This document shows, piece after piece, positions 1 through 64,000 of a DNA stretch of 64,000 bases. A program made the position numbers and the translations under genes. The stretch is taken from assembly GCA_049515655.1 (NCBI GenBank), contig JBEKTW010000015.1, positions 23,320-87,319 on the forward strand. Direction: 5' to 3'. The DNA comes from Bacteroidota bacterium. GTDB taxonomy: Bacteria > Bacteroidota > Ignavibacteria > UBA10030 > SZUA-254. The notes beneath the pieces were generated by a model. That model was given only the letters and a program-made list of their open reading frames with translations, did no database searches and was not told the DNA's origin. Each line of letters opens with the position of its first letter. Positions within the stretch are counted from its first letter, which is position 1.

Positions 1-393
1 ATCATCATTGCCGCGTCGGGTATGTGCGAAGCCGGCCGCATCCTGCATCACCTTGCGAACAACATAGGAGATCCGCGCAATACGATCCTGATTGTCGGTT
101 ACCAGGCGGAAAACACGCTCGGCAAACGACTTGTCGACGGGTGGGAAGAGGTAAGAATTTTCGGGGACATCTACAAACGAAGAGCCGAGGTGGTCGCCCT
201 TAATTCATTCAGCGCCCATGCCGACGGCGATGAGCTATTGAAGTACATCGGGCTGTTCAATCCGTCGCAGCTTAATAAGATATTTCTTGTTCATGGTGAG
301 ATCGAACGCCAACAGGCGTTGCTGGCAGGGCTCAGCGGGCGGGGCTATGGCCACGTGGAAATACCCGTGCGAGGCCAGAAATTTGAGATGTAG
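1..393 (+). CDS. MBL-fold metallo-hydrolase, beta-CASP family (C-terminal part, truncated by window)
   Basis: IIIAASGMCEAGRILHHL, GYQAENTLG, FSAHAD and LVHGE motifs of beta-CASP ribonucleases. Confidence 0.9.
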   Translation: MIIAASGMCEAGRILHHLANNIGDPRNTILIVGYQAENTLGKRLVDGWEEVRIFGDIYKRRAEVVALNSFSAHADGDELLKYIGLFNPSQLNKIFLVHGEIERQQALLAGLSGRGYGHVEIPVRGQKFEM

Positions 394-423
394 ATAGAGG
401 AACTTGACCGTACTGAAAACAAG

Positions 424-457
424 AAACCCCATCCCGATGAGATCGGGACGGGGTTTT
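424..457. terminator. Probable bidirectional intrinsic terminator
   Basis: aaaccccatcccgat-gag-atcgggacggggtttt hairpin between convergent genes. Confidence 0.75.
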
Positions 458-476
458 CAGTTCATTCGAAAATCAG

Positions 477-677
477 CTAGATCTTCGTAACGTTTGCAGC
501 CTGAAGTCCTTTGGGACCGCGCTCGACTTCAAACTCGACCTGATCGCCTTCGGCCAGGTTCTTATACCCGTCGCCGGCAATGGCTTTGAAATGTACGAAG
601 ACATCTTCTCCGCCTTGTCGTGTAATGAATCCGTAGCCCTTCGCTCCGTTGAACCACTTAACCGTTCCTTTTTCCAT
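477..677 (-). CDS. cspA: Cold-shock protein (CspA family), 66 aa
   Basis: [24 protein letters not shown] (RNP1/RNP2); start set at the ATG at 677 rather than the longer ORF-track start. Confidence 0.95.
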
Positions 678-912
678 GGAACACATCCTTTCTTCCCGCC
701 ATAGGCGGGTGTTGTTGTTGCACCCCGAGATACCTTCGGGTAAGGTGTACGCCGACGAGCTGCCTTTAAAACACAAAATCGCTTTGAATGGCTTCCTATT
801 GCACCATTCGTAGCGATTCTTGATTGCTGGTTGACGCTTACCTTGAAGGGTCTAACGATACCACAGCACGATCTTAAAAGCGCAAAAACGGTGTACTGTT
901 GTTTGCTCTAAT

Positions 913-941
913 AATGTAAGCATATTCTCGCTTACTTGCAA
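913..941 (-). promoter_or_regulatory. Sigma70-type promoter for csp, implying a ~230-nt 5' UTR
   Basis: TTGCAA-17 nt-TACATT on the minus strand. Confidence 0.55.
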
Positions 942-1015
942 CAACTATTCATCAAATTTCAGGAAGATGTTGAATATTGACTAGAATTAATGTATTTTCT
1001 TGGGGGATATTCTGT

Positions 1016-1798
1016 ATGAAAGTCGCTGTCGTTCAAACGGAGCCGATTTTTGGTGAAGTAGCATCAAACGTGAAAGAAGCACTCTTGCTCATGGGGAGCG
1101 CTGATGCCAACATCTTTGTCCTGCCCGAACTCTTCAATACGGGTTACAATTTTACGGACCTCCGGGAAGTACAGCTCCTCTCCGAGCGATCAAATGGAAA
1201 CACCTTCCAGTCAATTGCCGGGTTTGCAAAGAAGAAGTCGTGCTTCGTCGTTTATGGTTTCGTAGAGCAGGTGGGAAAATTCTATAACTCTGCCGCGCTC
1301 GTCGGACCGGACGGTATCGTGGGATTATACCGAAAGGTTCATCTGTATAATAGAGAGAACCTCTTCTTCGCTTCCGGAGACTTTGGCTTTCCCGTTTTTG
1401 AATTGCCGTTCGGCAAAGTCGGCATCATGATTTGTTTCGATTGGATTTACCCTGAAAGCGCGCGGTCGCTTGCTCTTGGCGGGGCACAGTTGATTGCCCA
1501 CCCCTCGAATCTCGTCATGCCGTACTGCCCCGAAGCGATGGTGACGCGCTGTTTGGAAAACCGTGTTTTCGCGGCAACGGCCGACCGGATAGGCGAAGAA
1601 GAACGCGGCGGAGTCAAGTTTTGTTATATTGGACAAAGTGAAGTGGTTTCCCCGAAGGGGGAGATTCTCACGAGACTCGGTGAAAACAAGGCCGGAATTT
1701 CTGTCGTCGACGTGGACCTCTCTCTGGCAAACAACAAGCGCGTGAATGAGTTCAATGACCTTCTCAGGGACAGAAAGGTTGAACAATACAAGCAATGA
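1016..1798 (+). CDS. Carbon-nitrogen hydrolase (nitrilase superfamily)
   Basis: Glu-Lys-Cys triad motifs VLPELF, YRKVHL, ICFDWIYPE. Confidence 0.9.
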   Translation: MKVAVVQTEPIFGEVASNVKEALLLMGSADANIFVLPELFNTGYNFTDLREVQLLSERSNGNTFQSIAGFAKKKSCFVVYGFVEQVGKFYNSAALVGPDGIVGLYRKVHLYNRENLFFASGDFGFPVFELPFGKVGIMICFDWIYPESARSLALGGAQLIAHPSNLVMPYCPEAMVTRCLENRVFAATADRIGEEERGGVKFCYIGQSEVVSPKGEILTRLGENKAGISVVDVDLSLANNKRVNEFNDLLRDRKVEQYKQ

Positions 1799-1901
1799 GG
1801 TTGGTATCCGACGCGTGCCGTCATGAAGCCGGATGGACAAACAAGCGGTAAAGCGGCAGCACCTTAATTCACATTCATCTATAACTTCTTCAGGAGTAGG
1901 T

Positions 1902-2336
1902 ATGAACAAAAAACTATGGATAGGATTCATCGCAGTGTTCATAGGGATATCGGTCCTCGACTTCGTTATCCATGGGGTGATTCTCTCGTCGGCGTATAGA
2001 TCCGACGCGATGATGAGGCTCATGAGACCGGAAAATGAGATGAACAGCCTGATGTGGGTGTACTATGTGGTGAATCTCATTGTTGCGTTCTTCTTCACCT
2101 TCGTGTTTTCGAAGGGATATGAAGGCAAGGGAATTGTGGAAGGTGTGCGTTATGGATTCTACATGGGAATGATCATGGCGACACCGATGGCATATTCGTC
2201 GTATGCAATGTACCCTATGCCCTATTCGCTTTGCTTGCAGTGGTTCCTCTATGGAATTGTCACGTACATCATTCTGGGCATCCTTGTTGCCCTTGTGTAC
2301 GGTCGTAAGCCAAAAGAACCCGCGGCAGCAGCCTGA
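1902..2336 (+). CDS. Small 4-TM membrane protein (DUF1761-like)
   Basis: Four hydrophobic segments, EGVRYG motif, SD caggag upstream. Confidence 0.7.
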   Translation: MNKKLWIGFIAVFIGISVLDFVIHGVILSSAYRSDAMMRLMRPENEMNSLMWVYYVVNLIVAFFFTFVFSKGYEGKGIVEGVRYGFYMGMIMATPMAYSSYAMYPMPYSLCLQWFLYGIVTYIILGILVALVYGRKPKEPAAAA

Positions 2337-2357
2337 TTCTTTCTGTTGAAGGTGTTG

Positions 2358-2391
2358 GCGTCCTCCCGACGATGCAGGAGGACGCTTTTTT
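2358..2391 (+). terminator. Intrinsic terminator
   Basis: gcgtcctcc-loop-ggaggacgc followed by a T-tract. Confidence 0.75.
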
Positions 2392-2394
2392 ATT

Positions 2395-2423
2395 TTGGCT
2401 TTCGCCGGCCCTTTGCTTACATT
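2395..2423 (+). promoter_or_regulatory. Sigma70-type promoter
   Basis: TTGGCT-17 nt-TACATT immediately upstream of the GT4 gene. Confidence 0.45.
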
Positions 2424-2431
2424 CTTTTCGT

Positions 2432-3559
2432 ATGCCAGAATCACTTCGCATTCTCTTAACCGATTCCACGGATATCTATGGTGGCGGACAGTTTTATGTG
2501 CTCGAGCTTGCGAAAGCCCTGCGCGCCCGAGATCACGCCGTCTGGGTTTCCTGCAGACCCATGAACCTTCTACGCGAGAAATGCGAACAGGCAGGCGTGC
2601 CGTTGTTCCCGCTCGATTTCCCCCCGAAGGGACAATTGTTGAAATTCGTTTCCAGATTGCGGCGATTTATCGGAGAAGAGGATATTCATATCGTCCACAC
2701 GAACAGCAACTATGACCGCACGGCGGGCGCCTTCGCGGCATGGCGTGGAAACGTTGCGCATGTCACCAACGTACATAGCCTTCATTCTATTCAGCATAAC
2801 CTCACACATCGGCTTCGCAACAGGATGATGACCGACCATTTTCTCGCCGACGGCGTGCAGGCCAGGGACATGCTGGTGAACCAGGACCGCATCCCGGCAT
2901 CGAGGGTTTCGGTTTTCTACCATGGGGTCAACGCTTCGGAAATGCAGCGGGATGAGCGGCAGCGCAGCATCGTCAGAGCTCAGCTTGGTTTTACTGATGA
3001 ACACGTTGTGGTCGGCAATGTCGGCCGCCTGGTTCCCATGAAGGGGCAGAAGTATTTACTCAACGCGTTTGCCGAAGTTGTGATGAACAATCCAACCGCA
3101 CGCCTTGTCCTGGTCGGCGATGGGGATTTGCGGGAGGAGCTGTCGTCGCTGGCGCAGACACTGGGAATTCACGGGCAGGTGACGTTCACCGGTTTTCGCG
3201 ATGACCTCGGGGCATTGTACTCGTCATTTGATATTTATGTCCACTCTTCGGTCGAAGGGGGAGGCGAAACCATCTCGTTCGCGGTGCAGCAAGCGCTCGC
3301 GCAGGAACTGCCCGTCATTGTGACGAATGTGGCCGATGTCGTCGAAAATGTCCGGGAAGGCGTGAACGGATTTGTTGTTCCCGACCGGGACGCGAACGCG
3401 CTTGCCCAAAAGTTGATGATGCTTGCCGGGAATCGTTCACTGTGCATCACAATGGGGAAGGAGAGCCGGAAGTATCTCCTGGAACGGTTCACGACGGAGC
3501 ACATGGTTTCAGCCGTGGAGAAGGTCTACCGGAATGTGTTAGAAGATCGGAATAAATAA
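2432..3559 (+). CDS. Glycosyltransferase family 4
   Basis: GGGQ N-terminal loop, GNVGRLVPMKGQ, LVGDG, FTGFRDD, ETISFAVQQALA. Confidence 0.9.
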   Translation: MPESLRILLTDSTDIYGGGQFYVLELAKALRARDHAVWVSCRPMNLLREKCEQAGVPLFPLDFPPKGQLLKFVSRLRRFIGEEDIHIVHTNSNYDRTAGAFAAWRGNVAHVTNVHSLHSIQHNLTHRLRNRMMTDHFLADGVQARDMLVNQDRIPASRVSVFYHGVNASEMQRDERQRSIVRAQLGFTDEHVVVGNVGRLVPMKGQKYLLNAFAEVVMNNPTARLVLVGDGDLREELSSLAQTLGIHGQVTFTGFRDDLGALYSSFDIYVHSSVEGGGETISFAVQQALAQELPVIVTNVADVVENVREGVNGFVVPDRDANALAQKLMMLAGNRSLCITMGKESRKYLLERFTTEHMVSAVEKVYRNVLEDRNK

Positions 3560-3588
3560 TATCAGGGTACGGACGTCAAACCAATCCT

Positions 3589-4671
3589 ATGATCAATGTA
3601 ACGAGAACATACTTGCCGCCTCTCAAACAGTACGTGGGATATCTGGAAACAATCTGGGCGGCCCATCGCGTGACCAACAATGGTCCACTGGTCGTGGAAC
3701 TCGAAGAAAAGTTGAAGAAGTATCTCGGCGTAAAGCACCTTTTCTTCGTTTCCAACGGAACGATTGCGCTGCAGCTTGCCATCAGGGCGCTCGGCCTGAG
3801 AAAGGAGATCATCACAACTCCATTCTCATATGTCGCTTCGACGTCATCGATTGTCTGGGAGGGATGCCGTCCGAAATTTGTCGACATCAATCCCCGCACT
3901 CTCTGTATCGACGAGAAGAGAATTGAGCGGACGATCACAAGGGAAACGCGGGCGATCCTAGCAGTTCACGTGTACGGCAATCCCTGTGAGGTGACCGCGA
4001 TTGAATCGATCGCGAGGAAACACGGCCTGAAAGTAATCTACGATGCGGCGCATGCCTTCGGTGTGAAGTACAAAGGAAGATCGGTTCTCAACCACGGTGA
4101 TATTTCGACGATAAGCTTTCATGCGACAAAGGTGTTTCATACCGTTGAAGGTGGCGCCGTCATCACAAGTGATGATGATCTCGCACATCGATTGTCCTAT
4201 ATGAGAGATTTTGGACACGACGGCACAGAGCGATTCTTCGGATTGGGCGTGAACGGTAAGAACACGGAATTACATGCCGCGATGGGCCTATGTGTTCTCC
4301 CGAAGGTCGGAACATTTTTGAAAATGCGGGAGAACATCTCGGACACGTATTCGAGAATGCTCAAAAAGAGTTCTCTCAGAATGCCCGAGCGTAATCCGAA
4401 AGGAACGTCGAACTACGCATATTATCCTGTAATCTTTCCCTCAGAGGAAGTGATGTTACGGGTAAGGGAGTGTCTGGGGAAACACGAAATCTTTCCGCGC
4501 CGGTATTTTTATCCGTCATTGAATAAACTCAATTACGTGCAGCGGGAACATCTCCCCATCTCGGAGGATATTTCGAAACGAATTCTCTGCCTTCCATTGT
4601 ATCCGGACCTGAAACTCAGTGAGGTCAGGAACATCGCACAGTTGATTCTCGAACAGATTGGCGAAGCTTGA
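3589..4671 (+). CDS. DegT/DnrJ/EryC1/StrS sugar aminotransferase (VioA-like)
   Basis: SNGTIAL, YDAAHAFG, SFHATK (PLP lysine), RRYFYP, LCLPLYP. Confidence 0.92.
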   Translation: MINVTRTYLPPLKQYVGYLETIWAAHRVTNNGPLVVELEEKLKKYLGVKHLFFVSNGTIALQLAIRALGLRKEIITTPFSYVASTSSIVWEGCRPKFVDINPRTLCIDEKRIERTITRETRAILAVHVYGNPCEVTAIESIARKHGLKVIYDAAHAFGVKYKGRSVLNHGDISTISFHATKVFHTVEGGAVITSDDDLAHRLSYMRDFGHDGTERFFGLGVNGKNTELHAAMGLCVLPKVGTFLKMRENISDTYSRMLKKSSLRMPERNPKGTSNYAYYPVIFPSEEVMLRVRECLGKHEIFPRRYFYPSLNKLNYVQREHLPISEDISKRILCLPLYPDLKLSEVRNIAQLILEQIGEA

Positions 4672-4842
4672 AGTGCTAAGAACTCTTTTCTCTCGAGAGC
4701 CTCTTTTATCCCTCAAACCGCAAAGTTGTTAATCTTGCCGGCCCGGTAAGGCAAAAATTGAATTGAAGAAATTGAACGAGTGAGTCATTAGCCCATTGAT
4801 TCATTTCTCCGTTGCTTCCAGCGCGTAAGTTTCGTGCGACAG

Positions 4843-5634
4843 TTATCGCACGGATTGTGCCTCAAACTGTCCCGATGACAGGTCAAACGGCAGGCGAACG
4901 ACTTTTCCGAATCCATTGACGACAAGATCCATTTCCTGCGCCCCCTGAAGGAAATGTGTCGTTCCCCTCTGGAGATCGAACATCGCAAGCATGGATTCCG
5001 ATTTCACCAGGAGGCCCCGTTTCCTCATCCAGACGTAACGTGGTTTAATGCGCTCGCCCTTGTCGTTTTGCAGGAATATTTTCTGTGCCAGGTCACCCAT
5101 GTCCGCGGGGGTGTCGGCCGTCCAGTTGAGCGGATTTCCAAGAACTCCCTCGTGACTGGTCGTGGGTCCTCCCGGGAAGACAACGTTGATGTAGGGATTC
5201 TCTCGCGCCTTGGTGTCGAAGGTCACAAGAAACATGAGCGAATCCATTTGCATGGCGCTCTTGTATAAACCGCCTTTGGCATCCAGGTAGGAATTCGTCT
5301 GCCAATCGACGTGCATTCCTAAACACTCTTTTGCCTCCTGTTGGATGCTCATCTGATAGTCATCGTCGGACAACTGTTTCTTATTGCGCTGCTCCTGGTT
5401 AAGAGCCGTGATGATCAATGGGGTAAACGGAAGTGCGAACACTCGTATGCTTGCATCGTTGTCTTTAGCATTGTTCGCCATCGCCCTCCCGATGACCATC
5501 CGGCACTCATCATTGCTCCACTTCGACGGAGGCCTGTTCATGATACCGTTGTAAATCCAATCTGTCGTGATGGCACAGCTTGTCAACAACACCACGGCTG
5601 TGGCCACTAAGGTTTGCATCAGAAAATGTCTCAT
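4843..5634 (-). CDS. Hypothetical lipoprotein
   Basis: Signal peptide with lipobox LTSC; no recognisable domain. Confidence 0.7.
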   Translation of the reverse strand: MRHFLMQTLVATAVVLLTSCAITTDWIYNGIMNRPPSKWSNDECRMVIGRAMANNAKDNDASIRVFALPFTPLIITALNQEQRNKKQLSDDDYQMSIQQEAKECLGMHVDWQTNSYLDAKGGLYKSAMQMDSLMFLVTFDTKARENPYINVVFPGGPTTSHEGVLGNPLNWTADTPADMGDLAQKIFLQNDKGERIKPRYVWMRKRGLLVKSESMLAMFDLQRGTTHFLQGAQEMDLVVNGFGKVVRLPFDLSSGQFEAQSVR

Positions 5635-5748
5635 ACAATCCTCGCACTAATCGATAAAGACAGAACAACCACAACTCTCAAAGAGTTTCTTGGAAATCCC
5701 CTGGCCGGGGATACCACAACACTCCTCCTGTGAAATGAATCGCTATCG

Positions 5749-6327
5749 CTATTTTGGCTTATCCTGGTTTCCGAATGGCCTCGACGTCATTTCGAGCACC
5801 TTCTGTTCCTCATACGCTTTGAGATCCCGAACGGTGCCGTGAATGCGGTGCAGAGCCGTCTCGATACGCTCGATGCCGCGGAGAAGTTCGGAATCGCCCC
5901 CCATCCTCTTTCGAATCTCCTGGGTCGTTAACGAAATAACCGCGAGTGGATTATTCACGTTGTCCTGCAGCAATGTCGTGATGTCGTTGATGATCTGCTG
6001 GGAAATTCGCTGCTGGTCGACGATGCGCTCCATCTCCCGCATTCGCTCTCTTTCGTCCTTGTATGATTTTTGAATCTTCTTGAATTGCGAAAAAGCAAAT
6101 GCCGCAAGCCACATGAAGAACAATGAATCGAACTGGAGAATGTAGTCGAAGAAACTTCTTCTCTCCCCGATGTGCTTGAAAAAGTTAAATGAGGTAAAGA
6201 AGTAATACAAATAGATCGCCAGACCGATGAAGAGGATCGGATACCTGTCGATGATTTTCTTGGTTGTGTTCCAGAGTGTATTCACGTTGGTTTCCGGATT
6301 ATTGATGGAAGAACGCACATGACCCAT
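5749..6327 (-). CDS. Membrane protein with a degenerate HisKA (DHp)-like C-terminal domain, no HATPase domain
   Basis: Two TM helices, a coiled coil, then LQDNVNNPLAVI; start uncertain (6327 or GTG 6285). Confidence 0.65.
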   Translation of the reverse strand: MGHVRSSINNPETNVNTLWNTTKKIIDRYPILFIGLAIYLYYFFTSFNFFKHIGERRSFFDYILQFDSLFFMWLAAFAFSQFKKIQKSYKDERERMREMERIVDQQRISQQIINDITTLLQDNVNNPLAVISLTTQEIRKRMGGDSELLRGIERIETALHRIHGTVRDLKAYEEQKVLEMTSRPFGNQDKPK

Positions 6328-6550
6328 AGTTGTGCTACCGTTGCAATGCTCGCTCAAAGAATGATGCAATGCGTGCCCACGCATTCTGCCGCGAATCGTG
6401 GCAAACACTCAATCAAGGATACAAAAAGGAAAGGAGATAATCAAGATTTGCTTCTCCCACCTTTTTTGACGAAATTTTCTTCAAAGGATAGAAGCTCATA
6501 CTCATGATCCATTAATCCATTACTCCATTAATTCAGTTCTCCAGTACTCA

Positions 6551-9142
6551 TTGTCTCCATTGTACATTGACCTCGCCATTCCATTAGCGGTCGATAAATT
6601 GTTTACGTATACAGTGCCGCCGGAGCTTCACCATGCCGTACAACGTGGAGTGCGCGCGGTCGTGCCGTTCGGCAAACGAACCATGGTCGGTGTCGTCGTT
6701 AAAGTATCAACACGCGTCCCGCAGCTCGCATCTCCCCTCACGCACCTTAGGTCCGTCCAGGACATTCTTGACCTCGAGCCGATCATCTCCGACGAATTGT
6801 TTCATCTTGCCGAGTGGATGGCAGATTACTATTTCGTCTCTCTCGGTGAAGTTCTGAAAAGCCTTCTCGTTCAGGGAGCGCTGCGCGCCGGGAAGCGAAG
6901 CGTCAGATTAAACATGCCCGGCATTGAACAGGTAGTCGCCCGGGAATCATGGACAAAGAGACAACAGGATATTTTGAGGGCATTATCGAAATCGCCGTCG
7001 ATGAGCGTTTCCAGTCTCCAGAAGAAGGTCGGGACGAAAAGCATCTATGCGACACTAAACGCGCTTGCGCGGGAGGGTTATCTTAGCATCACAGAAGAAC
7101 AGCCCCGGTTAACAACCGCAGCGAAAACCGAAAAAGTGATTGAGGTTGATGAAAAAGCGAGGTCGCGTTGGCGTGAATGGCTTGAGAGGATTGAATCGGA
7201 AAAGAACCGGGGGCGAGCTTCTCGCCAGATTGAGGCGATACGGAAACTGTCGTCAGTGGAATTAGCGAACATTCCCGTGACTCAATTCCTTAAGGACACA
7301 AGGGTATCTCTCTCCACATTGCGGACGCTCGAACGCAAACAGCTCGTTACGGTCGTCGGTCGGGAAATATCCCGGACAACGGAGTATGATCTTTACCCCT
7401 CTTCACTGGGTGCCCAGGACATTGTTCTGAATTCTCATCAGAAACAAGCGCTGGCAATAGTTCAATCGGAATTAGAGCAGAATCGATTCCACACGTTTTT
7501 GCTCCACGGCGTCACCGGCAGCGGTAAGACGCAAGTGTACATCGAAGCCATCCGTGAAGCGTTGAGGCTTGGGAAAACAGCTATTGTACTTGTGCCTGAA
7601 ATATCGCTTACGCCGCAGATTGTTCGGCGATTCAAATTTCATTTTGGCGACAGAGTCGTTGCGATTCACAGCAGGATGTCGCCCGGCGAGCGTTACGATG
7701 CATGGCGGCTGGCGCGGGAAGGCCGCCGTGAGATTGTCATAGGTCCGCGCTCGGCCGTCTTCGCGCCGCTGCGAAATCTCGGACTCATCGTCGTCGACGA
7801 AGAGCAGGAAGCTTCGTACAAACAGTTTGACCAAACACCGCGCTACCATGCGCGCGATGTGGCCATCATGCGGGCGAGCTACGCCAACGCCGTCGTCGTT
7901 CTCGGTTCGGCAACGCCGTCGTTCGAGTCGTATACGAATGCCGTGAACCGCAAGTACACGCTCATTGAGCTTCCGGAACGAGTTGACAATGCACGGCTTC
8001 CCCGGATTCAAATTGTGGATATGACCGCCGAGCGGCAGAAGAGGTTGTCTGTCTTTCGGGATGAGCGGAAGGCCGAATTCAAGGAAGATGCGGCGAAAGC
8101 CCGGGCATCGAAACGAAAATTTGAATTTGATTCCATCTCCGACCTGTTGAGTGAAAAAATCGGAGACAGGCTCCGGAAAAAAGAAGGAATCATCCTGCTG
8201 CAAAACCGTCGCGGGTTTGCTCCCTTCATTGAGTGTCCCGACTGCGGGTATGTCGAAATGTGCGACAATTGCAATATCACGCTTACGTACCATCTTGCCC
8301 AACATCACCTGCGCTGTCACTACTGTGGTTTTGTCAAGCCGGCCCCGGATGTGTGCCCGGAATGCCGGAGCATCGATATCCAGTACCGCGGGTTCGGTAC
8401 GCAACGGGTTGAGGATGATCTCAAGCGGCTTTTTCCCGGTGCTTCGATGATTCGCATGGACCTCGACACGACTTCACGGAAAGGATCGCACGACACCATG
8501 CTGAAAAAGTTCTCCGAGGGTGACGTTGACATTTTGCTCGGAACGCAAATGGTGGCCAAAGGACTTGATTTCTCACGCGTAACGCTCGTGGGAGTGATTT
8601 CTGCCGATACCCAGATGCTTCTCCCGGATTTTCGCTCGGCAGAGAGAACGTTCCAGTTGTTGACGCAAGTCGCCGGCCGTGCGGGTCGCAGCACCCTTGC
8701 GGGCGAAGTCGTGATCCAGACATTCCAGCCGCAGCATTACAGTTTGAAACATGTTCTCACGCACGGTTTCAATTCCTTCTATGAGGAAGAACAAACATAT
8801 CGCAAGGAACTCGATTATCCGCCGTACTCCCGTCTCGTGCTGATCGAATTCAAAGGCAAACAGGAGAATGAAGTGTTGCGTCATGCATCCCAATTCGCCG
8901 GGCTTTTAAAGCAGCAAGGCCCTCATTTCATCACGCTTGGTCCTGCGGAGGCCGTGATCGCCAGGCTGAGAGGATCCTTCCGCTGCCATATTGTCATCAA
9001 AGATTTAAAACGCGCGGACCCGTCCGGTACGCACCTTCACCAGGCTCTCAGGAGAGCGCTCGATTCTTATCGAGGCTCCGCCGCGGGCAAGAGCAAGTCC
9101 GTCCAACTCATCCTTGATGTTGACCCCGTCGGAATGATGTAA
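6551..9142 (+). CDS. priA: Primosomal protein N' (replication restart helicase)
   Basis: GVTGSGKT, LVPEISLTPQ, DEEQE, eight-Cys zinc region, QVAGRAGR. Confidence 0.97.
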   Translation: MSPLYIDLAIPLAVDKLFTYTVPPELHHAVQRGVRAVVPFGKRTMVGVVVKVSTRVPQLASPLTHLRSVQDILDLEPIISDELFHLAEWMADYYFVSLGEVLKSLLVQGALRAGKRSVRLNMPGIEQVVARESWTKRQQDILRALSKSPSMSVSSLQKKVGTKSIYATLNALAREGYLSITEEQPRLTTAAKTEKVIEVDEKARSRWREWLERIESEKNRGRASRQIEAIRKLSSVELANIPVTQFLKDTRVSLSTLRTLERKQLVTVVGREISRTTEYDLYPSSLGAQDIVLNSHQKQALAIVQSELEQNRFHTFLLHGVTGSGKTQVYIEAIREALRLGKTAIVLVPEISLTPQIVRRFKFHFGDRVVAIHSRMSPGERYDAWRLAREGRREIVIGPRSAVFAPLRNLGLIVVDEEQEASYKQFDQTPRYHARDVAIMRASYANAVVVLGSATPSFESYTNAVNRKYTLIELPERVDNARLPRIQIVDMTAERQKRLSVFRDERKAEFKEDAAKARASKRKFEFDSISDLLSEKIGDRLRKKEGIILLQNRRGFAPFIECPDCGYVEMCDNCNITLTYHLAQHHLRCHYCGFVKPAPDVCPECRSIDIQYRGFGTQRVEDDLKRLFPGASMIRMDLDTTSRKGSHDTMLKKFSEGDVDILLGTQMVAKGLDFSRVTLVGVISADTQMLLPDFRSAERTFQLLTQVAGRAGRSTLAGEVVIQTFQPQHYSLKHVLTHGFNSFYEEEQTYRKELDYPPYSRLVLIEFKGKQENEVLRHASQFAGLLKQQGPHFITLGPAEAVIARLRGSFRCHIVIKDLKRADPSGTHLHQALRRALDSYRGSAAGKSKSVQLILDVDPVGMM

Positions 9143-9201
9143 GCATCCAGGTGACTGGCTCGCCGGCTGCGGAACTTACCTTCAGCGCAGGCTGTTGGGA
9201 A

Positions 9202-9230
9202 TTGGGATTCTGGCGACAAAGAAGTATATT
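9202..9230 (+). promoter_or_regulatory. Sigma70-type promoter upstream of the ABC exporter
   Basis: TTGGGA-17 nt-TATATT. Confidence 0.5.
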
Positions 9231-9313
9231 TTCCTAAAGATGAAGCACTAAATCCAAATACCGAAATCCTAAACAAATCCTAAATCGAGACATCTGAAAA
9301 ATAATAATCAGAG

Positions 9314-9399
9314 TGTCATTCTGAACGGAGCGAAGAATCTGACTATTCAATATGAGGGGAAAAGCGAGATTCTTCGTCGCTTCGCTCCTCAGAATGACA
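9314..9399. repeat. REP-like imperfect palindrome
   Basis: tgtcattctgaacggagcgaagaatct ... agattcttcgtcgcttcgctcctcagaatgaca. Confidence 0.8.
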
Positions 9400-9486
9400 A
9401 GCCTCTTTGATTTTTCAGAAGTCTCAAATCGTAATTGCCGCTTTGCCCTTTTTAATTTTGAATTTTGATTTTTTAATTTCAAACCG

Positions 9487-11247
9487 ATGCGCTCCCTGCT
9501 TCGTCTAAAGCCATACCTCTGGAAATACCGGACTACGCTCTTCTGGGGATTCCTTACCGTCGTTGCCAGTAACTTGCTGAATGTGGTTCAGCCGATGATT
9601 GTCGGCCGGGCCATCGATAAGCTGAAGGTCGGGCTTGCGTCCAAAGTACTTGACACAAACGCACTGTTGACGTACGCGGGTTTGGTCGTCGGCTTGTCGC
9701 TCTTCGCGGGATTCTTTACATTTCTGACCCGCCAGACGATCATCGTCGTCTCCCGGCACATAGAATTTGATTTGCGGAATGATTTTCTCAAGCACATCCA
9801 GAAACTTTCCCTTTCCTACTTCCAGAATACTCCGACCGGCGACCTCATGGCGCATGCAACGAACGACATCGGGGCCGTGCGCAATGCTGTCGGTCCGGGC
9901 ATTATGTATCCCTCCGATACGCTGATGACTTTCACCATGACGCTCATCATGATGCTGTGGGCCGATTGGAAACTTACGCTCCTTGCGCTGATTCCGCTTC
10001 CCCTCGTTTCGTACGCCGTTTATCGATTGGGGAAGGTCATCCATGAAAAATTCGAGGAGCGGCAAGAGAAATTCTCAGAGCTGACGACGCGCGCACAGGA
10101 AAATCTTTCGGGCATCAGAATTGTGCAGGCGTATGTCCGTGAAGCGAACGAGATCGGGCTCTTTCATTCTTTAAGCTGGGATTATCTCAAGAAGAATCTG
10201 GTGCTTGCACGGGTTCAGTCGATCATGTGGCCGCTGATGTTTTTGCTCGTCGGAAGCTCGCTCGTTGTCACCGTGTACTTCGGCGGCCTGCAGGTCATCC
10301 ACGGCGAGATAAGCATCGGTGTTCTCACGGCGTTCTTCGGATACTTGATTTTGTTGATCTGGCCGATGATCGCGTTCGGGTGGGTCACGAATATACTCCA
10401 GCAGGGCGCGGCATCCATGGCCCGACTAGGAAAGATCTTCGATACGGAACCCGAGATTCATGATACTCCTACGACGGATTATTCAAAGAGAGAAATCAAG
10501 GGAGAGATTGAATTCCGCGATGTATCCTTCAAGCACAAAGGTGCGGGGGCGATGACGCTGAGACATATCCGACTTCACATTCCCGCCGGGATGACGCTGG
10601 CGGTCGTCGGCTATACCGGGTCGGGGAAATCGACACTGGTAAATTTGATTTCACGAATGTATGACATCACCGAGGGTGAATTGTTTATAGACGGCGTGAA
10701 CATCAAGAAGATCCCCCTGGAGATCCTGCGTTCGAATATCGGATATGTCCCGCAGGAAACCTTCTTGTTCTCGGACACTCTGGCCGAAAATATATCGTAC
10801 GGTATAGATAACGGAACTATGGAACATATTCGAGATGCCGCGGAGATTTCGCAGATCGCGAAGGATGTGCAGGAATTTCCAAAACTCTACGATACGGAAA
10901 TCGGCGAGCGCGGGATTACGCTGTCCGGCGGACAAAAGCAGCGCACGAGCATTGCCCGCGCCGTGATGCGCAACCCGAAGATTCTGATCCTTGATGACGC
11001 GCTTTCTGCGGTCGACACGTACACGGAAAACGAAATCTTGCAGCGTATGCGAAAGGTGACGGCGAACCGGACGAGCATCATCATCAGTCACCGCATATCG
11101 ACTGTCAAGGACGCCGATATGATCGTTGTTCTTGACGACGGTGAAATTCGCGAGCGCGGCACGCATGAAGAGCTGGTCGCAGAAGGGGGAATCTATGCTG
11201 AGTTGTATGAGAAGCAGCTGTTGGAAGAAGAACTGGAACAACTGTAG
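9487..11247 (+). CDS. ABC exporter permease/ATPase, subunit 1 (MdlA/YheI-like)
   Basis: 6-TM domain, GYTGSGKS, LSGGQKQR, degenerate Walker B LDDA. Confidence 0.93.
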   Translation: MRSLLRLKPYLWKYRTTLFWGFLTVVASNLLNVVQPMIVGRAIDKLKVGLASKVLDTNALLTYAGLVVGLSLFAGFFTFLTRQTIIVVSRHIEFDLRNDFLKHIQKLSLSYFQNTPTGDLMAHATNDIGAVRNAVGPGIMYPSDTLMTFTMTLIMMLWADWKLTLLALIPLPLVSYAVYRLGKVIHEKFEERQEKFSELTTRAQENLSGIRIVQAYVREANEIGLFHSLSWDYLKKNLVLARVQSIMWPLMFLLVGSSLVVTVYFGGLQVIHGEISIGVLTAFFGYLILLIWPMIAFGWVTNILQQGAASMARLGKIFDTEPEIHDTPTTDYSKREIKGEIEFRDVSFKHKGAGAMTLRHIRLHIPAGMTLAVVGYTGSGKSTLVNLISRMYDITEGELFIDGVNIKKIPLEILRSNIGYVPQETFLFSDTLAENISYGIDNGTMEHIRDAAEISQIAKDVQEFPKLYDTEIGERGITLSGGQKQRTSIARAVMRNPKILILDDALSAVDTYTENEILQRMRKVTANRTSIIISHRISTVKDADMIVVLDDGEIRERGTHEELVAEGGIYAELYEKQLLEEELEQL

Positions 11248-11726
11248 TCAATTCAAAAGTCAAAATGGGGGAAAAGCAAGAATTAAAATTATAAATTAAA
11301 AAACGGGAGGTGGAAATGGATAGAGATATAAAGGAAAGGACGTTTAACTTCGGTTTGCGGATCATCTATATGAGTCAGCATCTACCCAATACGAGGGCGG
11401 GGGATGTTATTGGAAAGCAAGTGCTTCGTTCCGGGACGTCGGTTGGAGCAAATGTCGAAGAGGCAACAGCTGCCTGCAGTGCCAATGACTTTGCCTACAA
11501 AATGAACCTTGCTCTCAAAGAGGCAAGGGAAACACATTATTGGTTGCGGCTATTGGCGGGGTCAAGAGTTGTCAGGCAGGAACGATTGGCCGATGTCATC
11601 GAAGAGGCCGACCAGATCAAGAAAGTCCTCGGCTCCATCGTAACCAAGAAGCGAGCCAAATCAAAGGCATAGCTGGCGATTTTTTTTAATTTTCACATTT
11701 TTAATTTTTAATTGTTTCTTTAATTG
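11247..11726. mobile_element. Four-helix-bundle gene cassette flanked by inverted AT-rich heptad arrays
   Basis: Left arm caattcaaaagtcaaaat..aattaaaattataaattaaaaa; right arm ttttaattttcacatttttaatttttaattg; lies between the two ABC half-transporter genes. Confidence 0.55.
11316..11672 (+). CDS. Four helix bundle protein (23S rRNA IVS protein/Avd-like family)
   Basis: KQVLRSGTSVGANVEEA, ALKEARETHYWLRLL; SD ggaggt. Confidence 0.93.
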   Translation: MDRDIKERTFNFGLRIIYMSQHLPNTRAGDVIGKQVLRSGTSVGANVEEATAACSANDFAYKMNLALKEARETHYWLRLLAGSRVVRQERLADVIEEADQIKKVLGSIVTKKRAKSKA

Positions 11727-11730
11727 ATCC

Positions 11731-13521
11731 ATGCAGGAAGAAGAAATACTCGGTAAAGCGTATGACAGTCGATTGATGAGTCGCCTGCTGACGTACCTCA
11801 AGCCGTATCGATGGTACGTCGTGCTCGGCATTCTATCGAGCATCGCCGTTTCATTCCTGGAAGCGATCCGTCCGTGGTTCACGCAACACGCCGTCGACGT
11901 CAACATCGCCCAGCACGATGAACACGGGCTGCTTTTGACCGCGGTCCTGTTCTTCGTCGTACTGATTGTTCGTGGAGTTATCCAGTATGGCAACGCATAC
12001 CTCACGCAATGGATCGGCCAGCGCACCATTTTCGACCTGAGGATGCAATTGTACACACACTTACAGCGGCTCGGCCTGAAGTTCTTCGACCGCCATCCCA
12101 TCGGAAGATTGATTACCCGCGTTACCAACGACATCGAAGTGCTCAACGAAATGTTTTCGTCGGGTATTGTCATGGTGTTCAGTGATGTGTTCACGATCAT
12201 CGGGATTCTCTACTTCATGTTCTCGATGAACTGGCAACTGGCGGTTGTTTCGCTGAGTGTGTTACCGTTGTTATTCTACGGAACGTTCCTCTTCCGGAAG
12301 AAGGCACGAGAGGCCTATCGCGAAGTCCGCCTCCAGATCGCCCGCATCAATGCATTCATGCAAGAACACATCACGGGCGTGGCGGTCGATCAGATTTTCA
12401 ACCGTGAAGAGAAGTCGTTTCAAAAGTTTTCCGCGATCAATGCCGCGCACCGCGATGCCAACATCAAATCGATTCTCTATTACGCGCTGTTCTATCCCGG
12501 CGTGGACCTCATCGGCGCACTCGCCGTCGGGTTGATTGTGTGGTATGCGGGAATCGAGGCGCTGAAAGGCACGATCACCGTCGGTACCGTGATGGCATTT
12601 TTCCAATTCAATGAGATGTTCTGGCGTCCGATCAGGGACCTCTCGGACAAATACAACATCATGCAGACGGCAATGGCGTCGTCCGAGCGAGTGTTTAAGA
12701 TGATCGACGACCAGACCCTCGTCAGCAACCCCCCATCTCCGGTTTCCGTTCCAAACATCCAGGGCGGGATTGAATTCCGCGACGTGTGGTTTGCCTACGG
12801 GGGAGAAGAATGGATCTTGAAGAACATATCGTTCAGGATCAACCCGGGTGAAACGGTCGCGATTGTGGGACACACTGGGGCCGGCAAAACGACGATCATC
12901 AATCTGCTGAGCCGGTTCTATGAATTTCAGCGCGGTCAGATTCTTATTGACGGGCACGACATCCGTTCGATGAGCAAAGAAAGCCTGCGGAGGCAAATGG
13001 CCATTGTCTTGCAGGATGTATTCCTGTTTTCCGGAGACATCAAGTCGAACATCAGTCTCGGGAATGAGCAGATCCCGCTGGATCGCATCAAAGCCGCGGC
13101 GAGGGTGGTGGGCGCGCATCGTTTCATCGAAGCGTTACCCAGGCAGTATGATGAAGAAGTAAAGGAACGCGGCGCAACGCTCTCGGTCGGGCAGAAGCAG
13201 CTCATCTCATTTGCCCGGGCGCTCGCCGTCCATCCCCGCATTCTTATTCTGGATGAAGCGACGTCGAGCGTTGACACCGAAACCGAACTTCTCATCCAAC
13301 AGGCTATCAGGAAACTCCTCCAGGGCCGCACATCGATCGTCATTGCTCACCGGCTTTCGACTATCCAGCGCGCCAATAATATCATCGTGATGCACAAAGG
13401 TGAAATTCGCGAGACGGGCACGCACCAGGAACTTCTCGCCCTGGGCGGAATCTACTTCAAGCTTTATCAACTCCAATACAAAGAACAGGAAAAAACCGCG
13501 CTTATCAACGGCAAGAAATAG
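11731..13521 (+). CDS. ABC exporter permease/ATPase, subunit 2 (MdlB/YheH-like)
   Basis: GHTGAGKT, LSVGQKQ, LDEATS, AHRLST. Confidence 0.93.
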   Translation: MQEEEILGKAYDSRLMSRLLTYLKPYRWYVVLGILSSIAVSFLEAIRPWFTQHAVDVNIAQHDEHGLLLTAVLFFVVLIVRGVIQYGNAYLTQWIGQRTIFDLRMQLYTHLQRLGLKFFDRHPIGRLITRVTNDIEVLNEMFSSGIVMVFSDVFTIIGILYFMFSMNWQLAVVSLSVLPLLFYGTFLFRKKAREAYREVRLQIARINAFMQEHITGVAVDQIFNREEKSFQKFSAINAAHRDANIKSILYYALFYPGVDLIGALAVGLIVWYAGIEALKGTITVGTVMAFFQFNEMFWRPIRDLSDKYNIMQTAMASSERVFKMIDDQTLVSNPPSPVSVPNIQGGIEFRDVWFAYGGEEWILKNISFRINPGETVAIVGHTGAGKTTIINLLSRFYEFQRGQILIDGHDIRSMSKESLRRQMAIVLQDVFLFSGDIKSNISLGNEQIPLDRIKAAARVVGAHRFIEALPRQYDEEVKERGATLSVGQKQLISFARALAVHPRILILDEATSSVDTETELLIQQAIRKLLQGRTSIVIAHRLSTIQRANNIIVMHKGEIRETGTHQELLALGGIYFKLYQLQYKEQEKTALINGKK

Positions 13522-13622
13522 CTAATTTGGGGGAGAAGAACGGACATTCAAGTTGGAACATTCCCTACCCGGGAGGAGTTAAACGGTAGTAATCATCTCA
13601 CAATAATGAGAAAGGAGATTGT

Positions 13623-15077
13623 ATGAAACCGAATCATCTTGCGACCTTCATGGTACTGCTGCTGGGAATGGTGCCCGCTGTTCAGGCCCAAACCCGGGAA
13701 AATATCAAGGCCGGGGAGCGCACTTCCGTCGACCTCACGATTTACAATCAGAATCTTTCCCTCGTTCGTGAAGAACGCCCCATGAATCTTCCCAAAGGAG
13801 AGAGTCATGTCATCATTCCCGACATTCCGGCTACCATTGACGGGACGTCACTTCATTTCTCTAGTTTGACTGATGCCGCTGCCGTCAGAGTTCTCGAGCA
13901 AAGTTACCAGTACGACCTTGTGAGCAGGGCGAAGCTGCTGGAAAAATACTTGGGGAGAGAGATTCAATTTGGTGGCACCGTGGGAAAGCTTCTGGCCACC
14001 GGCTCCAGTCAGGATAATACGCCTAATGTCGGCATTGTGGCTGAGATCAACGGCAAAATAGAGATCAATCCGGGGGGACAGCTTATTCTTCCGGATTTGC
14101 CTGAAGGTTTGATCGTGAAGCCACAACTTGAGTGGCTCGTGAGCAATACACATGAAGGCGAGCAAAAAACGGAGATTAGCTACATGGCGGGACGGCTTTC
14201 CTGGCTGTGCGATTATGTCGCGTTGTTGAATAAGGACGACTCAAAACTGGACCTCACCGGCTGGGTAACATTAACGAATAACTCCGGAACGTCGTTCAAA
14301 GATGCCGGTCTTAAGTTGGTCGCGGGCGACGTAAATCTTGTTCGGCAGCAGTTTGACAACATGCGGTTATCAAAAGGTGTCATGGCGGAGGCAGTCGGAC
14401 AACCGCAATTCAAGCAAACAGAGTTGTTCGAATACAAACTCTATACTCTTCAGCGCCACACGGACCTCAGCAATGATGAAACAAAGCAAATTGAGCTGAC
14501 ATCAGGGAAAAATGTCGCCGCCAGGAAAGTTTTCATTTATGACGGCATAGCCGACCAGTGGCGGGCGTGGTACCACGATTATTCTTACCGCTCGCAGGGA
14601 AGCTTCGGCCAGCAATCAAATCCGAAAGTCGGAGTGTTCGTGACGTTCAGGAATGAAGAAAAATCCGGTCTCGGCATCCCGCTCCCCAAGGGGAGAATCC
14701 GCATGTACAAGCGGGACGATGACGGAAAGGAACAATTCATCGGGGAAGACCAGATCGACCATACGCCGAAGGATGAAGAACTGAGGCTTTATCTGGGCAA
14801 CGCTTTTGACATAGTCGGTGAGCGCGCACAGAAAGATTTTAGATCATTCGCCTCGGGAAAAGTTGTCGAAGAGACGATCGAGATCAAAGTGCGGAACCAC
14901 AAATCGGAACCGGTCGAAGTGCAAATCTACGAGCATCCGTGGCGATGGAACGAATGGGAGATCACGAAGAGCACAGACGAGTGGACGAAAGTTGATCAAT
15001 CGACTCTCAGGTTCCCCGTGAAGATTGGCAAGGATGAAGAAAAGGTCGTGACGTACACGATCCGGTATTCGTGGTAG
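13623..15077 (+). CDS. DUF4139-domain exported protein
   Basis: Signal peptide, LTIYNQNLSLVREER, LPKGRIRMYKRD, IDHTPKDE. Confidence 0.8.
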   Translation: MKPNHLATFMVLLLGMVPAVQAQTRENIKAGERTSVDLTIYNQNLSLVREERPMNLPKGESHVIIPDIPATIDGTSLHFSSLTDAAAVRVLEQSYQYDLVSRAKLLEKYLGREIQFGGTVGKLLATGSSQDNTPNVGIVAEINGKIEINPGGQLILPDLPEGLIVKPQLEWLVSNTHEGEQKTEISYMAGRLSWLCDYVALLNKDDSKLDLTGWVTLTNNSGTSFKDAGLKLVAGDVNLVRQQFDNMRLSKGVMAEAVGQPQFKQTELFEYKLYTLQRHTDLSNDETKQIELTSGKNVAARKVFIYDGIADQWRAWYHDYSYRSQGSFGQQSNPKVGVFVTFRNEEKSGLGIPLPKGRIRMYKRDDDGKEQFIGEDQIDHTPKDEELRLYLGNAFDIVGERAQKDFRSFASGKVVEETIEIKVRNHKSEPVEVQIYEHPWRWNEWEITKSTDEWTKVDQSTLRFPVKIGKDEEKVVTYTIRYSW

Positions 15078-15207
15078 CAGAATTCACAGAATTATAGAAT
15101 TCTCAGAATACAGACAAAGACAATTCCGTTAATTCTGAAATCCTGGAAATTCTGATTCAAACATTTTTGCAATTCTGGCGATTCTGCAAATTCAGTTAAT
15201 TCTGATT
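15077..15207. repeat. Degenerate ~9-nt tandem array arranged as inverted arms
   Basis: cagaattcacagaattatagaattctcagaat ... aattctgaaatcctggaaattctgattc ... aattctggcgattctgcaaattcagttaattctgatt. Confidence 0.65.
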
Positions 15208-15347
15208 GGCAACGGGTAGGCCCCGCCTCGTGAATCTCATTTGAATTCAACACAGGGATTGTCTATCTTCTTGCCTGAAGGCCGCCGCGCAACGGCCGGA
15301 ATTGCATTACTTGCGCCATATCGAATGATTTCCCAAAGGAGTCTTCC

Positions 15348-18300
15348 ATGAAACAGCTCGTCGCACTGTTGTTCGCATTCGCTTCGGTTTCCTTCTCACA
15401 AACCTCCTACATCAAGGACTGGCTCATCCTTGGAAGTTTTTCCAACGCAGATGCCTCAACCCGGCTTTCACGGGATTACCTCGGTGGAGAATCCTCCATC
15501 GTTCCCCGGGGAGGCGAGGTTGTGAAAGGCCAGCAATGGATGTTGTTCCATTCTTCCGCCGACATTCTCGACTTCGTCGGTTCCGATAAATCCACATTCG
15601 GATTCAGCGATTACGAAGAATGCGTTGTCTACACGGCGTGTTTTGTTCAATCTCCAAAAGACCAGACAGCCCGTCTCCTTGTGGGAAGCGATGACGGCGT
15701 TGCCGTATGGTGCAACGGGGAACGAAAACACTTCAACGATGCGAACCGCGGGGTCGTCCCGGACAACGATACAATCCTTGTCTCGCTGAAGAACGGGTGG
15801 AATACGGTTCTATTCAAAGTCGCCAATGAACTCGGCGGGTTCGGACTCTGCGCCCGTTTCGCGGATAGCGATGGATTGATTGTCCAGGCGGATAATCCTT
15901 TTCCCCCGGCAACACAGCCCACACCCGCTTCCATCTCATTCCCGGCGTCAGTTCCGGATCTCCATTTTGCTCTGACGGAAAAGAACCAGGCGGTGCTTCA
16001 ATTTGCGGTCAATCTCTTAAATCACGGCAGTAGCACTGGGAAAGGAGCGACGGTCACGGCATACGCGGGCGATGCGAAATTCAGCCAGATGCACATTCCA
16101 GTGATTCGCGGCGGCGAAGTGCTGGGAATACTGGAGCAAATTCCTTTTCTGCAGGCAGTGGAGTCTGGTGAAAAAGGAGATTCTCTCACTGTCGGAGTGG
16201 ACGTTGAAAAGACAAACACGCTGCACAGATACGGTTTTTCCAACAACCTCCTCGTGAAATTGTTCGAACCATGGGAATTGCAGGGCTGGAAAGAGACGGT
16301 GAAGGATACGACGGCCATTCTCTCCCGCACCATCGTTGTGCCGAATGACTTGACCGGTTTCGGGCTTGAATTCATGGTCGACATCGGCGACACGTGGGGA
16401 AAAATACTTGTCAACGGACAGGAGAAGCTGCCGCGTTTCAGCGGCGATTCTGGAGATTTAACGTTGACGACGAATGCTGCCGCCAACGATACCTTCCGCG
16501 TCGATGTTTTTGTTGCTTCGAACAAGTCCATCCGGGGACCCGTCGTGAAGAATTCGTGTCTGCGGGTTCGCTGGGAGGCGGTCGAGCGGTACGTCTCCGA
16601 TGCGCGCTTCGCCAAAGACATCTACGCTGCCGACATTAGCGACGGACCGGCGATGAACAAAAAACTGCTTTCCCTCATTGAAGAACATCGTTTGGGAGAG
16701 GCAGAAGATGCCCTGAAAGATTTCCATCGACAGACCTTGAGTCTATCGCAAGAAGCGAAAAAATCATCGCTTCACTTCGTCGGTAATGCCCACATTGATA
16801 TGGTCTGGCTGTGGCGATACACGGAGTCGATTGATGTCGTGAAACAAACATTTCAAGCGGCGATCGATAATCTCAAGGCCTACCCCGATTTCAAATTTTC
16901 CCACGGACAGGCGCAAAGTTATTTCTGGATGGAAGAAAAATATCCCGAGCTGTTTCATGAGATTCAAAAATATGTGAAAGAGGGTCGCTGGGAAATTGTG
17001 GGCGGCACATGGGTCGAATCGGATGCAAACATGCCGTCGGGTGAATCACTCGTGCGCCAGTATCTGTACGGGAAGCGATACTTCAAGAAGAAGTTCGGTG
17101 TCGATGTGAAACATGGCTGGTATCCCGATACGTTCGGTCATCCGGCATCGCTTCCGCAAATTCTCAGCAAATGCGGAATTGAGACGTACACATTTTTCCG
17201 CCCGTGGGACGAAGAGCGGATGTTCGTGTGGGAAAGTCCGGACGGCAGCAGGGTATTCGCGCACCGCCCCCCCGACTGGTACGGCACATGGACGGCGATT
17301 TCCGATACCGTATGGAAAACGGTCAAGGAATCGCAGAAAAAATTCAAAGTAAATACGGGGGTACAATTCTACGGTGTCGGAGACCATGGCGGTGGGCCTA
17401 CTCGCCGGCAAATCAACATGGTCCAGCACCTGGGTTCCCTGAATGTCTATCCAGCGGTGAAGCTTTCCACCTTTGACGCATTTTATGCGGACCTTCTCTC
17501 GGCTAAAAAGGATGCTCCGGTTCAGCATGGCGAGCAGAATTCCGTTTTTGAAGGATGTTATACAAGCCAGGCAATGGTGAAGCTCTATAATAGAAAGGCC
17601 GAGGCGCTCTTGCCGACTGCAGAGTTGTTTTCTACGATCGCCATGCGGTTTGGATTCGTGTATCCCTCGGAACAATTTGAAGAGGCGTGGCGAAAAGTTC
17701 TCTTCAATCAATTTCATGATATGTTGTGCGGTTCAGGGGTCCACGATATTTACGTCGATGGACAGCAATTCTACGATGACGCATTTCAGCGGGCACGTGG
17801 AGCCATGAACGGAGCTTTCAGCGTCATCGCAAAGAACATTTCTACGAGCAGTAAGGTGAAAAAAGCGACCCCGCTGGTGCTCTTCAATCCCCTTAACTGG
17901 AAACGGACAGAACCGATGGAAATAGTCTGGAAAACCGAACAGGCCAATTTTTCCCCCAAGATCATCGATGAGAGCGGAAAAGAGCTGCCATCGCAGGTAA
18001 CCGAGAGGTGGAAAGATTCGGTCCGGGTAGTGTTCATTCCGAAGGACGTTCCATCCGTCGGCTACAAGACGTATTGGATAACATCGAAGAAGGAGTCGCC
18101 TTCGAAGTCCAGAAATGATTTGGGTCTGGAAAATCAGTTCTACATGGTTCAGGTCGACAGTGCGACGGGTTCGGTTTCCCGGATCTATGATAAAGTGCAC
18201 AAACGAGAGGTGATACAACCCGGGGCACTTGCAAATCAAGTTCAATTACAGGATGATGAGGCCGGAATGTCGGCGTGGGTCATCGGGTTGAAAGGATCTC

Positions 18301-19148
18301 CACAGTCCGTCGGTTCCCCGAAGAGCATTAGCGTTATCGAAAACGGACGTGTGAGAAAAATAATACGCGTGGAGTACCGGCTCGACCCTTCTTCGTTCAT
18401 AGAGGATGTCGTTCTGTATTCCAATATACCGCGGATAGATTTCAGGTTTTCCGCCGCATGGCATCATCGAAAGAAAATTTTGAAAATTGCTTTTCCGCTG
18501 AACATCGACAGTCCGAAAGCAACATTCGATATCCCCTACGGAACGATTCAACGGGATACGGTTAATGGGAAGGAAGTTGTCACACAAAAATGGGTGGATC
18601 TTGGCGGTGCCGATTATGGTGTGAGTTTGCTGAATGATTCTAAGTACGGTTGTGACGTCAACGGAAATATCGTCCGGCTGACCGGCCTACGCGCGTCGAC
18701 CGACCCCGATCCGACAGCCGATGAAGGAGACCATGAATTTTTCTATGCTCTCTACCCGCATGCCGGAAATTGGCAGGAAGCGATGACGGTACAGCGTGGA
18801 TATGAATTCAACACACCGATGGTTATGTTCTCGACCGATCAGCACTCGGGGAGCCTGCCCCCGGCTTTCTCCTTCATAACACTTGAAGCGCCGTCGATTG
18901 TCCTGACGGCGCTCAAGAAATGTGAAGATGATAATAGTTTTATCCTCCGCTGTTATGAAACGGCGGGGAAATCATCGCGAGTTGAATTTAGGTTTTGGAA
19001 CGCGGTTTCGAAAGCGTCGTCAACCAATCTGGTTGAATGGGATGAGAAAGAATTGAAGGATGGCCGGGTTGATGGAACATCGCTGAGACTTGGAATAAAT
19101 CCTTACGAAATCAAGACCCTGAAACTCGAACTCGCCGGAAGAAGGTGA
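15348..19148 (+). CDS. Secreted alpha-mannosidase, GH38, with N-terminal accessory beta-sandwich domains
   Basis: AHIDMVWLW, GWYPDTFGH, GDHGGGP, NQFHD; signal peptide. Confidence 0.92.
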   Translation: MKQLVALLFAFASVSFSQTSYIKDWLILGSFSNADASTRLSRDYLGGESSIVPRGGEVVKGQQWMLFHSSADILDFVGSDKSTFGFSDYEECVVYTACFVQSPKDQTARLLVGSDDGVAVWCNGERKHFNDANRGVVPDNDTILVSLKNGWNTVLFKVANELGGFGLCARFADSDGLIVQADNPFPPATQPTPASISFPASVPDLHFALTEKNQAVLQFAVNLLNHGSSTGKGATVTAYAGDAKFSQMHIPVIRGGEVLGILEQIPFLQAVESGEKGDSLTVGVDVEKTNTLHRYGFSNNLLVKLFEPWELQGWKETVKDTTAILSRTIVVPNDLTGFGLEFMVDIGDTWGKILVNGQEKLPRFSGDSGDLTLTTNAAANDTFRVDVFVASNKSIRGPVVKNSCLRVRWEAVERYVSDARFAKDIYAADISDGPAMNKKLLSLIEEHRLGEAEDALKDFHRQTLSLSQEAKKSSLHFVGNAHIDMVWLWRYTESIDVVKQTFQAAIDNLKAYPDFKFSHGQAQSYFWMEEKYPELFHEIQKYVKEGRWEIVGGTWVESDANMPSGESLVRQYLYGKRYFKKKFGVDVKHGWYPDTFGHPASLPQILSKCGIETYTFFRPWDEERMFVWESPDGSRVFAHRPPDWYGTWTAISDTVWKTVKESQKKFKVNTGVQFYGVGDHGGGPTRRQINMVQHLGSLNVYPAVKLSTFDAFYADLLSAKKDAPVQHGEQNSVFEGCYTSQAMVKLYNRKAEALLPTAELFSTIAMRFGFVYPSEQFEEAWRKVLFNQFHDMLCGSGVHDIYVDGQQFYDDAFQRARGAMNGAFSVIAKNISTSSKVKKATPLVLFNPLNWKRTEPMEIVWKTEQANFSPKIIDESGKELPSQVTERWKDSVRVVFIPKDVPSVGYKTYWITSKKESPSKSRNDLGLENQFYMVQVDSATGSVSRIYDKVHKREVIQPGALANQVQLQDDEAGMSAWVIGLKGSPQSVGSPKSISVIENGRVRKIIRVEYRLDPSSFIEDVVLYSNIPRIDFRFSAAWHHRKKILKIAFPLNIDSPKATFDIPYGTIQRDTVNGKEVVTQKWVDLGGADYGVSLLNDSKYGCDVNGNIVRLTGLRASTDPDPTADEGDHEFFYALYPHAGNWQEAMTVQRGYEFNTPMVMFSTDQHSGSLPPAFSFITLEAPSIVLTALKKCEDDNSFILRCYETAGKSSRVEFRFWNAVSKASSTNLVEWDEKELKDGRVDGTSLRLGINPYEIKTLKLELAGRR

Positions 19149-19183
19149 GTCCGTTCTTTGTCCGAATCTTGCATAGCTGAAAT

Positions 19184-19231
19184 TTCTCAACATTGAGAAT
19201 GCCAAAATTGATGTGTCGTCAAAATTGATAT
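19184..19231. promoter_or_regulatory. Paired palindromic candidate enhancer sites (TTCTCA-N4-TGAGAA type)
   Basis: TTCTCAacatTGAGAA at 19184 and TCGTCAaaatTGATAT at 19216. Confidence 0.5.
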
Positions 19232-19302
19232 TTTGTTGAAATTTTCCGTAAATTATCACAGACAACTTTCTCTTTTATTTGAGATAAGCGTTTCACGACG
19301 AA

Positions 19303-19318
19303 TGGCATGACAGTTGTG
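19303..19318 (+). promoter_or_regulatory. Sigma54 -24/-12-like promoter (imperfect)
   Basis: TGGCATGACAGTTGTG. Confidence 0.45.
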
Positions 19319-19346
19319 CTTTTACGATAGAGGAGATGTGTACTAA

Positions 19347-19511
19347 GAGGAATTGGGACTGTTCGCTAAGGACGGGCTCATTGAAGACAACGGGGAAACA
19401 CTCACTGTCACCGCCGACGGCAGGCTCTTTTTGCGGAATATTGCGTTGTGTTTCGATGCTTATGCGTCGGCAGTTCCCCGACAACAGCCCCTGTACTCTC
19501 GAACGGTTTGA
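19347..19511 (+). pseudogene. hemN: Orphan C-terminal fragment of HemN (oxygen-independent coproporphyrinogen III oxidase)
   Basis: Translates EELGLFAKDGLIEDNGETLTVTADGRLFLRNIALCFDAY..YSRTV*; in-frame TAA directly upstream; not in ORF track. Confidence 0.75.
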
Positions 19512-19617
19512 GATGTCGCTGGAATTGATGGCACTGATGGGTCGAATACTCCAGCAGCCTTCATCATAAGCGGTTTTCCCATCGTTGGCGCCGCAGATTG
19601 AAATTAACAAAAGAGGA

Positions 19618-21138
19618 ATGACCACCGGGAAACAACATACCGTCGGTTCGGCCAGTCGCGACCAGAGCGCAGCTCCGAGAACTGCGGGTTCATGGGACAT
19701 CCTGGAGGCGCTCCCCGACATGTGCTTTGTCGTAACGCAGCCCGGCCACATCGCGAGGGCGAACGAGCGCGCTCTCCGGTTGTTGGGAAAAAAGGAAGCA
19801 GACATTCTGGACTCAGAGTTTTCTGCGCTTCTCACCCCTGCCGACCACGGTCCATTTCTGACTTCGTTTAGTACGTGTTGTGCCGACGGGACTCCTCATG
19901 CGTTCGAAGCAAACCTCGTCACCGCAAAAGGAGAAATGATTGCCGTGGAACTTTTCCTTTCACGGTATACGCAAGGCCCGTTGTCGTCGGACTCTGGTTG
20001 CCTCATTGTCGCGCGGGATATTTCCGAAAGCAAGAAAAAAGAGCTCGACCTTCTCCGTTTTTCAAACGTAGCGCACTACACCGTCAACCCGCTTGAGATC
20101 ACCGATGTCAACGGGCGCATTATCTACGTCAACCCGGCATTCGAGAAGGCGAGTGGCTATTCGAAAGAAGAACTCGTTGGCAAGAATCCCAGTATTTTTG
20201 GCAGCGGGAAACATCCCAGGAGCTTCTGGGAGAAAATGTGGTCCACACTCAATGCAGGCAAAGTATGGGTCGGTGAAATTGAGAACCGCAGGCGGAACGG
20301 CGAGCCGTTCTTTACGCATCTTCTCGTTTCTCCCATCCTCGATGCCAGCGGAAAGGTCAACGGCTATTTTGGCGTCCACCGCGATATTACGAAACAGAAG
20401 CACCTTGAGCAACAGCTTGTCCACGCTCAAAAAATGGAAAGCATCGGGCTGCTTGCCGCCGGCATTGCACATGAAGTCGGCAATCCGCTGACGTCTATTT
20501 CTTCGCTTGTGCAGGTCATTCAGCGAACAACGCAAGATGAGTTCACTCATGAGAAATTGGAACTCATCAAGAGCCAGGTCAACCGGATCTCGAGGATTAT
20601 TCGCGACCTTGTCGATTTTTCGCGCCGGTCCAACTATGAAGTCCAGCTTACCGACATCAACAAGAGTATGCGAGAGGCGGTCGAGATTGTTCGGGTGGGC
20701 AGAAAAGCGAAGGAAATCACTTTCGATGTTCAACTGGACGGGACCATTCCCCCGCTTGCGTTGGTCCCCGATCAGGTTGAGCAGGTGTTCATCAATATTC
20801 TCATTAACGCCGTGGACGCGATCCATGCAAGAACGGATGGTCAGCCATACTCCCCCTCAATGCCCGTTCATGGACAGATCAAAGTGAAAACCATCGTTCG
20901 TGACGAGGAAGTAGTCATCGTTATTACAGATAATGGAAAAGGGATTTCTGAAGATGCTCTCCCCAAAATCTTCGAACCGTTTTATACGACAAAGAAAGTC
21001 GGAGAGGGCACCGGCCTGGGACTGTGGGTGAGCTACGGCATCATCAAGAGTTTTCAGGGAAATGTAAAAGTCGGTAGTGTGCCGGGAACAGGAACGACAT
21101 TTACTATTCTACTTCCGTTGCGTTCCGAATTATCATAA
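19618..21138 (+). CDS. Cytoplasmic PAS-PAS sensor histidine kinase
   Basis: Two PAS domains (second NifL/Aer-like), AHEVGNPL H-box, N/G1/F/G2 boxes. Confidence 0.92.
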   Translation: MTTGKQHTVGSASRDQSAAPRTAGSWDILEALPDMCFVVTQPGHIARANERALRLLGKKEADILDSEFSALLTPADHGPFLTSFSTCCADGTPHAFEANLVTAKGEMIAVELFLSRYTQGPLSSDSGCLIVARDISESKKKELDLLRFSNVAHYTVNPLEITDVNGRIIYVNPAFEKASGYSKEELVGKNPSIFGSGKHPRSFWEKMWSTLNAGKVWVGEIENRRRNGEPFFTHLLVSPILDASGKVNGYFGVHRDITKQKHLEQQLVHAQKMESIGLLAAGIAHEVGNPLTSISSLVQVIQRTTQDEFTHEKLELIKSQVNRISRIIRDLVDFSRRSNYEVQLTDINKSMREAVEIVRVGRKAKEITFDVQLDGTIPPLALVPDQVEQVFINILINAVDAIHARTDGQPYSPSMPVHGQIKVKTIVRDEEVVIVITDNGKGISEDALPKIFEPFYTTKKVGEGTGLGLWVSYGIIKSFQGNVKVGSVPGTGTTFTILLPLRSELS

Positions 21139-21155
21139 CTAACAGGAGCAGCTCT

Positions 21156-22505
21156 ATGTCAGATCGAATTTTGGTCGTGGATGACGAAGAAATTATCAGA
21201 GAATCGATGTCGTTTGTCCTAAGGAAAGAGGGATACACCGTCACCGAAGCAGCAAACGGTAAAGAAGCGTATGATAAACTTCTTGCGGACACGTACGACC
21301 TTGTCATTACCGACCTGGAGATGCCCGAAATGAAGGGGATTGAGTTACTCGACAAGACGATTCAGTTAAACCCGCAATCGCTGGTGATGATCATAACGGC
21401 ATACGGGTCACTCGACACGGCTATCAATGCGTTGCGCAAGGGGGCCTGCGATTACATCCTGAAACCACTCGAATTTGATGAGTTACTGGTGAAAATTCGA
21501 CGATTGCTTGACTACAAGAAACTCACGCTCGAAAACCAGATTCTCCGGAGAGAAGTAAACCGCGAGTACGATTTTTCCCATCTCGTGGGAAAAAGCCCCG
21601 AGATGCAAAAAGTGTTCGACATCATTCAGAAAGTCTCCGGGACGGAAAGCACGGTCCTCGTTTCAGGAAAAAGCGGAACGGGAAAAGAATTGGTCGCCCG
21701 CGCAATTCACTTCAACAGCATGCGCAGTATGAAGCCGTTCATAGCGGTGAACTGCGGGGCAATCCCGGAAACGCTCATCGAGAGTGAGCTGTTCGGCCAT
21801 AAAAAGGGATCGTTTACGGGCGCGGTAATGGATAAGGCAGGTTACTTCAAGGCGGCAGACGGTGGGACACTGTTTCTGGATGAGATCAGCGAAATGCCCC
21901 TTCAATTGCAGGTGAAGCTGCTCCGTGCCATCGAACAACGCGAAATAACACCCGTTGGCACCTCGACGCCCCAGCAAATCGACGTACGATTGATCGCGTC
22001 AACGAACCGCACGTTGCTCGCGGAAGTGGAAGCCGGACGGTTTCGCGAAGACTTATACTATCGGCTGAATGTCGTGGAGATTAAGCTTCCTTCCCTTACC
22101 GAGCGTAAAGCAGATATTCCCCTCCTTGTCGAACATTTCCTTGACAAGTACAGACGGGAACTGCGAAGGAACATCAAAGGCGTGGGCAACGACGTCATGC
22201 TGCTGCTCATGCAACACGAGTGGAAAGGGGAGATTCGGGAACTGGAGAATATCATTGAGCGTGCCATGATTTTTACGGAGGGAGAATTTATTACGCTGAA
22301 GGATCTGCCTGAATTTCTTCATACCGAGCCACGGGTGCAGGTTGACGGCGCTTCGCTTGAAGGCGCCATCAATGATTTCGAAAAGCAATACATCCTGGCT
22401 GTCCTGCGCAAACACGGTTTCGATAAGGAAAAGGCAGCCCGGGACCTTAAGATCAGTCTCCCGACTCTCTACCGACGCATCAAGGATCTGGGAATAACTC
22501 AGTAA
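21156..22505 (+). CDS. Sigma54-dependent NtrC/AtoC-family response regulator
   Basis: REC domain, [27 protein letters not shown]-terminal Fis HTH. Confidence 0.94.
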
Positions 22506-22590
22506 TTTCCCGACGCCGGCTCGTGTCACCGGACGTCGATGATGTCCCCCTCCGCCACCCGCGTGTGCGATCGGGGAAGGCCCTTCAAAT

Positions 22591-22638
22591 TTCTCATATG
22601 TGCAAATCCTGCCCGGAAATTCTTTTCATCCACGAGAA
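22591..22638. promoter_or_regulatory. Paired candidate enhancer sites
   Basis: TTCTCAtatgTGCAAA at 22591 and TTTTCAtccaCGAGAA at 22623. Confidence 0.5.
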
Positions 22639-22740
22639 ACCTCCCAAAAATGTCATCTGGAGAGGATGGGATCTCTTCATTCCTCCCTGATTTGAAGGAT
22701 CCACTCAGCCTGCTGAAACTCCGTGCGAGTGTATGGGGAG

Positions 22741-22756
22741 TGGCACGGAGATTGTA
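22741..22756 (+). promoter_or_regulatory. Sigma54 -24/-12-like promoter (imperfect)
   Basis: TGGCACGGAGATTGTA. Confidence 0.5.
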
Positions 22757-22816
22757 GTTAGAACGAAGAAGAATCTGACCAAAATGGTCAGGTTCGAATA
22801 ATCAGTTGATCCAAAC

Positions 22817-23278
22817 ATGTCTATCATTCGAACATCCCATGAACCAGTGACGCATCCAGGGCGGAAGAGCGTTTCGGATTCCAGGCATTCAACGAACGAG
22901 CACCGCGAAGGAAGGCGGGAGACCATCATCCTGTATAGTCCCGACATGGATCTTTGTCTGAGTCTTCGGTTGTATTTCCAGGAGAAATACAACGTCATCA
23001 CCCTCACAGACCCGGAGCTGCTGGTGACAACGGTGCAAACTTTTCATCCCTCATTGCTTATCGTCGATGCCTTGCCGACGGAACGCATGCGAGAGCGTTT
23101 TGGTAGTATCAAACGCGAAAATCCCGATGTCCGAATCATCGTCTTCTATGCGTCGCATGTTGGCAGGGACCACTTCCATGAACACGTGCAGAACTTTGTT
23201 GATGTAGCACTCTCGAAGCCGATTGAGATAGAAGAACTGGCGAGGTGCATTGAGACCTTAGTGCATGGAGACTCCTGA
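22817..23278 (+). CDS. Atypical stand-alone receiver-domain protein
   Basis: REC-like pattern with LLIVD and SKP, but the N-terminal acidic pair is replaced (ILYSPD). Confidence 0.7.
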   Translation: MSIIRTSHEPVTHPGRKSVSDSRHSTNEHREGRRETIILYSPDMDLCLSLRLYFQEKYNVITLTDPELLVTTVQTFHPSLLIVDALPTERMRERFGSIKRENPDVRIIVFYASHVGRDHFHEHVQNFVDVALSKPIEIEELARCIETLVHGDS

Positions 23279-23405
23279 AGGCTCAATATCACCGATTTGT
23301 GATTCTTGCACTGTAGAAAAGGACCTACCTCGCAGCTCAAAGTGTCTTCGTATGTTCAATTGATAGGACCATCGCTGGGCCATCATGAAGGGAATCGCGC
23401 AAATT

Positions 23406-23517
23406 TTCTCAGTTTTGAAAGGAAGTGATATTTCATTCTTGATTTTGAAAAAAAAGCCGGTTAAATTGGCAAATTGAGCCTTCTAATCGGAGAAAAATGT
23501 TCGGTATAATGTTTGAA
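23406..23517 (+). promoter_or_regulatory. Paired candidate enhancer sites plus weak sigma54-like promoter for the cytochrome operon
   Basis: TTCTCAgtttTGAAAG (23406), TTCTTGatttTGAAAA (23436), CGGTATAATGTTTGAA (23502). Confidence 0.4.
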
Positions 23518-23628
23518 CGTAGGATGCTCCGGTAAGCGCGGCGTAGGGCGTGATAATATGAAAATGAATCCATAGAATTGTCGTGTAAACAATCCATTTC
23601 ATCATCAAACAACAGAAAGGAGTAACCA

Positions 23629-24186
23629 ATGAAGCAACTTCTCACTTTCCTGATGCTCGTTGTGTGCACGTTGTTTCTGACGAGCGGGAGCAGGGCGGAT
23701 GATAAAGCGACCAACAAATATGTTGGCGTGAAGATCTGTTCCATGTGCCACAAGTCGGAGAGCACCGGCAATCAATTTGGCATCTGGCAGAAATCGAAAC
23801 ACGCGGTGGCCTATAAAACTCTCACGAGCGACACAGCCAATGCTATCGCGAAGGCAAAAGGTTTGACGAAGCCCGCGGCGGAATCGCCCGAGTGCCTCGG
23901 ATGTCATACGATCACCGCGGATGCGAAGTTGGCAGACAAATCGTTCGACGCAAAAGACGGCGTGCAGTGCGAGGCGTGCCATGGACCGGGATCATCGTAC
24001 AAGACGATGTCCACGATGAAAGACAAAGCCAAAGCGATTGCAGCGGGCCTGACCGAATACAAGGACGACGCGGCTATTGCAGCGCATTGCCAGACGTGTC
24101 ACAATGATAAGAGCCCCACGAAGAAGGAGTTCATCTTCAAAGATATGTGGGGGAAAATCAAGCATCCGTTACCGAAGAAGTCGTAA
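23629..24186 (+). CDS. Periplasmic tetraheme cytochrome c (c554-like)
   Basis: Signal peptide, YVG..CSMCH, CLGCH, GVQCEACHGPGS, CQTCH; SD aaaggag. Confidence 0.9.
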   Translation: MKQLLTFLMLVVCTLFLTSGSRADDKATNKYVGVKICSMCHKSESTGNQFGIWQKSKHAVAYKTLTSDTANAIAKAKGLTKPAAESPECLGCHTITADAKLADKSFDAKDGVQCEACHGPGSSYKTMSTMKDKAKAIAAGLTEYKDDAAIAAHCQTCHNDKSPTKKEFIFKDMWGKIKHPLPKKS

Positions 24187-24294
24187 CGGGTCGAGATGAT
24201 TCCCTGACTATGTTCTTTGCCAGCCCGCAGAGAGCGCCTCAGACGTGACGGGGGCGACCCTGCCGGCTGGCGTGAACATAATGGTATCCGATGT

Positions 24295-26496
24295 ATGAAA
24301 AGACAAATATTTGATGTACTTGTATGCTTCAGTTTTCTGCTTGTTCTTCGACCGGGAAATGTTCTTGGACAATCCAAAGCTGATTGCCTAACCTGTCACA
24401 GCGACCATTCGCTGACGATGGACAGGAATGGAAAACAACTTTCCATTTTTGTCGACGAATCTGTTCTCAACAAATCACCCCACCAGAAGCTCGTTTGCAT
24501 CGCTTGCCATACCGGATTCGATCTTAACAATGTTCCCCACAAGGAAAAAATCGAACCGGTAAACTGTTTGACCTGTCATAAAGACGCTCCGCCCAAGCAC
24601 ACGTTCCATCCGCAGCTGGCGCAGGCAATCGCTGCCCATCAGGAACCGGACGTCTCCTGCAAAGATTGCCATGGAACGCACGACATCGTGTCGCCAAGAC
24701 TGCCGGAATCGAAATTCTACGAATCCAATGTTGCCCAGACCTGCGGAGAATGTCACGGGGACGTCAAGGACCACTTTGTTGAATCTGCCCACGGGAAAGC
24801 GCTCGCCGCAGGGGTGAAAGGGGCCCCCAACTGCCTTACGTGTCATCGGCACAGCATTACGGGAATCGGTGCGGCGCATGACAGCGTGCAGTACAAAGTG
24901 GCGCAGATGCAACTATGCCTGTCGTGCCATCTCGACAACCCTGACGTTCGCTCGCGAACTTCACCGACCGCGGGATTCATCGCCGCCTATGAGCAGAGCA
25001 TTCACGGTTCATCGCTCCTCCATGGAAATGCGCGCGCTGCAAATTGCGTCGATTGCCATGGCAGTCATGAAATGAAGAAGGGGCTTGAACCTTCGGCCCG
25101 CATGAACAGGATGAACATCCAGGAGACTTGCGCGAAGTGCCACGAAGCGATTGCCAATGAATACGCGCAAAGCGTTCACGGTGTAGCGGTGGCGAAAGGT
25201 AACCAGGATGCACCGGTATGCACAAACTGTCATGGCGAGCATAATATTCTCGCACATACCGACCCTCGTTCAAGCGTATCGGCCAAGAACCTGTCACAGC
25301 AGGTGTGTTCGCCCTGCCATAGCTCGGTGGCGCTTTCAACGAAGTACGGACTCTCGAACGATCGCTTCAAAACATTCTCGGATAGCTATCACGGGCTGGC
25401 AATCCGAGGCGGTTCCATTGAGGTTGCCAACTGCGCGAGTTGTCACGGAGCGCATGGCATTAAGCCGTCGAATGACCCCACATCTAAGACCAACAAGGCG
25501 AACCTCGCAACGACCTGCGGCAGGTGCCATCCTGGAGCGAACGAACGGTTTGCCATAGGCTCAGTCCATGTGACGATGGCGGCAAAACAGGAACCTGTAT
25601 TGTACTGGATCGCCAGCAGCTACATTATTCTGATCGTTGTTGTGGTTGGCGGCATGTTCATCCACAATCTGCTTGATTTCATCCAGAAGTCAAAAAGGAA
25701 ATTGAGAATTCGCCGCGGACTGCTTATCCACGAACAACTCGGTCATAGTCTCTACCTGCGCATGACGCTGAACGAACGCCTTCAGCATCTTTTCTTGCTC
25801 ACGAGTTTCCTGACCCTTGTTATCACCGGCTTCATGCTCCGGTTCCCCGAAGCATGGTGGGTGCAAGCGATCCGCGAGCTCAGTGATCGCGTTTTTGACC
25901 TTCGCAGCCTCATTCATCGTGTTGCAGCCGTAGTTATGGTTACGGCGAGCGTTTACCATCTTCTGTACCTTATCCTGACCGCCCGGGGCAGAGAGCTCTT
26001 CAGGGATTTGATGCCAAAACTCCAGGATGCGAAAGACGCCCTCGGTATTGCGAGATACAACCTCGGCATGTCAAGCGTGAAGCCCCGGTTCGGGAGATTC
26101 AGTTACATCGAGAAAAGCGAATACTGGGCGCTTGTTTGGGGGACCATCGTCATGGCCGCAACCGGAGCGATCATGTGGTTCGATAATACCTTTATCGGCC
26201 TGTTCACCAAGCTCGGTTACGATATTTCCCGCACAATCCACTATTATGAAGCATGGCTCGCGACACTTGCCATTATTGTATGGCACTTTTACTTCGTCAT
26301 TTTCAATCCGGACGTCTACCCAGTTAATCTGGCATTCTGGAAGGGAACGCTGACCGAGGAAGAAATGGCCGATGAACATCCGCTCGAACTGGAAGAGCTT
26401 CACAGCAAGGTGTTGGCAAGAGATCTCAACGGTTCCGGCAATATGGAAGAAGAGTTGAGTCAGGAGTTGCGCAACGGGCAACGAACCGCCGGGTAA
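24295..26496 (+). CDS. 13-heme cytochrome c fused to an FdnI/HydC-type cytochrome b (CbcL-like)
   Basis: 13 CxxCH, then TM domain with ERLQH, IHRVAA, YIEKSEYWALVWG, IHYYEAWLA. Confidence 0.88.
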   Translation: MKRQIFDVLVCFSFLLVLRPGNVLGQSKADCLTCHSDHSLTMDRNGKQLSIFVDESVLNKSPHQKLVCIACHTGFDLNNVPHKEKIEPVNCLTCHKDAPPKHTFHPQLAQAIAAHQEPDVSCKDCHGTHDIVSPRLPESKFYESNVAQTCGECHGDVKDHFVESAHGKALAAGVKGAPNCLTCHRHSITGIGAAHDSVQYKVAQMQLCLSCHLDNPDVRSRTSPTAGFIAAYEQSIHGSSLLHGNARAANCVDCHGSHEMKKGLEPSARMNRMNIQETCAKCHEAIANEYAQSVHGVAVAKGNQDAPVCTNCHGEHNILAHTDPRSSVSAKNLSQQVCSPCHSSVALSTKYGLSNDRFKTFSDSYHGLAIRGGSIEVANCASCHGAHGIKPSNDPTSKTNKANLATTCGRCHPGANERFAIGSVHVTMAAKQEPVLYWIASSYIILIVVVVGGMFIHNLLDFIQKSKRKLRIRRGLLIHEQLGHSLYLRMTLNERLQHLFLLTSFLTLVITGFMLRFPEAWWVQAIRELSDRVFDLRSLIHRVAAVVMVTASVYHLLYLILTARGRELFRDLMPKLQDAKDALGIARYNLGMSSVKPRFGRFSYIEKSEYWALVWGTIVMAATGAIMWFDNTFIGLFTKLGYDISRTIHYYEAWLATLAIIVWHFYFVIFNPDVYPVNLAFWKGTLTEEEMADEHPLELEELHSKVLARDLNGSGNMEEELSQELRNGQRTAG

Positions 26497-26499
26497 GAA

Positions 26500-28539
26500 A
26501 TGGCCACAGGTTCTCGTACACTCGTCCGGTTCGTGCTTCTCGGCGCCATTCTGCCGGCATATCTGACCGCACGTAGCTATGCGCAGGAGAACAATGAATG
26601 CTACACTTGCCACGAAGACAAATCACTGACGGGAAAACGGAATGGTAAAACACTCTCCGTGTTCGTGGAAGCATCTAAATTCTCGGGTTCCGTTCATGGA
26701 TCTTTGAGTTGTATTTCCTGTCATGCAGACCTGGAGAAGAAGGAATTTCCCCACGATGAGGTTCTGAAACCCGTTGATTGTGGAACATGCCATTCGACGG
26801 AACAAGAGCAGCATGTGAAATCGCTTCACGGGAAGGCAATTGCGCGTGGAGATCCGCTCGCACCCCGGTGCAAGAATTGTCACGGGACGCACGACATTCT
26901 TTCGGTGAAAGACAAGAATTCACCTGTTTTTCCGCTGAAAATTCCTTTCACCTGTGGGAAATGTCATCAGGAAGGCGCCCCTGTCCAGCAGCAGCGGGTA
27001 ATCCACCAGGATCACATTCTGGAGAATTTTTCGGAGAGTATCCACGGCGAAGGACTCTTGAAAAAAGGGTTGATTGTCGCACCCAATTGTGCGTCATGCC
27101 ATACGGCCCATTCAATTCTCCCTCATACCGATCCAGCTTCATCGATCGCCCGGAAAAACATCGCAGCCACGTGCACGAAATGCCACGCGATGATCGAGAC
27201 TGTCCATCGCAAGATCATTAAAGGGGAGCTGTGGGAGAAAGAAGCCCACACCCTTCCCGCGTGTGTCGATTGCCACCAGCCCCATAAAATCCGGAAGGTT
27301 TTCTACGACCAGGGAATGGCGGACAAAGACTGCATGCACTGCCACGTGGATAAGACGCTGAAAGCATCCGATGACGGCCGGTCGTTGTTCGTTCGCGCTG
27401 ACGAGGTCGGACAATCCCGGCACGCTAAGATCGCATGCAGCCAGTGTCATTCAGGCGTCAATGCGTCGCATTTGCGACCGTGCGAGACAATCACCCAAAA
27501 GGTCGATTGTTCGTCCTGTCATGCAGAAATTGGCCAGCAGTATCAGAAAAGCACGCATGGAACATTGGTAGCAAAGAACGACCCCAACGCTCCGACATGC
27601 AAAGAGTGTCACGGTACACACAAGGTGCTGGGCAAATCGGACCCGCAATCCGTGACGTTCGCGACAAACGTTCCCGACCTCTGCGCACGGTGTCACCGTG
27701 AAGGACAGCAGGCGGCGATTCGCTACACGGGGAGCGAGCATGAAATCATCGAGCGGTACACTGAAAGCATCCATGGCAAGGGCCTGATGAAAAGCGGACT
27801 GACCGTGACAGCGATGTGCACGAATTGTCACACAGCGCACAGCGTTCTGCCGCGCATCGATTCCGCATCGAGCGTTAACCCGAGAAACTTGCCCACAACC
27901 TGCGGTCGATGTCACCATGGCATTGAAGAACAATTTGAAAAGAGCATTCACTCGGTTCTTGTCTCAACCTCCGGAAAAGAGCTGCCGGTGTGCAACGATT
28001 GCCATACGGCGCATACGATCCGGCGGACAGATGAGCAGGGTTTCAAGCTCGAAATCATGCAGCAGTGCGGGAGATGCCATCAGGAAATAACAAAAACGTA
28101 TTTTGATACGTACCATGGCAAAGTTTCTCAACTGGGATACACAAAGACGGCGAAATGCTACGATTGCCACGGCGCACATGATATTCTTCCAGTTGCGGAC
28201 CCCCGCTCTCACTTAAGCCGCGAGAATGTTGTGGCCACGTGCCAGCAATGCCATCAAGGGGCGACGCGCCGCTTCGCGGGATACCTGACGCACGCAACTC
28301 ACCATGATCCCAAGAAATATCCGTTTTTGTTCTGGACGTTCTGGGGAATGACTACATTGCTCATCGGGACATTTGTTTTTGGCGGGATTCATACGCTGTT
28401 ATGGCTTCCCCGGGCGCTTCAAATGCGACGGGCACAGCGAAAGACTCAGATTTCAATAAATTCAAACGATGGAAACGAAAGATCAAATCAAGACGACAAC
28501 ATCAATCGAAGCGGAGACGGCCCAGACACCCAGGAGTGA
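26500..28539 (+). CDS. 19-heme cytochrome c with C-terminal TM anchor
   Basis: Signal peptide, 19 CxxCH, C-terminal hydrophobic helix containing His (GGIHTLLW). Confidence 0.9.
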   Translation: MATGSRTLVRFVLLGAILPAYLTARSYAQENNECYTCHEDKSLTGKRNGKTLSVFVEASKFSGSVHGSLSCISCHADLEKKEFPHDEVLKPVDCGTCHSTEQEQHVKSLHGKAIARGDPLAPRCKNCHGTHDILSVKDKNSPVFPLKIPFTCGKCHQEGAPVQQQRVIHQDHILENFSESIHGEGLLKKGLIVAPNCASCHTAHSILPHTDPASSIARKNIAATCTKCHAMIETVHRKIIKGELWEKEAHTLPACVDCHQPHKIRKVFYDQGMADKDCMHCHVDKTLKASDDGRSLFVRADEVGQSRHAKIACSQCHSGVNASHLRPCETITQKVDCSSCHAEIGQQYQKSTHGTLVAKNDPNAPTCKECHGTHKVLGKSDPQSVTFATNVPDLCARCHREGQQAAIRYTGSEHEIIERYTESIHGKGLMKSGLTVTAMCTNCHTAHSVLPRIDSASSVNPRNLPTTCGRCHHGIEEQFEKSIHSVLVSTSGKELPVCNDCHTAHTIRRTDEQGFKLEIMQQCGRCHQEITKTYFDTYHGKVSQLGYTKTAKCYDCHGAHDILPVADPRSHLSRENVVATCQQCHQGATRRFAGYLTHATHHDPKKYPFLFWTFWGMTTLLIGTFVFGGIHTLLWLPRALQMRRAQRKTQISINSNDGNERSNQDDNINRSGDGPDTQE

Positions 28540-29371
28540 TCTGAGCGGGAAACAGTTTCAGCGTTTCACCCGGTTGAATAGAACCCTTCATGTCATCATG
28601 ATCATTAGTTTCATGAGTCTGGCTCTTACGGGTATGACGCTCAAGTTTTCCTATACGACATGGGCAGCAGTCCTTTCGCATCTTCTCGGCGGATTTGAGT
28701 CGGCGGGATATATCCACAGGGTTGCCGCAGTGTTCATGATAGGTATCTTTGTGACCCATCTTGTCGATATCATACGGATAAAGCGGGCGGAACACCGGTC
28801 GTGGCGCTCGATGATCTTCGGACCCGACTCGATGATGTTCAACAAGAAAGACCTTCGGGATTTTATCGCGTCGGTAAAATGGTTCCTCGGAAACGATACC
28901 CGCCCGAGGTTCGACCGCTGGACATATTGGGAGAAGTTCGATTACTTTGCGGTATTCTGGGGAATCGCCGTGATCGGCTCGACCGGATTAACACTGTGGT
29001 TTCCCGAATTCTTTACGCGCTTTATTCCCGGGTGGTTTATCAACGTGGCGACAATCATTCACAGCGATGAAGCCTTGCTCGCCGTGGGTTTCATTTTTAC
29101 GGTCCATTTTTTTAATACGCACCTGCGTCCCGAGAAATTTCCCATGGATATTGTTATCTTTACAGGAAGGATGGGCGTGGAAGAACTTGAACGGGATAAA
29201 CCGGGAGAGTACGAAGCGCTCGTCAGGAGTGATAAACTGAGCGAGAATCTCGTTGATCCCTATCCGCCAGTTGTCATCAAGTCGGTGCGGGTTTTCGGAT
29301 GGACGGCACTGACGATAGGTTTTTGTATGGTTGTTTGGATTATTTACGCAATGATTTTTGCATATCGGTGA
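28469..29371 (+). CDS. Cytochrome b subunit (FdnI/HydC-type), partner of the 19-heme cytochrome
   Basis: RTLH, IHRVAA, WTYWEKFDYFAVFWG, IIHSDEALLA, VHFFNTHLRP. Confidence 0.88.
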   Translation: METKDQIKTTTSIEAETAQTPRSDLSGKQFQRFTRLNRTLHVIMIISFMSLALTGMTLKFSYTTWAAVLSHLLGGFESAGYIHRVAAVFMIGIFVTHLVDIIRIKRAEHRSWRSMIFGPDSMMFNKKDLRDFIASVKWFLGNDTRPRFDRWTYWEKFDYFAVFWGIAVIGSTGLTLWFPEFFTRFIPGWFINVATIIHSDEALLAVGFIFTVHFFNTHLRPEKFPMDIVIFTGRMGVEELERDKPGEYEALVRSDKLSENLVDPYPPVVIKSVRVFGWTALTIGFCMVVWIIYAMIFAYR

Positions 29372-29374
29372 ACT

Positions 29375-30262
29375 ATGTATAATTCGATCGTATTAGTCAA
29401 ACAAGTGCCGGACACGGCGAACATCTCCGGAAACGTCATGCGCGAAGACGGCACGGTGAACCGGGCAAAATTGCCGGCAATCTTCAATCATGAGGATAAA
29501 GTCGCCCTGGAGCTGGCGCTCCAGGTCAAAGACAAATTTGGCGGAACAGTGACGGCCATCACGATGGGCCCGCCTAGGGCGTCGGATATTCTTCGTGAGT
29601 GCCTGTACATGGGAGCCGACCGGGTGCATCTCATCAGTGATAGGAAATTCGCGGGCGCCGACACGCTGGCGACGTCGTACGTCCTCAGTGAAACGATACG
29701 AAAGATCGGCAACTACGATTTCATTTTTGCCGGAAGGCAGGCGATCGATGGCGATACCGCACAGGTCGGTCCTCAAACGGCCGAAAAGCTGGGCATCCCT
29801 CAGATCACCTACGCCGAAAAACTCATCGACGTACATGATGGTAGAGTGAAAGTGAAAAGAAAAATCGACGGCGGATTCGAGATCCTGGAGAGCACTCTGC
29901 CCGTGCTGCTGACGGTCATGAAGGACGCCGCCGTGCCGAGGCCCTACAGCGCGAAAAGGATCATGGCCTTCAAAAGCGCCAAGTCGTTGATGGAGCTTGA
30001 AAAACTCGTTGAGGGGAATTCCCTCCTTTATATCGATAAGCTGGTCGATGAGTACAAGACGCGATCATTGTACATTCCAACCCTCACGATGGACGACCTC
30101 CGGCTGGATGCAGATCGCTGCGGCATCAACGGTTCCCCTACGAAAGTTTATAAGATTGAATCCGTCGTACTGACCGGGGGTGAGCATACCATGGTCGAGC
30201 CGACGAAAGCAGGGATGAGCGCGCTGATTGGCAAATTAATGGAAGATCACATTTTTGGATGA
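29375..30262 (+). CDS. etfB: Electron transfer flavoprotein beta subunit
   Basis: KQVPDT, MGPP, FAGADTLATSY, GRQAIDGDTAQVG. Confidence 0.94.
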   Translation: MYNSIVLVKQVPDTANISGNVMREDGTVNRAKLPAIFNHEDKVALELALQVKDKFGGTVTAITMGPPRASDILRECLYMGADRVHLISDRKFAGADTLATSYVLSETIRKIGNYDFIFAGRQAIDGDTAQVGPQTAEKLGIPQITYAEKLIDVHDGRVKVKRKIDGGFEILESTLPVLLTVMKDAAVPRPYSAKRIMAFKSAKSLMELEKLVEGNSLLYIDKLVDEYKTRSLYIPTLTMDDLRLDADRCGINGSPTKVYKIESVVLTGGEHTMVEPTKAGMSALIGKLMEDHIFG

Positions 30263-31290
30263 CCGATTCTATGAGCACATTCGCAAATGAAGTGTGGGTG
30301 TTTGTCGAGCAACGCGACGGCAAACCGGCCGACGTAAGCTTCGAATTACTGAGCAAGGGTCACAAACTCGCCGCCAGCATGAACGGTTTGCTCAAATCCG
30401 TTGTGGTGGGAGACCGCGTCAAGGATATCGCGATTGAAACATTTCGTTTCGGCGCGGATGAAAGTCTGTTGATCGACCATCCCGATTTGAAGAACTACAA
30501 AACACTTCCTTACAGCCGCATCCTCATTGAGCTTGTGAGGAAATCTACTCCGCGAATAGTTCTCTTCGGAGCTTCCGTGATCGGAAGAGACCTGGCACCC
30601 CGCGTAGCGTCGAATACCCGGAGCGGGATGACCGCCGATTGTACCGACCTCCAGATTTCGGATGTCGACTATCTGCGCAGGAAGTATCAGAATTTACTGC
30701 TGCAGATTCGCCCGGCATTCGGCGGAAATATCATCGCGACCATCATTACGCCCGATAATCCGACGCAAATGGCAACGGTGCGCGAAGGGGTGATGGAAAT
30801 GCATCCGGTAGAGCGTCAACGCGAAATGAAAATAACCGAGATTCCGTATGTTCCGGTGGACAGCGATAAGTTGGTAACCATCATCGAGCAATACAGGGAA
30901 GAAAGCAAAGTGAATCTGAAAGCCGCTCCCATCATCGTTTCCGGCGGGTACGGCCTTGGCACCAAGCAGAATTTTCAGTTGATTCACGACCTTGCGCATG
31001 CGATTGGCGGAGAAGTTGCCGGGAGCCGCGCCGCCGTCGATGCGGGATTCGTTCCTCCCGAACGGCAGGTCGGGCAAACGGGCGTCACCGTACGGCCGAA
31101 ATTGTATATTGCCGTCGGCATTTCCGGCGCGATTCAGCATCGCGCGGGTATGCAGGAGGCAAAGAAAATCATTGCAATCAATAGCGACCCCGATGCCCCG
31201 ATTTTCCAGGTCAGCCACTACGGCATCGTCGGCGACGCAATGGATATTCTTCCCAAGTTCATCGAAGCGTACAAGAACAAACTAAAATAG
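30259..31290 (+). CDS. etfA: Electron transfer flavoprotein alpha subunit
   Basis: [29 protein letters not shown]; ATGA overlap with etfB. Confidence 0.94.
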
Positions 31291-31299
31291 CTAAAAACA

Positions 31300-33021
31300 A
31301 TGCCGAACTTTTTCACGGATAATCCCGATTTACAGTTTCATTTCAATAATCTCGACCTCCGGGAGATTGTGAAGATCACCGAGGAAGAATACGCGCAGGC
31401 AAAAGAATTTAACTACGCCCCGGTGAATTACGAAGATGCAATCGAGAATTACAGAAAGGTGCTCGAGGTCGTCGGCGATATTGCGGGAAACCACATCGCC
31501 CCCCGCGCGGCGCTTGTCGACGTGGAGGGAGCTACGTTTGACCGTGGAAAGGTAGAATACGCAAAGGGAACGCAGGAGAATCTTCGCGAATTGTCCTGCG
31601 CCGATTTGATGGGGATGGTCCTTCCACGAAAATACGGCGGGCTGAATTTCCCCTTCACAATTTACATGGCCGCCGTGGAAATTGTCTCCCGGGCGGATGC
31701 CTCTCTAATGAATATTTTCGGGCTGCAGGATATCGGTGACACCATTAAAAAATTCGGCGACGAAAACCAACGAATGAAATTCTTGCCGAAGATTTGCACG
31801 GGAGAACACACGGGGGCGATGGCGCTTACCGAGCCGGATGCCGGTTCCGACCTTCAGGCCGTGAAGCTCCATGCGTACCAGGACAGCAGCGGGAAATGGT
31901 TCCTGCGGGGCGTCAAGAGGTTCATCACGAATGGGAGCGGGCAGGTTCTGCTGGTCCTCGCGCGCTCCGAAGCGGGGTCGAAGGACGGACGCGGTCTAAG
32001 CATGTTCGTTTGCTACGGAGACGAGACCGTGAAAGTTCGCCGCATCGAGAACAAGCTGGGTATTCATGGCTCACCGACATGTGAATTGCAGTTCAATGAC
32101 ACTCCGGCACAGCTCATCGGCAGCAGAAAGTTCGGACTTATAAAATATACTCTTGATCTGATGTTTCGCGCGCGCGTAGGAGTCGCAGCTCAGGCGCTGG
32201 GAATTTCGCAGGCCGCCTATGAAGAGGCTTTGCAATATGCCCGGGAGAGAGAACAGTTCGGGAAACCGATCTACAATATCCCGGTCGTTTCCAACATGCT
32301 GATCGACATGAGGGTGATGCTGGAAAGCAACCGGTCCCTTTTTTACAGCGTTGCCCAATGGGTCGACCGGAAGGAAAAATCCGAAGAACTGGTGGAACAA
32401 TTGAAAGCCGAAGGGAAATCCTTCGCGGAAGCAAATACCCGATTGAAGCAGGAAACGAAGATCGCAAATTTGCTGACGCCGATGACGAAGTATGTACTGG
32501 CGGAATGCTCCAACAAGATCACGTATGACGCGTTGCAGATTCACGGCGGAACCGGATACATGAAGGAATTCAGAGTGGAACGCCTTGCCCGGGACGCCCG
32601 CATCACGAACATCTACGAGGGAACATCCCAGCTGCAGATCGTGGCGGCGTCCGGTAACGTCATCAACGACGTTCTGGCAGAGTACTTCGGAAAGAAGGAG
32701 CAAAAAGAATACAAGGGTGGTTTGACCAGACTGGCGAATCAGCTGAAGGAAATACGTCTCATCTTCAAAGAGTGTTTGAAGTACGTGCTGGAGAAGAAGG
32801 ACACGGATTTTCAGGATGTCGCGGCCAAGGATCTGGTGGAGCTGTACAGCTATCTCTATCTGGGCTACCTGCTTCTCGACGAAGCGGAAATCGAACCCGG
32901 AAAGGCCTTCATCGCCAACCGCTATATCCTGAACGCAGCCGCAAATGCAAGAAGGAACGCGGAATCCATAAAGAGCGGGTTGTTTTCCGACCTCCTCCAT
33001 GCGGACAAAATTTTGAAGTGA
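31300..33021 (+). CDS. Acyl-CoA dehydrogenase (Bacteroidota-type, extended termini)
   Basis: ALTEPDAGSD, KRFITNG, KLGIHGSPT, QIHGGTGY, IYEGT. Confidence 0.93.
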   Translation: MPNFFTDNPDLQFHFNNLDLREIVKITEEEYAQAKEFNYAPVNYEDAIENYRKVLEVVGDIAGNHIAPRAALVDVEGATFDRGKVEYAKGTQENLRELSCADLMGMVLPRKYGGLNFPFTIYMAAVEIVSRADASLMNIFGLQDIGDTIKKFGDENQRMKFLPKICTGEHTGAMALTEPDAGSDLQAVKLHAYQDSSGKWFLRGVKRFITNGSGQVLLVLARSEAGSKDGRGLSMFVCYGDETVKVRRIENKLGIHGSPTCELQFNDTPAQLIGSRKFGLIKYTLDLMFRARVGVAAQALGISQAAYEEALQYAREREQFGKPIYNIPVVSNMLIDMRVMLESNRSLFYSVAQWVDRKEKSEELVEQLKAEGKSFAEANTRLKQETKIANLLTPMTKYVLAECSNKITYDALQIHGGTGYMKEFRVERLARDARITNIYEGTSQLQIVAASGNVINDVLAEYFGKKEQKEYKGGLTRLANQLKEIRLIFKECLKYVLEKKDTDFQDVAAKDLVELYSYLYLGYLLLDEAEIEPGKAFIANRYILNAAANARRNAESIKSGLFSDLLHADKILK

Positions 33022-33045
33022 ACTCGCTATTTAACAACTTTAAGG

Positions 33046-33252
33046 ATGAAGAATATGTACTACTACCGCATTTATGACGACAAAGAGCAACTGAATTTCA
33101 TCAAGAGCTCGCTCGAACAGCAACGCGTCAGAAAACTGCTGAAAGAATATGAGGTCGTTCATCAGGAATACTTTAACACCGACTTTGTGAAATTCCTGAA
33201 AGAACATGACCCCGATGCGGAATTGATCGAGGTGATCAATATCTCTTATTGA
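33046..33252 (+). CDS. Small hypothetical protein (68 aa)
   Basis: Clean ORF directly after the ACAD gene with protein-like composition. Confidence 0.6.
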   Translation: MKNMYYYRIYDDKEQLNFIKSSLEQQRVRKLLKEYEVVHQEYFNTDFVKFLKEHDPDAELIEVINISY

Positions 33253-33481
33253 TGACATTCAGGTACTGCAGAAAATGAGATTGGTAGCGCAAGATTCTGG
33301 GTGAGCCATGATGCATGGCTCAAGTCGAACAATAAATCCGTTGTGTATGCACGAATAATTGATTTCATGCACTAACAGGATCCGAAAATCGTGTCGGGTT
33401 AGTTTCAATTGCAAATCGATAACACAGATTTTGTTGACTCTGATGTATTTAGGCGTAGAGGACGATGAATCGAAGAATGAT

Positions 33482-34333
33482 ATGAGAATACTCAACGGTT
33501 TATCAATGTGTCTGGTTTGTATTGTGTTTCTTTCGGATTGTTCTGTATGCCGAGATGATTCCGCGATGGTGGCAAAACTGAGGTCGAAGTTGAAACATAA
33601 ATTCATATTGGACTTTCTGATAGAAAGGAAGCCTGAAGTAAAATACCGCTTTGAAGATCGTCTGATGGAAATGGCAATGGACTCCAGCAGCTTTGAAATT
33701 ATTGATAACCCGATAAATCTTAATGTGGCTCATCCCTTAGAAGCTTTTTCGTATTATGAGGATTACGTGATCTACCGGGTCCCGTCATTCAATGGTCGGG
33801 AACAGTATTATCTGTTAGTTCTTGGTATGCTACATCCTAATGAACTCTACCTTCTTGCTGACGATACAACTCGCGCCATTCTATTGGACACGCTCGATGT
33901 ACACACAGCGGGAGGATCATACATGGATTTCTTGACACTGAATGGCAAGAATGTTCTGAAGCTCTCCCGAATTGCTCCTGGCGTAGGCTTTTATTTTGAG
34001 CAAGAGGCAATCGCCGGACTTATTGATAGAAGATTCAAAATTCTGTTTTCCATCAAGACTCTCGAAGCCACCAATTGGACGATGGATGATAAAGACAGCA
34101 CCGAACGTGATAAATTCTTTCGCACAATGAGCAGCTACAAATTTGTCGATCTGAACGGCGACGGCTTTCTCGATATCGTGGAAGAGACAACGGAGGATAT
34201 CATTCTTCCCGATGAGAGTGAAAATTCTATGGGCGATGATTATCGAAAAGGGAAGGTCGTTTCTAACGTCTCGAAGAGCGAGAACCAATTTCTCTGGAAC
34301 GACATAACCTATACTTTTGACAAGGTCAAATGA
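33482..34333 (+). CDS. Hypothetical exported protein with DxNxDG Ca-binding-like motif; low GC
   Basis: N-terminal hydrophobic Cys-rich signal, DLNGDGFLDIV; visibly more AT-rich than flanks. Confidence 0.6.
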   Translation: MRILNGLSMCLVCIVFLSDCSVCRDDSAMVAKLRSKLKHKFILDFLIERKPEVKYRFEDRLMEMAMDSSSFEIIDNPINLNVAHPLEAFSYYEDYVIYRVPSFNGREQYYLLVLGMLHPNELYLLADDTTRAILLDTLDVHTAGGSYMDFLTLNGKNVLKLSRIAPGVGFYFEQEAIAGLIDRRFKILFSIKTLEATNWTMDDKDSTERDKFFRTMSSYKFVDLNGDGFLDIVEETTEDIILPDESENSMGDDYRKGKVVSNVSKSENQFLWNDITYTFDKVK

Positions 34334-34482
34334 GCCCGGATGTAGCAAATTTGCACTTATGGACCAACGGCACCGATTGCCTGCTTGGATTGCTCGGTGC
34401 GGCATTATGTGTTTAAGGATCATGATCCTGCTCGCAGGGAGGATGGTCGTTTACGTAAGCAGTACCACATTGTAGAAAATCA

Positions 34483-35979
34483 ATGAAACGTATTTTTCCG
34501 AGTTCTTTTTATAATCTAGTTACGCTGATCGGATCCGTCGTCGCGGCGGTCAGTTTCGGGCTCATCGTCTTCCTGATGCTGCTTGAGGCGGTGGCGACAC
34601 AGCCCAAGCCGTACATGGGGATCATCGCGTTTGTTATTCTCCCGGTGTTCGTCGTGATCGGAATCATCCTCGTCATCATCGGAATCTTGCGCGAACATCG
34701 GAGAGAACGGCTGGGGAAGCCGCACGGGTTCCACATGCCGCAGATCGACTTCGACAACCCCCGGCATCGAACCGCATTCTTGTTTTTTTCCATCGGGGCG
34801 CTCATTCTTCTGGCATTCTCCGCCTTCAGCAGTTTCCAGGCATATGAACACACCGATTCCGACCAGTTCTGCGGGGAGACGTGTCACAAGGTGATGGAGC
34901 CCGAATATACGGCATACCAGTTTTCTCCGCACGCCCGGGTGGGCTGCGTGAAGTGCCACATCGGTCCCGGAGCAGGATGGTTCATTCGATCCAAACTTTC
35001 CGGGACATACCAGGTCTACGCGGTAACTTTCAACAAGTACCCGAAGCCAATTCCGACCCCGATCGAGAATCTGCGCCCGGCGCAGGAGACTTGCGAACAA
35101 TGCCACTGGCCCAAGCAGTTTTTCAGCGAGAAGCAGCATGTCAACACGTACTTTCTCTCGGACGAGCGTAATACGAAATGGACGCTGAATCTCCTGATGA
35201 AAATCGGAGGCGGAAACGTGGAAGCGGGCCCGACGTCAGGCATCCACTGGCACATGAATATCAACAATGAGGTCACGTACATTCCGCTGGATGCGCAGCG
35301 GCAGATCATCCCGTGGGTGCGATCAAAACGCCCCGATGGATCTGTATCTATCTACCGCAGCACAGAGATGACGGTTTCCGACGACTCGCTGGCTAAAGCC
35401 CCCCATCGCCGGATGGACTGTATCGACTGCCATAACAGGCCCACGCACATTTATCATCCGCCCGCGCGATCTGTTGACCACGTCATGGCATTGGGCTGGA
35501 TCGATCCCGCTATCCCCTCGGTCAAGAGTGTTTCCGTGAAAGCGCTGGAGTATCCGTACAGCACAAAGCAGACCGGACTGGACAGCATCAGGATGTCGAT
35601 CGAAGAGTACTACAGAAACAACTATCCCAATGTCGCATCTTCAAAAAAGAACGAGATCGATCGGACAATTACCGAAGTTCAAAGAATTTACACCAGGAAC
35701 TATTTCCCGGAGATGATGGTGAGCTGGCGAAAATTTCCGGACAATCTTGGCCATCTCTACTACCAGGGTTGTTTCCGCTGCCACGACGGCAAGCATGTGA
35801 GTGAAGACGGAAAAGTCTTGTCGCGGGATTGCAACACGTGTCATACGATTCTGGCCCAGCAATTTGAGAATGATACGCTCCGTTTGTCCCTGGGGGGAAT
35901 CGAGTACAAGCATCCCGTCGATATCGGGAATGCATGGAAGGAAATGAACTGCAGTGATTGCCACTTTAATAACCAATGA
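34483..35979 (+). CDS. NapC/NirT-family heptaheme quinol dehydrogenase (ImcH-like)
   Basis: 3 TM helices; CGETCH, CVKCH, CEQCH, CIDCH, CFRCH, CNTCH, CSDCH; GIHWH. Confidence 0.88.
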   Translation: MKRIFPSSFYNLVTLIGSVVAAVSFGLIVFLMLLEAVATQPKPYMGIIAFVILPVFVVIGIILVIIGILREHRRERLGKPHGFHMPQIDFDNPRHRTAFLFFSIGALILLAFSAFSSFQAYEHTDSDQFCGETCHKVMEPEYTAYQFSPHARVGCVKCHIGPGAGWFIRSKLSGTYQVYAVTFNKYPKPIPTPIENLRPAQETCEQCHWPKQFFSEKQHVNTYFLSDERNTKWTLNLLMKIGGGNVEAGPTSGIHWHMNINNEVTYIPLDAQRQIIPWVRSKRPDGSVSIYRSTEMTVSDDSLAKAPHRRMDCIDCHNRPTHIYHPPARSVDHVMALGWIDPAIPSVKSVSVKALEYPYSTKQTGLDSIRMSIEEYYRNNYPNVASSKKNEIDRTITEVQRIYTRNYFPEMMVSWRKFPDNLGHLYYQGCFRCHDGKHVSEDGKVLSRDCNTCHTILAQQFENDTLRLSLGGIEYKHPVDIGNAWKEMNCSDCHFNNQ

Positions 35980-35991
35980 TAGAACAAAGGA

Positions 35992-36447
35992 ATGAATGAG
36001 CAGCCTCTAAACCCGACTCAACAAAGCAAGCGGGATTTCCTCAAGTACGTTCTCACCGGAGGATTGCTCGCCTGGGCGGCATCCATCCTGTATCCGATAT
36101 TCGCGTATCTCAAGCCGCCGAAGCAAAGCGAGGTTGAGGTAAGCAGCGTGAAGGCGGGGAAGTTGAGCGAGATTGAGAAGGATAGCGGAAAAATCGTCAA
36201 ATTTGGCACGAAACCGGTGATTCTCATCCGTTCGGCAGACGGGAACCTGAGAGCATTCTCGGCGACCTGCACGCACCTCGATTGCACGGTACAGTACCGG
36301 AAGGATTACGGACTGATCTGGTGTGCGTGCCACAACGGTAAGTACGACCTCAACGGCCGCAACGTGTCCGGTCCGCCGCCGCGTCCTCTGGACGAATATA
36401 GAGTCATTGTTCAAGGAGAGGAGGTCTCAATCTCGAAGAAATCATGA
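35992..36447 (+). CDS. Rieske [2Fe-2S] subunit of a Rieske/cytochrome b complex
   Basis: CTHLDC and CACHNG boxes, GPPPRPL, Tat-like SKRDFLK. Confidence 0.92.
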
Positions 36448-37523
36448 TACTGCGATTGAAAAAAATATACTCGTGGATCGACGAACGGGTGCAGCTCGAA
36501 GACGTGGTCAATTTTATGGGCAAGAAATATGTGCCCCTCCACAGCCATTCGATCTGGTACTACTTCGGCGGTGTGTCGCTCTTTCTGTTCATCATCCAGG
36601 TTGTCACCGGCATTCTTCTTCTGCTCTACTACAAGAGTGGTGAGGAGTTCGCGTTTGAGAGCATTCAGTTCATCATGTCGAAAGTCGAATTCGGCTGGCT
36701 CATACGTTCCATTCACAGTTGGACCGCGAACCTGTTCATCCTGGCGGCGATGGTTCATATGTTCAGCGTGTATTTCGGGAAAGCCTACCGCAAACCCCGA
36801 GAGGTGACATGGCTAACGGGCATGCTGATGTTCTTTCTCGCGCTGGGCTTCGGTTTCAGCGGGTACCTTCTGCCCTGGAACGAACTCGCATTCTTCGCGA
36901 CGAAAGTCGGCACGGACATCGCCGGTGTGGTTCCCCTCGTCGGCAAACCGATGATGATATTTCTCAGAGGCGGGGAAGAAGTCACGGGCGCGACCCTCTC
37001 CCGCTTCTTTGGTTTTCATGTGGCGGTCTTGCCCGGGTTATTTACCGTGCTCCTTGGAATCCATCTTCTTCTTGTGCAGCGCCAGGGTATGAGCGAGCCA
37101 ATTGAAACCGAGCCTGGAGCGGGTGTCGAACGAAGGACAATGCCGTTCTTTCCGAATTTTCTGCTGAGAGACCTGTTGCTCTGGCTTATCGTCCTGAATC
37201 TGCTCGCGATACTTGCGGTCTTTTTCCCTTGGGAATTGGGAAGGAAAGCCGACCCGTTTGCACCGGCGCCGGCAGGTATCCGGCCCGAGTGGTATTTCCT
37301 GTTCATGTTCCAAACGCTGAAGTTCATTCCGGCAAAAATGCTGTTCCTCGACGGAGAGGTGCTTGGCATAGGCCTCTTCGGTCTGGGGGGACTCTTGTGG
37401 CTACTGGTTCCCTTCTGGGATAGAAAAAGCTCTCGGGGTGAACAGAATCGCTTCATCAATTACATCGGACTGTTCATCGTTCTGTACATTATGATCTTCA
37501 CAGTACTGGGGTGGATCTTATGA
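36444..37523 (+). CDS. Cytochrome b of a Rieske/cytochrome b complex (b6-like, fused to subunit IV)
   Basis: Four His ligands, SGYLLPW, PEWY Qo motif. Confidence 0.93.
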
Positions 37524-38998
37524 GCCGGAAAATTTCATGCGCGATAGCAGTCATCACCTCCGTACTCCTCGGGAGTAATCCCGCAGTTGCAGGAGACCAG
37601 TGTGTCACATGTCACGAGACCCTGGGTGACAAACCGTCGGAGCTGTTCAAACACGATGTGCATGCTGCGAAAGGAATCTCCTGTGCTGGATGTCACGGGG
37701 GAAATGCGAAGGCGGAAGAGATGGAGCAAGCGATGGATAAAAGCGCCGGGTTTATCGGCGTGCCGAAGGGGGATGATATCTCCAGGGCCTGCGCGAGCTG
37801 CCATTCGAATGCCGAAAAGATGAAAGCATTGGGGTCATCGCTTCCGACCAACCAGTGGGAAATGCTGCAGGCAAGCGTTCACGGGAAGCTTGCCGTCTCC
37901 GGCAAAGAGCATATTGCACAATGTATCACATGCCATAACGCCCACGGCATCGTTTCGGTGAAGAACCCTGAATCCCCGGTGTATCCGCTAAACGTCGTAA
38001 TAACCTGCACGAAATGTCATGCGGATGCGGCGTTCATGCGATCGTACAATCCATCGCTGCCGATCGACCAACTGGAAAAATACCGGACGAGCGTGCATGG
38101 CGTTCGAAACGCCGGAGGTGATGCCAAACCCGCGGAGTGTGCAAGTTGCCACGGCAGCCACGACATTCGGTCGGCGAAAGACGCGAAGTCACGCGTCTAT
38201 GCGGTCAACCTTCCATCAACCTGTGCCTCCTGCCACAGCAATGCAGAGTACATGAAGGAATACAAAATACCGACAGATCAATTTGAGAAATTCTCAAGAA
38301 GCGTACACGGCATCGCATTGCTTCAGAAGCATGACCTCGGCGCTCCAGCGTGCAATTCGTGCCACGGCAACCATGGGGCCACGCCGCCGGGCGTGGAGTC
38401 GGTGTCGAAAGTCTGCGGGACATGTCATGCGCTCAATGCGGACCTCTTCTCATCGAGCCCGCACAAGAAAGCGTTCGATGAGAAGCATCTTCCCGAATGT
38501 GAAACGTGTCACAGCAGTCATGAGATCGTTGCAGCGACGAGTAAGCTCCTCGGTGTCACGCCCGATGCGGTGTGCAGCCGGTGCCACCATGAGAATGAGA
38601 CTGGAAAGGGATTTGTTGTCGCACGAACGATGCGATTGTTGACCGACAGCCTTGAATCATCGGAGATTCGCGCTGCGTCGCTTCTTGACGAGGCCGAACA
38701 AAAGGGAATGGAAGTTTCCGAAGCCAAGTTCAAGCTCCGCGATGCGCACCAGGCGCGGCTGCAGTCACGAACAATGGTGCATTCATTTGATGAGGGTAAG
38801 TTCCGTGACGTCATTTCAAAGGGGTTGACGGTGGCATCGTCGGTCGGGAGTGAAGGACAGCATGCGGTCGACGAGTATTATTTCCGGAGATGGGGCCTCG
38901 GCATTGCGACGCTGATCATTACAATCGTCGGCGTATCATTATACCTCACCATTAAGAGAATTGAAGCTAGACAACGCGCGAAGAAATCACTGTCATGA
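37520..38998 (+). CDS. 11-heme cytochrome c with C-terminal TM anchor
   Basis: Signal peptide, 11 CxxCH, C-terminal TM; ATGA overlap with cytochrome b. Confidence 0.9.
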
Positions 38999-39010
38999 AA
39001 GAGTGAGTGT

Positions 39011-41269
39011 ATGAATGTGGGACAAGTAAGCGTATGGGTTGCGTTCCTGGCCGCTGGGGCGAACGCGTATTTCTTTTACAGGGATGGGAGGAATAGTTCT
39101 CGATCGAGGCAGGCGATCTCCACCGGTATCGCCAAAACCGCGTCGCATCGTCTTTACTGGATTATGCTTCTAGCCGGTGCTGCGGCGTCGGGAATCCTCA
39201 TCGAGTTGCTGCTCACCCATCAATTTCAGTATTCCTACGTTGCTCACTATAGCTCGCGGTCGCTTCCCCTTTTCTACCTCATCTCTGCATTTTGGGCAGG
39301 CCAGGAAGGGACATTCCTTCTCTGGGCGTTGATGGTCTCGGTGATGGGATGGGTGTTTATAAAGACTTCGGAGAACGAAGACGGCTTTGCAATGTCGGTG
39401 GTGAGCGGGTATTGTGCCTTTCTCTACCTGTTGTTGATTGTAAAAAGTCCGTTTGAGATGACATCAACAATTCCGGAAGACGGCGCGGGTCTTAATCCAC
39501 TGCTGCAAAATCCTTGGATGGTCGTTCATCCTCCAATATTGTTCATGGGATATGCCGCAACGGTGTTCCCGTTTGCGCTCGTTGTCTCTGCTCTTGCCCG
39601 ACGTAACACCGGACACTGGTTTGAATCGGGCTTCGTATGGTCGATCTTTGCGACGCTCACACTGGGCGCCGGAATCATCATCGGCGGGTTTTGGGCGTAC
39701 GAAGTGTTGGGCTGGGGCGGATACTGGGGATGGGACCCGGTGGAAAACTCCTCGCTGGTTCCGTGGTTGGTACTGCTGGCATTGATTCATGGCTTCCTCG
39801 TGCAGAGGGCCAGAGGCTCGCTGGTGCGGACGAATATGTTCCTTGCCATTTTTGCGTTTCTGCTTGTGCTTTACGCGACATTCCTGACACGCAGCGGTAT
39901 ACTGGCTGATTTCTCCGTCCATTCGTTCGTCGACCTCGGCATCAGCAACTACCTCATCGGTGTGATGGTCGTCGGCGCCGCCCTGGGCTTGGGATGGTTC
40001 GCAGTTCGGTTCAGAGACTTCACGTCCCCCAGGATTCCACTCTCAGGACTCAATAGGGAGATTACGTTGTTACTCGGTTTGTGGGTGCTAGTTCTGGGCG
40101 CTCTCTTCACGTTCGTCGGAATGTCTTCGCCGATTCTCACCGGGCTTTTCGGGAAAGCATCGCAGGTGGACACCTCCTTTTATAACAAGGTCAATCTCCC
40201 GGTCGCGATCGGCATCGCGTTGTTGCTTGGCGTCACCCCGTTTCTTGGGTGGACGGAAGAGAACAAGTGGGGGTTCGCCAAACGGCTTTCCATGCCGCTC
40301 TCGTTGACTGTTCTCACGTGTGTCATCGCATATGTCGCGGGAGTGACGACGGCCGCACTGCTCGCGTTCGTCGGGTCGGCATCCTTCGGGCTCATAAGCA
40401 ATGTTGTGATTGCCTTCCGGAAATATCGGTCGGGTTGGTTGACGCTGGGTGGCCCGATCACCCATATCGGTACAGGTCTGCTCCTCATCGGAATCATCGG
40501 CTCCGGGAGCTTTGACGAGACCAGACAAACGGTTTTGCGGCTCAATGAACCCCAGACTATTTTCGGCTACCAGTGCACGTTCAAAGGATCGGCACTATCT
40601 TCCGACCAGAGAACACAAATACAGATTGAAGTGTCGGATGGAAGGAATACGTACGCTGCAAATCCGAAGTTGTTTTTCAGTACCTATAATCAGTCGATGC
40701 TTCGCGAGCCCGATATCAAGATATTTCCGATGAAGGATTTATATATCTCTCCGATTGAATTACGATCGTCGCAGGTCGAAAGTCCCCACATAACCCTGGA
40801 GATCACAAAGGGCGAGAAGAAGACCGTTGGGGGATACCAGATAGAATTCGTTCGATTTGAAACAGGCCAACACAGTCAACCGGGAAATATGTCCGTCGGG
40901 GCTGTTCTGAACGTGAGCCTTCAGGGCGAAACCCATGAAGTCACTCCGACCATGACGATCAATGAACAAGGAGAGCGCAATCTCATTCCGGCAGATTTGC
41001 CTGCCGTCCCCAACATGGGGCAGGGCTCGGCCAAACCGCAGGTTGCGCTGACGGGCATGAGCGTGGAACAGAAAAAAGTAATGCTTGAACTTCTCGGCTT
41101 TGATGAGCACGCCGGCGCCCTTGCAGTTCAAGAGCTCGTGGTTGAAATCAGCACCAAACCGCTGATGATGGTTGTTTGGACTGGCGTAATGCTCATCATT
41201 GCCGGAACCGCCATTGCACTGAAACGCAGGCTGACGAAGAATACGTTGTCGCAGGACCCTACCCGATGA
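39011..41269 (+). CDS. ccmF: Cytochrome c maturation heme lyase CcmF
   Basis: WAGQEG, GLNPLLQ..HPP, WGGYWGWDPVEN, TRSG..SVHSF. Confidence 0.93.
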   Translation: MNVGQVSVWVAFLAAGANAYFFYRDGRNSSRSRQAISTGIAKTASHRLYWIMLLAGAAASGILIELLLTHQFQYSYVAHYSSRSLPLFYLISAFWAGQEGTFLLWALMVSVMGWVFIKTSENEDGFAMSVVSGYCAFLYLLLIVKSPFEMTSTIPEDGAGLNPLLQNPWMVVHPPILFMGYAATVFPFALVVSALARRNTGHWFESGFVWSIFATLTLGAGIIIGGFWAYEVLGWGGYWGWDPVENSSLVPWLVLLALIHGFLVQRARGSLVRTNMFLAIFAFLLVLYATFLTRSGILADFSVHSFVDLGISNYLIGVMVVGAALGLGWFAVRFRDFTSPRIPLSGLNREITLLLGLWVLVLGALFTFVGMSSPILTGLFGKASQVDTSFYNKVNLPVAIGIALLLGVTPFLGWTEENKWGFAKRLSMPLSLTVLTCVIAYVAGVTTAALLAFVGSASFGLISNVVIAFRKYRSGWLTLGGPITHIGTGLLLIGIIGSGSFDETRQTVLRLNEPQTIFGYQCTFKGSALSSDQRTQIQIEVSDGRNTYAANPKLFFSTYNQSMLREPDIKIFPMKDLYISPIELRSSQVESPHITLEITKGEKKTVGGYQIEFVRFETGQHSQPGNMSVGAVLNVSLQGETHEVTPTMTINEQGERNLIPADLPAVPNMGQGSAKPQVALTGMSVEQKKVMLELLGFDEHAGALAVQELVVEISTKPLMMVVWTGVMLIIAGTAIALKRRLTKNTLSQDPTR

Positions 41270-41390
41270 GGTGGGCGACTCTCGCTGTATATCGACCACG
41301 GAAGTTTACTGATATTTATCGTGTGGAAGAGAGCGGCCATGCGCAATGTGATTCATAGGATATTCGTTGTGTCGGTTCTGTATGCGGTCG

Positions 41391-42893
41391 ATGTTTAGCA
41401 AGCTCTTTTCATCCCTCGCGAAGAAAATCTTCTTCGCCGTTGGAGCAGCACTCTCCATTTCGGGGGGTATCTTTGTGTACGTTGCCCATCAAACCGGCTA
41501 CATGATGCTCGAATCGCAGGTGCGTGAAAAAGCCCACGATATTGCCACCGTCAGCGAAGCCGTTCTCGCCACTGCGATGACCGAAGAGAAGCACAATCAC
41601 CTACGCGAATTCCTCCAGGCATTGAATTCCTCCCATCAGTTCGCCGACGTGTTCATCCTGCGGCGGGACGGCACGGTGTACTGCGGCACGGATACTCTCC
41701 ATCAGGAGAAAGACTTTTCGCTGGCGCAATTTGGCGATACCGCTCAATGGTCCTCGGAAAGATTTATTTCAAGAACCGAGCAGGGCTCAACCTACGAGTA
41801 CATAGTCACGCCGATCGTCAAATCTCCATCGTGTTACCGGTGCCACACGCTGCCGGAGCCCAACAGAGGTTATCTGACGGTAAAACTTTCGATGGACGAA
41901 GTGCGGGCAACCGCGCTCAAACACCGCGCAACGAACATTCTCATGATCATCGGTACTTTCTTTGGAGTGGGCGGTGTTATCATCATAACTCTTCTTTTTG
42001 TCATTGTCCGGCCGATGAGAAGTATCCATCGGCAGATCAAACATCTCGAGGGTGAGCTGGAAAGCGTGGAACGCGGTGAGCAGGGTCAGTTTTCACAGCT
42101 CCAGGTCCCGTCTTCAAAAGATGAGATTTCGGACCTGATCGTCGCGTTCAACAGACTTACGCGGAGGTTGAACGAGGCTCACGGGAAATTACACGACTTA
42201 CACCAGAAAGAGCTGGAGCATGCCGACAGGCTCGCGAGCACCGGTGTTATGGCCGCGAGTGTTGCGCACGAAATACGAAATCCCGTCGCCGGTGTGCTCG
42301 GGGCACTGCAGGTTTTTGAACACGAGGTTCCCGAAGGAGACGAACGAAAAGAGGTTCTCAAAGAGATGAAACTACAATTGGACCGGGTCAATCAGGCAGT
42401 CAACGATCTCCTGAGTTACGCCCGGCCTACTCCCCCTGTGTACGAGGAATTTTCCATCAACGAGGTGATCCAGAAAACCGTTTCGCTTCTTTCCCGGCAG
42501 CTCAAGGGAAGGCAAATTGACATTCAACTGAGATTGTCGGATAAGAAGGCCGTCATTTCAGCCGACAAGAAACAGGTTCAGCAAGTGTTGTGGAATGTAA
42601 TCCTGAACGCCCTCCAGGCGATGGATACCACCGGCACGCTTATCATCGAATCGTTGCCGGAAGACTCGTTTGTCAAGATCCGTGTCAGCGACACCGGCAA
42701 GGGAATCCCGCTGGAGCTTGCCGACCGTGTGTTTGAACCGTTTTTCACAACGAAGCACAAAGGGACCGGGCTCGGTATGACTATCTCCAAACGCATAATC
42801 GAGCAGCATAAGGGAGCCATTTCAATCGTTAGCCAGGTCAACCAGGGGACAACGGTGACGCTTGTCATGCCGTTGCACGAAGAACATGGGTAA
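41391..42893 (+). CDS. Membrane sensor histidine kinase with periplasmic heme-c motif and HAMP domain
   Basis: 2 TM, CYRCH between them, AHEIRNP H-box; start uncertain (41367/41382/41391). Confidence 0.9.
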   Translation: MFSKLFSSLAKKIFFAVGAALSISGGIFVYVAHQTGYMMLESQVREKAHDIATVSEAVLATAMTEEKHNHLREFLQALNSSHQFADVFILRRDGTVYCGTDTLHQEKDFSLAQFGDTAQWSSERFISRTEQGSTYEYIVTPIVKSPSCYRCHTLPEPNRGYLTVKLSMDEVRATALKHRATNILMIIGTFFGVGGVIIITLLFVIVRPMRSIHRQIKHLEGELESVERGEQGQFSQLQVPSSKDEISDLIVAFNRLTRRLNEAHGKLHDLHQKELEHADRLASTGVMAASVAHEIRNPVAGVLGALQVFEHEVPEGDERKEVLKEMKLQLDRVNQAVNDLLSYARPTPPVYEEFSINEVIQKTVSLLSRQLKGRQIDIQLRLSDKKAVISADKKQVQQVLWNVILNALQAMDTTGTLIIESLPEDSFVKIRVSDTGKGIPLELADRVFEPFFTTKHKGTGLGMTISKRIIEQHKGAISIVSQVNQGTTVTLVMPLHEEHG

Positions 42894-42899
42894 GGAACG

Positions 42900-44270
42900 A
42901 TGCGCGGCGAAACTATCCTCATCGTTGACGACGAAAAACTGATCCGCTGGTCCCTTCAGCAGGAACTCACAAAGGCGGGCTTTAGCGTCTTGAGCGCAGA
43001 AACGACCAAGCAGGGGCTATCGTTGCTCAAAGAGCGTGAACCCGACCTCATGATTCTCGACCAACTTCTCCCCGATGGCACGGGGATTGACGTCCTGCGG
43101 GAAATCAAGAGCTCGGGGGTTGTTCTGCCCGTCATAATGCTTACAGCGATCGACCGGTCCGACATTGCCGTGCAGGCTATGAAGTTGGGCGCAGTCGATT
43201 ACGTGACCAAACCGGTCAACATCGACGAATTGAAAATCGTTATTGAAAGAGAACTCGAAGCGACCAGACTTAAACGGCAGATGGCGCATTTTCTCAGGCA
43301 GCAGGAAAAGAGCTATGGCTTCTGCGGCATGATCGGTTCTTCTCCGCAAATGCAAAAGGTATTCGATACGATCACGAGGATTGCCCAAAGCAGCGGGACA
43401 ACGGTTTTGATCACGGGAGAAAGTGGAACGGGGAAAGAACTAGCCGCCAAAGCCATTCATTTTCTGGGCGCCCGCCGGGACAATCCGTTGATCACGGTGA
43501 ATTTCTCCGCAATGGCCGAAACAATCATTGAGAGTGAGCTGTTCGGACATGAGAAAGGGGCATTCACCGATGCAAGAAATCAGAAAAAAGGGGTTTTTGA
43601 GCTTGCGCACAAGGGAACCATTTTTCTGGATGAAATAGGAGACGTTTCACTGAAAGTTCAGGTGAAACTGCTTCGTGTGCTCGAACAGAAATCGTTCCAG
43701 CGCGTCGGCGGAACTTCGGACATTACCGTGGATGTTCGCATCATCGCTGCGACCAACAGATCTCTTGAATCGCGGCTGGCAGAAGAAAAGTTCCGGGCCG
43801 ATCTCTACTACCGGCTCAACGTGGCGAGTGTTCATCTGCCTCCGCTCCGGGAACGCGGTGAAGATATCGTCCTGTTGGCAGAATATTTCCTTCAGGAATT
43901 TAACACGAAATTCCATAAGGAGTTCAAACGACTTGCCGAGGAAACAAAGGAATTGTTCTCCGGCTATCATTGGCCGGGCAATGTGAGAGAGATGAGGAAT
44001 GTGCTGGAGCGGGCAATTCTGTTGTGGGACGACGACGTCATCCAACCGCACCATATCGAATTTCCACGGCTTCATCAACCCCCCCCGCCGTCGTTTGACC
44101 CGGGACTCGGAGCAGCAGCAGGGAATGTCTCCCTTTATGAGTTGGAGAAACAAGCGCTCATCCAGGCTTTGACAAAAACCAACCAAAACCAGTCTCGAGC
44201 GGCAAAGTTGTTGAAAATCAGCCGTGATACGCTTCGCTACAAGATGAAGAAATATGGCCTACTCACGTAG
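42900..44270 (+). CDS. Sigma54-dependent NtrC-family response regulator
   Basis: REC, GESGTGKE, GAFTDA, WPGNVRE, Fis HTH. Confidence 0.94.
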   Translation: MRGETILIVDDEKLIRWSLQQELTKAGFSVLSAETTKQGLSLLKEREPDLMILDQLLPDGTGIDVLREIKSSGVVLPVIMLTAIDRSDIAVQAMKLGAVDYVTKPVNIDELKIVIERELEATRLKRQMAHFLRQQEKSYGFCGMIGSSPQMQKVFDTITRIAQSSGTTVLITGESGTGKELAAKAIHFLGARRDNPLITVNFSAMAETIIESELFGHEKGAFTDARNQKKGVFELAHKGTIFLDEIGDVSLKVQVKLLRVLEQKSFQRVGGTSDITVDVRIIAATNRSLESRLAEEKFRADLYYRLNVASVHLPPLRERGEDIVLLAEYFLQEFNTKFHKEFKRLAEETKELFSGYHWPGNVREMRNVLERAILLWDDDVIQPHHIEFPRLHQPPPPSFDPGLGAAAGNVSLYELEKQALIQALTKTNQNQSRAAKLLKISRDTLRYKMKKYGLLT

Positions 44271-44410
44271 GCGTTGTCGCGGGCGATACAAGTTCGGACT
44301 GAGTGCGTCAATTCACTCACGATGAACCATCAGCTTCCCTCCCACGTCTCTCCAGTCGAGCTAATTACCTCTTTCTGTTTGTGTGTGCAGACCTTGCTAG
44401 ATTCTCCAAC

Positions 44411-44426
44411 TGGCACAAATCTTGCA
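44411..44426 (+). promoter_or_regulatory. Sigma54 promoter
   Basis: TGGCACAAATCTTGCA, matches TGGCAC-N5-TTGCW. Confidence 0.8.
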
Positions 44427-44457
44427 CTCCATGCAGTTCTGTTTGAATGGACACTGG

Positions 44458-44865
44458 ATGAATCCCCTGACGAAAACCGACAAAAAGGAAAGTTTCCGAA
44501 AAGCAGAACGCGCGATTCTCATCGTTGACGACGAACCGTTGGTGTGCTGGTCATTGAAAAATGCCCTGGAAAGGGCCGGGTTCGAGGTCACGACCACTGA
44601 ATCTGGAGAAGCGGCAATCCAACTGTTGAAAGATTCTTTCTTTGATCTTATCATCACCGACATGAACCTTCCGAGCAGGGATGGTTTTGAGGTTGCCCGG
44701 GCTGGGCTGGGTGGGCCCAAGCAGGTCCCTGTCATCATGGTTACCGCCTATGGGGATGAGTCAGCACGAGAGAGAGCTGAAAGGATGGGCGTAAGTTACG
44801 TTGTTGACAAACCTTTCGATCTGAGTGAGATGGTTAATCTGGCGAGGCAGCTCATCTGTAGTTGA
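44458..44865 (+). CDS. Stand-alone response regulator receiver protein
   Basis: ILIVDDE, ITDMNLP, VTAYG, KPFD; start placed downstream of the sigma54 promoter. Confidence 0.85.
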   Translation: MNPLTKTDKKESFRKAERAILIVDDEPLVCWSLKNALERAGFEVTTTESGEAAIQLLKDSFFDLIITDMNLPSRDGFEVARAGLGGPKQVPVIMVTAYGDESARERAERMGVSYVVDKPFDLSEMVNLARQLICS

Positions 44866-45043
44866 GACGCATCTGCTGGGAGTTGTGCGCAAGGGATTTG
44901 TGAGACAACACCCACACTGCGCCATTTCACCCACTCCAAGTGCATAACTGATAATGCATTTCATCGATGCCGTTTCAGGTGACGCTTTTCTCTGAAAAAC
45001 GGCAAAAAACCTCAATTAAAGCCCCAAGAACTGATCGCCTTTG

Positions 45044-45059
45044 TGGCACAAGGCTTGCA
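45044..45059 (+). promoter_or_regulatory. Sigma54 promoter
   Basis: TGGCACAAGGCTTGCA, 57 nt upstream of ATG with SD aaaggag. Confidence 0.8.
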
Positions 45060-45115
45060 CATGATTCGCATAGTTGAATTTCCCATACAACAATTACAAA
45101 CAAAGGAGACATAGT

Positions 45116-47878
45116 ATGAAGCAATCAACTACAGTTTTTCTTGTAGGATTGCTGATTTTTGCTGTTACTGGCACTGCGATGGCGACAGTTCCGACGGCAA
45201 GAATAGTGATCAGGGCTGCCTCAACGGGGCTGATCGCAAGCCATCCGAGCGAATTCAATGCAATATCGGACGGCTTGCCGAATGTCGGCCGTGGCAGCAG
45301 GGTGTGGCTTGAAGCGGCTGCCTTGGAAGGCACTGTCCCGAGCACACTCCATTACGACACGCTGACTGGCGCAACGTGGCGAGTCATCTCTGCCCCCGCC
45401 CACTCGGTTGCAACTATTCGGGCGACGGATACGGCTAATGGCTTAAAAGGCTTTACGGCGATGTTCGTTCCCGATTCATTAGGTCAATATCAAATCGGCT
45501 TGACCGTTACCACGTTGAATGGCACAAGCGCTGAAGTGACGGAGTACATTAACTCCGCAAATTATGTAGGCGTTGGGACAATCATCGGCAATTCGCCAAC
45601 CGCTCCGGAGTGCGGCGCTTGTCATAATGGAAACGTGGTGGCAGACAAAGTGACACCGTGGCAAGGAACAGCGCATGCGACGATGTTTTCGAACAGCATT
45701 GATGGGAAGAATGGGGCCTACATGAGTTTCTGCATTTCGTGTCACACGACGGGGTACAACGCCACTCCAACGGCCGTGAATAATGGCTTCGATGATCGCG
45801 CCACAGCCTATGGTTGGCATTTCCCCGACACGATAAAGGCCGGCAACTGGGATTATATGAAGGCCAACTATCCGGAAGTTGCAAAGTTGGCGAATATCCA
45901 GTGCGAAGACTGCCATGGACCTGGAAGTTTACACCTCGGTGCAATGAACAAGAATCAAATCGCAGTGAGTTGGTCGTCTGAGATGTGCGGACACTGCCAT
46001 GATGCCCCGCCGCATCACACGAAGAACGAGCAATGGAATATGACGGCCCATGCTATCTCCACGGAGGAGGGCGTGGACATTGAGGCCATGAATCGTGCCC
46101 CTTGTGCCCAATGCCACACTTCACAGGGTTTCGTCGATGTGACAATCGACGGCAACACTGATGCAGCACCGTATACGAATGTTCAGCCGGTCGGCTGCAT
46201 TGGCTGTCATGATCCCCATGACGCATCCCATCCAGCGCAACTCCGTCGCGCATCTCTGGCAGACGCGTGCACCGGATGCCACCTGACGCGCATCAGCTCT
46301 CGCGGTTTACATAGTAATACTCAGGGACCTATGCTTGCAGGAGCGAGTGCTATACCGTACAACGGGCAGGGTGGCATCGCCGGCGGAATCGATAACTGGA
46401 GTGGATGGCAGCTTGCCGGATACATGTATCCCAATTCCGCGCACTCGAGCATCACCGACAAATGCGTCACATGTCACATGGCAACGGTTCCGGCAGATTC
46501 TCTGGTAGGTAAGCTCGGCGACCATTCATTCAAAGTTGCCTACGACCAGGACAGCACGCACACGATCTTTAACACAAACGGTTGTGTGTGCCATGGTACC
46601 GGTGGAGTTGCCCCGGTCACCCAGACCTACGTCGAGCAGAGTCAGGCCAAAATAAATGCCCTTCTTGATACGCTTGCGACGTTGTTGCCTCAAAAGAGCG
46701 GTGTCGTTCGCAGTCACAATGATACATCGTATCACGCATGGACACCGTTAAAGATTGCAGGAGCGTATAATTACTATTTCGTTAACAACGATGGTAGCTT
46801 TGGCGTTCACAACCATAATTACGCAACAGCATTGCTAACCTCGTCTATCGAGCAGTTGAGACTTGTCGCCGGTGCAGCGACTATTGCCTCCATCAAAGAT
46901 GTTCCGAACGATCAGGGAAAACAGGTTCAGATTGTTTGGAATATATTCCCGACGGAACAGAGCAGCATTGATCCCGTGACACAGTATGGTGTTTGGAGAC
47001 AAGACGCTCTCTCTAGCTCAAACGTGTCAACAGTGAAATTCCATTCTTTCAGAGAGATGCTGTCCAAAGGAACGGTCGGTTCACGGTATGCCGTCAACGG
47101 ATATGTGTGGACGTATGTCGGTTATGTGCCTGCTGCCAAGCAGAGCATGTATTCCTTTGTTGCACCGACACTGTTTGATTCAACGATCAGCGCGGGCATG
47201 AAGTGGACATACTTCTATGTGACTGGATTAACCAACAACGGTGTTGTGTATAGTACGATGCCGGACAGCGGTTATTCGGTCGACAACTTGGCTCCAGCGC
47301 CACCCAGCGGAATCGGTGCACGGATCATTGCAAATACCGTCCACCTTGGGTGGAGGATATCGTTAGATCAGGACTTCAAGTACTTTGCGGTCTACCGGGG
47401 AACATCTCCCGATTTCAACCCGCATGGAACAAGTCCGCTGGCGACGACATCCGACACATCCTACGTTGATCAGAATGTTTCAGCCGGTGCGACGTATTAC
47501 TATAAACTATCTGCATTTGACTTCTCGGGTAATGAGAGCCAATATTCACCCGCTCTGACGGTAGTCGTGCTTGGTGTTGGCGAGAATAACGGCGCTCCAA
47601 GGGAGTACGCCCTTGCTCAAAACTATCCGAATCCGTTTAACCCATGGACTGAGATCAGATATCAACTTCCTGAAGTCGCTCACGTGAAAATCACAGTGTA
47701 CAACACACTCGGTGTGCAAGTTGCTACGCTGGTCGACAGGAACGAAGAAGTCGGCTATTATACCGTCACATGGGACGGGAATGACAATCGGGGTAATGTT
47801 GTTGCAAGCGGCATTTACCTCTATAAGATGGAAGCCGGTTCGTACTCGGTAGCGAAGAAGATGATCTTCATGAAGTAA
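45116..47878 (+). CDS. Multiheme cytochrome c (8 CxxCH + 1 CxCH) with Ig/FN3-like domains and T9SS type-A C-terminal sorting domain
   Basis: Signal peptide, heme region ending DGSFGVHN, DNLAPAPP..YYYKLSAFD, QNYPNPFNP..VASGIYLYKM..KKMIFMK. Confidence 0.9.
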   Translation: MKQSTTVFLVGLLIFAVTGTAMATVPTARIVIRAASTGLIASHPSEFNAISDGLPNVGRGSRVWLEAAALEGTVPSTLHYDTLTGATWRVISAPAHSVATIRATDTANGLKGFTAMFVPDSLGQYQIGLTVTTLNGTSAEVTEYINSANYVGVGTIIGNSPTAPECGACHNGNVVADKVTPWQGTAHATMFSNSIDGKNGAYMSFCISCHTTGYNATPTAVNNGFDDRATAYGWHFPDTIKAGNWDYMKANYPEVAKLANIQCEDCHGPGSLHLGAMNKNQIAVSWSSEMCGHCHDAPPHHTKNEQWNMTAHAISTEEGVDIEAMNRAPCAQCHTSQGFVDVTIDGNTDAAPYTNVQPVGCIGCHDPHDASHPAQLRRASLADACTGCHLTRISSRGLHSNTQGPMLAGASAIPYNGQGGIAGGIDNWSGWQLAGYMYPNSAHSSITDKCVTCHMATVPADSLVGKLGDHSFKVAYDQDSTHTIFNTNGCVCHGTGGVAPVTQTYVEQSQAKINALLDTLATLLPQKSGVVRSHNDTSYHAWTPLKIAGAYNYYFVNNDGSFGVHNHNYATALLTSSIEQLRLVAGAATIASIKDVPNDQGKQVQIVWNIFPTEQSSIDPVTQYGVWRQDALSSSNVSTVKFHSFREMLSKGTVGSRYAVNGYVWTYVGYVPAAKQSMYSFVAPTLFDSTISAGMKWTYFYVTGLTNNGVVYSTMPDSGYSVDNLAPAPPSGIGARIIANTVHLGWRISLDQDFKYFAVYRGTSPDFNPHGTSPLATTSDTSYVDQNVSAGATYYYKLSAFDFSGNESQYSPALTVVVLGVGENNGAPREYALAQNYPNPFNPWTEIRYQLPEVAHVKITVYNTLGVQVATLVDRNEEVGYYTVTWDGNDNRGNVVASGIYLYKMEAGSYSVAKKMIFMK

Positions 47879-47906
47879 TTCTTCAACAGAACCGGTAGAT
47901 TAACCG

Positions 47907-47942
47907 CAAGGCGTGGGTCAGTTCACGACTGCCCACGCCTTG
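47907..47942 (+). terminator. Hairpin, probable terminator or mRNA-stabilising stem
   Basis: caaggcgtggg ... cccacgccttg followed by attattt. Confidence 0.6.
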
Positions 47943-48100
47943 ATTATTTCGATAAGGGCGGAGATGTACTCATTATTCAAATTTTACGAAATGGAACCGA
48001 ATGACCGAGAAGAAAATAGTCCTTTCCTGCCGGGACTGGAAGCTTGCTCCTTGTGGAGGAATTTGCTAGATTCTCAGGCTAACGCATATTGTTGGAAGAT

Positions 48101-50119
48101 ATGAGATTCCTGGTCATTTCATTTTTCTGCTGCTCTCTTTTTGTCGCTTCTGCGGAAGCTCAGCAACGATCCGGCGGATATCTCCAGCAGGAGAAGAGTC
48201 TGATGGACGCCGAAGCTCGGCGCCACCAAGTGCTTACTCCACAAAACACAGTTGCAAGCCTCGCCGGCGATTCTTACGATGTCACCTACTACCGCCTCAA
48301 TCTGCGAATGGCGGCAGGTCATTCGATTTCCGCTGGTCTTTGGGGTGAGGTAACCGTATCCGCTTTTGTGAGTCACGCCAGCCTTGATACATTCGTCCTG
48401 GATCTGATGAAACCGATGACAGTGGATTCAGTGAGAGTTGAGGGGGTTCCCTCATCGTTTGAGCAGGATCCTGTTTCTGTTCGAATCGCACTTGGCCGCG
48501 GTTACGGTCCCGGCGAGCGGGTCACGGTCGATGTCTTTTATGAAGGCATTCCTCATCCGACGGAATTTGGGAGCTTTGAGATCGACACGGGTCGGACACC
48601 CGCTTGGATCTGGTCGCTCAGCGAACCCTACGGCGCGAGAGATTGGTGGCCGTGCAAGAATTCTCCCGGCGATAAAGCGGACTCCGCAGACATTATCGTA
48701 ACCTGCGATTCGACATTCAAGGTCGGTTCCAACGGTAAGCTCATTTCCGTTCTGAACAACGAAGACGGGACATCAACCTGGCACTGGGCAGAACGATACC
48801 CGATCTCTTCCTATCTTATTTCGGTAGCGCTCACGAATTTTGCTTCCTTTTCAAACTGGTTTAAATATTCGCCGACCGATTCGATGGAAATACTGAATTT
48901 CGTTCTGCCTGAAGATCTGTCGCAGGCCCGGGCAAATCTTCCTAGAACGGTTGACATGCTTACGATCTATTCGAGACTGTTCGGCTTGTATCCATTCATC
49001 AAAGAGAAGTACGGACACTCGGAGTTTGGATGGGGCGGGGGGATGGAACACCAGACAATGACTTCCGTCTCCGCCAGCGGTTTCGGAGAATACGTTATAT
49101 CCCATGAGCTGGCACATCAATGGTTCGGAGATATGATTACCTGCCGGACCTGGTCCGACATCTGGCTGCATGAAGGCTTCGCAGTGTATTGCACCGCGCT
49201 TTATTATGAAAAGGAATACGGCGTCGATTCATACCGGGGATTTATGGAAGACGAGATGTCCGGGGCAAAAAGCGGGGTGGGAACGATTTTCGTACAAGAC
49301 ACAACCTCGGTGGGCAATATCTTCAACGGCAACCTCGAGTACCAGAAAGGTGCAGCGGTTCTGCACATGTTGAGGCATATCCTTGGAGACAGCACGTTTT
49401 TTCATGCGATGTATAACTATGCGAATACTCCGGCATTGAGGTATTCCACTGCGATGACGGAGGATTTCAAGGCGGCGTGTGAAAATGTCTCCGGCAAGAA
49501 CCTCGATTATTTTTTCAACGAATGGATCTACGGTGAGAACTATCCACAGTACACGTACTCCTGGTCTTCACACCCCTCTTCGGATAGTTACACCGTGACA
49601 GTGCGCGTCCGTCAAGGCACCGGAACGGCAAATCCCCCTTTTTTCACAATGCCGGTTGATTTGAAGTTCACGTCTTCCGGCTGGGATACCGTCGTAACGG
49701 TGTTCAATGATTCTCAACAGCAATCGTTCACGGTGGGGATTTCGCATGATCCGACGTCGGTTCTTCTTGACAACGACGGCTGGATCCTGAAGGATGCGGC
49801 CCTCGTGCCGGACGGTGTGTTGAGACCCGCTCCGGTAGTTTCGAACTTTTCACTGGAACAGAATTATCCGAATCCGTTTAATCCTTCAACGGTCATTTGC
49901 TACCAAATTCCAAAGGCAACGCGGGTTACTATCATCATTTATGACCTGCTCGGTGCGGAAGTGGCGATGCTCGTCGACGGCCATCAGGAATCCGGAGACC
50001 ATTCGGTTATCTGGAACGGCGTGGATCGGTTCGGTCATCAGGTTGCCAGCGGAATTTACTTGTATAAGATTGAAGCGGGCACAATTCAGTCAGCGAAGAA
50101 AATGGTATATCTCAGGTAG
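48101..50119 (+). CDS. M1-family zinc aminopeptidase with T9SS C-terminal sorting domain
   Basis: GGMEH, HELAHQW..WLHEG, QNYPNPFNP CTD; TTGCTC-17-TAGATT promoter at 48044-48072. Confidence 0.92.
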   Translation: MRFLVISFFCCSLFVASAEAQQRSGGYLQQEKSLMDAEARRHQVLTPQNTVASLAGDSYDVTYYRLNLRMAAGHSISAGLWGEVTVSAFVSHASLDTFVLDLMKPMTVDSVRVEGVPSSFEQDPVSVRIALGRGYGPGERVTVDVFYEGIPHPTEFGSFEIDTGRTPAWIWSLSEPYGARDWWPCKNSPGDKADSADIIVTCDSTFKVGSNGKLISVLNNEDGTSTWHWAERYPISSYLISVALTNFASFSNWFKYSPTDSMEILNFVLPEDLSQARANLPRTVDMLTIYSRLFGLYPFIKEKYGHSEFGWGGGMEHQTMTSVSASGFGEYVISHELAHQWFGDMITCRTWSDIWLHEGFAVYCTALYYEKEYGVDSYRGFMEDEMSGAKSGVGTIFVQDTTSVGNIFNGNLEYQKGAAVLHMLRHILGDSTFFHAMYNYANTPALRYSTAMTEDFKAACENVSGKNLDYFFNEWIYGENYPQYTYSWSSHPSSDSYTVTVRVRQGTGTANPPFFTMPVDLKFTSSGWDTVVTVFNDSQQQSFTVGISHDPTSVLLDNDGWILKDAALVPDGVLRPAPVVSNFSLEQNYPNPFNPSTVICYQIPKATRVTIIIYDLLGAEVAMLVDGHQESGDHSVIWNGVDRFGHQVASGIYLYKIEAGTIQSAKKMVYLR

Positions 50120-50212
50120 CCGGATGTGCGCCGTGACCGATGTTTGATTTTATGGCGGAAGTTTACGATATTCATCAGAACCATCGTTGAAGAATAACAA
50201 AAAGGAGATTCA

Positions 50213-50347
50213 ATGTACGAATTCATGACGCAGAACCCGTTGTACATCGTCCTGCTCATTGTTCTCATTTGCTGGTTGGGAATTTTCACGTACCTTGTAC
50301 GTATCGACAAGAAGATTACACGACTTGAACAACGCATGAAAGAATAA
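50213..50347 (+). CDS. ccmD: CcmD-family heme exporter small subunit (44 aa)
   Basis: MYEFMTQNPLYIVLLIVLICWLGIFTYLVRIDKKITRLEQRMKE; single TM plus charged tail; SD aaaggag; directly upstream of ccmE; below the ORF-track cutoff. Confidence 0.8.
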   Translation: MYEFMTQNPLYIVLLIVLICWLGIFTYLVRIDKKITRLEQRMKE

Positions 50348-50356
50348 GGTGAACCG

Positions 50357-50746
50357 ATGAAAAGCAAAATCATTACCGCGAGTGTGGTTATCGTTGCGGC
50401 TCTGGTGTTCGGCGCACTCTCATTCGTGGAAAGCAATGTTGAGTACACGGACATGCAGACGGCAATGTCTTCGCACAAAAGGGTGCAGGTAAAAGGTGCA
50501 TGGGTGAGGGAAAAGGAATCGACGTTTGACGCCGACAAAGGCCAATTTGTGTTCTTCATGAAAGACGATAACGGCCAGGAAACGAAGGTCGTCTTTGATG
50601 GAGCAAAGCCGAACAATTTTGAGATCGCCAATGCGATTGTCGTGAAGGGACGCTATCAGGATGGGTATTTTCACGCGAGCGACATTCTGACGAAGTGTCC
50701 ATCGAAGTACGAGGCCAATTCAGATACAGTAAAGAAAACTCTCTAA
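50357..50746 (+). CDS. ccmE: Heme chaperone CcmE, CxxxY variant
   Basis: N-terminal TM, FHASDILTKCPSKY. Confidence 0.9.
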   Translation: MKSKIITASVVIVAALVFGALSFVESNVEYTDMQTAMSSHKRVQVKGAWVREKESTFDADKGQFVFFMKDDNGQETKVVFDGAKPNNFEIANAIVVKGRYQDGYFHASDILTKCPSKYEANSDTVKKTL

Positions 50747-50756
50747 GACCATCACG

Positions 50757-52073
50757 GTGAAATTCTTTCAACGGTTTTTGCTTCTTGTCTCCCTTCTTGC
50801 TGTTTCCTCGTTGACAAACGCTCAGCTCGTCAACGGCCGGTTCAGCACCTCCGTTTATGCGTGGCAGCAATTTGACACGGTCGGCGTTTCTCAGACCTTG
50901 GCTCGGGGATTCCAGACCCTGCAACTCGAAGTATCGCAAGGGGATGTTTCACTGCGCACATCGATGTATGGCGCTACGAATTTTTCACAGTCGTTTGGTA
51001 ATGATGGACTTATTCGCATCAACAACCTGTATCTGAGATGGAAAAACATCGAAGATGCAATGGATCTCAGCCTGGGGAGAATTCCTGTCTTTGCCGGTGT
51101 CGGCAACGGGACTTTGGACGGTGCCCTGATCAAGGCGCGGGGCATGGATGAACGCGTCTGGTTTACAGCCTACGGGGGGGCGAACGTTCTACCCGATCTA
51201 AAATCAATGAGTTTCAGCGACCTCGATCAAAAGTTTTTGATTGGAAGCCAGCTCATCACAACGTTGATTCCTCAGGCACGGATTGGTGTCAGTTATGTGA
51301 ACCGTCATATTCCACGGGAGAGCTATTGGGCAACACGCCCGGATTCACTTTTCAATCCAACGACCGTGCTTATTGTTCCGGATTCCCGGGCTCAGCAGGC
51401 AGTGGGAGTTGATGCCCGCTACGACCAGGATGGCGCGTATTCTGTTTACAGTCGGTATGATTATGATTTGAATTCCAAGTACACGCTTCGCGGACAGTTC
51501 GGCGCTCGCGTGCAGACTTCCGATCAACTTGCGCTCACGGGAGATTTCATCTATCGCGAGCCGTATGTTCCCTTTAATTCTTTCTTCACAGTCTTTCCGG
51601 TCTCTCCGATTCGTGAATTAGAGGGCGGTATCGAGTATTCTGTTTCGCCTTCCTATCATGCGTTTGGAAGATTCGCGTACGTCGGATATGTCGACGCGCT
51701 CAGCCGGCGTATTACTGTGGGAATGAACGCAGACTACGGCAGCATCAGCTATGCGGGTAGCAGCGGATATGCCGGCATCCTGAATTCATTTTATGTGCAG
51801 GGGATGTACCCGTTGTTGGATCGTACGCTTGTTCCCACGGTCGGATTTTCTTATTCCAAATACCGTTTGAGTGAAGAAGCGACCCAGGATGACAACGTGT
51901 TTGCCGGATCGTTTGGCGCGGTCGTTCGACCGTCGTCGCTCATTTCGGTCGACGCACAGGTGCAATGGCTGCACAACGACATTGCCAGTCATGATGTCCG
52001 GCTGCTTGTGAACGTGAACTATTGGTTTAATCACAATTTTAAGTTCCTCCAGCACAAGGAGGCGAGCGAATGA
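50757..52073 (+). CDS. Putative outer-membrane beta-barrel (porin of a porin-cytochrome conduit)
   Basis: Signal peptide, alternating aromatic beta-strand pattern throughout, no hemes, ATGA overlap with a multiheme gene. Confidence 0.7.
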   Translation: MKFFQRFLLLVSLLAVSSLTNAQLVNGRFSTSVYAWQQFDTVGVSQTLARGFQTLQLEVSQGDVSLRTSMYGATNFSQSFGNDGLIRINNLYLRWKNIEDAMDLSLGRIPVFAGVGNGTLDGALIKARGMDERVWFTAYGGANVLPDLKSMSFSDLDQKFLIGSQLITTLIPQARIGVSYVNRHIPRESYWATRPDSLFNPTTVLIVPDSRAQQAVGVDARYDQDGAYSVYSRYDYDLNSKYTLRGQFGARVQTSDQLALTGDFIYREPYVPFNSFFTVFPVSPIRELEGGIEYSVSPSYHAFGRFAYVGYVDALSRRITVGMNADYGSISYAGSSGYAGILNSFYVQGMYPLLDRTLVPTVGFSYSKYRLSEEATQDDNVFAGSFGAVVRPSSLISVDAQVQWLHNDIASHDVRLLVNVNYWFNHNFKFLQHKEASE

Positions 52074-53122
52074 TGCAAAGGTATATCGCTGCCGCTTTGT
52101 TCCTGGCCCTGTTCGTCGCTGTTTCCGTTGCGATGAAAGAGCCTATGCGGAAATACTGGCAGGAGGAAGACCACTCCAAGTTTATTAAGTTTTCGCATAC
52201 GTTCCACGTAAGGGAGCAGAGTATCGCCTGCGTAGATTGTCACACGGATGCCAAAGCGAGCAAGCTTTCGTCGGATAATCTTCTGCCGAATCACGAAAGC
52301 TGCAAGACGTGTCATGATGAGCAAGTTGCGGGCAATTGTACATATTGCCATACGACGAAGGATAATATTCTTCCGATAAAACGACCGGAACGCGAACTGA
52401 TATTTTCTCATGAGCTCCACGCAGGGAAACAAAATATCAATTGTGAAACGTGCCACGCCGGAACGGACACTGTCACCTTTGCAACGAGCAGGAACATGCC
52501 AGCGATGACGGCGTGTGTGAGCTGTCACGAGCAGAAAAAGATTTCAACGAATTGTGAAACCTGCCATCGCGACTTTGTTACGCTCGTTCCCGAGGATCAC
52601 CTTACAACGGATTTCCGCAAAGAGCACAAGAAGCTCACCCGACTGGGCATGAAAGATGTAACCTGTAAAACGTGTCACTCGGAGAATTTCTGTCAGGATT
52701 GCCACACGGGGACGGAGTTGCACGGCTTCTCGGGCACGAAAGACTTAATGGCCGAGCCGGCACCCAGCCCATTCGCAAAGGATTCACCGAAGCAATTGAG
52801 ACTGCAAAAAGCTCATGGGCTGAATTACCGGTTCACCCATGGCGTGGAGGCAAAATCGAAGGCGCTCGACTGCGCATCATGCCACGAACAACAAACGTTT
52901 TGCGTGACGTGTCACGAAGCCGGCGGCAACATTAACCAGCTGAAATTCAAGCCGGCATCGCACATTGCGGCCGGGTTCACGACCATCGGTAAAGGGTCCG
53001 GCGGCGGACGGCATGCTGAGCTCGCCCGGCGCGACCTCGAAAGCTGTATGTCGTGCCACGACGTGCAGGGAAATGACCCGACATGCATGTTATGTCACAC
53101 AGGAAATGGCGGAGTACGATAA
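52070..53122 (+). CDS. Periplasmic 12-heme cytochrome c (c3/c7-like repeats)
   Basis: 12 CxxCH, FSHxxH motifs, signal peptide. Confidence 0.9.
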   Translation: MMQRYIAAALFLALFVAVSVAMKEPMRKYWQEEDHSKFIKFSHTFHVREQSIACVDCHTDAKASKLSSDNLLPNHESCKTCHDEQVAGNCTYCHTTKDNILPIKRPERELIFSHELHAGKQNINCETCHAGTDTVTFATSRNMPAMTACVSCHEQKKISTNCETCHRDFVTLVPEDHLTTDFRKEHKKLTRLGMKDVTCKTCHSENFCQDCHTGTELHGFSGTKDLMAEPAPSPFAKDSPKQLRLQKAHGLNYRFTHGVEAKSKALDCASCHEQQTFCVTCHEAGGNINQLKFKPASHIAAGFTTIGKGSGGGRHAELARRDLESCMSCHDVQGNDPTCMLCHTGNGGVR

Positions 53123-53126
53123 CTGC

Positions 53127-54179
53127 ATGAGAAAGCTTGAATCCATCTGTGTATCGTTTGCTCTTGCCGGTCTTATGCTCCATCCCGGATGCACGAAACT
53201 GGACGAAGGATTGCCGGCGCCGACAAGCGGTCAAGTGCAGGTTCATCCGGCCGGGTGGGGCGACACCAACTCGACGAGTTTTCACGGCAAATTCTTGAGC
53301 GCAAAAGCATGGCAATTGAGCAACTGCACGCCATGCCATGGGGACGCGCTTGGGGGCGGGACGGCCGGAGTGTCCTGCTTCACATGCCATAAATCCTATC
53401 CCCACAGCGCCGGATGGACAGATTCAACAACGGCAGGACTCCACGGAAATTTCATCCAGGCATCGGGATGGGATATGCGTCAATGCCAGACGTGCCACGG
53501 AGTCACCTACGCAGGAGGACGAGTGAACGTTTCGTGCCTGACGTGCCACACAAAACCAAACGGTCCCGAGAACTGCACAACTTGTCACGGTGGAATCAAC
53601 GCGGCTCCGCCAAGAGATCTCAGCGGGAATACGTCGACAACTGCACGTGGCGTCGGTGCGCATCAGGCTCATCTGCTCGGAAGCTCTCTCGCCTCACCGT
53701 TGCTCTGCTCCGAGTGCCATAATGTTCCCTCGTCGGTGTATCAAGCCGGGCACATTGGTTCTACCGGTCATGCTGAGATACACTTCAACGGTCCGCTCGG
53801 CACGTTGAAAACAGCCGGCGGGACGTTTGTTCCAGCGCCGTCGTATGACGTAACAACGGGCAAGTGCAGCAATACATTCTGTCACGGCAACTGGCGTCAC
53901 GAGGAATCGACTTCTGCGTACCAATGGGCGTTCAAGGATACGGTCATGGCAGGCGCAAACTATTCTCCTTCATGGACAGGAGGTTCTTCCGAATCTGCGT
54001 GCGATAGTAGTTGTCACGGTTTGCCGCCGGCTGGGCACCTCCAGACGGCAGACAAGTGCGCTCAGTGTCACACCGGGGTTGTGGACTTCAGCGGCAACAT
54101 CATCGACTCGACGAAACACATTAACGGAAAAGTAGACGTCTTCGGGCAAGATACAACGATTTTCCATTCTCAACTGTGA
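53127..54179 (+). CDS. Probable lipoprotein multiheme cytochrome c (7 CxxCH + CX4CH + CX3CH)
   Basis: Signal ending LHPGC, CSNTFCHG, CDSSCHG, HINGKVD. Confidence 0.85.
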   Translation: MRKLESICVSFALAGLMLHPGCTKLDEGLPAPTSGQVQVHPAGWGDTNSTSFHGKFLSAKAWQLSNCTPCHGDALGGGTAGVSCFTCHKSYPHSAGWTDSTTAGLHGNFIQASGWDMRQCQTCHGVTYAGGRVNVSCLTCHTKPNGPENCTTCHGGINAAPPRDLSGNTSTTARGVGAHQAHLLGSSLASPLLCSECHNVPSSVYQAGHIGSTGHAEIHFNGPLGTLKTAGGTFVPAPSYDVTTGKCSNTFCHGNWRHEESTSAYQWAFKDTVMAGANYSPSWTGGSSESACDSSCHGLPPAGHLQTADKCAQCHTGVVDFSGNIIDSTKHINGKVDVFGQDTTIFHSQL

Positions 54180-54239
54180 AAGGAAGCACGAAGTAGTTTG
54201 TCATAATTGAAAAGCTGAACGCGCATTCTGCCGGTCTTG

Positions 54240-54268
54240 AGCCATTCCCCCCACGGAATGGCTTTTTT
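54240..54268 (+). terminator. Intrinsic terminator closing the ccmDE-porin-cytochrome operon
   Basis: agccattcc-loop-ggaatggct then T-tract. Confidence 0.75.
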
Positions 54269-54455
54269 CTTTCCTGTCTGGAGAGGAACAGTGGCATAGT
54301 CATTGATTAATGTATCAGAGAGGTGCCGGAAAGCCCGCGTGTGAGAATGAAAACGGTGACGGTGGAAGAGAGCTACAGCGACAGGCGTGCTCCGAACAAC
54401 CTCATAAAGAAACCGAGTTCACTATTTCAGATTTTCTTAAACGAGCACACATCTT

Positions 54456-55574
54456 ATGGCACAATATAGAATAGCATGGCTCCCCGGTGATGGTATCGGG
54501 GTCGAAGTACTGGAAGCCGCGAGAATAGTTCTCGACAAAATGGCCCTGGATGCGGAGTACATGCACGGCGATATCGGCTGGGATTTCTGGTGCAAGGAAG
54601 GGGATGCGTTGCCGCAGCGCACCATTGATTTGATGAATAGGGTTGACGCTGCGATGTTCGGGGCTATAACATCAAAACCCGTGAAAGCCGCGGAAGCCGA
54701 ACTCGCGCCTTCGTTGAAGGGAAAGGGATTAGTTTATCGTTCTCCCATCGTCCGGATGCGGCAGCTTTTCGACCTCTACATTTGTCTTCGCCCATGTAAA
54801 GCGTATCCCGGGAATCCATTGAACTACAAGGAGAACATCGACCTGGTTGTGTTCCGGGAGAATACGGAAGACCTCTATGCCGGGGTGGAGTTCAATCAGG
54901 TTCCTCCCGAATTGTCTGAACTCCTTTCGAAAATTTCGAAGCCATTTTCTGCGTTCAAAAATCTCCCCGGGGACCAGTACGCAATTTCCTGCAAGATCAA
55001 TACGCGGAAAGGCTCCGAGCGCATTGTGCGTGCGGCATTTGAATTCGCGAAGAAGTCAGGTCGGAAAAAAGTAACGATTGTCCATAAGGCGAATGTCGTG
55101 CGGGCAACGGACGGTCTGTTCCTCGAGATCGCAAAGGAGATTGCGAAGGGCTTTCCCGAGATTCAAATGGACGATGCGAATATCGATGCGATGACGATGT
55201 GGCTGCTCAAGAATCCATTCAACTATGACGTGCTCGTCGCACCGAATCTCTATGGCGATATCATTTCCGATCTGTGTGCTCAGATGGTCGGAGGATTGGG
55301 CTTCGGCTGCTCGGGCAACATCGGGACCGAATTAGCCGTATTCGAGCCGACACACGGTTCTGCACCGAAGTACGCCGGACAGTACAAAGTCAACCCGATT
55401 GCCACAATCCTGGCCGCAAAGATGATGCTGGACTGGCTGGGGGAAATCGAGAAAGGCAAGAAGCTGGAAAAGGCGGTTGCCCAGGTGATCAAGGAAAGTG
55501 TCGTCCGGACGTACGATATGGGCGGGCGCAACACAACCATCGAAATGGCAAAAGCGATTGCTGCTAAACTCTGA
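54456..55574 (+). CDS. Isocitrate/isopropylmalate (beta-decarboxylating) dehydrogenase family
   Basis: PGDGIG, RENTEDLY, HKANV, NLYGDIISD, FEPTHGSAP. Confidence 0.92.
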   Translation: MAQYRIAWLPGDGIGVEVLEAARIVLDKMALDAEYMHGDIGWDFWCKEGDALPQRTIDLMNRVDAAMFGAITSKPVKAAEAELAPSLKGKGLVYRSPIVRMRQLFDLYICLRPCKAYPGNPLNYKENIDLVVFRENTEDLYAGVEFNQVPPELSELLSKISKPFSAFKNLPGDQYAISCKINTRKGSERIVRAAFEFAKKSGRKKVTIVHKANVVRATDGLFLEIAKEIAKGFPEIQMDDANIDAMTMWLLKNPFNYDVLVAPNLYGDIISDLCAQMVGGLGFGCSGNIGTELAVFEPTHGSAPKYAGQYKVNPIATILAAKMMLDWLGEIEKGKKLEKAVAQVIKESVVRTYDMGGRNTTIEMAKAIAAKL

Positions 55575-55643
55575 CTCCTCTCACGGCGGCATATTCTCAG
55601 TCCGCCGCTGGGATTTCTGGAAAATGATGATTCTGAAAAAGAC

Positions 55644-56555
55644 ATGAAGACGGAAAAGATTATTCTCCATGAAGTTGGACTGCGGGATGGACTCCAGATG
55701 GAGAAGACGATGGTCCCCATGGATCGTAAGATCGACTGGCTTGAAGGTCTCATAGACGCCGGAGTCGACATCGTCCAGGTGGGCTCGTTCGTGCATCCCG
55801 AAAAGGTTCCCCAGATGGCCGATACCGATAAGCTGTTTTCCTATTTCAAAGAACACCCGGCAAAAAGGAAGAATGTCGTGTTTTCGGGATTGGTGCTGAA
55901 CGAGAAAGGTCTCGACCGCGGGTTTGATTGCGGGGTGGAAATGTTTTGCATGGGTGTTTCGGCGAGCGAAACACATAGCAGGAAGAACACCGGGATGAGC
56001 GTCGCCGAGGCGACCGAACGTATCATCGCTATGGCAAAAAGAGCAGCCGCTGCGGGCACGAAAGTGCAGGTTTCCGTGCAATCTGCTTTTGGCTGCGGGT
56101 ACGAAGGGCATGTGCCGCCGGAGCGCGTGCTCGGCATCGTGCGGAACTATCTCGATGCCGGATTGAAGAGCATCAGCCTTGCCGATACCGCAGGCCACGC
56201 GACGCCGGACCAGGTTGAGAAATTGTACGAAGCGATATTCAAACTCGACGGTTCGGTTGAATGTGCGTGCCATTTCCATAACACGTATGGCCTCGGGCTT
56301 GCGAATTGTTACGCCGCAATGAACGTGGGGGTTCAGAACTTCGAGTCGTCCGTTGCCGGTCTCGGAGGTTGCCCGTTCACAAAAATTGCCGGCGGCAATG
56401 TGTGCACGGAGGATTTCGTCCATATGATTCACCGCATGCACCTTCGACCCGATATTGACCTGCAAAAACTCATAGCTCTCGCAAACGATGTGGCGACGTT
56501 CTTTGCCCGGGAGATGTCCGGAGTTGTGTATAAGACCGGACCGATCGCATCGTGA
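55644..56555 (+). CDS. HMG-CoA lyase family protein
   Basis: EVGLRDGLQ, LADTAG, HFHNTYG, GLGGCPF. Confidence 0.92.
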   Translation: MKTEKIILHEVGLRDGLQMEKTMVPMDRKIDWLEGLIDAGVDIVQVGSFVHPEKVPQMADTDKLFSYFKEHPAKRKNVVFSGLVLNEKGLDRGFDCGVEMFCMGVSASETHSRKNTGMSVAEATERIIAMAKRAAAAGTKVQVSVQSAFGCGYEGHVPPERVLGIVRNYLDAGLKSISLADTAGHATPDQVEKLYEAIFKLDGSVECACHFHNTYGLGLANCYAAMNVGVQNFESSVAGLGGCPFTKIAGGNVCTEDFVHMIHRMHLRPDIDLQKLIALANDVATFFAREMSGVVYKTGPIAS

Positions 56556-56598
56556 GAGAATGCCGGCGATGAAATCATATCCACGATAGAGGTCATAC

Positions 56599-57792
56599 AT
56601 GAAAATACTCCAGGGTGTCCGTGTCCTTGACTTGACCAACGTGCTTTCGGGTCCGTTTGCAACCTTGCATCTTGCCCTGCTTGGAGCCGATGTCATAAAA
56701 ATCGAAAATCCAACGGATGGCGACCTCGCACGTAAGCTTGGTTGTGTACCGAAGTACAATCAAATGCTGTTAGGGACGAGCTTTCTTGCGCAAAATGCCA
56801 ACAAGAAGTCGGTGACTCTGAATCTGAAAACCCCCGAAGGGAAGGAAATTTTCAAGAGACTTGCAAAAACCGCCGATGTCATCGTGGAAAATTTCCGCCC
56901 TGACGTCATGTCCCGCCTTGGGTTGTCGTATACAGTGTTATCTGAAATTAATCCGCGACTTATCTATTGCGCGATTTCCGGATTTGGTCAGACGGGACCC
57001 GATGCCATGAAACCCGCGTACGATCAGATCATTCAGGGGCTGAGCGGCGAGATGGCGATCAACGGCGACGAACGCTTGAATCCACTCCGCGCCGGCTTTC
57101 CCGTGTGCGATACGGTCGGCGGACTCAATGCGGCTTTCGCGATCATGGCGGCACTCTATCATCGTGAGAGAACCGGTGAAGGGCAGTTCATCGATGTCGC
57201 CCTGCTCGATTCCATCATGCCGCTGATGGGTTGGGTCGCGGCAAACCTCCTTATTGGCGGTCAACGACCCGTCCTGATGGGGAATGACAACTTTACGGCG
57301 GCGCCATCGGGAACGTTCAAGACGAAGGACGGCCACATCAACATTGCGGCGAACAAACAGGAACAGTGGGAAGCGGTGGCCGAGGTTCTCGGTGTGCCCG
57401 AACTCAAAACGGATCCGCGATTCCAGGAACGAGACACGCGAAAGAAAAACCGGCGGCTCCTTACACCACTTCTGGAAAAAGAATTGATGCGCAACACGAC
57501 GAGTTATTGGGTGGGGGCGCTCAACGCGAAAGACGTTCCCTCGGGTGAGATTCTGGGGTTGGAAGAAGCTCTCACCGCATTGCAGATTCAACACCGCAGG
57601 ACGATCCAATCGATCAACGTCGAGGGAATCGGAGAGGTGAAATTGTTCAATCTCACCGCACGGTTGGAAAAAACTCCCGGCGTTCTCGATTCCCCCCCGC
57701 CACGTCTGTCCGCGAACACGGATGAGGTGCTCCAGGGCGTGGGGTACACGAAGGAAGAGATCCAAAAGTTCAGAGAGAAAAAAATCATCTAG
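56599..57792 (+). CDS. CoA-transferase family III (CaiB/BaiF)
   Basis: LGADVIKIE, NKKS, ENFRP, ISGFGQTGP, AYD. Confidence 0.93.
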   Translation: MKILQGVRVLDLTNVLSGPFATLHLALLGADVIKIENPTDGDLARKLGCVPKYNQMLLGTSFLAQNANKKSVTLNLKTPEGKEIFKRLAKTADVIVENFRPDVMSRLGLSYTVLSEINPRLIYCAISGFGQTGPDAMKPAYDQIIQGLSGEMAINGDERLNPLRAGFPVCDTVGGLNAAFAIMAALYHRERTGEGQFIDVALLDSIMPLMGWVAANLLIGGQRPVLMGNDNFTAAPSGTFKTKDGHINIAANKQEQWEAVAEVLGVPELKTDPRFQERDTRKKNRRLLTPLLEKELMRNTTSYWVGALNAKDVPSGEILGLEEALTALQIQHRRTIQSINVEGIGEVKLFNLTARLEKTPGVLDSPPPRLSANTDEVLQGVGYTKEEIQKFREKKII

Positions 57793-57835
57793 CGTACTGT
57801 CTCGGAAATAGATTGATTAAGTTTTGCGGCCTTTA

Positions 57836-57893
57836 ACCCTCACCCCTTTCCCCTCTCCCGAGTTCGGGAGAGGGGAATTAAAGGGGAGAGGGT
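57836..57893. repeat. Purine/pyrimidine-biased REP-like palindrome
   Basis: accctcacccctttcccctctcccg-agtt-cgggagaggggaa..agggg.gagggt. Confidence 0.75.
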
Positions 57894-57988
57894 AGTGAAC
57901 GGCACACGGTTCCAAGAATTTATTCAACTTATTTGAGGTACAGGAGACTGGCCGTACTTCTATTAATTTTATTCTAAGGAAAGAAGCT

Positions 57989-59278
57989 ATGGGAATGACA
58001 GTCGTTGAAAAGATCCTGGCGAAGGCGTCCGGACAGACATCGGTCAAGGTTGGTGACGTGCTCGAGCCGAAAGTTGACCTTGCCATGTCGCATGAGAATG
58101 GCGCGCTGGTCATGAATCAATTCATGGAGATCTACAAGGGAACGGGACTCCGGCCAAAGATCTGGGATCCATCGAGAATTGCGATCATCTTTGACCACCG
58201 TATTCCCGCGGAATCTTCAAAGACAGCGTCGAACCAGAAAAAGATCCGGGAGTTTGTCTCTGCCAACGACATCCTGAAATTCCATGATATCCGCGGCGAC
58301 GTCGGCGGCATTTGCCATCAAATTCTGCCGGAAAATGGATATGTACGGCCCGGCTCCGTGGTTGTGGGAACAGATTCGCATACCACGAGCCATGGCGCGC
58401 TCGGTGCCTTCGCCTTCGGTATCGGTGCGACGGAGATGGCGAGTGTATGGGCGTTGGGAACGGTGCTGAACGTCGAGGTTCCCGCCACAATTCGGGTGAA
58501 CGTCGTCGGGAAGTTTCCGGATTTTGTCGGCCCCAAGGATCTCATCCTCCATCTCATCGGCAAGATGACCGCCGAGGGTGCGAACTTCAAAGTAATCGAG
58601 TTCCAGGGCGAGACCATTCGCAACATGCCGACATCGGGTCGCCTTGTCATTTGCAACATGGCCGTCGAAGCGGGTGCGACATCCGGCATTGTGCCGGCAG
58701 ATGCTGAAACCGCACGCTATCTGAAAGAAGAGGCAGGAGTGAAGGAAAAGCTGGAGTTGGTTCAGCCCGACCCCGATGCACACTATGACCAAACGATCAC
58801 CATCGATGTGTCGAAGCTCACGCCGCAAATTGCATGCCCGCATACAGTCGATAACGTGAAATCGATTGAAGAGGTTGCCGGCAAGAAAGTTCATCAGGTC
58901 GTCATCGGTTCGTGCACGAATGGCCGCCTCGATGATCTGGCCGTTGCCGCAAGCATCATCAAGGGGAAACGGATTGCAAAGAACGCACGCATGTTGATCT
59001 TTCCCGCCTCGGGGAAGATCTATCGGCAGGCACTTGAGCGCGGATATATCAATGATTTCATATCGGCAGGCGCTGTTGTGATGAATCCTGGTTGCGGTCC
59101 GTGTCTCGGTGTCCACGAAGGCGCTCTGGGGGATGGTGAAGTGGCTCTTTCAACGACCAATCGAAACTTCAAGGGCCGGATGGGCAATCCCAACTCTGAG
59201 GTCTATCTCTGCTCGCCCGCAGTCGCCGCGGCCTCGGCGCTGACAGGAGTAATAACTGATCCCCGGAAAGGAGATTAA
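57989..59278 (+). CDS. 3-isopropylmalate dehydratase/homoaconitase large subunit (LeuC/HacA family)
   Basis: DSHTT, GSCTNGR, CGPCLG, STTNRNFKGRMG. Confidence 0.93.
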   Translation: MGMTVVEKILAKASGQTSVKVGDVLEPKVDLAMSHENGALVMNQFMEIYKGTGLRPKIWDPSRIAIIFDHRIPAESSKTASNQKKIREFVSANDILKFHDIRGDVGGICHQILPENGYVRPGSVVVGTDSHTTSHGALGAFAFGIGATEMASVWALGTVLNVEVPATIRVNVVGKFPDFVGPKDLILHLIGKMTAEGANFKVIEFQGETIRNMPTSGRLVICNMAVEAGATSGIVPADAETARYLKEEAGVKEKLELVQPDPDAHYDQTITIDVSKLTPQIACPHTVDNVKSIEEVAGKKVHQVVIGSCTNGRLDDLAVAASIIKGKRIAKNARMLIFPASGKIYRQALERGYINDFISAGAVVMNPGCGPCLGVHEGALGDGEVALSTTNRNFKGRMGNPNSEVYLCSPAVAAASALTGVITDPRKGD

Positions 59279-59280
59279 AA

Positions 59281-59778
59281 ATGGCAACTGTAGTTTTGAA
59301 ATTGGGTGATGATGTTTCAACCGACGTAATATATCCCGGACGGTACATGGCGACCGTCCTGCCGACGGAAACTCCGCAGTATGCGTTTGCAGATCTTGTT
59401 GAGTTCAACGCAAAGCTGAAAGCAAAACAAATTCCACCGGGCAGCGTCATTGTCGCGGGGAAGAATTTCGGCTGCGGGTCATCGCGTGAGCAGGCCGTGT
59501 CGGCACTGAAAGGGCATGATCTCATTGTTGTCGCGGAAGGTTTTGCAAGAATCTTTCTGCAAAACTCCATCAATCTCGGTTTGAAGCTCGTAGAAGCCCG
59601 CGGCGTCAAAGCATCCGAAGGTGATGAGCTAAAGGTCGAACGGGATAAACTGACGAATGTGTCAACGGGAAAAACCGCTTCGGTCGTCCAATTGCCGCCG
59701 GCGCGACAAGCCATCGTTGACGCGGGTGGATTGATACCTTTCACGAGAAAGAAACTGATGGAGAAAATGAGCATTTAG
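59281..59778 (+). CDS. 3-isopropylmalate dehydratase/homoaconitase small subunit (LeuD/HacB family)
   Basis: STDVIYPGRY, NFGCGSSRE, FARIF. Confidence 0.92.
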   Translation: MATVVLKLGDDVSTDVIYPGRYMATVLPTETPQYAFADLVEFNAKLKAKQIPPGSVIVAGKNFGCGSSREQAVSALKGHDLIVVAEGFARIFLQNSINLGLKLVEARGVKASEGDELKVERDKLTNVSTGKTASVVQLPPARQAIVDAGGLIPFTRKKLMEKMSI

Positions 59779-59832
59779 TCTGTTTTCTCCGGGCGGAGAT
59801 ACCGTTTGAAAATTTCCTCCAGATTCTTTCAT

Positions 59833-59879
59833 TTCTCAAACCTGCAAGGAGGGAATTAGCCCTTTTTCACCATTGAGAA
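59833..59879. promoter_or_regulatory. Paired candidate enhancer sites
   Basis: TTCTCAaaccTGCAAG at 59833 and TTTTCAccatTGAGAA at 59864. Confidence 0.55.
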
Positions 59880-59981
59880 ATGAGATCCCAACGAGAGGCT
59901 CTAAGCTATTCTGAATGAATGATTTTCAGCCATTCTCGAATTTCCCTTGGATTTGATGCATCCTGGCAAGCGGAAGTAGGG

Positions 59982-59997
59982 TGGCATATCAGTTGCT
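59982..59997 (+). promoter_or_regulatory. Sigma54 promoter
   Basis: TGGCATATCAGTTGCT. Confidence 0.75.
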
Positions 59998-60019
59998 ATA
60001 AATATAGAACAGGAAGTTG

Positions 60020-60535
60020 ATGAAAATGACCCCGTACAGTATAAAAAATATCCTTGTGACTACGGATTTGTCAGAGCTTTCTGCCGTTGCCTTCGAGCAC
60101 GCATTGACCCTCGCATTGCTGACAGGGGCGAAAGTTCATCTGATTCACGTCGTCGAGGATGCATCAAAACGTCCGTCGAAAACCTCTAAGAAGCGGACGG
60201 GAGCTTCGTATCGAATCCGCGAAGCAACCCTCAAGAGGAAAATGCAAGAGTTCCTGACGGAGCAAGGGATTGACCACAAGTCTCTCCGGCTGATCGTCCG
60301 GCGCGGTCACCCGCACCGCGAGGTCCTGCGCTACACGCGGGATGCAAAGATTGACCTTGTCATCATTGCAACCCACGGGCGCACCGGAGTCGCGCACATG
60401 TTGATGGGCAGCATCGCGGAGAAGATAGTTCGGCTTTCGCCCGTTCCGGTCCTTACGGTCAAACCCAAAGCGTTCGTCGACGAGCTCATCACGCAGGATG
60501 ATGTCGAGTGGGACTTGCACATTCACAACCCGTGA
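60020..60535 (+). CDS. Universal stress protein
   Basis: ILVTTDLS, DLVIIATHGRTG, GSIAEKIVR..PVLTV. Confidence 0.92.
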   Translation: MKMTPYSIKNILVTTDLSELSAVAFEHALTLALLTGAKVHLIHVVEDASKRPSKTSKKRTGASYRIREATLKRKMQEFLTEQGIDHKSLRLIVRRGHPHREVLRYTRDAKIDLVIIATHGRTGVAHMLMGSIAEKIVRLSPVPVLTVKPKAFVDELITQDDVEWDLHIHNP

Positions 60536-60560
60536 AGCATGAGAGTAAGGTCCAAAAAGA

Positions 60561-61097
60561 TTGAAACATAGCGAACAACATACAATCCGGCATACCACCG
60601 GAGACGTGCTCGACCCGATCGAAATCCTGACGAAGGAACACAATGAGTGCCTTCGACATCTGGCAAGGATGGAAAACGCGGCGGAGTATATCCAAACCAA
60701 CGGGTTTTCGCATGAGGCATATACTCAAATTGCCGCAACCATCAGATTCATCGATACCGTCATGCGGCAGCACGATGAGAAGGAAGAAAAATATGTCTTC
60801 TCGATGATGGACCGTCATGTCACCGGAGCACCACAGGTGATGCGGAATGAGCACCGGGAATTGTGGATTGCGTTCAAACAATTGATCCGGACAGTCGAAG
60901 ATATTGAGGAAGGGCGGCTGCACGGGACTTCGATCGTCGAGCTGGTCCAGTCTGCGGAGGCCGTTGTAGAGCATTTGACCAGTCACATTACAAAAGAAAA
61001 TGAGGTGGTCTTCCCCATGGCAAAACAAATGCTCACGAAAGAGGAGTATGATGAACTGCGTGCAAGCATGGCGAAGTTGCCCCCGCTGGTCTCGTAG
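60561..61097 (+). CDS. Hemerythrin/HHE-domain protein
   Basis: LTKEH, HDEKEE, MRNEH, HITKENEVVFP. Confidence 0.85.
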   Translation: MKHSEQHTIRHTTGDVLDPIEILTKEHNECLRHLARMENAAEYIQTNGFSHEAYTQIAATIRFIDTVMRQHDEKEEKYVFSMMDRHVTGAPQVMRNEHRELWIAFKQLIRTVEDIEEGRLHGTSIVELVQSAEAVVEHLTSHITKENEVVFPMAKQMLTKEEYDELRASMAKLPPLVS

Positions 61098-61187
61098 AGA
61101 AAAATGATTGCGTTTACCATGAAGAAGGAACATCGGCCGTGGATGGACAACGTCGCAAAGAACACGTATAACCATTGAGGAGAACAG

Positions 61188-62051
61188 GTGTACACAATTC
61201 TGGAAAAACAGGATCTGGCGCCGACACTCGGTAAGTTTGTGATTGAAGCTCCCTTCATCGCGCGGAAACGCAAAGCGGGGAACTTTGTCATCATTCGAGT
61301 GCTAGAAACAGGTGAGCGAATTCCCCTGACGATTGTTGACGGCGACCCGGAGAAGGGCACGATCACGCTCATCGTCCAGGGAATCGGAAAGACTACAAAG
61401 TTACTCTTGACCAAGAAAGCCGGAGACTCGCTGGTCGACGTGGTCGGCCCGCTTGGCAATCCCACCCCTATTGAGTATCACGGCGCTGTCGCATGCGTCG
61501 GCGGCGGAGTTGGGACGGCCGAGCTCTATCCAATTGCAAAAGCACTTAAGAAAGCTGGAAATAAACTCTATTCTATTGTTGGTGCCCGCTCCAAAGACCT
61601 AATTATCCTCGAAAATGAGATGTCTGCGATCTCCGACAATACTTTTGTTACCACCGATGACGGCTCGTACGGCCGGAAGGGGTTCGTAACCGACCAACTG
61701 AAGGACCTCCTTGAGTCGCCCGCGGGCATTTCGACGGTGTATGCCATCGGACCGCTTCCAATGATGAAAGCTGTTTCAAATCTCACGCGCAGCTATGGGA
61801 CGAAAACATATGTGAGTCTCAACGCCATTATGGTTGATGGAACCGGTATGTGCGGCGGGTGCAGGGTGACCGTTGACGGACAGATGAAGTTCGCCTGTGT
61901 AGATGGACCTGAGTTTGATGGTCATAAGGTTGATTTTGATGAACTCATCATGCGCAACAGAACGTACGTCGACCTCGAGCGCATTTCGGACACCGCATCT
62001 CACAACGAATCTATTGACTTGCATACGGGGATAATGTATGAATTACGTTAA
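61188..62051 (+). CDS. nfnA: NADH-dependent ferredoxin:NADP+ oxidoreductase small subunit (NfnA/SudB)
   Basis: GERIPLTI, GPLG, GGGVG, MVDGTGMCGGCR..CVDGPEF. Confidence 0.88.
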   Translation: MYTILEKQDLAPTLGKFVIEAPFIARKRKAGNFVIIRVLETGERIPLTIVDGDPEKGTITLIVQGIGKTTKLLLTKKAGDSLVDVVGPLGNPTPIEYHGAVACVGGGVGTAELYPIAKALKKAGNKLYSIVGARSKDLIILENEMSAISDNTFVTTDDGSYGRKGFVTDQLKDLLESPAGISTVYAIGPLPMMKAVSNLTRSYGTKTYVSLNAIMVDGTGMCGGCRVTVDGQMKFACVDGPEFDGHKVDFDELIMRNRTYVDLERISDTASHNESIDLHTGIMYELR

Positions 62052-63510
62052 TCCCCTTAAACCATCGGAGCGGATGAAAATTCCGCGTCAACTGTCTATC
62101 GAACAAGACGCGGCGGAACGGTCCAGGAATTTTCTCGAGGTCTCCATGGGATTGAACCAGGAGCGTGCAAGCGTCGAGGCCACCCGATGCCTGGAATGCA
62201 AAAACCCCGTCTGCGTCGAAGGATGTCCCGTCGGCATTGATATTCGAGGGTTCATTCAACTTGCCTTGAAGGGTGATTTTGTCGGGGCAGTGAACAAGAT
62301 CCGTGAGGCCAACTACCTCCCGGCAATCTGCGGACGTGTCTGCCCCCAGGAATCGCAGTGCGAGGAGATATGCACCTTGGGGAAGAAGCATTCTCCCGTT
62401 GCAATTGGAAAGCTCGAACGTTTTGTCGCCGACTACGAAATGCAGCATAACCTTTTTCGATCCCCAACGATAGCGAGACAGCGGGACCAGAAGGTCGCGA
62501 TTGTCGGTTCGGGACCCGGCGGACTCACCTGCGCGGCGGAGCTTGCCAAGCTCGGCTATAAAGTGACAGTCTTTGAAGCGCTGCACGCGGTTGGCGGTGT
62601 GCTCCGATACGGCATTCCGGAGTTCCGGTTGCCGCGGGCAATCCTCGACCTCGAGACCGACCGCATCAAAAACCTGGGTGTGGAAATATACACGAACTTT
62701 GTCGTAGGCCGGACAGCCACGATAGATGAATTGTTCAACGAGTGGGGTTTCAGCGCGATCTACCTCGGAACGGGCGCGGGAACACCGACATTCATGGGCA
62801 TCCCCGGAGAGAGTTTAAGCGGAGTCTACTCGGCAAATGAATACCTCACGAGGGTGAACCTTATGCGAGCGTACGATTTTCCTCATTACGATACGCCCAT
62901 CAAAATCGGCAAGCAGGTGGCCGTCATCGGCGGTGGCAACACCGCAATGGATGCCGTGCGAACATCGCGCCGGCTCGGGGCGGAACACGCCTATCTCATC
63001 TACCGGCGGTCACGCCAGGAAATGCCCGCGCGAGAGGAAGAAATCCATCACGCGGAAGAAGAAGGCGTCGAGTTTATGCTGCTGACGAACCCCGTGAGAA
63101 TTCTGAGCGATAATAATAACTGGGTTCGCGGAATTGAATGCCAGAGAATGGAATTGGGTGAGCCCGATGAATCGGGACGCCGCAAACCGATCGCGATCAA
63201 AGGATCGGAGTTTGTCATTCCCTTGCAAACGGTTGTCGAGGCGGTGGGACAGAAAGCCAACCCCATCATCCAGGCGACCACGCCGGGATTGGAGACGAGC
63301 AAGCGCGGAACGGTTGTCGTCAACGAGGAACAGCGCACGAGTCGCGAAGGAATATTTGCGGGAGGAGATCTCTCGCGCGGCGGTGCAACGGTGATACTTG
63401 CCATGCGGGACGGCAAACAGGCCGCGGCTGCAATGCATAAGTACCTTCTCACCAGGTCCGGACAGGCTTCTCTCGTCAAGGACGTGGAAGAAGTATCCGT
63501 TCCGTCTTGA
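62038..63510 (+). CDS. nfnB: NADH-dependent ferredoxin:NADP+ oxidoreductase large subunit (NfnB/SudA, GltD-like)
   Basis: RCLEC..CVEGCP, CGRVCPQE.QCE, GSGPGG, YGIPEFRLP, GGGNTAMD; overlaps nfnA; no gltB nearby. Confidence 0.88.
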   Translation: MNYVNPLKPSERMKIPRQLSIEQDAAERSRNFLEVSMGLNQERASVEATRCLECKNPVCVEGCPVGIDIRGFIQLALKGDFVGAVNKIREANYLPAICGRVCPQESQCEEICTLGKKHSPVAIGKLERFVADYEMQHNLFRSPTIARQRDQKVAIVGSGPGGLTCAAELAKLGYKVTVFEALHAVGGVLRYGIPEFRLPRAILDLETDRIKNLGVEIYTNFVVGRTATIDELFNEWGFSAIYLGTGAGTPTFMGIPGESLSGVYSANEYLTRVNLMRAYDFPHYDTPIKIGKQVAVIGGGNTAMDAVRTSRRLGAEHAYLIYRRSRQEMPAREEEIHHAEEEGVEFMLLTNPVRILSDNNNWVRGIECQRMELGEPDESGRRKPIAIKGSEFVIPLQTVVEAVGQKANPIIQATTPGLETSKRGTVVVNEEQRTSREGIFAGGDLSRGGATVILAMRDGKQAAAAMHKYLLTRSGQASLVKDVEEVSVPS

Positions 63511-64000
63511 ATGAGCGCTCCGTTCAGCATTGTCGTTCTGAATCCGGGGTCAACTTCAACAAAGGTTGCCCTATTCCACGACGACCATGCTGTGCGCGCG
63601 GACACGATCGCCCACGGAGTCGGTGACCTTCGGCGGTTCTCGACGGTGTGGGAACAGTATGCCTACCGGCTGCAACTCTGCAAACAATGGACGAAAGAAA
63701 ATGTCAAAGAGTGTTCCGCCGTCGTGGGCATGGGGGGGTTGCTGCGATCGGTGGAAGGCGGAGTCTATCGCGTTAATCAAACAATGCTGAGAGACGCCCG
63801 CGCGAATCTCCAGGGTGAACATGCTTCCAATCTGGGATGCGCCCTCGCCCACGATCTTGCGTCCCGGTATCGGGTTCCCGCCTATGTCGTTGACCCGGTG
63901 TCGGTTGACGAATTTGAATCCCTCGCCCGCTATTCCGGGCATCCTCTCATCGAGCGTCGAAGCCTATCCCACGTGTTGAATATTCACGCCGCAGCGCGGA
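63511..64000 (+). CDS. buk: Butyrate kinase (partial, runs off window)
   Basis: VLNPGSTSTK, GGLL, HASNLG, VVDPVSVDE, SHVLN; not in ORF track because unterminated. Confidence 0.9.
   Translation, partial: MSAPFSIVVLNPGSTSTKVALFHDDHAVRADTIAHGVGDLRRFSTVWEQYAYRLQLCKQWTKENVKECSAVVGMGGLLRSVEGGVYRVNQTMLRDARANLQGEHASNLGCALAHDLASRYRVPAYVVDPVSVDEFESLARYSGHPLIERRSLSHVLNIHAAAR

Follow-up and report, generated by a model that had tools for sequence, protein, structure and literature searches.

Does the run of cytochrome genes between positions 23629 and 54179 encode a path from quinol to the cell exterior, as an earlier note on this DNA proposed, or a set of separate respiratory modules? The locus lies on the + strand of the window (the whole 64,000-nucleotide stretch that was analysed), as do all features given below, and its named genes are all where the note had placed them. 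Counted protein by protein, eight multiheme cytochromes carry 80 CXXCH motifs; with four atypical motifs (three CX3-4CH and one clade-specific CXCH) and the single CXXCH of a histidine kinase, the sum is 85 motifs over nine proteins, in agreement with the nine heme-c proteins and approximately 85 motifs reported earlier. Cytochrome clustering here exceeds chance, because eight of the 12 ORFs with at least three CXXCH motifs in the 4.1-Mb genome sit in the locus; 80 of the 141 CXXCH motifs of such ORFs fall within it. A second locus, with giant cytochromes, is present on contig C6. Contigs from another metagenome sample (X2 records 1, 2, 4, 5, and 8) reproduce the gene adjacency from 34428 to 54200, except that the pieces listed leave 41992-42054 and 51263-51427 unbridged.

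Four modules are encoded for the inner membrane. The gene at 24295-26496 (ORF opening at 24217) joins a 13-heme periplasmic domain (13 CXXCH) to a diheme, cytochrome b561-type membrane domain (PF01292, 50.9 bits vs. a cut-off of 30.1), with transmembrane (TM) helices taken from hydropathy. All 13 hemes and the TM histidines H483, H524, H567, H581, H675, and H690 are invariant in nine of nine sequences, and both the architecture and the TM histidine pattern match those given for CbcL in the CbcBA preprint. A split paralogue of this fusion follows (26500-29371), comprising a 19-heme cytochrome anchored by a C-terminal TM helix (26500-28539; 19 CXXCH) and a separate FdnI-type cytochrome b (28469-29371; PF01292, 28 bits, under the 30.1 cut-off); the heme domains of fusion and paralogue are 28% identical (E 1.3e-49) and their b domains 30% identical (E 1.8e-24). 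The third module is an ImcH-like heptaheme quinol oxidoreductase (34483-35979; PF03264 NapC/NirT, 41.2 bits), with a CX3CH at residue 130 followed by six CXXCH. Every testable hallmark listed in the accounts of ImcH that we draw on (Levar 2014; 2023 ImcH preprint) is present in it, namely three N-terminal TM helices, seven heme motifs of which the first is CXXXCH, and NapC/NirT homology. The residues singled out in the preprint (H137, Q179, K173, Y188, and E127) correspond, at a constant offset of -2, to H135, Q177, K171, Y186, and D125; across 14 sequences the H, K, and Q never vary, with D or E at position 125 and Y or F at position 186. Hallmarks, architecture, and conserved residues thus bear out the earlier likening of these two proteins to ImcH and CbcL, with membership in the ImcH, CbcL, and OmbB families judged by architecture and published residue numbers. 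The fourth module is the predicted Rieske/cytochrome b complex (35992-38998), whose genes either overlap or are separated by 12 nt: a Rieske protein (starting at 35992; PF00355, 51.1 bits), a b6-type cytochrome b (starting at 36444; PF00033, 165.5 bits), and an 11-heme cytochrome anchored by a C-terminal TM helix (37511-38998; 11 CXXCH).

We propose that menaquinol would be oxidised by up to four alternative modules, that is, the ImcH-type heptaheme, the CbcL-type fusion, its split paralogue, and the Rieske complex with its 11-heme subunit. By analogy with Geobacter, and on that analogy only, electron transfer through them may be potential-switchable. Electrons would then be ferried over the periplasm by a c554-like tetraheme cytochrome (23629-24186; four CXXCH; PF13435, 61.6 bits; Sec signal peptide judged by eye), a homologue of which stands immediately upstream of the barrel gene in most related loci.

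The barrel itself is the 438-residue product of 50757-52073, which has no Pfam or NCBIfam name. Its AF2 model has approximately 24 strands (pLDDT 93.9, pTM 0.85), and only outer-membrane barrels were found among the Foldseek matches listed (best E 5.6e-12). The note had staked its reading on this protein being a beta-barrel; since it folds as one, the objection that it might not be fails. The family comprises 496 representative clusters, and no link to named families was detected in Pfam, NCBIfam, or further searches. Downstream lie genes for a 12-heme periplasmic cytochrome (52070-53122; 12 CXXCH, all invariant across 24 sequences) and a lipoprotein cytochrome (53127-54179, ORF opening at 52965; seven CXXCH plus CX3CH and CX4CH; TIGR01904 CxxxxCH/CxxCH domain, 25.2 bits, under the cut-off of 27), the lipobox cysteine of which is conserved in the seven complete N-termini among 15 homologues listed. 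The order of this trio is that reported for the Geobacter Pcc cluster ombB-omaB-omcB, and it is kept in every one of the 25 related loci whose sequence continues beyond the barrel, the 12-heme gene following the barrel directly each time. Sixty nucleotides past the last gene is a terminator-like hairpin (54239-54264; 10-bp stem and T-run), from a scan that as a whole was no better than its shuffles. We suggest that the trio would form a Pcc-type porin-cytochrome complex that carries electrons over the outer membrane, with the 12-heme protein threading the barrel and the surface lipoprotein cytochrome capping it. Prediction of the barrel with the 12-heme protein, a check that the note had recommended, set the pair apart from its controls, yet lends this arrangement weak support: the score was 0.60, against 0.00 for the best of three controls, on a scale whose mark is passed by 58 of 80 solved complexes and two of 110 mismatched pairs, but at scores of 0.60 or below by just seven of those 80 complexes and by both of the passing mismatches. 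Three runs shared at least 70% of contacts, with a partner pLDDT of at least 66.

The candidate terminal component is encoded at 45116-47878 (ORF opening at 45074; eight CXXCH and one CXCH). It consists of a signal peptide, an N-terminal beta-sandwich, the heme domain, FN3-like domains, and a type A sorting domain of the type IX secretion system (T9SS) at the C terminus; in the AF2 model (pLDDT 88.2) the heme domain is followed by a three-helix bundle, beta-sandwiches, and lastly the sorting domain. That domain passes TIGR04183 (32.8 bits vs. a cut-off of 23) and falls just below the cut-off of Pfam PF18962 (25.0 vs. 27), which is present in 70 of the 120 homologues listed, from sources that include Ignavibacteriae, Bacteroidota, KSB1, and Kryptoniota. 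Among the 131 ORFs of the genome that end in a T9SS sorting domain, this is the sole one with any CXXCH. The ninth heme motif of the family is CXCH in this clade (eight of 68 sequences), a spacing that Ccm systems are not known to process. Overlooked earlier was that the protein is a homologue of OcwA: its family profile matches the structure 6i5b (E 2.4e-43). OcwA is described in published work as a reductase of iron oxides and electrodes on the surface of Thermincola that also turns over nitrite and hydroxylamine. As the heme domain is a member of the NrfA/octaheme nitrite reductase/MccA superfamily (E 5.6e-13 to 1.7e-08), the protein might instead be a secreted or surface enzyme with chemistry of that type (NrfA/ONR/MccA), acting on soluble nitrogen or sulfur oxyanions or in detoxification rather than on minerals. 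We consider this very improbable: the reported nitrite turnover of OcwA is very slow (kcat 1 per minute), a motif scan found no CXXCK in the surface cytochrome, and an extracellular reductase of small anions would still need an electron supply across the outer membrane. Further, the surface cytochrome shows strict co-occurrence with the Pcc-type barrel. In a sample of 300 genomes of the phylum, which as relatives are not independent samples, all 30 with an OcwA-like domain (E <= 1e-30) also had the barrel, and none of the 250 barrel-less genomes had the domain. In one relative (G005), the surface cytochrome has a full-length orthologue, and a single-protein query gave no barrel match. We retain the reading in which the OcwA-like cytochrome would receive electrons from the outer-membrane complex and pass them to Fe(III) minerals, humics, or a partner.

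To reach the surface, this protein would be matured by Ccm in the periplasm, exported folded through the T9SS, and probably tethered outside the cell. Both systems are present. The locus encodes a CcmF-type heme lyase (39011-41269; PF01578, PF16327; TIGR00353, 256 bits, under the cut-off of 569), a 44-residue CcmD (50213-50347; CcmD_alt PF20077, 30.4 bits vs. 23.5), and CcmE (50357-50746; PF03100, 56.6 bits). The last two are the first genes of the barrel operon, ccmE ending 10 nt before the barrel gene. PF01578 has only two matches genome-wide, CcmF here and CcmC on contig C2, where ccmA and ccmB adjoin ccmC; no second CcmE or CcmF was found in the genome, and System I is the only c-type maturation system found in it. 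T9SS components include SprA (860 bits) and PorV (252.7 bits vs. 250). System I maturation and T9SS were thus correctly called; with ccmABC and the T9SS machinery on other contigs, 'self-contained' claimed too much.

Co-regulation was likewise overstated. Gene spacing indicates at least five transcription units, so the locus is not one operon, and sigma54-type promoter elements occur at three sites only. Two sigma54 two-component systems are indeed present. One pairs a PAS histidine kinase (19585-21138; Pfam PAS, HisKA, HATPase_c) with a regulator (21156-22505; Response_reg, Sigma54_activat 238.7 bits, HTH_8), a homologue of which leads compact clusters in relatives; beyond it, a -24/-12 element with 10 of 11 consensus positions (22741-22756) lies 61 nt upstream of a 153-residue ORF with a weak receiver-domain match (22817-23278; PF00072, 22.4 bits, below 30.2). 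The other pairs a HAMP histidine kinase (41367-42893) with a sigma54-dependent regulator (42900-44270). This kinase has TM helices and one CXXCH, at residue 156 in its periplasmic loop, kept in four of six kinase sequences (itself included), and a weak Tll0287-like match (19.4 bits, under 24.1). Downstream of the activator gene are the only two exact (11/11) elements in the 64-kb window. One, TGGCAC-N5-TTGCA (44411-44426), precedes a single-domain response regulator unmentioned in the note (44422-44865; PF00072, 96.5 bits) and has a matching element at the equivalent place in G001, a sister species, and G013. The other (45044-45059) is 57 nt upstream of the surface cytochrome ATG, a position at which no promoter was found in relatives L024 and L057. 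For the ImcH/bc and ccmD-barrel operons, the -24/-12 scan found no such upstream motif. The periplasmic, possibly heme-sensing kinase and its sigma54 activator may induce at least the surface cytochrome.

These separate units are what one would expect if the locus were an island of independent respiratory modules, gathered around the genome's sole ccmD, ccmE, and ccmF, serving different acceptors, and with outer modules that do not depend specifically on the inner modules here. Unrelated genes not mentioned earlier also lie between. The etfB, etfA, and acyl-CoA dehydrogenase genes (29375-33021; Pfam, NCBIfam) begin after a 3-nt gap from cytochrome b; G001 and G013 share this insertion, which the compact clusters of other relatives lack. 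An ORF without a Pfam or NCBIfam match (33479-34333; ORF from 33359) falls in the lowest-GC 2-kb bin of the window (0.464) and was not found at the equivalent position in G001 or G013. An M1 metallopeptidase with a T9SS sorting domain (48089-50119), which stays next to ccmE in G001, is probably a syntenic neighbour outside the conduit. The C6 locus of giant cytochromes also fits this reading, as does the sister species G001, in which each of the inner-membrane modules is retained (86-99% identity) but neither the barrel trio nor the OcwA-like gene is found, another cassette occupying the site of the outer module. The inner modules are therefore independent of this particular outer route, and the outer module is a swappable cassette, a feature that the note had overlooked. 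Inner and outer modules are nevertheless syntenic across Ignavibacteria, as a check that it called for revealed. The trio is immediately preceded by CbcL-like and ImcH-like genes in seven of 30 loci listed (L033, L034, L035, L037, L038, L043, and L052, L037 being without c13b), and in many relatives (e.g., L033-L035, L043, and L052) the CbcL-like/ImcH-like/bc genes run uninterrupted into c4, barrel, c12, and lipoprotein cytochrome, which is hard to account for without a functional link. With the restriction of the OcwA-like cytochrome to barrel-bearing genomes in the phylum sample, this makes a mere collection of modules unlikely, and we favor a connected pathway.

The same machinery might run in reverse, with Fe(II), reduced humics, a syntrophic partner, or a cathode-like mineral as electron donor and the quinone pool or periplasmic reductases as recipient. 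The sequence is compatible with either direction, reverse operation is conceivable for the Rieske/cytochrome b complex, and homologues of CbcL, MtoC, and MtrH are described in both metal reducers and metal oxidisers as probably bidirectional (Zhong and Shi 2018). To date, however, published work links ImcH homologues with the reduction of extracellular acceptors; OcwA, which among solved structures is nearest to the surface protein, acts as a terminal reductase, and cultured Ignavibacteria are described as Fe(III) reducers; we judge uptake to be quite unlikely, and outward flow remains our preferred direction. Apart from the possible source, the sequencing runs in which at least a fifth of the sampled words occur come from peat (six metagenomes) and wetland (one metagenome); the sequencing-run search found no RNA runs containing the locus.

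The compartment assigned to each cytochrome in the note survived testing throughout, and the path from inner modules to surface cytochrome is, as a whole, probably correct. Its novelty had been inflated, as Pcc clusters and homologues of ImcH and CbcL in Ignavibacteria are already reported in published work. In our best explanation, which we hold to be probable, the locus is a multi-operon island for extracellular electron transfer (EET) in an uncultured, peat-associated member of the class Ignavibacteria, and its novel elements are the OcwA-like, T9SS-tagged terminal cytochrome and the swappable outer cassette.

All long open reading frames (ORFs) between 19.6 and 54.3 kb lie on the + strand, as does every gene discussed below. 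Scans with Pfam and NCBIfam, combined with our own motif and hydropathy script, recovered the gene content and heme proteins of the locus as an earlier note had described them. The eight cytochromes of the locus hold 80 CXXCH motifs by that script, to which are added a CX3CH in a heptaheme protein, a CX3CH and a CX4CH in a lipoprotein cytochrome, a CXCH in a protein with a type IX secretion system (T9SS) sorting domain and one CXXCH in a kinase; the sum, 85, agrees with the estimate made earlier. The source genome (G000; 4.10 Mb in 54 contigs, scored 100% complete), of which the window is C15:23320-87319, has 12 ORFs with at least three CXXCH motifs, eight of them in this locus. Elsewhere in the genome, contig C6 (11428-17557; 3428-9557 of the extracted locus L059) encodes adjoining 20-heme and 25-heme proteins, flanked by proteins of 328 and 530 aa without a Pfam match and then by an FeS/pyridine-nucleotide oxidoreductase, and may represent another outer-membrane conduit.

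The possibility that the gene order is an assembly chimera was ruled out by contigs from a second sample, a peat metagenome, that repeat the adjacencies. At 95-100% identity, these contigs cover 34428-38312, 38312-41992, 42054-48078, 48067-51263 and 51427-54200, and the order activator/receiver/T9SS cytochrome/M1 peptidase, as well as M1 peptidase/ccmDE/barrel, is therefore real outside the source sample; the contigs speak for adjacency, not for transcription, and a search of sequence runs listed no RNA run with a match to 45000-54200. The possible source aside, the runs containing at least one-fifth of the sampled words were six peat metagenomes and one wetland metagenome. The assignment to an FCB-group bacterium was correct, the class being Ignavibacteria. 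All 30 loci of the barrel family (discussed later) found in GTDB species genomes come from metagenome bins, labeled Ignavibacteria, Ignavibacteriae, Ignavibacteriota, Ignavibacteriales, Ignavibacteriaceae or Bacteroidota, with four labeled Chlorobiaceae/Chitinophagales.

Four candidate quinol-oxidizing modules are encoded, counting a Rieske/cytochrome b/11-heme complex. After the gene for a tetraheme, c554-like cytochrome (23629), ORF 24295-26496 encodes a fusion protein with 13 CXXCH motifs and a cytochrome b561 domain (PF01292, 50.9 bits), which indicates a periplasmic multiheme c domain joined to a diheme b-type membrane domain of the HydC/FdnI-like kind. Its transmembrane (TM) histidines, H483, H524, H567/H581 and H675 with H690 (helix numbering by our own reading), are invariant in 9/9 sequences, and the pattern described for CbcL, a single histidine in each of the early TM helices and a pair in the fifth (CbcBA preprint), is present. 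In architecture, the fusion matches CbcL (GSU0274), but with 13 hemes rather than nine. A second, split version follows, in which the 19-heme cytochrome (26500) and the cytochrome b (28469) are separate proteins. As in CbcA, a C-terminal helix anchors the c-subunit, although it carries 19 hemes as opposed to the seven of CbcBA. For CbcL and CbcBA a lack of homology is reported, in contrast to the split pair here, which is a paralog of the fusion, with 30% identity between the cytochromes b and 28% between the heme domains.

Between the split pair and the next operon, beginning 3 nt after the cytochrome b gene, lie etfB, etfA and an acyl-CoA dehydrogenase gene (29375-33021). The same insertion occurs in two related genomes, G001 (same genus) and G013, and is absent from the compact clusters of other relatives; it may reflect a direct feed of electrons from fatty acids into the conduit, or a chance insertion. 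The ORF that follows (33359-34333; 33479-34333 in the gene map) has no family match and falls in the window's lowest-GC 2-kb bin (0.464). No counterpart was found at the same position in G001 or G013, so that it looks like a recent insertion.

The heptaheme protein encoded from 34483 matches, as judged from its sequence, every feature of ImcH given by Levar et al. (2014) and in a 2023 ImcH preprint, which also supplied the residues of the heme-1/quinol pocket. Like ImcH of Geobacter sulfurreducens (GSU3259), it has approximately 500 aa, three N-terminal TM helices (hydropathy segments 9-41, 41-73 and 96-120), NapC/NirT homology after the TM domain (PF03264, residues 99-186, 41.2 bits against a cut-off of 24.1), and seven heme motifs of which the first is CXXXCH. 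This first motif, CGETCH at residue 130, and the six CXXCH motifs behind it are invariant in 14/14 sequences. The pattern of a His/Gln-ligated first heme with neighboring lysine, tyrosine and acidic residues also recurs at matching spacing: H135, Q177, K171, Y186 and D125 correspond to H137, Q179, K173, Y188 and E127 of the Geobacter protein, a mapping made by a constant offset of -2 from published residue numbers and not by alignment with GSU3259. Among the 14 sequences (50-100% identity), the histidine, lysine and glutamine are invariant, while either D or E stands at position 125 and either Y or F at position 186. The genetic context is different: here the gene shares an operon with those for a Rieske protein (35992), a b6-type cytochrome (36444), an anchored 11-heme cytochrome (37511) and CcmF (39011), whereas imcH is monocistronic in Geobacter. 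Geobacter ImcH is described as needed only for acceptors above about -0.1 V, and homologs of ImcH (three) and CbcL (two) are already listed for Ignavibacteriae by Zhong and Shi (2018).

Cytochrome maturation in this genome is of the System I type: CcmA, B, C, D, E and F are all present, and no CcsA-type System II protein was found in the genome. We considered whether the CcmF and CcmE of the locus are extra paralogs dedicated to the atypical heme motifs, and rejected this idea, as both are sole copies, with only one CcmE in the genome. CcmE (50357-50746) ends in KCPSKY, placing a cysteine at the expected heme-binding histidine of the classical HxxxY; we take this ending to be the CXXXY variant known from archaea and Desulfovibrio.

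Beginning with ccmD (50213) and ccmE, the last operon of the locus continues with genes for a 438-aa protein (50757), a 12-heme cytochrome (52070) and a lipoprotein cytochrome (53127-54179), the spacings from ccmE onward being 10, -4 and 4 nt. A porin-like barrel gene thus stands beside cytochrome genes, with a periplasmic and an outer-membrane lipoprotein multiheme cytochrome in one cluster, and the order is that of ombB-omaB-omcB in the Geobacter porin-cytochrome complex (Pcc). Shi et al. (2014) report IALB_1837/1838 of Ignavibacterium album as a Geobacter-type Pcc, with a periplasmic partner (IALB_1838) of 400 aa and 14 hemes and an outer cytochrome with atypical motifs. Both traits recur here: the periplasmic partner has 12 hemes in this locus and 14 in many relatives, and the outer cytochrome carries CX3CH and CX4CH motifs. 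Geobacter-like Pcc clusters are also described for Ignavibacteria bins by Arbour et al. (2020) and by Fortney et al. (2018). Unlike in the Geobacter complex, ccmD and ccmE open the operon, a further, T9SS-tagged cytochrome is encoded nearby, and the barrel has no match to a named family, its likeness to OmbB being one of gene order.

Structure prediction bears on the 438-aa protein directly, since the earlier note had treated its being anything other than a beta-barrel as grounds for refutation. An AF2 model built from an alignment of 84 family members (mean pLDDT 93.9, pTM 0.85) has a signal-peptide helix followed by 24 beta-strands (residues 23-428), and Foldseek returned 323 PDB matches at E ≤ 0.001 (best E 5.6e-12), all of those displayed being outer-membrane barrels, including the FimD and PapC ushers, Occ/OprD porins and AlgE. 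The protein is accordingly judged to be a beta-barrel, and that ground for refutation falls away. MtrB, a barrel of 26 strands, was not among the 50 fold matches displayed. The family is sizable (496 representative clusters at E ≤ 0.001, with 124 still matching at E ≤ 1e-30) and unnamed everywhere: no Pfam or NCBIfam model matched, the named proteins reached by a profile search were all "hypothetical protein" entries from Ignavibacteria and Bacteroidota bins, and the Atlas held only unnamed clusters, the nearest named proteins being generic outer-membrane barrels at 0.92, which we treat as mere leads. As no tie to OmbB or any other named family emerged, filing the barrel as OmbB was dropped.

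A homolog of the 12-heme cytochrome follows the barrel in 25/25 related loci that extend beyond it, with 11-14 heme motifs (six in one truncated case), and most of them continue with the lipoprotein cytochrome and have a tetraheme homolog immediately upstream of the barrel. Two-chain prediction of the barrel with the 12-heme cytochrome gave weak support for a complex, scoring 0.60 versus 0.00 for the best of three controls. In the calibration, 58/80 solved complexes and 2/110 mismatched pairs passed the threshold, and those passing at ≤0.60 were 7 of the 80 and both mismatches. The arrangement proposed here shares with Shewanella MtrCAB the logic of a periplasmic multiheme cytochrome inside a barrel and a surface multiheme cytochrome outside it. 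All homologs of the lipoprotein cytochrome whose N-termini were captured continue after the lipobox cysteine with residues of the type S/T-E/K-L-K/R. The N-termini (53127-53200 of the window, and homologs) read CTKLDE, CSELKK, CSELRKDL and CSKLREDL, a shared S/T-E/K-L-K/R-D/E type that resembles the surface-lipoprotein export signal of Bacteroidota.

The cytochrome encoded at 45116-47878 is a homolog of OcwA. A profile of its 68-member family matched OcwA (6i5b) over the whole heme domain at E 2.4e-43, followed by 6qvm, which we take to be Carboxydothermus OmhA, at E 8.7e-31, by chain 6r2q_A, presumably of MtrCAB, at E 1.2e-13, and by octaheme and pentaheme nitrite reductases. No MtrC-type structure was among the 42 PDB sequence matches of this profile, while PF22113 (MtrC/MtrF domain II/IV) scored 42.7 bits on the protein itself. 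OcwA, from the Gram-positive Thermincola potens, is described as a nonaheme terminal reductase that sits at the cell surface and reduces iron oxides and electrodes, and as built of c554-like hemes, NrfA-like hemes and a three-helix bundle. The homolog shares c554-like N-terminal hemes, NrfA-like hemes and the bundle: in an AF2 model (pLDDT 88.2), a signal helix leads into an N-terminal beta-sandwich (27-148) and the heme region, followed by three helices (503-523, 544-557 and 564-585), more beta-sandwiches and a C-terminal beta-sandwich (845-918). In a Foldseek search with the whole model, matches to the FN3-like tandem (insulin receptor, contactins, PorU) prevailed, and the search was uninformative on the heme domain. 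The protein departs from OcwA in belonging to a diderm, and in its extra N-terminal beta-sandwich, FN3-like domains and T9SS sorting domain. A further difference lies in the hemes, for the protein has eight CXXCH motifs and C-V-C-H at the ninth site (window 46580-46594; residues 503-507 of the ORF counted from 45074). This C-V/I-C-H form marks its own clade, 8/68 sequences comprising relatives at least 66% identical, in contrast to CXXCH in the other 60/68; with nine CXXCH motifs, the wider family agrees with OcwA. A sequencing error was ruled out, the motif being common to eight independent sequences; to our knowledge, Ccm fails on CXCH.

Several features point to T9SS as the export route of this cytochrome. 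It has an N-terminal Sec signal peptide, read by eye as MKQSTTVFLVGLLIFAVTGTAMA, and a type A sorting domain (TIGR04183, 32.8 bits against a cut-off of 23; PF18962 at 25.0, under its cut-off of 27). The genome encodes the secretion machinery, with SprA at 860 bits and PorV at 252.7 bits (cut-off 250), and 131 of its ORFs end in a T9SS sorting domain, this cytochrome being the only one with CXXCH. Of the 120 homologs listed, 70 carry PF18962, those with a named source coming from Ignavibacteriae, Bacteroidota, KSB1 and Kryptoniota; the deltaproteobacterial and Limisphaerales relatives among those listed are without it. From these sequence features, we infer export by the T9SS and attachment to the cell surface. 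Our full-text literature search found no paper joining T9SS or "type IX secretion" with multiheme or c-type cytochromes. In Shewanella, by contrast, surface cytochromes are exported as lipoproteins through type II secretion rather than T9SS. An M1 metallopeptidase with the same sorting domain (48089-50119) is encoded between the cytochrome described here and ccmD; it stands beside ccmE in G001 and near the barrel and its two cytochromes in L028 and L032, two loci of relatives, and no link to electron transfer was evident for it.

Two sigma54 two-component systems accompany the cytochromes. One, a PAS kinase with a sigma54 activator (19585-22505), precedes a weak receiver-like ORF (22817) and adjoins the fusion and split-pair genes; similarly, a bc-cytochrome operon of Geobacter is under sigma54 control by BccR (CbcBA preprint). 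The other comprises a HAMP kinase (41367-42893), a sigma54 activator (42900) and a receiver-only protein (44422). The HAMP kinase has a single CXXCH, at residue 156 in the periplasmic loop between two TM helices, that is kept in 4/6 sequences; its match to the heme-binding, PAS-like Tll0287 fold scored 19.4 bits, below the cut-off of 24.1, and it may be a heme-based redox sensor. Only two copies of the exact sigma54 element TGGCAC-N5-TTGCA exist in the 64 kb: one, at 44411, precedes the receiver-only gene, and the other, at 45044, lies 57 nt upstream of the surface cytochrome's ATG. An element matching at 10/11 positions lies at 22741. The element at 44411 is conserved in G001 and G013, and that at 45044 was not found in two loci of relatives, L024 and L057. 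No such element was found before the ImcH/bc operon or the ccmD-barrel operon. Scans for sigma70 promoters and terminators did not rise above shuffles (15 vs 11.1 and 17 vs 14.7; 20 vs 15.1 and 25 vs 19.2), Bacteroidota-type promoters lying outside the models of the tool, and a hairpin at 54239 was the sole item worth note.

In 40 relatives belonging to the same family or order, an ImcH-like match was present in 32 (full-length at ≥49% identity in 31, and only a 32-residue stretch in G040), the fusion in 31, the barrel in 21, and a full-length ortholog of the T9SS cytochrome in nine. In an even sample of 300 genomes from the phylum, the barrel occurred in 49/69 genomes within the class and 1/231 outside it, and the OcwA-like domain (E ≤ 1e-30) in 29/69 and 1/231, respectively. 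All 30 carriers of the domain had the barrel, and none of the 250 genomes that lacked the barrel had the domain, which, because the sampled genomes are related, is to be read as a pattern rather than a statistic. One exception came from the set of 40 relatives, where G005 has the T9SS cytochrome and no barrel match (single-protein query).

Comparison with G001 points to a natural cassette swap. This genome is collinear from the tetraheme cytochrome to ccmF and then has the kinase, sigma54 activator, M1 peptidase, ccmE and icd in the same order. Shared genes are 83-99% identical (86-99% in the inner-membrane modules), and the receiver-only gene alone is divergent, at 50%. In G001, icd directly follows ccmE, and the barrel, 12-heme and lipoprotein cytochrome genes are absent at exactly that point. 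Where the window has its T9SS cytochrome, G001 carries a different 9-kb set, placed between the receiver-only gene and the M1 peptidase (8056-16853 of locus L055, G001:C3:848000-867999; compare 44866-54179 in the window). This set encodes a large lipoprotein cytochrome, one protein with eight hemes and another with four, two barrel-like proteins and two NHL-repeat proteins, one of which has a lipobox. The comparison indicates that the inner modules are stable while the outer module is exchangeable.

Taken together, homology, fold and synteny lend good support to the reading of this locus as a route for extracellular electron transfer (EET), while "self-contained" and "co-regulated", as the earlier note had it, overstate the case. 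Within this reading, we infer both the direction of electron flow and the export step. Most of the parts are of kinds already known in the class Ignavibacteria; what is new is the T9SS-tagged OcwA homolog, its strict association with a Pcc-type barrel, and the cassette swap. We tentatively propose, as a possibility just short of an even bet, that in Ignavibacteria and other FCB bacteria the T9SS exports and anchors holo-multiheme cytochromes: an OcwA-type terminal reductase would be loaded with heme by Ccm in the periplasm, the folded holo-cytochrome would pass through the SprA translocon, and the T9SS sortase would fix it on the cell surface beside the Pcc conduit, with the outer cassette swapped between sister species and the inner quinol oxidases fixed.

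Aquifers, hot springs, peat and bioelectrodes are settings in which EET by Ignavibacteria has been inferred, with the parts reported piecemeal. Here, a complete candidate path lies in one stretch of DNA, and is still more compact in relatives, which supplies a delimited set of genes that could be expressed heterologously or knocked out in cultured relatives. The co-occurrence of the barrel with the OcwA-like domain could mark EET capacity in FCB metagenome bins recovered from wetlands rich in iron and humics. OcwA-type terminal reductases are otherwise known from Gram-positive cell walls, and the T9SS tag on this homolog suggests how diderm FCB bacteria put a large holo-cytochrome on their surface. 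If the proposal is true, it would represent a third, independent bacterial way of placing respiratory cytochromes outside the cell.

What the first reader, a model, noticed from the sequence alone, without database searches (positions are those of the whole stretch)
45116..47878. Multiheme cytochrome c carrying a type IX secretion sorting domain
Seen: signal peptide, Ig-like N-terminus, 8 CxxCH plus CVCH, helical segment ending DGSFGVHN, FN3-like spacers, and a QNYPNPFNP..GIYLYK..KKM C-terminal domain nearly the same as that of the neighbouring peptidase. It has its own consensus sigma54 promoter, a strong SD and a downstream hairpin. Established: T9SS exports folded periplasmic proteins with such CTDs and can anchor them to the surface; characterised cargo is mostly proteases, CAZymes and adhesins. 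Inference: a holo-cytochrome matured by Ccm then exported by T9SS as a surface terminal reductase or relay, an export route for EET proteins distinct from those of Shewanella and Geobacter. The nine-heme core may resemble NrfA/HAO-fold surface cytochromes such as OcwA.
Basis: partly seen in the sequence, partly recalled or inferred. Interest (0 to 1): 0.9.

Follow-up and report, generated by a model that had tools for sequence, protein, structure and literature searches.

The report
Nine-heme cytochrome with T9SS export tag
A peat bacterium encodes a nine-heme, OcwA-like cytochrome that ends in the sorting tag of the type IX secretion system, which suggests a so far undescribed way of placing electron-transfer proteins on the cell surface.

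Summary
Window 45116-47878 (+) encodes a 920-aa protein with a signal peptide, an Ig-like domain, 8 CxxCH plus an invariant CVCH, a three-helix bundle, beta/FN3 spacers and a C-terminal domain that passes TIGR04183. A family profile matches the surface reductase OcwA (6i5b, E 5.9e-34) and OmhA (6qvm). The genome has 163 CTD-bearing ORFs, and this is the only one with a heme motif. SprA, PorU and PorV score above cut-off. GldK/L/M/N were not found. Maturation is by Ccm: CcmE and CcmF lie in the locus and ResB is absent.

The gene follows a histidine kinase/NtrC pair and an exact sigma-54 promoter. A predicted 22-24-strand barrel with 12-heme and 7-heme cytochromes lies 3 kb downstream. The core was found in 96 of 201 genomes of the order, and the 27 intact genes among the 30 best loci all end in the CTD.

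Nine of my ten literature searches sought a link between T9SS and multiheme cytochromes; none found one.

Best reading: a T9SS-exported outermost relay of an extracellular electron-transfer chain. Export and function are inferred, not shown.

The parts
41367..42893 (+). Sensor histidine kinase (HAMP, HisKA, HATPase_c)
   Evidence: Pfam. The gene order is kept upstream of the cytochrome in L114, L115 and L118.
42900..44270 (+). NtrC-type sigma-54 activator (receiver, Sigma54_activat, HTH_8)
   Evidence: Pfam Sigma54_activat 225 bits. It is one of 3 ORFs with GAFTGA in the genome.
44411..44426 (+). First exact sigma-54 -24/-12 site (TGGCACaaatcTTGCA), in front of the single-domain response regulator
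44422..44865 (+). Single-domain response regulator. This is the ORF as listed; the true start is probably further downstream because the listed start overlaps the promoter.
   Evidence: Pfam Response_reg 96.5 bits at residues 32-140
45044..45059 (+). Exact sigma-54 -24/-12 promoter TGGCACaaggcTTGCA of the cytochrome gene
   Evidence: Relaxed versions stand upstream of homologs in L115, L117 and L118 (two genes).
45103..45108 (+). Shine-Dalgarno AAGGAG, 7 nt before the ATG
   Evidence: direct reading
45116..47878 (+). Whole CDS: 920-aa OcwA-family nonaheme cytochrome c with a T9SS type A CTD (P0001)
45116..45184 (+). Sec signal peptide (aa 1-23, ...TAMA/TV)
   Evidence: Direct reading; helix 2-21 in the model.
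45194..45559 (+). N-terminal Ig/PKD-like beta-sandwich (aa 27-148)
   Evidence: AF2 strands; profile hits to PKD-type domains at 62-129 (6nz0 E 3.4e-5); no Pfam hit.
45563..46615 (+). Nine-heme core (aa 150-500): c554-like N-terminal part and NrfA-like C-terminal part
   Evidence: Pfam Cytochrome_C554 30.8 bits, Cytochrome_C7, Paired_CXXCH. OcwA alignment. All nine motifs are invariant in 54 sequences.
46583..46594 (+). Ninth heme site, contracted to CVCH (aa 490-493)
   Evidence: C490, C492 and H493 are invariant. The site is CxCH in the 8 closest sequences and CxxCH in 45 of the other 46 (one Cx4CH). No differences in contigs of runs X3-X5.
46622..46867 (+). Three long helices (aa 503-584) with DGSFGVHN
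   Evidence: AF2; aligns with OcwA's DGSNGVHN and helix bundle.
46883..47275 (+). Unnamed beta domain (aa 590-720) with the conserved motif DVPNDQGKQV
   Evidence: AF2; no Pfam family; Atlas gives only unnamed clusters. The block 586-920 recurs at the C-terminus of many non-cytochrome proteins.
47294..47566 (+). FN3 domain (aa 727-817)
   Evidence: Profile hits to FN3 chains (5z06, 3mpc, 1k85); Foldseek FN3 strings.
47609..47875 (+). T9SS type A C-terminal sorting domain (aa 832-920), preceded by a low-confidence linker (pLDDT below 50 at 820-825)
   Evidence: TIGR04183 32.8 bits against 23; FlgD_ig 41.6 bits; Foldseek top hit is PorU 6za2.
47907..47942 (+). Terminator-like hairpin after the stop codon
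   Evidence: -27.8 kcal/mol, z -4.19
39011..41269 (+). CcmF-type heme lyase, the only one in the genome
   Evidence: Pfam Cytochrom_C_asm and CcmF_C; phmmer finds only itself; kept in L114 and L115.
50357..50746 (+). CcmE heme chaperone
   Evidence: PF03100 56.6 bits at G000:C15:73778-74035, which is window 50459-50716.
50757..52073 (+). Predicted large outer-membrane beta-barrel (P0257), the candidate porin of a porin-cytochrome conduit
   Evidence: AF2 pLDDT 84.3, signal helix plus 24 strand elements. Foldseek best hits are FimD/PapC 24-strand barrels (TMq 0.55) and Occ/AlgE porins. No Pfam or PDB sequence hit.
52070..53122 (+). 12-heme cytochrome with a signal peptide; its start overlaps the porin stop by 4 nt
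53127..54179 (+). 7-heme cytochrome with a lipoprotein-like N-terminus (MRKLESICVSFALAGLMLHPGC)
   Evidence: the lipobox reading is mine.

Best explanation
The gene encodes an OcwA-family nonaheme c-type cytochrome. The Sec system takes it to the periplasm. The System I (Ccm) machinery encoded in the same locus loads it with nine hemes, one of them on a contracted CVCH site. Its type A C-terminal domain is then recognised by the SprA/PorV/PorU type IX apparatus, which carries the folded protein across the outer membrane and probably anchors it to the surface. There it stands on a stalk of about 230 residues (an unnamed beta domain plus FN3) and acts as the outermost relay or terminal reductase of an extracellular electron-transfer chain. 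It is fed by the neighbouring porin with its 12-heme and 7-heme lipoprotein cytochromes, and further back by the quinol-oxidising multiheme/cytochrome b proteins upstream. Transcription is switched on by the adjacent histidine kinase and NtrC-type activator through a sigma-54 promoter.

Shown here: the domain make-up, homology to OcwA, the CTD, the presence of SprA/PorU/PorV and Ccm, the promoter, the synteny and the spread of the family. Inferred: export, anchoring, the electron path and the direction of flow.
For: Identity:
- A profile of 54 full-length homologs matches OcwA 6i5b at E 5.9e-34 from the first heme to the helix bundle, and OmhA 6qvm at E 2.1e-25. Both are cell-surface iron reductases (passages of PMC6703420, and PMC9250108).
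- All nine heme sites are invariant in the 54 sequences. Nine further His (5 invariant, 4 in 51-53 of 54) and M455 (54 of 54) are conserved.

Sorting:
- TIGR04183 is above cut-off.
- 163 genome ORFs end in this CTD, and only this one has a heme motif.
- SprA, PorU and PorV are above cut-off.
- In the order, the 27 intact genes among the 30 best loci all end in the CTD; one locus is cut by a contig end and two are split by frameshifts.
- 111 of 120 and 50 of 71 database proteins with the core end in a CTD.
- Homologs in Chloroflexota-, Myxococcota- and delta-labelled contigs carry the same core with other C-termini, so the tail is a lineage-specific localisation module.

Maturation: CcmE and CcmF are in the locus and ResB is absent.

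Electron path:
- 8 of the 12 ORFs with 3 or more CxxCH in the genome lie in this window.
- The order HK-NtrC-RR-cytochrome-porin-12 heme-7/8 heme is kept in L114 and L115. A 36%-identical relative (L004) also has a porin plus 12- and 14-heme genes beside it.
- 91 of 95 genomes of the order with the core also have the porin, against 71 of 105 without the core.

Regulation:
- The genome has 6 exact sigma-54 sites, where about 1 is expected by my arithmetic. Two of them lie within 650 bp, next to the NtrC gene, and an RpoN-box ORF exists.

Habitat: near-identical DNA is present in peat metagenome runs X2-X5.
Against: - GldK, GldL, GldM and GldN were not found in this 100%-complete genome. GldM was not found in any genome sampled from the window's order, although the model rings in 37 of 151 genomes of the phylum. 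The usual T9SS motor and ring are therefore missing or unrecognisable.
- The one FGE-sulfatase ORF is not part of a gldKLMN-like operon.
- Pfam's own Por_Secre_tail model scores 25.0, below its cut-off of 27.
- There are no expression or localisation data.
- The gene is accessory. The one other genome of the same genus has neither the core nor the porin, and the core was found in only 16 of 43 genomes of the family.
- The porin occurs in 71 of 105 genomes without the core, so the conduit does not need this cytochrome.
- A relaxed sigma-54 motif stands upstream of only 5 of 20 homologous genes examined and is not seen in the closest relative, L114.
- Foldseek with the whole model returned only FN3, receptor and PorU chains in its top 50, not OcwA. 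The fold likeness of the core therefore rests on sequence profiles.
- OcwA also reduces nitrite and hydroxylamine weakly, so a catalytic role cannot be excluded.
- Genomes of one order are related, so the co-occurrence counts overstate independence.
Confidence: 0.6

Rival explanations
1. The protein is exported by the T9SS but works mainly as a surface or extracellular redox enzyme, for example a nitrite, hydroxylamine, sulfur-compound or peroxide reductase or detoxifier. In this reading it uses OcwA-like open-coordination hemes and is not a relay to minerals or humics.
For: The family belongs to the NrfA/c554/MccA/ONR super-group. OcwA reduces nitrite and hydroxylamine in vitro. His301 (51 of 54) and His399 (53 of 54) sit at or next to the positions of OcwA's distal-pocket histidines. 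I mapped these from the 99-residue spacing in the alignment and the residue numbers in PMC9250108.
Against: OcwA's nitrite turnover is very low (kcat 1 per min). There is no CxxCK site. The gene sits among porin and multiheme conduit genes rather than N- or S-cycle genes. Position 400, which aligns with the second OcwA pocket His, is Ser here and varies in the family.
Confidence: 0.13
2. The cytochrome stays in the periplasm. In this lineage, which lacks GldKLMN, the FlgD_Ig-like C-terminal domain would be only a structural Ig-fold module, or the secretion system would not take a nine-heme holo-protein.
For: GldK/L/M/N were not found. Pfam Por_Secre_tail is below cut-off. My literature searches found no c-type cytochrome reported as T9SS cargo.
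Against: 163 ORFs in the genome end in this domain at the extreme C-terminus, and full-length SprA, PorU and PorV are present, which is hard to explain without a working pathway. The CTD is kept in the 27 intact genes among the 30 best loci of the order. Homologs outside the CTD-using phyla replace it with other tails. A disordered linker precedes the CTD, as expected for a sortase site.
Confidence: 0.12
3. The architecture and location are as in the best explanation, but electrons flow inward. The protein would take up electrons from Fe(II), reduced humics or a partner cell.
For: Multiheme chains are reversible in principle (general knowledge). The peat habitat offers both Fe(II) and Fe(III) (searches show the habitat only).
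Against: The locus holds ETF and acyl-CoA dehydrogenase genes and NapC/CbcL-like quinol-oxidising cytochromes, which suits electron disposal by an organotroph. The nearest characterised relatives, OcwA and OmhA, are reductases. I looked for no carbon-fixation or Cyc2-type genes, so this point is untested.
Confidence: 0.1

Closest known systems
OcwA of Thermincola potens JR (PDB 6I5B), with OmhA of Carboxydothermus ferrireducens (6QVM)
   Same: Nine hemes in a c554-like part followed by an NrfA-like part. A C-terminal three-helix bundle with the D-G-S-x-G-V-H-N motif. A profile match at E 5.9e-34 (6i5b) and 2.1e-25 (6qvm). A proposed cell-surface terminal reductase role.
   Different: OcwA and OmhA come from monoderm Firmicutes and are held in the wall or S-layer. 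This protein is from a diderm and adds an N-terminal Ig-like domain, a 230-residue beta/FN3 stalk and a T9SS CTD. Its ninth site is CVCH, not CxxCH. Position 400 is Ser where OcwA has a pocket His.
MtrC/OmcA of Shewanella with MtrAB, and Geobacter porin-cytochrome complexes
   Same: A surface multiheme cytochrome encoded beside a large outer-membrane barrel and a periplasmic multiheme partner. Pfam Mtrc-MtrF_II-IV_dom scores 42.5 bits on residues 193-342.
   Different: MtrC and OmcA are decaheme lipoproteins placed on the surface by type II secretion (general knowledge). This protein has no lipobox and has a different fold family: the best solved relatives are OcwA, OmhA, ONR, MccA and NrfA, and no chain named MtrC, MtrF, OmcA or UndA is among the 55 sequences matched.
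Classical T9SS type A cargo (for example gingipains, HBP35, Flavobacterium chitinase and adhesins)
   Same: A Sec signal together with a C-terminal Ig-like CTD that passes TIGR04183, in a genome with SprA, PorV and PorU.
   Different: The cargo is a covalently loaded nine-heme cytochrome, and the host lineage lacks recognisable GldK/L/M/N. My searches found no paper that joins T9SS and multiheme cytochromes.
Contracted CXCH heme site of a Kuenenia tetraheme cytochrome (Ferousi et al. 2019, J Biol Chem)
   Same: A one-residue spacer between the two Cys at a site that is CxxCH in relatives.
   Different: I saw only the title of that paper, in reference lists; the text is not held. From recall, that organism uses System II, whereas here only System I parts were found. 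Heme attachment at CVCH is untested.

Membership tests
T9SS type A cargo | C-terminal sorting domain at the extreme C-terminus that matches TIGR04183 above its cut-off | tested here: met
   32.8 bits against a cut-off of 23, residues 837-917 of 920. Pfam PF18962 scores only 25.0 against 27.
T9SS type A cargo | N-terminal Sec signal peptide | tested here: inconclusive
   A hydrophobic helix at 2-21 and an AMA/T site, by reading. No signal-peptide predictor was available.
T9SS type A cargo | Genome encodes the translocon SprA, the shuttle PorV and the sortase PorU | tested here: met
   SprA 860.2 bits, PorU 973.9 bits and PorV 252.7 bits, all over cut-off. PorU and PorV are adjacent.
T9SS type A cargo | Genome encodes the GldK/L/M/N (PorK/L/M/N) ring and motor | tested here: not met
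   No match to TIGR03525, TIGR03513, TIGR03517, TIGR03523 or PF12081 in a 100%-complete genome. The GldM model rings in 37 of 151 genomes of the phylum but in none sampled from this order.
T9SS type A cargo | CTD-dependent secretion and CTD removal shown by experiment | not testable with these tools
   This needs proteomics or mutants.
OcwA/OmhA clade of the NrfA-c554-MccA multiheme super-group | Significant sequence-profile match over the heme core and helix bundle | tested here: met
   6i5b E 5.9e-34 (120 bits) and 6qvm E 2.1e-25.
OcwA/OmhA clade of the NrfA-c554-MccA multiheme super-group | Nine heme-binding sites in conserved order | tested here: met
   8 CxxCH plus CVCH. All nine are invariant in 54 sequences, and site 9 is CxxCH in 45 of the 46 more distant members (one Cx4CH).
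OcwA/OmhA clade of the NrfA-c554-MccA multiheme super-group | C-terminal three-helix bundle | tested here: met
   AF2 helices at 503-523, 544-557 and 564-584, aligned to the OcwA bundle.
OcwA/OmhA clade of the NrfA-c554-MccA multiheme super-group | Two penta-coordinated hemes (2 and 5) with non-bonding distal His | tested here: inconclusive
   H301 and H399 are conserved near the aligned positions, but position 400 is Ser and varies in the family. The model has no hemes.
OcwA/OmhA clade of the NrfA-c554-MccA multiheme super-group | Fold match of the core to 6I5B | tested here: inconclusive
   The Foldseek top 50 for the whole model was filled by FN3, receptor and PorU chains.
MtrC/OmcA/UndA outer-membrane decaheme family | Four-domain layout with two pentaheme domains, and a lipoprotein signal | tested here: not met
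   Only a local Pfam hit at 193-342. There are nine hemes, no lipobox, and the best solved relatives are OcwA, OmhA and NrfA types.
Porin-cytochrome conduit (neighbouring genes 50757-54179) | Large outer-membrane barrel encoded with a periplasmic and a lipoprotein multiheme cytochrome, with conserved synteny | tested here: met
   The barrel model has pLDDT 84.3 and 24 strand elements. The 12-heme and 7-heme genes overlap or abut it. The order is kept in L114, L115 and L004. No sequence match to MtrB or any PDB chain, so this is an analogue and not a shown homolog.

The most novel reading that the evidence does not exclude
The type IX secretion system is used to export and display fully matured multiheme cytochromes, here in a lineage that has SprA, PorV and PorU but no recognisable GldKLMN motor. 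This would give Ignavibacteria-like, KSB1, Calditrichota and Latescibacterota bacteria their own route for building an extracellular electron-transfer surface. It would differ from type II secretion of MtrC in Shewanella and from the Geobacter systems. In this clade the exported cytochrome would also carry a contracted CXCH heme site matured by System I (Ccm), a specificity not known for that machinery.
Probability: 0.45. Interest if true: 0.8.

Novelty: new variant of a known kind. Interest (0 to 1): 0.62.

Why it matters
Extracellular electron transfer is understood mechanistically in only a few models: Shewanella Mtr with type II secretion, Geobacter porin-cytochromes and filaments, and Thermincola OcwA. 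Members of the FCB group, such as Ignavibacteria, KSB1, Calditrichota and Latescibacterota, are common in peat, sediments and sludge and are often suspected of Fe(III) or humic respiration. How they would put cytochromes outside an outer membrane has not been described in the literature I could search.

This gene gives a concrete, testable answer: an OcwA-type nonaheme module fused to a T9SS sorting domain. The family is large. It was found in 96 of 201 genomes of the order, and at least 161 database cluster representatives combine the core with a terminal CTD. The locus also shows its own regulator pair and a candidate conduit.

The finding would widen the known T9SS cargo range to cofactor-loaded redox proteins. 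It also raises two side questions. How does a T9SS work without GldKLMN? Can Ccm attach heme to CXCH?

Tried and rejected
- The genome-contig scan was swamped by the CTD peptide pattern. Only L004 was a full-length relative, and L005, L007, L008 and L019 carried the core alone.
- The M1 peptidase as a functional partner: rejected. A strong hairpin separates the genes and the peptidase is absent from the 18 related loci examined.
- MtrC-family membership: rejected (see the membership test).
- The single FGE-sulfatase ORF as GldK: rejected, because it has no gldLMN-like neighbours.
- '1-2 TGA inside' many porin matches looked like recoding. Translation of three examples showed tandem stop codons at the true gene end that the search had read through, so this is an artefact.
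- Pfam at E up to 1 and the ESM Atlas gave no name for domain 586-725, and Pfam gave none for the N-terminal domain.
- No RNA holder was listed for the gene, so expression and the transcription start could not be examined.
- Literature: 'type IX secretion'+multiheme gave 0 papers. T9SS+'extracellular electron transfer' gave 1 irrelevant paper. T9SS+'heme cytochrome' gave 0. Ignavibacteria+multiheme+secretion gave 4, of which I read passages of one (PMC11495043); it predicts secreted multi-heme cytochromes in Bacteroidota MAGs but does not mention T9SS. The other three I judged from title and the start of the abstract only. Melioribacter+cytochrome+'sorting domain' gave 1 paper, PMC3534657, which reports Por domains on CAZymes only (passages). 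T9SS+multi-heme gave 0. 'type IX secretion'+'c-type cytochrome' gave 6, none relevant by title and abstract. OcwA+Ignavibacteri gave 1 irrelevant paper. A six-term mixed search listed 40 of 349 papers, none joining the two themes except the Melioribacter paper and an archaeal review. PMC11475568 has no occurrence of Ignavibacteri, Bacteroidota, secretion or sorting. Subscription papers and all supplements were not searchable, so a prior mention there cannot be excluded.
- Complex prediction was not used. Heme-free models of cytochrome pairs would not have changed my odds.

Full report
**What is there.** Window 45116-47878 (+) is an uninterrupted ORF of 920 codons. It starts at an ATG that lies 7 nt after AAGGAG. 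One search counts eight CxxCH motifs (Cys at 166, 206, 263, 291, 330, 361, 385, 450) and one CVCH at 490-493, with no spare cysteines (18 in all) and no CxxCK. Pfam reports Mtrc-MtrF_II-IV_dom, Cytochrome_C7, Cytochrome_C554, Paired_CXXCH_1 and FlgD_ig above their cut-offs, and Por_Secre_tail just below its own (25.0 against 27). NCBIfam's TIGR04183 'T9SS type A sorting domain' passes (32.8 against 23) on residues 837-917.

An AlphaFold2 model built on 54 homologs has mean pLDDT 86.7. It shows a signal helix (2-21), a beta-sandwich (27-148), a loop-rich heme core (about 150-500), three long helices (503-584), beta domains (590-720), FN3 (727-817), a low-confidence linker (820-825) and a terminal beta-sandwich (832-918). 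DGSFGVHN lies between helices 2 and 3. The CTD is 53% identical to that of the neighbouring M1 peptidase, not nearly the same.

**Signals around the gene.** An exact TGGCAC-N5-TTGCA stands at 45044-45059, and a second at 44411-44426. The whole 4.1-Mb genome has only six exact TGGCAC-N5-TTGCW sites on both strands, against about one expected by my arithmetic. The genome has an ORF with an RpoN box and three ORFs with GAFTGA. One of these GAFTGA ORFs is the NtrC-type activator at 42900-44270, which follows a HAMP/HisKA kinase at 41367-42893. After the stop codon a hairpin at 47907-47942 folds at -27.8 kcal/mol (z -4.19).

The assembly is sound. A contig of another peat-metagenome run spans 44900-48000 with nine substitutions and no indel, and three further runs cover the CVCH codons without difference.

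**What the heme core is.** A profile of 54 full-length homologs (A1) searched against all PDB sequences finds OcwA of Thermincola potens (6i5b) first, at E 5.9e-34. The alignment runs from the first heme motif to the helix bundle and includes the DGSxGVHN motif. Next come OmhA (6qvm, 2.1e-25), octaheme nitrite reductase, MccA and NrfA.

Passages of PMC6703420 and PMC9250108 confirm what these entries are. OcwA and OmhA are cell-surface iron reductases of Gram-positive bacteria. They are built from a c554-like tetraheme part and an NrfA-like pentaheme part with a three-helix bundle, and they have two penta-coordinated hemes.

In A1 all nine heme sites are invariant. So are H187, H273, H368, H470, H565 and M455, and H301, H312, H399 and H443 are present in 51-53 of 54 sequences. 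The 99-residue spacing in the alignment suggests that H301 and H399 sit at or beside OcwA's distal-pocket histidines. Position 400 is Ser here and varies in the family, so I leave the coordination state open. The Pfam MtrC-type hit is local. Neither the fold family nor the lack of a lipobox fits MtrC/OmcA.

**The sorting domain and the secretion system.** The genome is 100% complete in 54 contigs. It has at least 150 TIGR04183 matches. With an HMM made from the family's own CTD, 163 ORFs match, and this gene is the only one with any CxxCH. SprA (860 bits), PorU (974 bits) and PorV (253 bits, adjacent to PorU) are all above curated cut-offs.

GldK, GldL, GldM and GldN were not found, and neither was Pfam GldM_1st at E up to 1. 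The only FGE-sulfatase ORF has no gldLMN-like neighbours. As a positive control, the GldM model rings in 37 of 151 genomes of the same phylum, 36 of them over cut-off, but in none of those sampled from the window's order and in neither of the other two families of its class that I could identify in the table. This lineage therefore uses the CTD heavily yet lacks the recognisable ring and motor. That is the main caveat to the export claim, and it is an open question in its own right.

**Maturation.** CcmF (39011-41269) and CcmE (about 50357-50746) lie in the same locus. CcmF has no paralog, and ResB was not found.

**The neighbourhood.** Eight of the twelve ORFs with three or more CxxCH in the genome lie in this window. 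Upstream are:
- a 4-heme protein, a 13-heme/cytochrome b fusion, a 19-heme protein and a cytochrome b561-like protein (23629-29371);
- ETF and acyl-CoA dehydrogenase genes;
- a NapC-like 6-heme protein;
- a Rieske/cytochrome b/11-heme set.

Downstream, after the M1 peptidase and ccmE, come three genes:
- A 438-aa protein with no Pfam or PDB sequence match. Its model (pLDDT 84.3) is a signal helix plus 24 strand elements, and its best fold matches are the 24-strand usher barrels and Occ/AlgE porins.
- A 12-heme protein whose start overlaps the barrel's stop.
- A 7-heme protein with a lipoprotein-like N-terminus.

This is the make-up of a porin-cytochrome conduit, although the barrel has no detectable sequence kinship to MtrB.

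**Relatives.** The word-indexed search gave 634 hits. Among the best 120, 111 have the full core and end in a CTD. Among the further representatives from the exhaustive search, 50 of the 71 with the core do so. Names given by sources include Ignavibacteriae, Bacteroidota, KSB1, Calditrichaeota and Latescibacteria, often simply 'T9SS type A sorting domain-containing protein'.

In 201 genomes of the window's order, 96 have the core at E up to 1e-20. The counts are 16 of 43 in its family, and no match in the one other genome of its genus. Of the 30 best loci, 27 hold intact genes that end in the CTD, one is cut by a contig end and two are split by frameshifts.

The order cytb-11 heme-CcmF-HK-NtrC-RR-cytochrome-porin-12 heme-7/8 heme-CcmE is kept in L114 and L115. 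L118 has HK-NtrC-RR followed by two tandem core+CTD genes, each behind an exact sigma-54 site. A 36%-identical gene in L004 also sits beside a porin homolog with 12- and 14-heme genes. The M1 peptidase is not conserved.

The porin is commoner than the cytochrome, at 163 of 201 genomes. 91 of 95 genomes with the core also have the porin, against 71 of 105 without the core. The genomes are related, so this is only suggestive.

Outside the CTD-using phyla the same nine-heme core occurs with other C-terminal parts. These include contigs labelled Limnocylindrales, Myxococcaceae and Deltaproteobacteria, and several proteins ending in a [FY][FY]RV-like motif. This fits a conserved redox module joined to lineage-specific localisation modules.

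**The contracted heme site.** Site 9 is CxCH in the window protein and its seven closest relatives in A1, and CxxCH in 45 of the other 46; one has Cx4CH. Across 212 sequences with the core I could locate the site with a simple anchor in 136. Of these, 118 have CxxCH, 12 CxCH, 5 Cx4CH and 1 Cx5CH. In other clades the first site is contracted (CACH, CGCH) or expanded (Cx3CH), and P0176 has both sites contracted.

Conservation of both Cys and the His argues that heme is still attached. A functional CXCH site has been reported for a Kuenenia cytochrome; I saw only that paper's title in reference lists. That System I tolerates CXCH is, to my recollection, not established.

**How it most likely works.** Shown:
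- the domain architecture;
- homology to OcwA;
- the type A CTD;
- SprA, PorU and PorV;
- Ccm genes in the locus;
- the sigma-54/NtrC cassette;
- the adjacent barrel-plus-cytochrome genes;
- conservation of all this in relatives;
- occurrence in peat metagenomes.

Inferred:
- After Sec export and heme loading, the folded holo-protein is bound through its CTD by PorV/SprA and moved across the outer membrane.
- It is cleaved in the linker by PorU and anchored on the surface.
- The beta/FN3 stalk holds the nine-heme module away from the membrane.
- Electrons reach it from the porin-cytochrome conduit and leave to Fe(III), Mn(IV), humics or a partner.

I put this composite at about 0.6. The rivals are a surface enzyme role (0.13), a periplasmic protein with a non-functional tail (0.12) and inward electron flow (0.10).

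**Novelty.** Both components are known kinds: OcwA-type surface cytochromes and T9SS cargo. Annotation pipelines already label homologs with one name or the other. What appears undescribed is the combination and what it implies. None of the nine searches that sought a link between T9SS and multiheme cytochromes or extracellular electron transfer found one; the tenth was on the contracted heme motif. The closest statements I found were a prediction of secreted multi-heme cytochromes in Bacteroidota MAGs without mention of T9SS (passages of PMC11495043) and Por domains on CAZymes of Melioribacter (passages of PMC3534657). Subscription journals and supplements were outside my reach. I therefore file it as a new variant of a known kind, of moderate to high interest.

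Noticed in passing
window 46583-46594; loci L097, L101, L102, L105, L107, L093-L095; protein P0176: Heme-site spacing varies within this family. Site 9 is CxCH in the window's clade and Cx4-5CH in a few members. Site 1 is CACH or CGCH in other clades and Cx3CH in L093-L095. P0176 has both sites contracted. Only System I (CcmE/CcmF) was found in the window's genome, so Ccm may mature CXCH sites here.
   Followed up: partly
whole genome G000 and sampled genomes of its order and class: The genome holds 163 CTD-bearing ORFs and full-length SprA, PorU and PorV, but no recognisable GldK/L/M/N. The GldM model rings in 37 of 151 genomes of the phylum and in none sampled from this order. This looks like a T9SS that works without the known motor and ring, or with unrecognisable substitutes.
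   Followed up: partly
window 50757-54179: Candidate porin-cytochrome conduit: an unannotated 438-aa predicted 22-24-strand barrel, a 12-heme protein and a 7-heme lipoprotein-like protein, preceded by ccmE. The barrel family has no Pfam or PDB sequence match and was found in 163 of 201 genomes of the order.
   Followed up: partly
window 23629-29371: A 4-heme protein, a 759-aa fusion of 13 heme motifs with a cytochrome b561-type membrane domain, a 19-heme protein and a second b561-like protein. This is a possible quinol-oxidising entry to the periplasmic electron path. It is followed by ETF beta/alpha and an acyl-CoA dehydrogenase (29375-33021).
   Followed up: no
window 34483-41269: A NapC/NirT-like 6-heme protein, then Rieske, cytochrome b and an 11-heme membrane-anchored cytochrome, then the only CcmF of the genome. 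The cytb-11 heme-CcmF order is kept in L114 and L115.
   Followed up: no
L115 5780-7756 (-), L120 11830-13725 (+): A second, unrelated kind of multiheme protein (7 CxxCH, about 630-660 aa) also ends in the T9SS CTD and sits next to the nonaheme gene in two relatives. CTD-tagged cytochromes are thus not limited to one family.
   Followed up: no
L005 9878-12220, L007 9917-12214, proteins P0113, P0145, P0207, P0240: Homologs of the nine-heme core from contigs outside the CTD-using phyla end in a shared [FY][FY]RV-x(2-6) motif instead of the CTD. This may be a different C-terminal sorting or anchoring signal.
   Followed up: no
window 48089-50119: An M1-family peptidase with its own type A CTD lies between the cytochrome and ccmE. 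It is absent from the 18 related loci examined and is separated by a strong hairpin, so it is probably an unrelated insertion into the locus.
   Followed up: yes
P0001 residues 586-920 (window 46871-47875): The block made of an unnamed beta domain (motif DVPNDQGKQV), FN3 and the CTD recurs as a unit at the C-terminus of many non-cytochrome proteins of varied length in the exhaustive search. This suggests a portable 'stalk plus tag' cassette.
   Followed up: no

Follow-up and report, generated by a model that had tools for sequence, protein, structure and literature searches.

A type IX secretion-tagged relative of the surface cytochrome OcwA suggests a so far undescribed route for surface respiratory cytochromes in Ignavibacteria-like bacteria

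To our knowledge, the delivery of multiheme cytochromes to the cell surface has been worked out only in a few Proteobacteria and Gram-positive bacteria. MtrC and OmcA of Shewanella are decaheme lipoproteins, of a fold different from that of the protein described here, and are exported by the type II system. Ignavibacteria and related lineages occur commonly in biofilms on anodes, in iron-rich springs and in wastewater plants. Porin-cytochrome (Pcc)-like gene clusters have already been reported in Ignavibacteria (PMC7399161), and in the reports consulted it is from porin-cytochrome genes alone that iron reduction is credited to these organisms (PMC7399161, PMC11495043). Among Gram-positive iron reducers, OcwA of Thermincola potens (PDB 6I5B) and OmhA of Carboxydothermus ferrireducens (6QVM) are described as cell-surface cytochromes (PMC9250108, PMC6703420), the former proposed as a terminal reductase at that site (PMC6703420), the latter associated with the S-layer (PMC9250108). 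The type A cargo of type IX secretion (T9SS), including gingipains, RemZ and chitinase, pairs a Sec signal with a terminal sorting domain (CTD; TIGR04183) and is served by the translocon SprA, the shuttle PorV, the CTD peptidase PorU, and PorZ. No paper linking this system to multiheme cytochromes was found in the literature searched.

Here we analyze a gene lying in a 64,000-nucleotide stretch of DNA (the window), whose 920-residue product is, by sequence homology, related to OcwA, an iron-reducing cytochrome of the cell surface, and carries a type A CTD. Such a tagged relative suggests a so far undescribed route by which respiratory cytochromes reach the surface of Ignavibacteria-like bacteria. 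In our best reading, to which we assign a probability of roughly 0.55, a Ccm-matured holo-cytochrome would be exported through SprA and work outside the cell as a terminal reductase that receives its electrons from a porin-cytochrome conduit. The initial annotation of this DNA had arrived at a similar proposal; its observations were confirmed as a whole, and its interpretation gains support from sequence comparisons, in which most of the checkable parts (likeness to OcwA, T9SS, Ccm maturation and a setting of extracellular electron transfer, EET) held.

The open reading frame spans 45074..47878 on the forward strand, and its ATG at 45116 specifies 920 residues; in an alignment of 63 homologues, at least 90% share M1. 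The gene and its parts are as follows.

45116..47878, + strand: coding sequence of the 920-residue nonaheme cytochrome with T9SS type A CTD (P0001; from ORF, HMM, motifs and homologue profile)
45116..45184, + strand: Sec/SPI-type signal peptide, residues 1-23, ending TAMA/TVP, with no lipobox Cys (read by eye from the translation)
45188..45580, + strand: N-terminal beta domain, weakly PKD/Ig-like (family profile against a PDB PKD chain, E 2.6e-5)
45611..46594, + strand: nine-heme core (motif scan; alignment to OcwA heme sites)
46595..46870, + strand: helical segment aligned to the C-terminal helices of OcwA (homologue alignment, PDB profile search)
46871..47290, + strand: beta-rich spacer, residues 586-725, of no known family (Pfam; CTD proteins of the class)
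47291..47569, + strand: FN3-like domain, residues about 726-818 (profile matches to solved FN3 domains)
47624..47866, + strand: T9SS type A CTD, residues 837-917, with QNYPNPFNP, GIYLYK and KKM (TIGR04183)

Reading of the translation by eye bore out the claimed signal peptide (MKQSTTVFLVGLLIFAVTGTAMA/TVP), whose N-terminus is basic, whose hydrophobic core is 17 residues long and whose junction reads AMA/T. Other parts of the earlier description needed adjustment. The Ig-like N-terminus rests on the weak PKD-type match, whereas Pfam offered nothing credible for residues 25-160. Where FN3-like spacers had been claimed, one FN3 domain was found (family profile positions about 711-803, E 2.9e-9 to 1.5e-6 against solved domains), but the 140 residues from 586 to 725, which are common to other CTD proteins of the class, matched nothing, and Pfam gave no credible match over residues 586-835. 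The helical segment is present together with its DGSFGVHN motif (residues 559-566; 46790-46813), in which S561, G563, H565 and N566 are invariant, but the motif lies within the segment and does not end it.

All nine heme motifs previously listed were located: eight CxxCH at residues 166, 206, 263, 291, 330, 361, 385 and 450, and a ninth, CVCH, at residues 490-493 (46583-46594), with a single residue between its cysteines. These motifs contain all 18 Cys of the protein, and at every site the two Cys and the His are invariant in the 63 homologues (41-72% identity), 55 of which have CxxCH at the ninth site; eight non-motif His and M455 are likewise invariant. A suggested likeness to OcwA and NrfA was upheld when a family profile built from these homologues was searched against PDB. 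OcwA (6i5b_A) was the best solved relative (E 6.5e-34, 120.1 bits), and the sole match of the single protein (E 1.6e-9); after it came OmhA (6qvm_A, E 3.5e-26), NrfA (1.7e-11), octaheme nitrite reductases (2.8e-11) and MccA (2e-5), the last three aligned over hemes 5-9 and the helices. Sites 1 and 3-9 pair with OcwA motifs in the profile alignment, site 2 only in a weak phmmer stretch, and the alignment continues through DGSxGVHN and beyond, into the stretch of OcwA's C-terminal three-helix bundle. Like OcwA, the protein shows nine sites for c-type heme, arranged in the OcwA order, with a His pair after heme 4, a Met after the heme 8 motif and DGSxGVHN in the C-terminal helical segment. OcwA is a 526-residue protein of a monoderm host and is devoid of a CTD; the present protein has in addition an N-terminal beta domain, the 140-residue spacer, FN3 and the T9SS CTD, and its ninth site is CxCH. 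OmhA, of the same clade of the NrfA/c554 superfamily, has 11 hemes with an N-terminal two-heme extension, and again a monoderm host and no CTD. Chains of MtrC, OmcA and UndA were absent from the PDB profile search at E up to 1, and the Pfam match to MtrC-MtrF_II-IV (PF22113; 42.5 bits) covers only the heme-rich residues 193-342; those proteins have ten or eleven hemes and a lipoprotein signal, in contrast to the nine sites and missing lipobox Cys found here.

Membership in the NrfA, cytochrome c554 and MccA superfamily raises the prospect of an extracellular enzyme acting on small substrates (nitrite, hydroxylamine, sulfur, reactive oxygen or nitrogen species) and not on solids. In vitro, OcwA reduces nitrite and hydroxylamine and has two open heme sites (PMC6703420), which leaves room for a role with soluble substrates; its hemes 2 and 5 are reported as five-coordinate, with the non-bonding distal pairs H281/H282 and H380/H381 (PMC9250108), and H300/H301 of the present protein align with the first of these. 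At the position of the second pair, where the family consensus is HH, a lone H399 is followed by S400. A motif scan detected no CxxCK in the protein, which is therefore not NrfA, and it differs from NrfA, octaheme nitrite reductase and MccA also in having no CX15CH and nine hemes instead of five or eight. Given in addition the slow nitrite turnover of OcwA (kcat 1 per minute; PMC6703420) and gene neighbors that encode a putative porin-cytochrome conduit and quinol oxidases and not nitrogen- or sulfur-cycle functions, we consider such an enzyme very unlikely.

The sorting domain was tested with the models named for that purpose in the initial annotation, and both scored above cut-off: TIGR04183 at 32.8 bits (cut-off 23) over residues 837-917 of 920, and FlgD_ig at 41.6 bits (cut-off 27). 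Por_Secre_tail (PF18962) reached 25.0 bits, just under its cut-off of 27. Within the domain, Q835, N836, P838-P843, G866, G899 and Y901 are invariant in the 63 homologues. The M1 peptidase encoded next door also bears a CTD (TIGR04183, 32.1 bits), which had been called nearly the same; at 53% identity (48 of 90 positions), the two are similar and not near-identical. NCBIfam searches with other C-terminal tails of the cytochrome family returned no sorting-domain name. Of the genome's 8677 ORFs with 100 residues or more, 164 carry the CTD, and among these the cytochrome alone contains any CxxCH. A whole-protein search of genome contigs returned mostly CTD matches, with two full-length relatives only.

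An associated check of the genome for T9SS genes gave a divided answer. SprA (2456 residues; 860.2 bits, above its curated cut-off), PorU (973.9 bits, above the equivalog cut-off), PorV (252.7 bits; cut-off 250) and PorZ (262.8 bits; equivalog cut-off 260) were all found, with a REC+PglZ (PorX-like) regulator gene adjoining sprA, but the motor and ring proteins GldK/L/M/N (PorKLMN) gave no match in this 100%-complete genome (TIGR03525, TIGR03513, TIGR03517, TIGR03523, PF12081). Of 151 genomes of the phylum, 36 gave GldM above cut-off; of the 36 examined from the class, 0 did so, and all 36 have SprA. The system is thus not a canonical Bacteroidia T9SS, and we describe the protein as bearing a type A CTD and probably behaving as T9SS cargo, but do not call the host machinery canonical. 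Compared with known type A cargo, the differences are a predicted covalently heme-loaded redox protein and a host lineage with no detectable GldKLMN.

The missing motor counts against our best reading and lends itself to another explanation, namely that the CTD route is motorless in this lineage, the domain being a tether or an Ig-like module for binding and the cytochrome a periplasmic relay. F. johnsoniae depends on the motor to free its substrates, which otherwise remain trapped on SprA (PMC10994853), and FlgD_ig does outscore Por_Secre_tail at our C-terminus. We nevertheless regard a periplasmic relay as decidedly unlikely: SprA, PorU, PorV and PorZ are intact, the CTD residues are invariant across phyla, and the 164 CTD ORFs, which include peptidases and other likely exoenzymes, would be hard to explain without export. 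The gene family points, besides, to a whole class in which SprA and some 160 CTD proteins per genome are retained although the known motor is missing.

Genes for cytochrome maturation and electron transfer surround the cytochrome gene on both sides.

23629..29371, + strand: 4-heme c554-like protein, CbcL-like fusion (13 CxxCH plus b-type cytochrome), 19-heme cytochrome and b-type cytochrome (HMMs, motif counts)
34483..38998, + strand: NapC/NirT-like 6-heme protein, Rieske protein, cytochrome b and membrane-anchored 11-heme cytochrome (HMMs, motif counts)
39011..41269, + strand: the genome's one CcmF/NrfE-like heme lyase (HMMs, genome search)
48089..50119, + strand: M1 metallopeptidase with T9SS CTD (HMMs)
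50357..50746, + strand: CcmE heme chaperone with the Cys-type site TKCPSKY (homology, sequence reading)
50757..52073, + strand: 438-residue outer-membrane porin-like protein of no named family, with signal peptide (sequence searches)
52070..53122, + strand: 350-residue cytochrome carrying a signal peptide and 12 CxxCH, a candidate for the porin's partner in the periplasm (motif count)
53127..54179, + strand: 350-residue cytochrome with 7 CxxCH and 2 Cx3-4CH and a lipoprotein-like N-terminus (...LHPGC) (motif count)
54239..54264, + strand: intrinsic terminator after the porin-cytochrome genes (terminator scan)

The CcmF-like and CcmE genes, both within the window, agree with the proposed Ccm maturation, which would take place at these heme sites in the periplasm. 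We had also considered the CcmF-like gene as encoding a lyase dedicated to the CxCH site, and rejected this, since it is the sole CcmF homologue of the genome and does not lie beside the homologues in 16 loci. The metallopeptidase gene adjoins the cytochrome also in loci L112 and L113.

The run from 50757 to 54179 fits a Pcc-type layout: a porin-like protein, a candidate periplasmic multiheme cytochrome and a lipoprotein-like multiheme cytochrome. Family searches matched none to the 438-residue protein, for which the nearest named Atlas clusters are outer-membrane beta-barrels (0.92, taken as a lead only). Against PDB, the 12-heme cytochrome matched only generic c7-type chains and the lipoprotein-like cytochrome had no match, the latter scoring 25.2 bits with TIGR01904 (cut-off 27). 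A surface multiheme cytochrome fed by a porin-cytochrome conduit, as proposed here, is the arrangement of MtrC/OmcA with MtrAB in Shewanella and of the OmcB/OmaB/OmbB Pcc in Geobacter. CbcL/MtoC-type and porin-cytochrome modules occur in metal reducers and oxidizers alike, and sequence does not reveal which way the electrons run (PMC6295460). The surface cytochrome might instead draw electrons from a partner cell, a cathode or extracellular Fe(II) and deliver them to the quinone pool. An inward chain of this kind seems to us quite improbable, as ETF and acyl-CoA dehydrogenase genes in the same island suggest organic donors and, for Ignavibacteria, the reports consulted mention iron reduction and not oxidation (PMC7399161, PMC11495043).

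Expression of the putative terminal reductase may be placed under sigma-54 control by the following features.

41367..42893, + strand: histidine kinase with HAMP, HisKA and HATPase domains (Pfam)
42900..44270, + strand: NtrC-type sigma-54 activator with REC, AAA+ and Fis HTH domains (Pfam)
44411..44426, + strand: second sigma-54 element, TGGCACAAATCTTGCA, before the receiver gene (exact match)
44458..44865, + strand: single-domain receiver protein, start ATG at 44431 or 44458 (Pfam; same layout in L025-L027)
45044..45059, + strand: sigma-54 -24/-12 element, TGGCACAAGGCTTGCA, 57 nt before the ATG of the cytochrome gene (exact match)
45103..45108, + strand: Shine-Dalgarno AAGGAG, 7 nt before the ATG
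47907..47942, + strand: terminator-like hairpin with a weak U-tract, AUUAUUU (folding against shuffles)

The consensus sigma-54 promoter claimed for the gene was recovered as the exact match at 45044, with both rpoN (408 bits) and the NtrC-type activator gene present in the genome, and the strong Shine-Dalgarno was found as described. Applying a GG-N10-GC criterion with a match to TGGCAC-N5-TTGC, two elements occur in the window against 0.18 expected, and two or more arose in 1 of 100 shuffles. The looser TGG[CT]A[CT]N5TTGC occurs 39 times in 8.2 Mb on both strands, and we estimate about 31 at uniform base composition; the motif alone is therefore weak evidence, and the weight falls on position and context. 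The element TGGCACAAGGCTTGCA is identical at locus L112. None was seen within 400 nt upstream of 19 homologous ORFs (0 of 19); a wider scan placed elements some 420-435 nt upstream of the homologues in L025, L026 and L027, separated from them by a receiver-like ORF; L033 and L034 had none. The order of one-heme kinase and NtrC gene, sigma-54 element, receiver ORF and cytochrome recurs in L025, L026, L027 and L112. The kinase has a single CxxCH (CYRCH, residue 156) between two membrane segments. No activator site shared upstream of the two promoters was found, nor a consensus sigma-54 element before the porin genes, the latter, as regards co-regulation with the conduit, counting against our best reading. 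The downstream hairpin claimed earlier stands, though its U-tract is weak: the 82-nt stretch folds at -31.5 kcal/mol (z -4.32; equalled by 0 of 200 shuffles), and the hairpin is absent from the predictions of the terminator scan. Rfam and tRNA scans of the 64-kb window found nothing.

Taken through its steps, the best reading would have the heme-sensor kinase and NtrC-type activator turn on the sigma-54 promoters of the receiver and cytochrome genes. The precursor would leave the cytoplasm via Sec, acquire nine hemes in the periplasm from the CcmE/CcmF system of the island, and, as a folded holo-protein recognized through its CTD by PorV, cross SprA. PorU would then remove the CTD, leaving the cytochrome fixed to the surface by PorZ-type attachment or released, and in the former case the spacer and FN3 domains may hold it off the membrane. 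Electrons could arrive through the conduit of porin-like protein, 12-heme periplasmic cytochrome and lipoprotein cytochrome, itself fed by the CbcL-like, NapC/NirT-like and Rieske/cytochrome b quinol-oxidizing modules, and would pass to acceptors that are large or insoluble, for instance Fe(III)/Mn(IV) oxides, humics or partner cells. Tentatively, and at somewhat less than even odds, we extend these steps to a joint proposal: that SprA, PorV, PorU and PorZ, acting without recognizable GldKLMN, export the folded nine-heme holo-cytochrome and fix it to the surface, docked on the conduit as terminal reductase; that this is a general EET route of Ignavibacteria and of CTD-bearing relatives labelled Calditrichaeota, KSB1 and Zixibacteria; and that the C-x-C-H site is heme-loaded by the Cys-type CcmE system. 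The gene family offers a concrete candidate for the surface reductase of Ignavibacteria and for its route of export. If the reading is true, a cofactor-loaded redox protein joins the list of T9SS cargo. As for cytochrome evolution, the family sets OcwA, from a Gram-positive, among relatives of diderm origin whose main differences lie in the C-terminal sorting modules.

The same export could end with release of the cytochrome into the medium or vesicles, as a diffusible carrier or matrix cytochrome. PorU and PorZ are parts of the attachment complex of P. gingivalis, and here both score above their equivalog cut-offs; a spacer and FN3 stalk is what one would expect of a tethered protein, although the long region of residues 586-818 would also suit a matrix protein. 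Type A CTD substrates may end up free in the environment or attached to lipopolysaccharide (PMC10994853). Distribution favors a docked partner, the core being limited to porin-bearing genomes within the class sample: in a sample of 301 genomes, the porin is present in 34 of 35 core-bearing genomes, and among those of the class the core occurs in 34 of 50 with the porin and 0 of 24 lacking it, these co-occurrence counts being drawn among kin and so not independent. Release therefore appears to us unlikely. In favor of our best reading, homologues of the porin and the 12-heme cytochrome share the stretch with the core in four of 22 related loci (L024, L112, L113 and L038); nine of the 22 had no electron-transport neighbor within the stretch examined, which we count against it. 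Of 201 sampled genomes of the class, 100 contained the core itself. Among the 1184 members of an Atlas cluster, 100% have Cytochrome_C7 and 98% Por_Secre_tail, and hundreds of metagenome clusters carry the gene family.

We favour, at slightly better than even odds (about 0.55), the reading in which the cytochrome is a holo-protein exported by means of its type IX secretion system (T9SS) C-terminal sorting domain (CTD) and ends an electron transport chain outside the outer membrane. The features of the window on which this argument draws are as follows.

Features of the window (position, strand where assigned, description)
39011 to 41269: CcmF/NrfE-like gene, the sole one in the genome
41367 to 42893, +: histidine kinase with CYRCH at residue 156, in a loop between two membrane segments
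45074 to 47878, +: open reading frame of the cytochrome, with its ATG at 45116
46583 to 46594: ninth heme site (residues 490-493), C-V-C-H with one residue between the cysteines (CxCH form)
50357 to 50746, +: CcmE gene (PF03100, 56.6 bits), between the CTD peptidase and porin genes
59982 to 59996, +: third sigma-54-like element, TGGCATATCAGTTGC, just upstream of a universal stress protein gene at 60017

Translation from this ATG yields 920 residues (P0001); the start codon agrees with an alignment of 63 homologues and lies 7 nt downstream of AAGGAG, the strong ribosome-binding site noted in the initial annotation. That description of the sequence proved right overall, with small overstatements. 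The eight CxxCH motifs and one CVCH are confirmed, all 18 cysteines falling inside these nine motifs. The N-terminus reads as a putative Sec/signal-peptidase-I signal, as judged by eye from the sequence, and the Ig-like domain proposed for this end corresponds to a weak match of the family profile to a PKD-type chain. The C-terminal 84 residues are recognised as a T9SS type A sorting domain (TIGR04183, 32.8 bits, cut-off 23; FlgD_ig, 41.6 bits, cut-off 27), with Pfam Por_Secre_tail slightly below its cut-off (25.0 bits vs 27). The neighbouring M1 peptidase indeed carries the same kind of CTD, but the two are 53% identical (48/90) rather than nearly the same. The FN3-like spacers are recovered in part: solved FN3 domains are matched by the family profile ahead of the CTD, but residues 586-725 had no family match in the domain search. 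The spacer, FN3 and CTD part (residues 579-920, window 46871-47878) shares 34% identity with the C-terminal end of an FN3/PhoD_N/Big_10 protein (1246 aa; G000:C20:4764-8504, - strand) also encoded by this genome; its matches to numerous further CTD proteins of the class Ignavibacteria make it look like a stalk cassette used in common.

The gene's own sigma-54 promoter is borne out by an element, TGGCACAAGGCTTGCA, 57 nt upstream of the ATG, with a near-copy at 44411; exact matches to TGGCAC-N5-TTGC number two in the window against 0.18 expected. The downstream hairpin, 3' of the stop codon, is present and strong but has a weak U-tract.

The resemblance to OcwA that had been surmised is upheld by sequence comparison. 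A family profile built from 63 homologues (41-72% identical to the cytochrome) and run against the PDB found OcwA as its closest solved relative (6i5b_A, E 6.5e-34), followed by OmhA (6qvm_A, 3.5e-26), a 333-residue chain of 6r2q that we take to be MtrA (1.3e-12), NrfA (1.7e-11), and then octaheme nitrite reductases and MccA; the single protein matched OcwA alone (E 1.6e-9). In alignments the heme sites pair one to one, H300/H301 pair with the distal histidine pair of OcwA, and the methionine after heme 8 and the DGSxGVHN motif align. The available parts of the published descriptions identify 6I5B as OcwA of Thermincola potens, with nine hemes, and 6QVM as OmhA, with eleven, both of them cell-surface cytochromes (PMC9250108); OcwA is described as a surface terminal reductase whose heme core is built like cytochrome c554 plus NrfA, with a C-terminal three-helix bundle (PMC6703420). 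The lower-ranking matches to nitrite reductases and MccA leave room for a protein acting on small soluble substrates, a reading that we consider improbable. NrfA identity itself is ruled out, since the protein has no CXXCK site, and so is membership of the MtrC/OmcA family, because no MtrC or OmcA chain was matched in the PDB searches.

Both cysteines and the histidine of every one of the nine heme sites are invariant across the 63 sequences, as are eight non-motif histidines and M455. Spacing within the motifs varies at two sites: site 1 is CxCH in 5, CxxCH in 42 and CxxxCH in 16, and site 9 is CxxCH in 55, Cx4CH in a single sequence and CxCH in the seven nearest relatives, the last form being kept also in the metagenome loci L112 and L113 (91% and 71% identity). 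Our literature search, judged by titles and abstract openings, found no relevant work on c-type heme attachment at CXCH. The CcmF-like and CcmE genes of the window support, as far as gene content goes, the maturation by Ccm that was initially proposed; this CcmE has a Cys where heme binds (TKCPSKY) instead of a His, in line with the TKCP of the solved CcmE 2kct. On the favoured reading the protein would be exported by Sec, loaded with heme by CcmE/CcmF, and taken by its CTD through SprA to the outside of the outer membrane, there to be anchored or released. T9SS substrates cross the membrane in the folded state.

The outer-membrane half of a T9SS is, from its genes, clearly predicted to be present in the lineage and in use as a system, because the window's own genome (G000; 4.10 Mb, 54 contigs, 100% complete) encodes SprA (860 + 229 bits within one 2462-residue frame), PorU (974 bits) adjoining PorV (252.7 bits, cut-off 250), PorZ (262.8 bits, cut-off 260), a PorX-like REC+PglZ protein immediately adjoining sprA, and, as found with an HMM of the family CTD, 164 CTD-bearing ORFs out of the 8677 that are 100 aa or longer. 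The cytochrome is the only one of these 164 with any CxxCH. PorU and PorZ act in attachment of T9SS substrates, and release as a soluble carrier, the other outcome of such export, strikes us as the less probable fate, though the foremost of the alternatives.

The T9SS core genes looked to in the initial annotation were thus found for SprA, PorV and PorU but not for GldK, GldL, GldM or GldN, which were not found in the genome with TIGRFAM models, nor GldM with PF12081. The GldM model works, since it exceeds its cut-off in 36/151 genomes of the phylum sample; within the class it does so in 0/36, although SprA occurs in 36/36. It may nevertheless miss divergent forms, because SprA with no GldM match is seen in some further families of the sample too (for example f28, 22/22 vs 0/22). 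In Flavobacterium johnsoniae, removal of GldL leaves substrates stuck on SprA, according to the part of that report available (PMC10994853), and a cytochrome held back in the periplasm for lack of a motor would fit this picture; given the CTD repertoire of the genome, we regard it as unlikely. One paper goes no further than a "possible occurrence" of T9SSs among Ignavibacteriae, as suggested by BLAST (PMC5837995, available in part).

The window's contig carries eight of the genome's 12 ORFs with at least four CxxCH. The window is a cytochrome island that includes a CbcL-like fusion of 13 CxxCH with a b-type cytochrome (for this architecture see PMC6295460, available in part), a 19-heme cytochrome and the CcmF-like gene, together with genes for ETF, acyl-CoA dehydrogenase, a NapC/NirT-like protein, a Rieske protein, cytochrome b and an 11-heme cytochrome. 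Directly upstream of the cytochrome lie genes for the histidine kinase, an NtrC-type activator and a lone receiver, the last having a sigma-54 element to itself; downstream follow the CTD peptidase, CcmE, a 438-aa porin-like protein, a 12-heme cytochrome, a lipoprotein-like cytochrome and then a terminator. The CYRCH loop of the kinase suggests a predicted c-type heme sensor, and rpoN is present in the genome. We envisage that the kinase/NtrC/sigma-54 circuit would switch on the cytochrome, which would be the last member of a chain running from quinol oxidases through periplasmic cytochromes and the porin-cytochrome conduit. The same components could carry electrons inward, which appears unlikely to us.

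These neighbours recur unevenly among 22 related loci carrying homologues. A one-CxxCH kinase with an NtrC-type gene occurs in six (L025, L026, L027, L033, L034, L112), the porin with the 12-heme cytochrome in four (L024, L112, L113, L038), CbcL-like modules in five and the Rieske/cytochrome b/11-heme set in three; in 9/22, none of these electron-transport or kinase/NtrC neighbours lies in the same stretch. The order of sigma-54 element, receiver-like ORF and cytochrome recurs in L025-L027, and both sigma-54 promoters are identical letter for letter in L112. The porin was found in 50/301 genomes, all belonging to the class, and in 34/35 of the genomes bearing the cytochrome core; within the class the core is present in 34/50 porin-positive vs 0/24 porin-negative genomes, counts that rest on a hand reading of the match table and on genomes that are kin and hence not independent.

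In the whole-protein search, 1600 proteins matched at E <=1e-3 among 8000 candidates scored. Among the best 120 of these are nearly full-length proteins that combine cytochrome and CTD families, under source names that include Ignavibacteriae, Bacteroidota, Zixibacteria, Calditrichaeota, KSB1 and one Acidobacteriota MAG. The core alone (residues 150-590) retrieved 1681, 904 and 240 cluster representatives at E <=1e-3, 1e-10 and 1e-30; among the best 150 the CTD is terminal in 55, near the end in one and missing in 94, several of the last being fragments. Fusions of cytochrome and CTD could be counted as first suggested: the 301-genome phylum sample yields full-length matches in nine genomes in addition to that of the window, and a shorter core + CTD form (~670-760 aa) in many more. 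The core alone (E <=1e-20) is present in 100/201 genomes and 57/100 genera of the class, and an Atlas cluster of 1184 members, most commonly from Ignavibacteriota, carries Cytochrome_C7 in 100% and Por_Secre_tail in 98%. End types cluster on a tree of 128 cores (14 changes of the CTD label vs 41.7 when shuffled), the tree being a quick FastTree with no taxon labels.

The existence of diderm OcwA relatives is already known, and some members are publicly annotated as "T9SS type A sorting domain-containing protein" or "multiheme c-type cytochrome". Full-text literature searches, with subscription journals and supplements outside their scope, found no link of T9SS with multiheme cytochromes and nothing related on T9SS with extracellular electron transfer; those on T9SS with Ignavibacteria, judged by listing, returned none on cytochromes, and the available parts of two OcwA papers (PMC6703420, PMC9250108) contain no mention of secretion, Bacteroidetes or Ignavibacteria. 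What is new is the combination of a cytochrome family and a sorting signal, each already known, in a lineage that also has an atypical secretion system.

Other ends were observed on the OcwA-like core. Some core proteins, of 518-554 aa, stop after the helices; a [FY][FY]RV..P tail following thrombospondin-type-3-like repeats ends 12/128 OcwA-like proteins (P0121-P0262), a YPxAxLR tail ends eight, and two carry a hydrophobic anchor whose end is basic. The domain-model search gave no family name for these tails, which may be other sorting signals on the same core. A second CTD-bearing cytochrome type (7 CxxCH, ~630 aa; MtrC-MtrF_II-IV, 44-45 bits), absent from the window's genome, adjoins the OcwA-like gene in two loci.

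Second CTD-bearing cytochrome (locus and position, strand, tail match)
L113:1991-3910, +: Por_Secre_tail 23.1, below the cut-off of 27
L024:6610-8502, -: Por_Secre_tail 27.6, just above the cut-off of 27

The ORF of the lipoprotein cytochrome is shorter in the window (53127-54179; 350 aa, 7 CxxCH) than in the 91%-identical relative L112 (17586-19070, + strand; 494 aa, 11 CxxCH), and the alignment is confined to residues 94-404 of the window ORF; the difference may reflect insertion or deletion of a heme-bearing N-terminal part.
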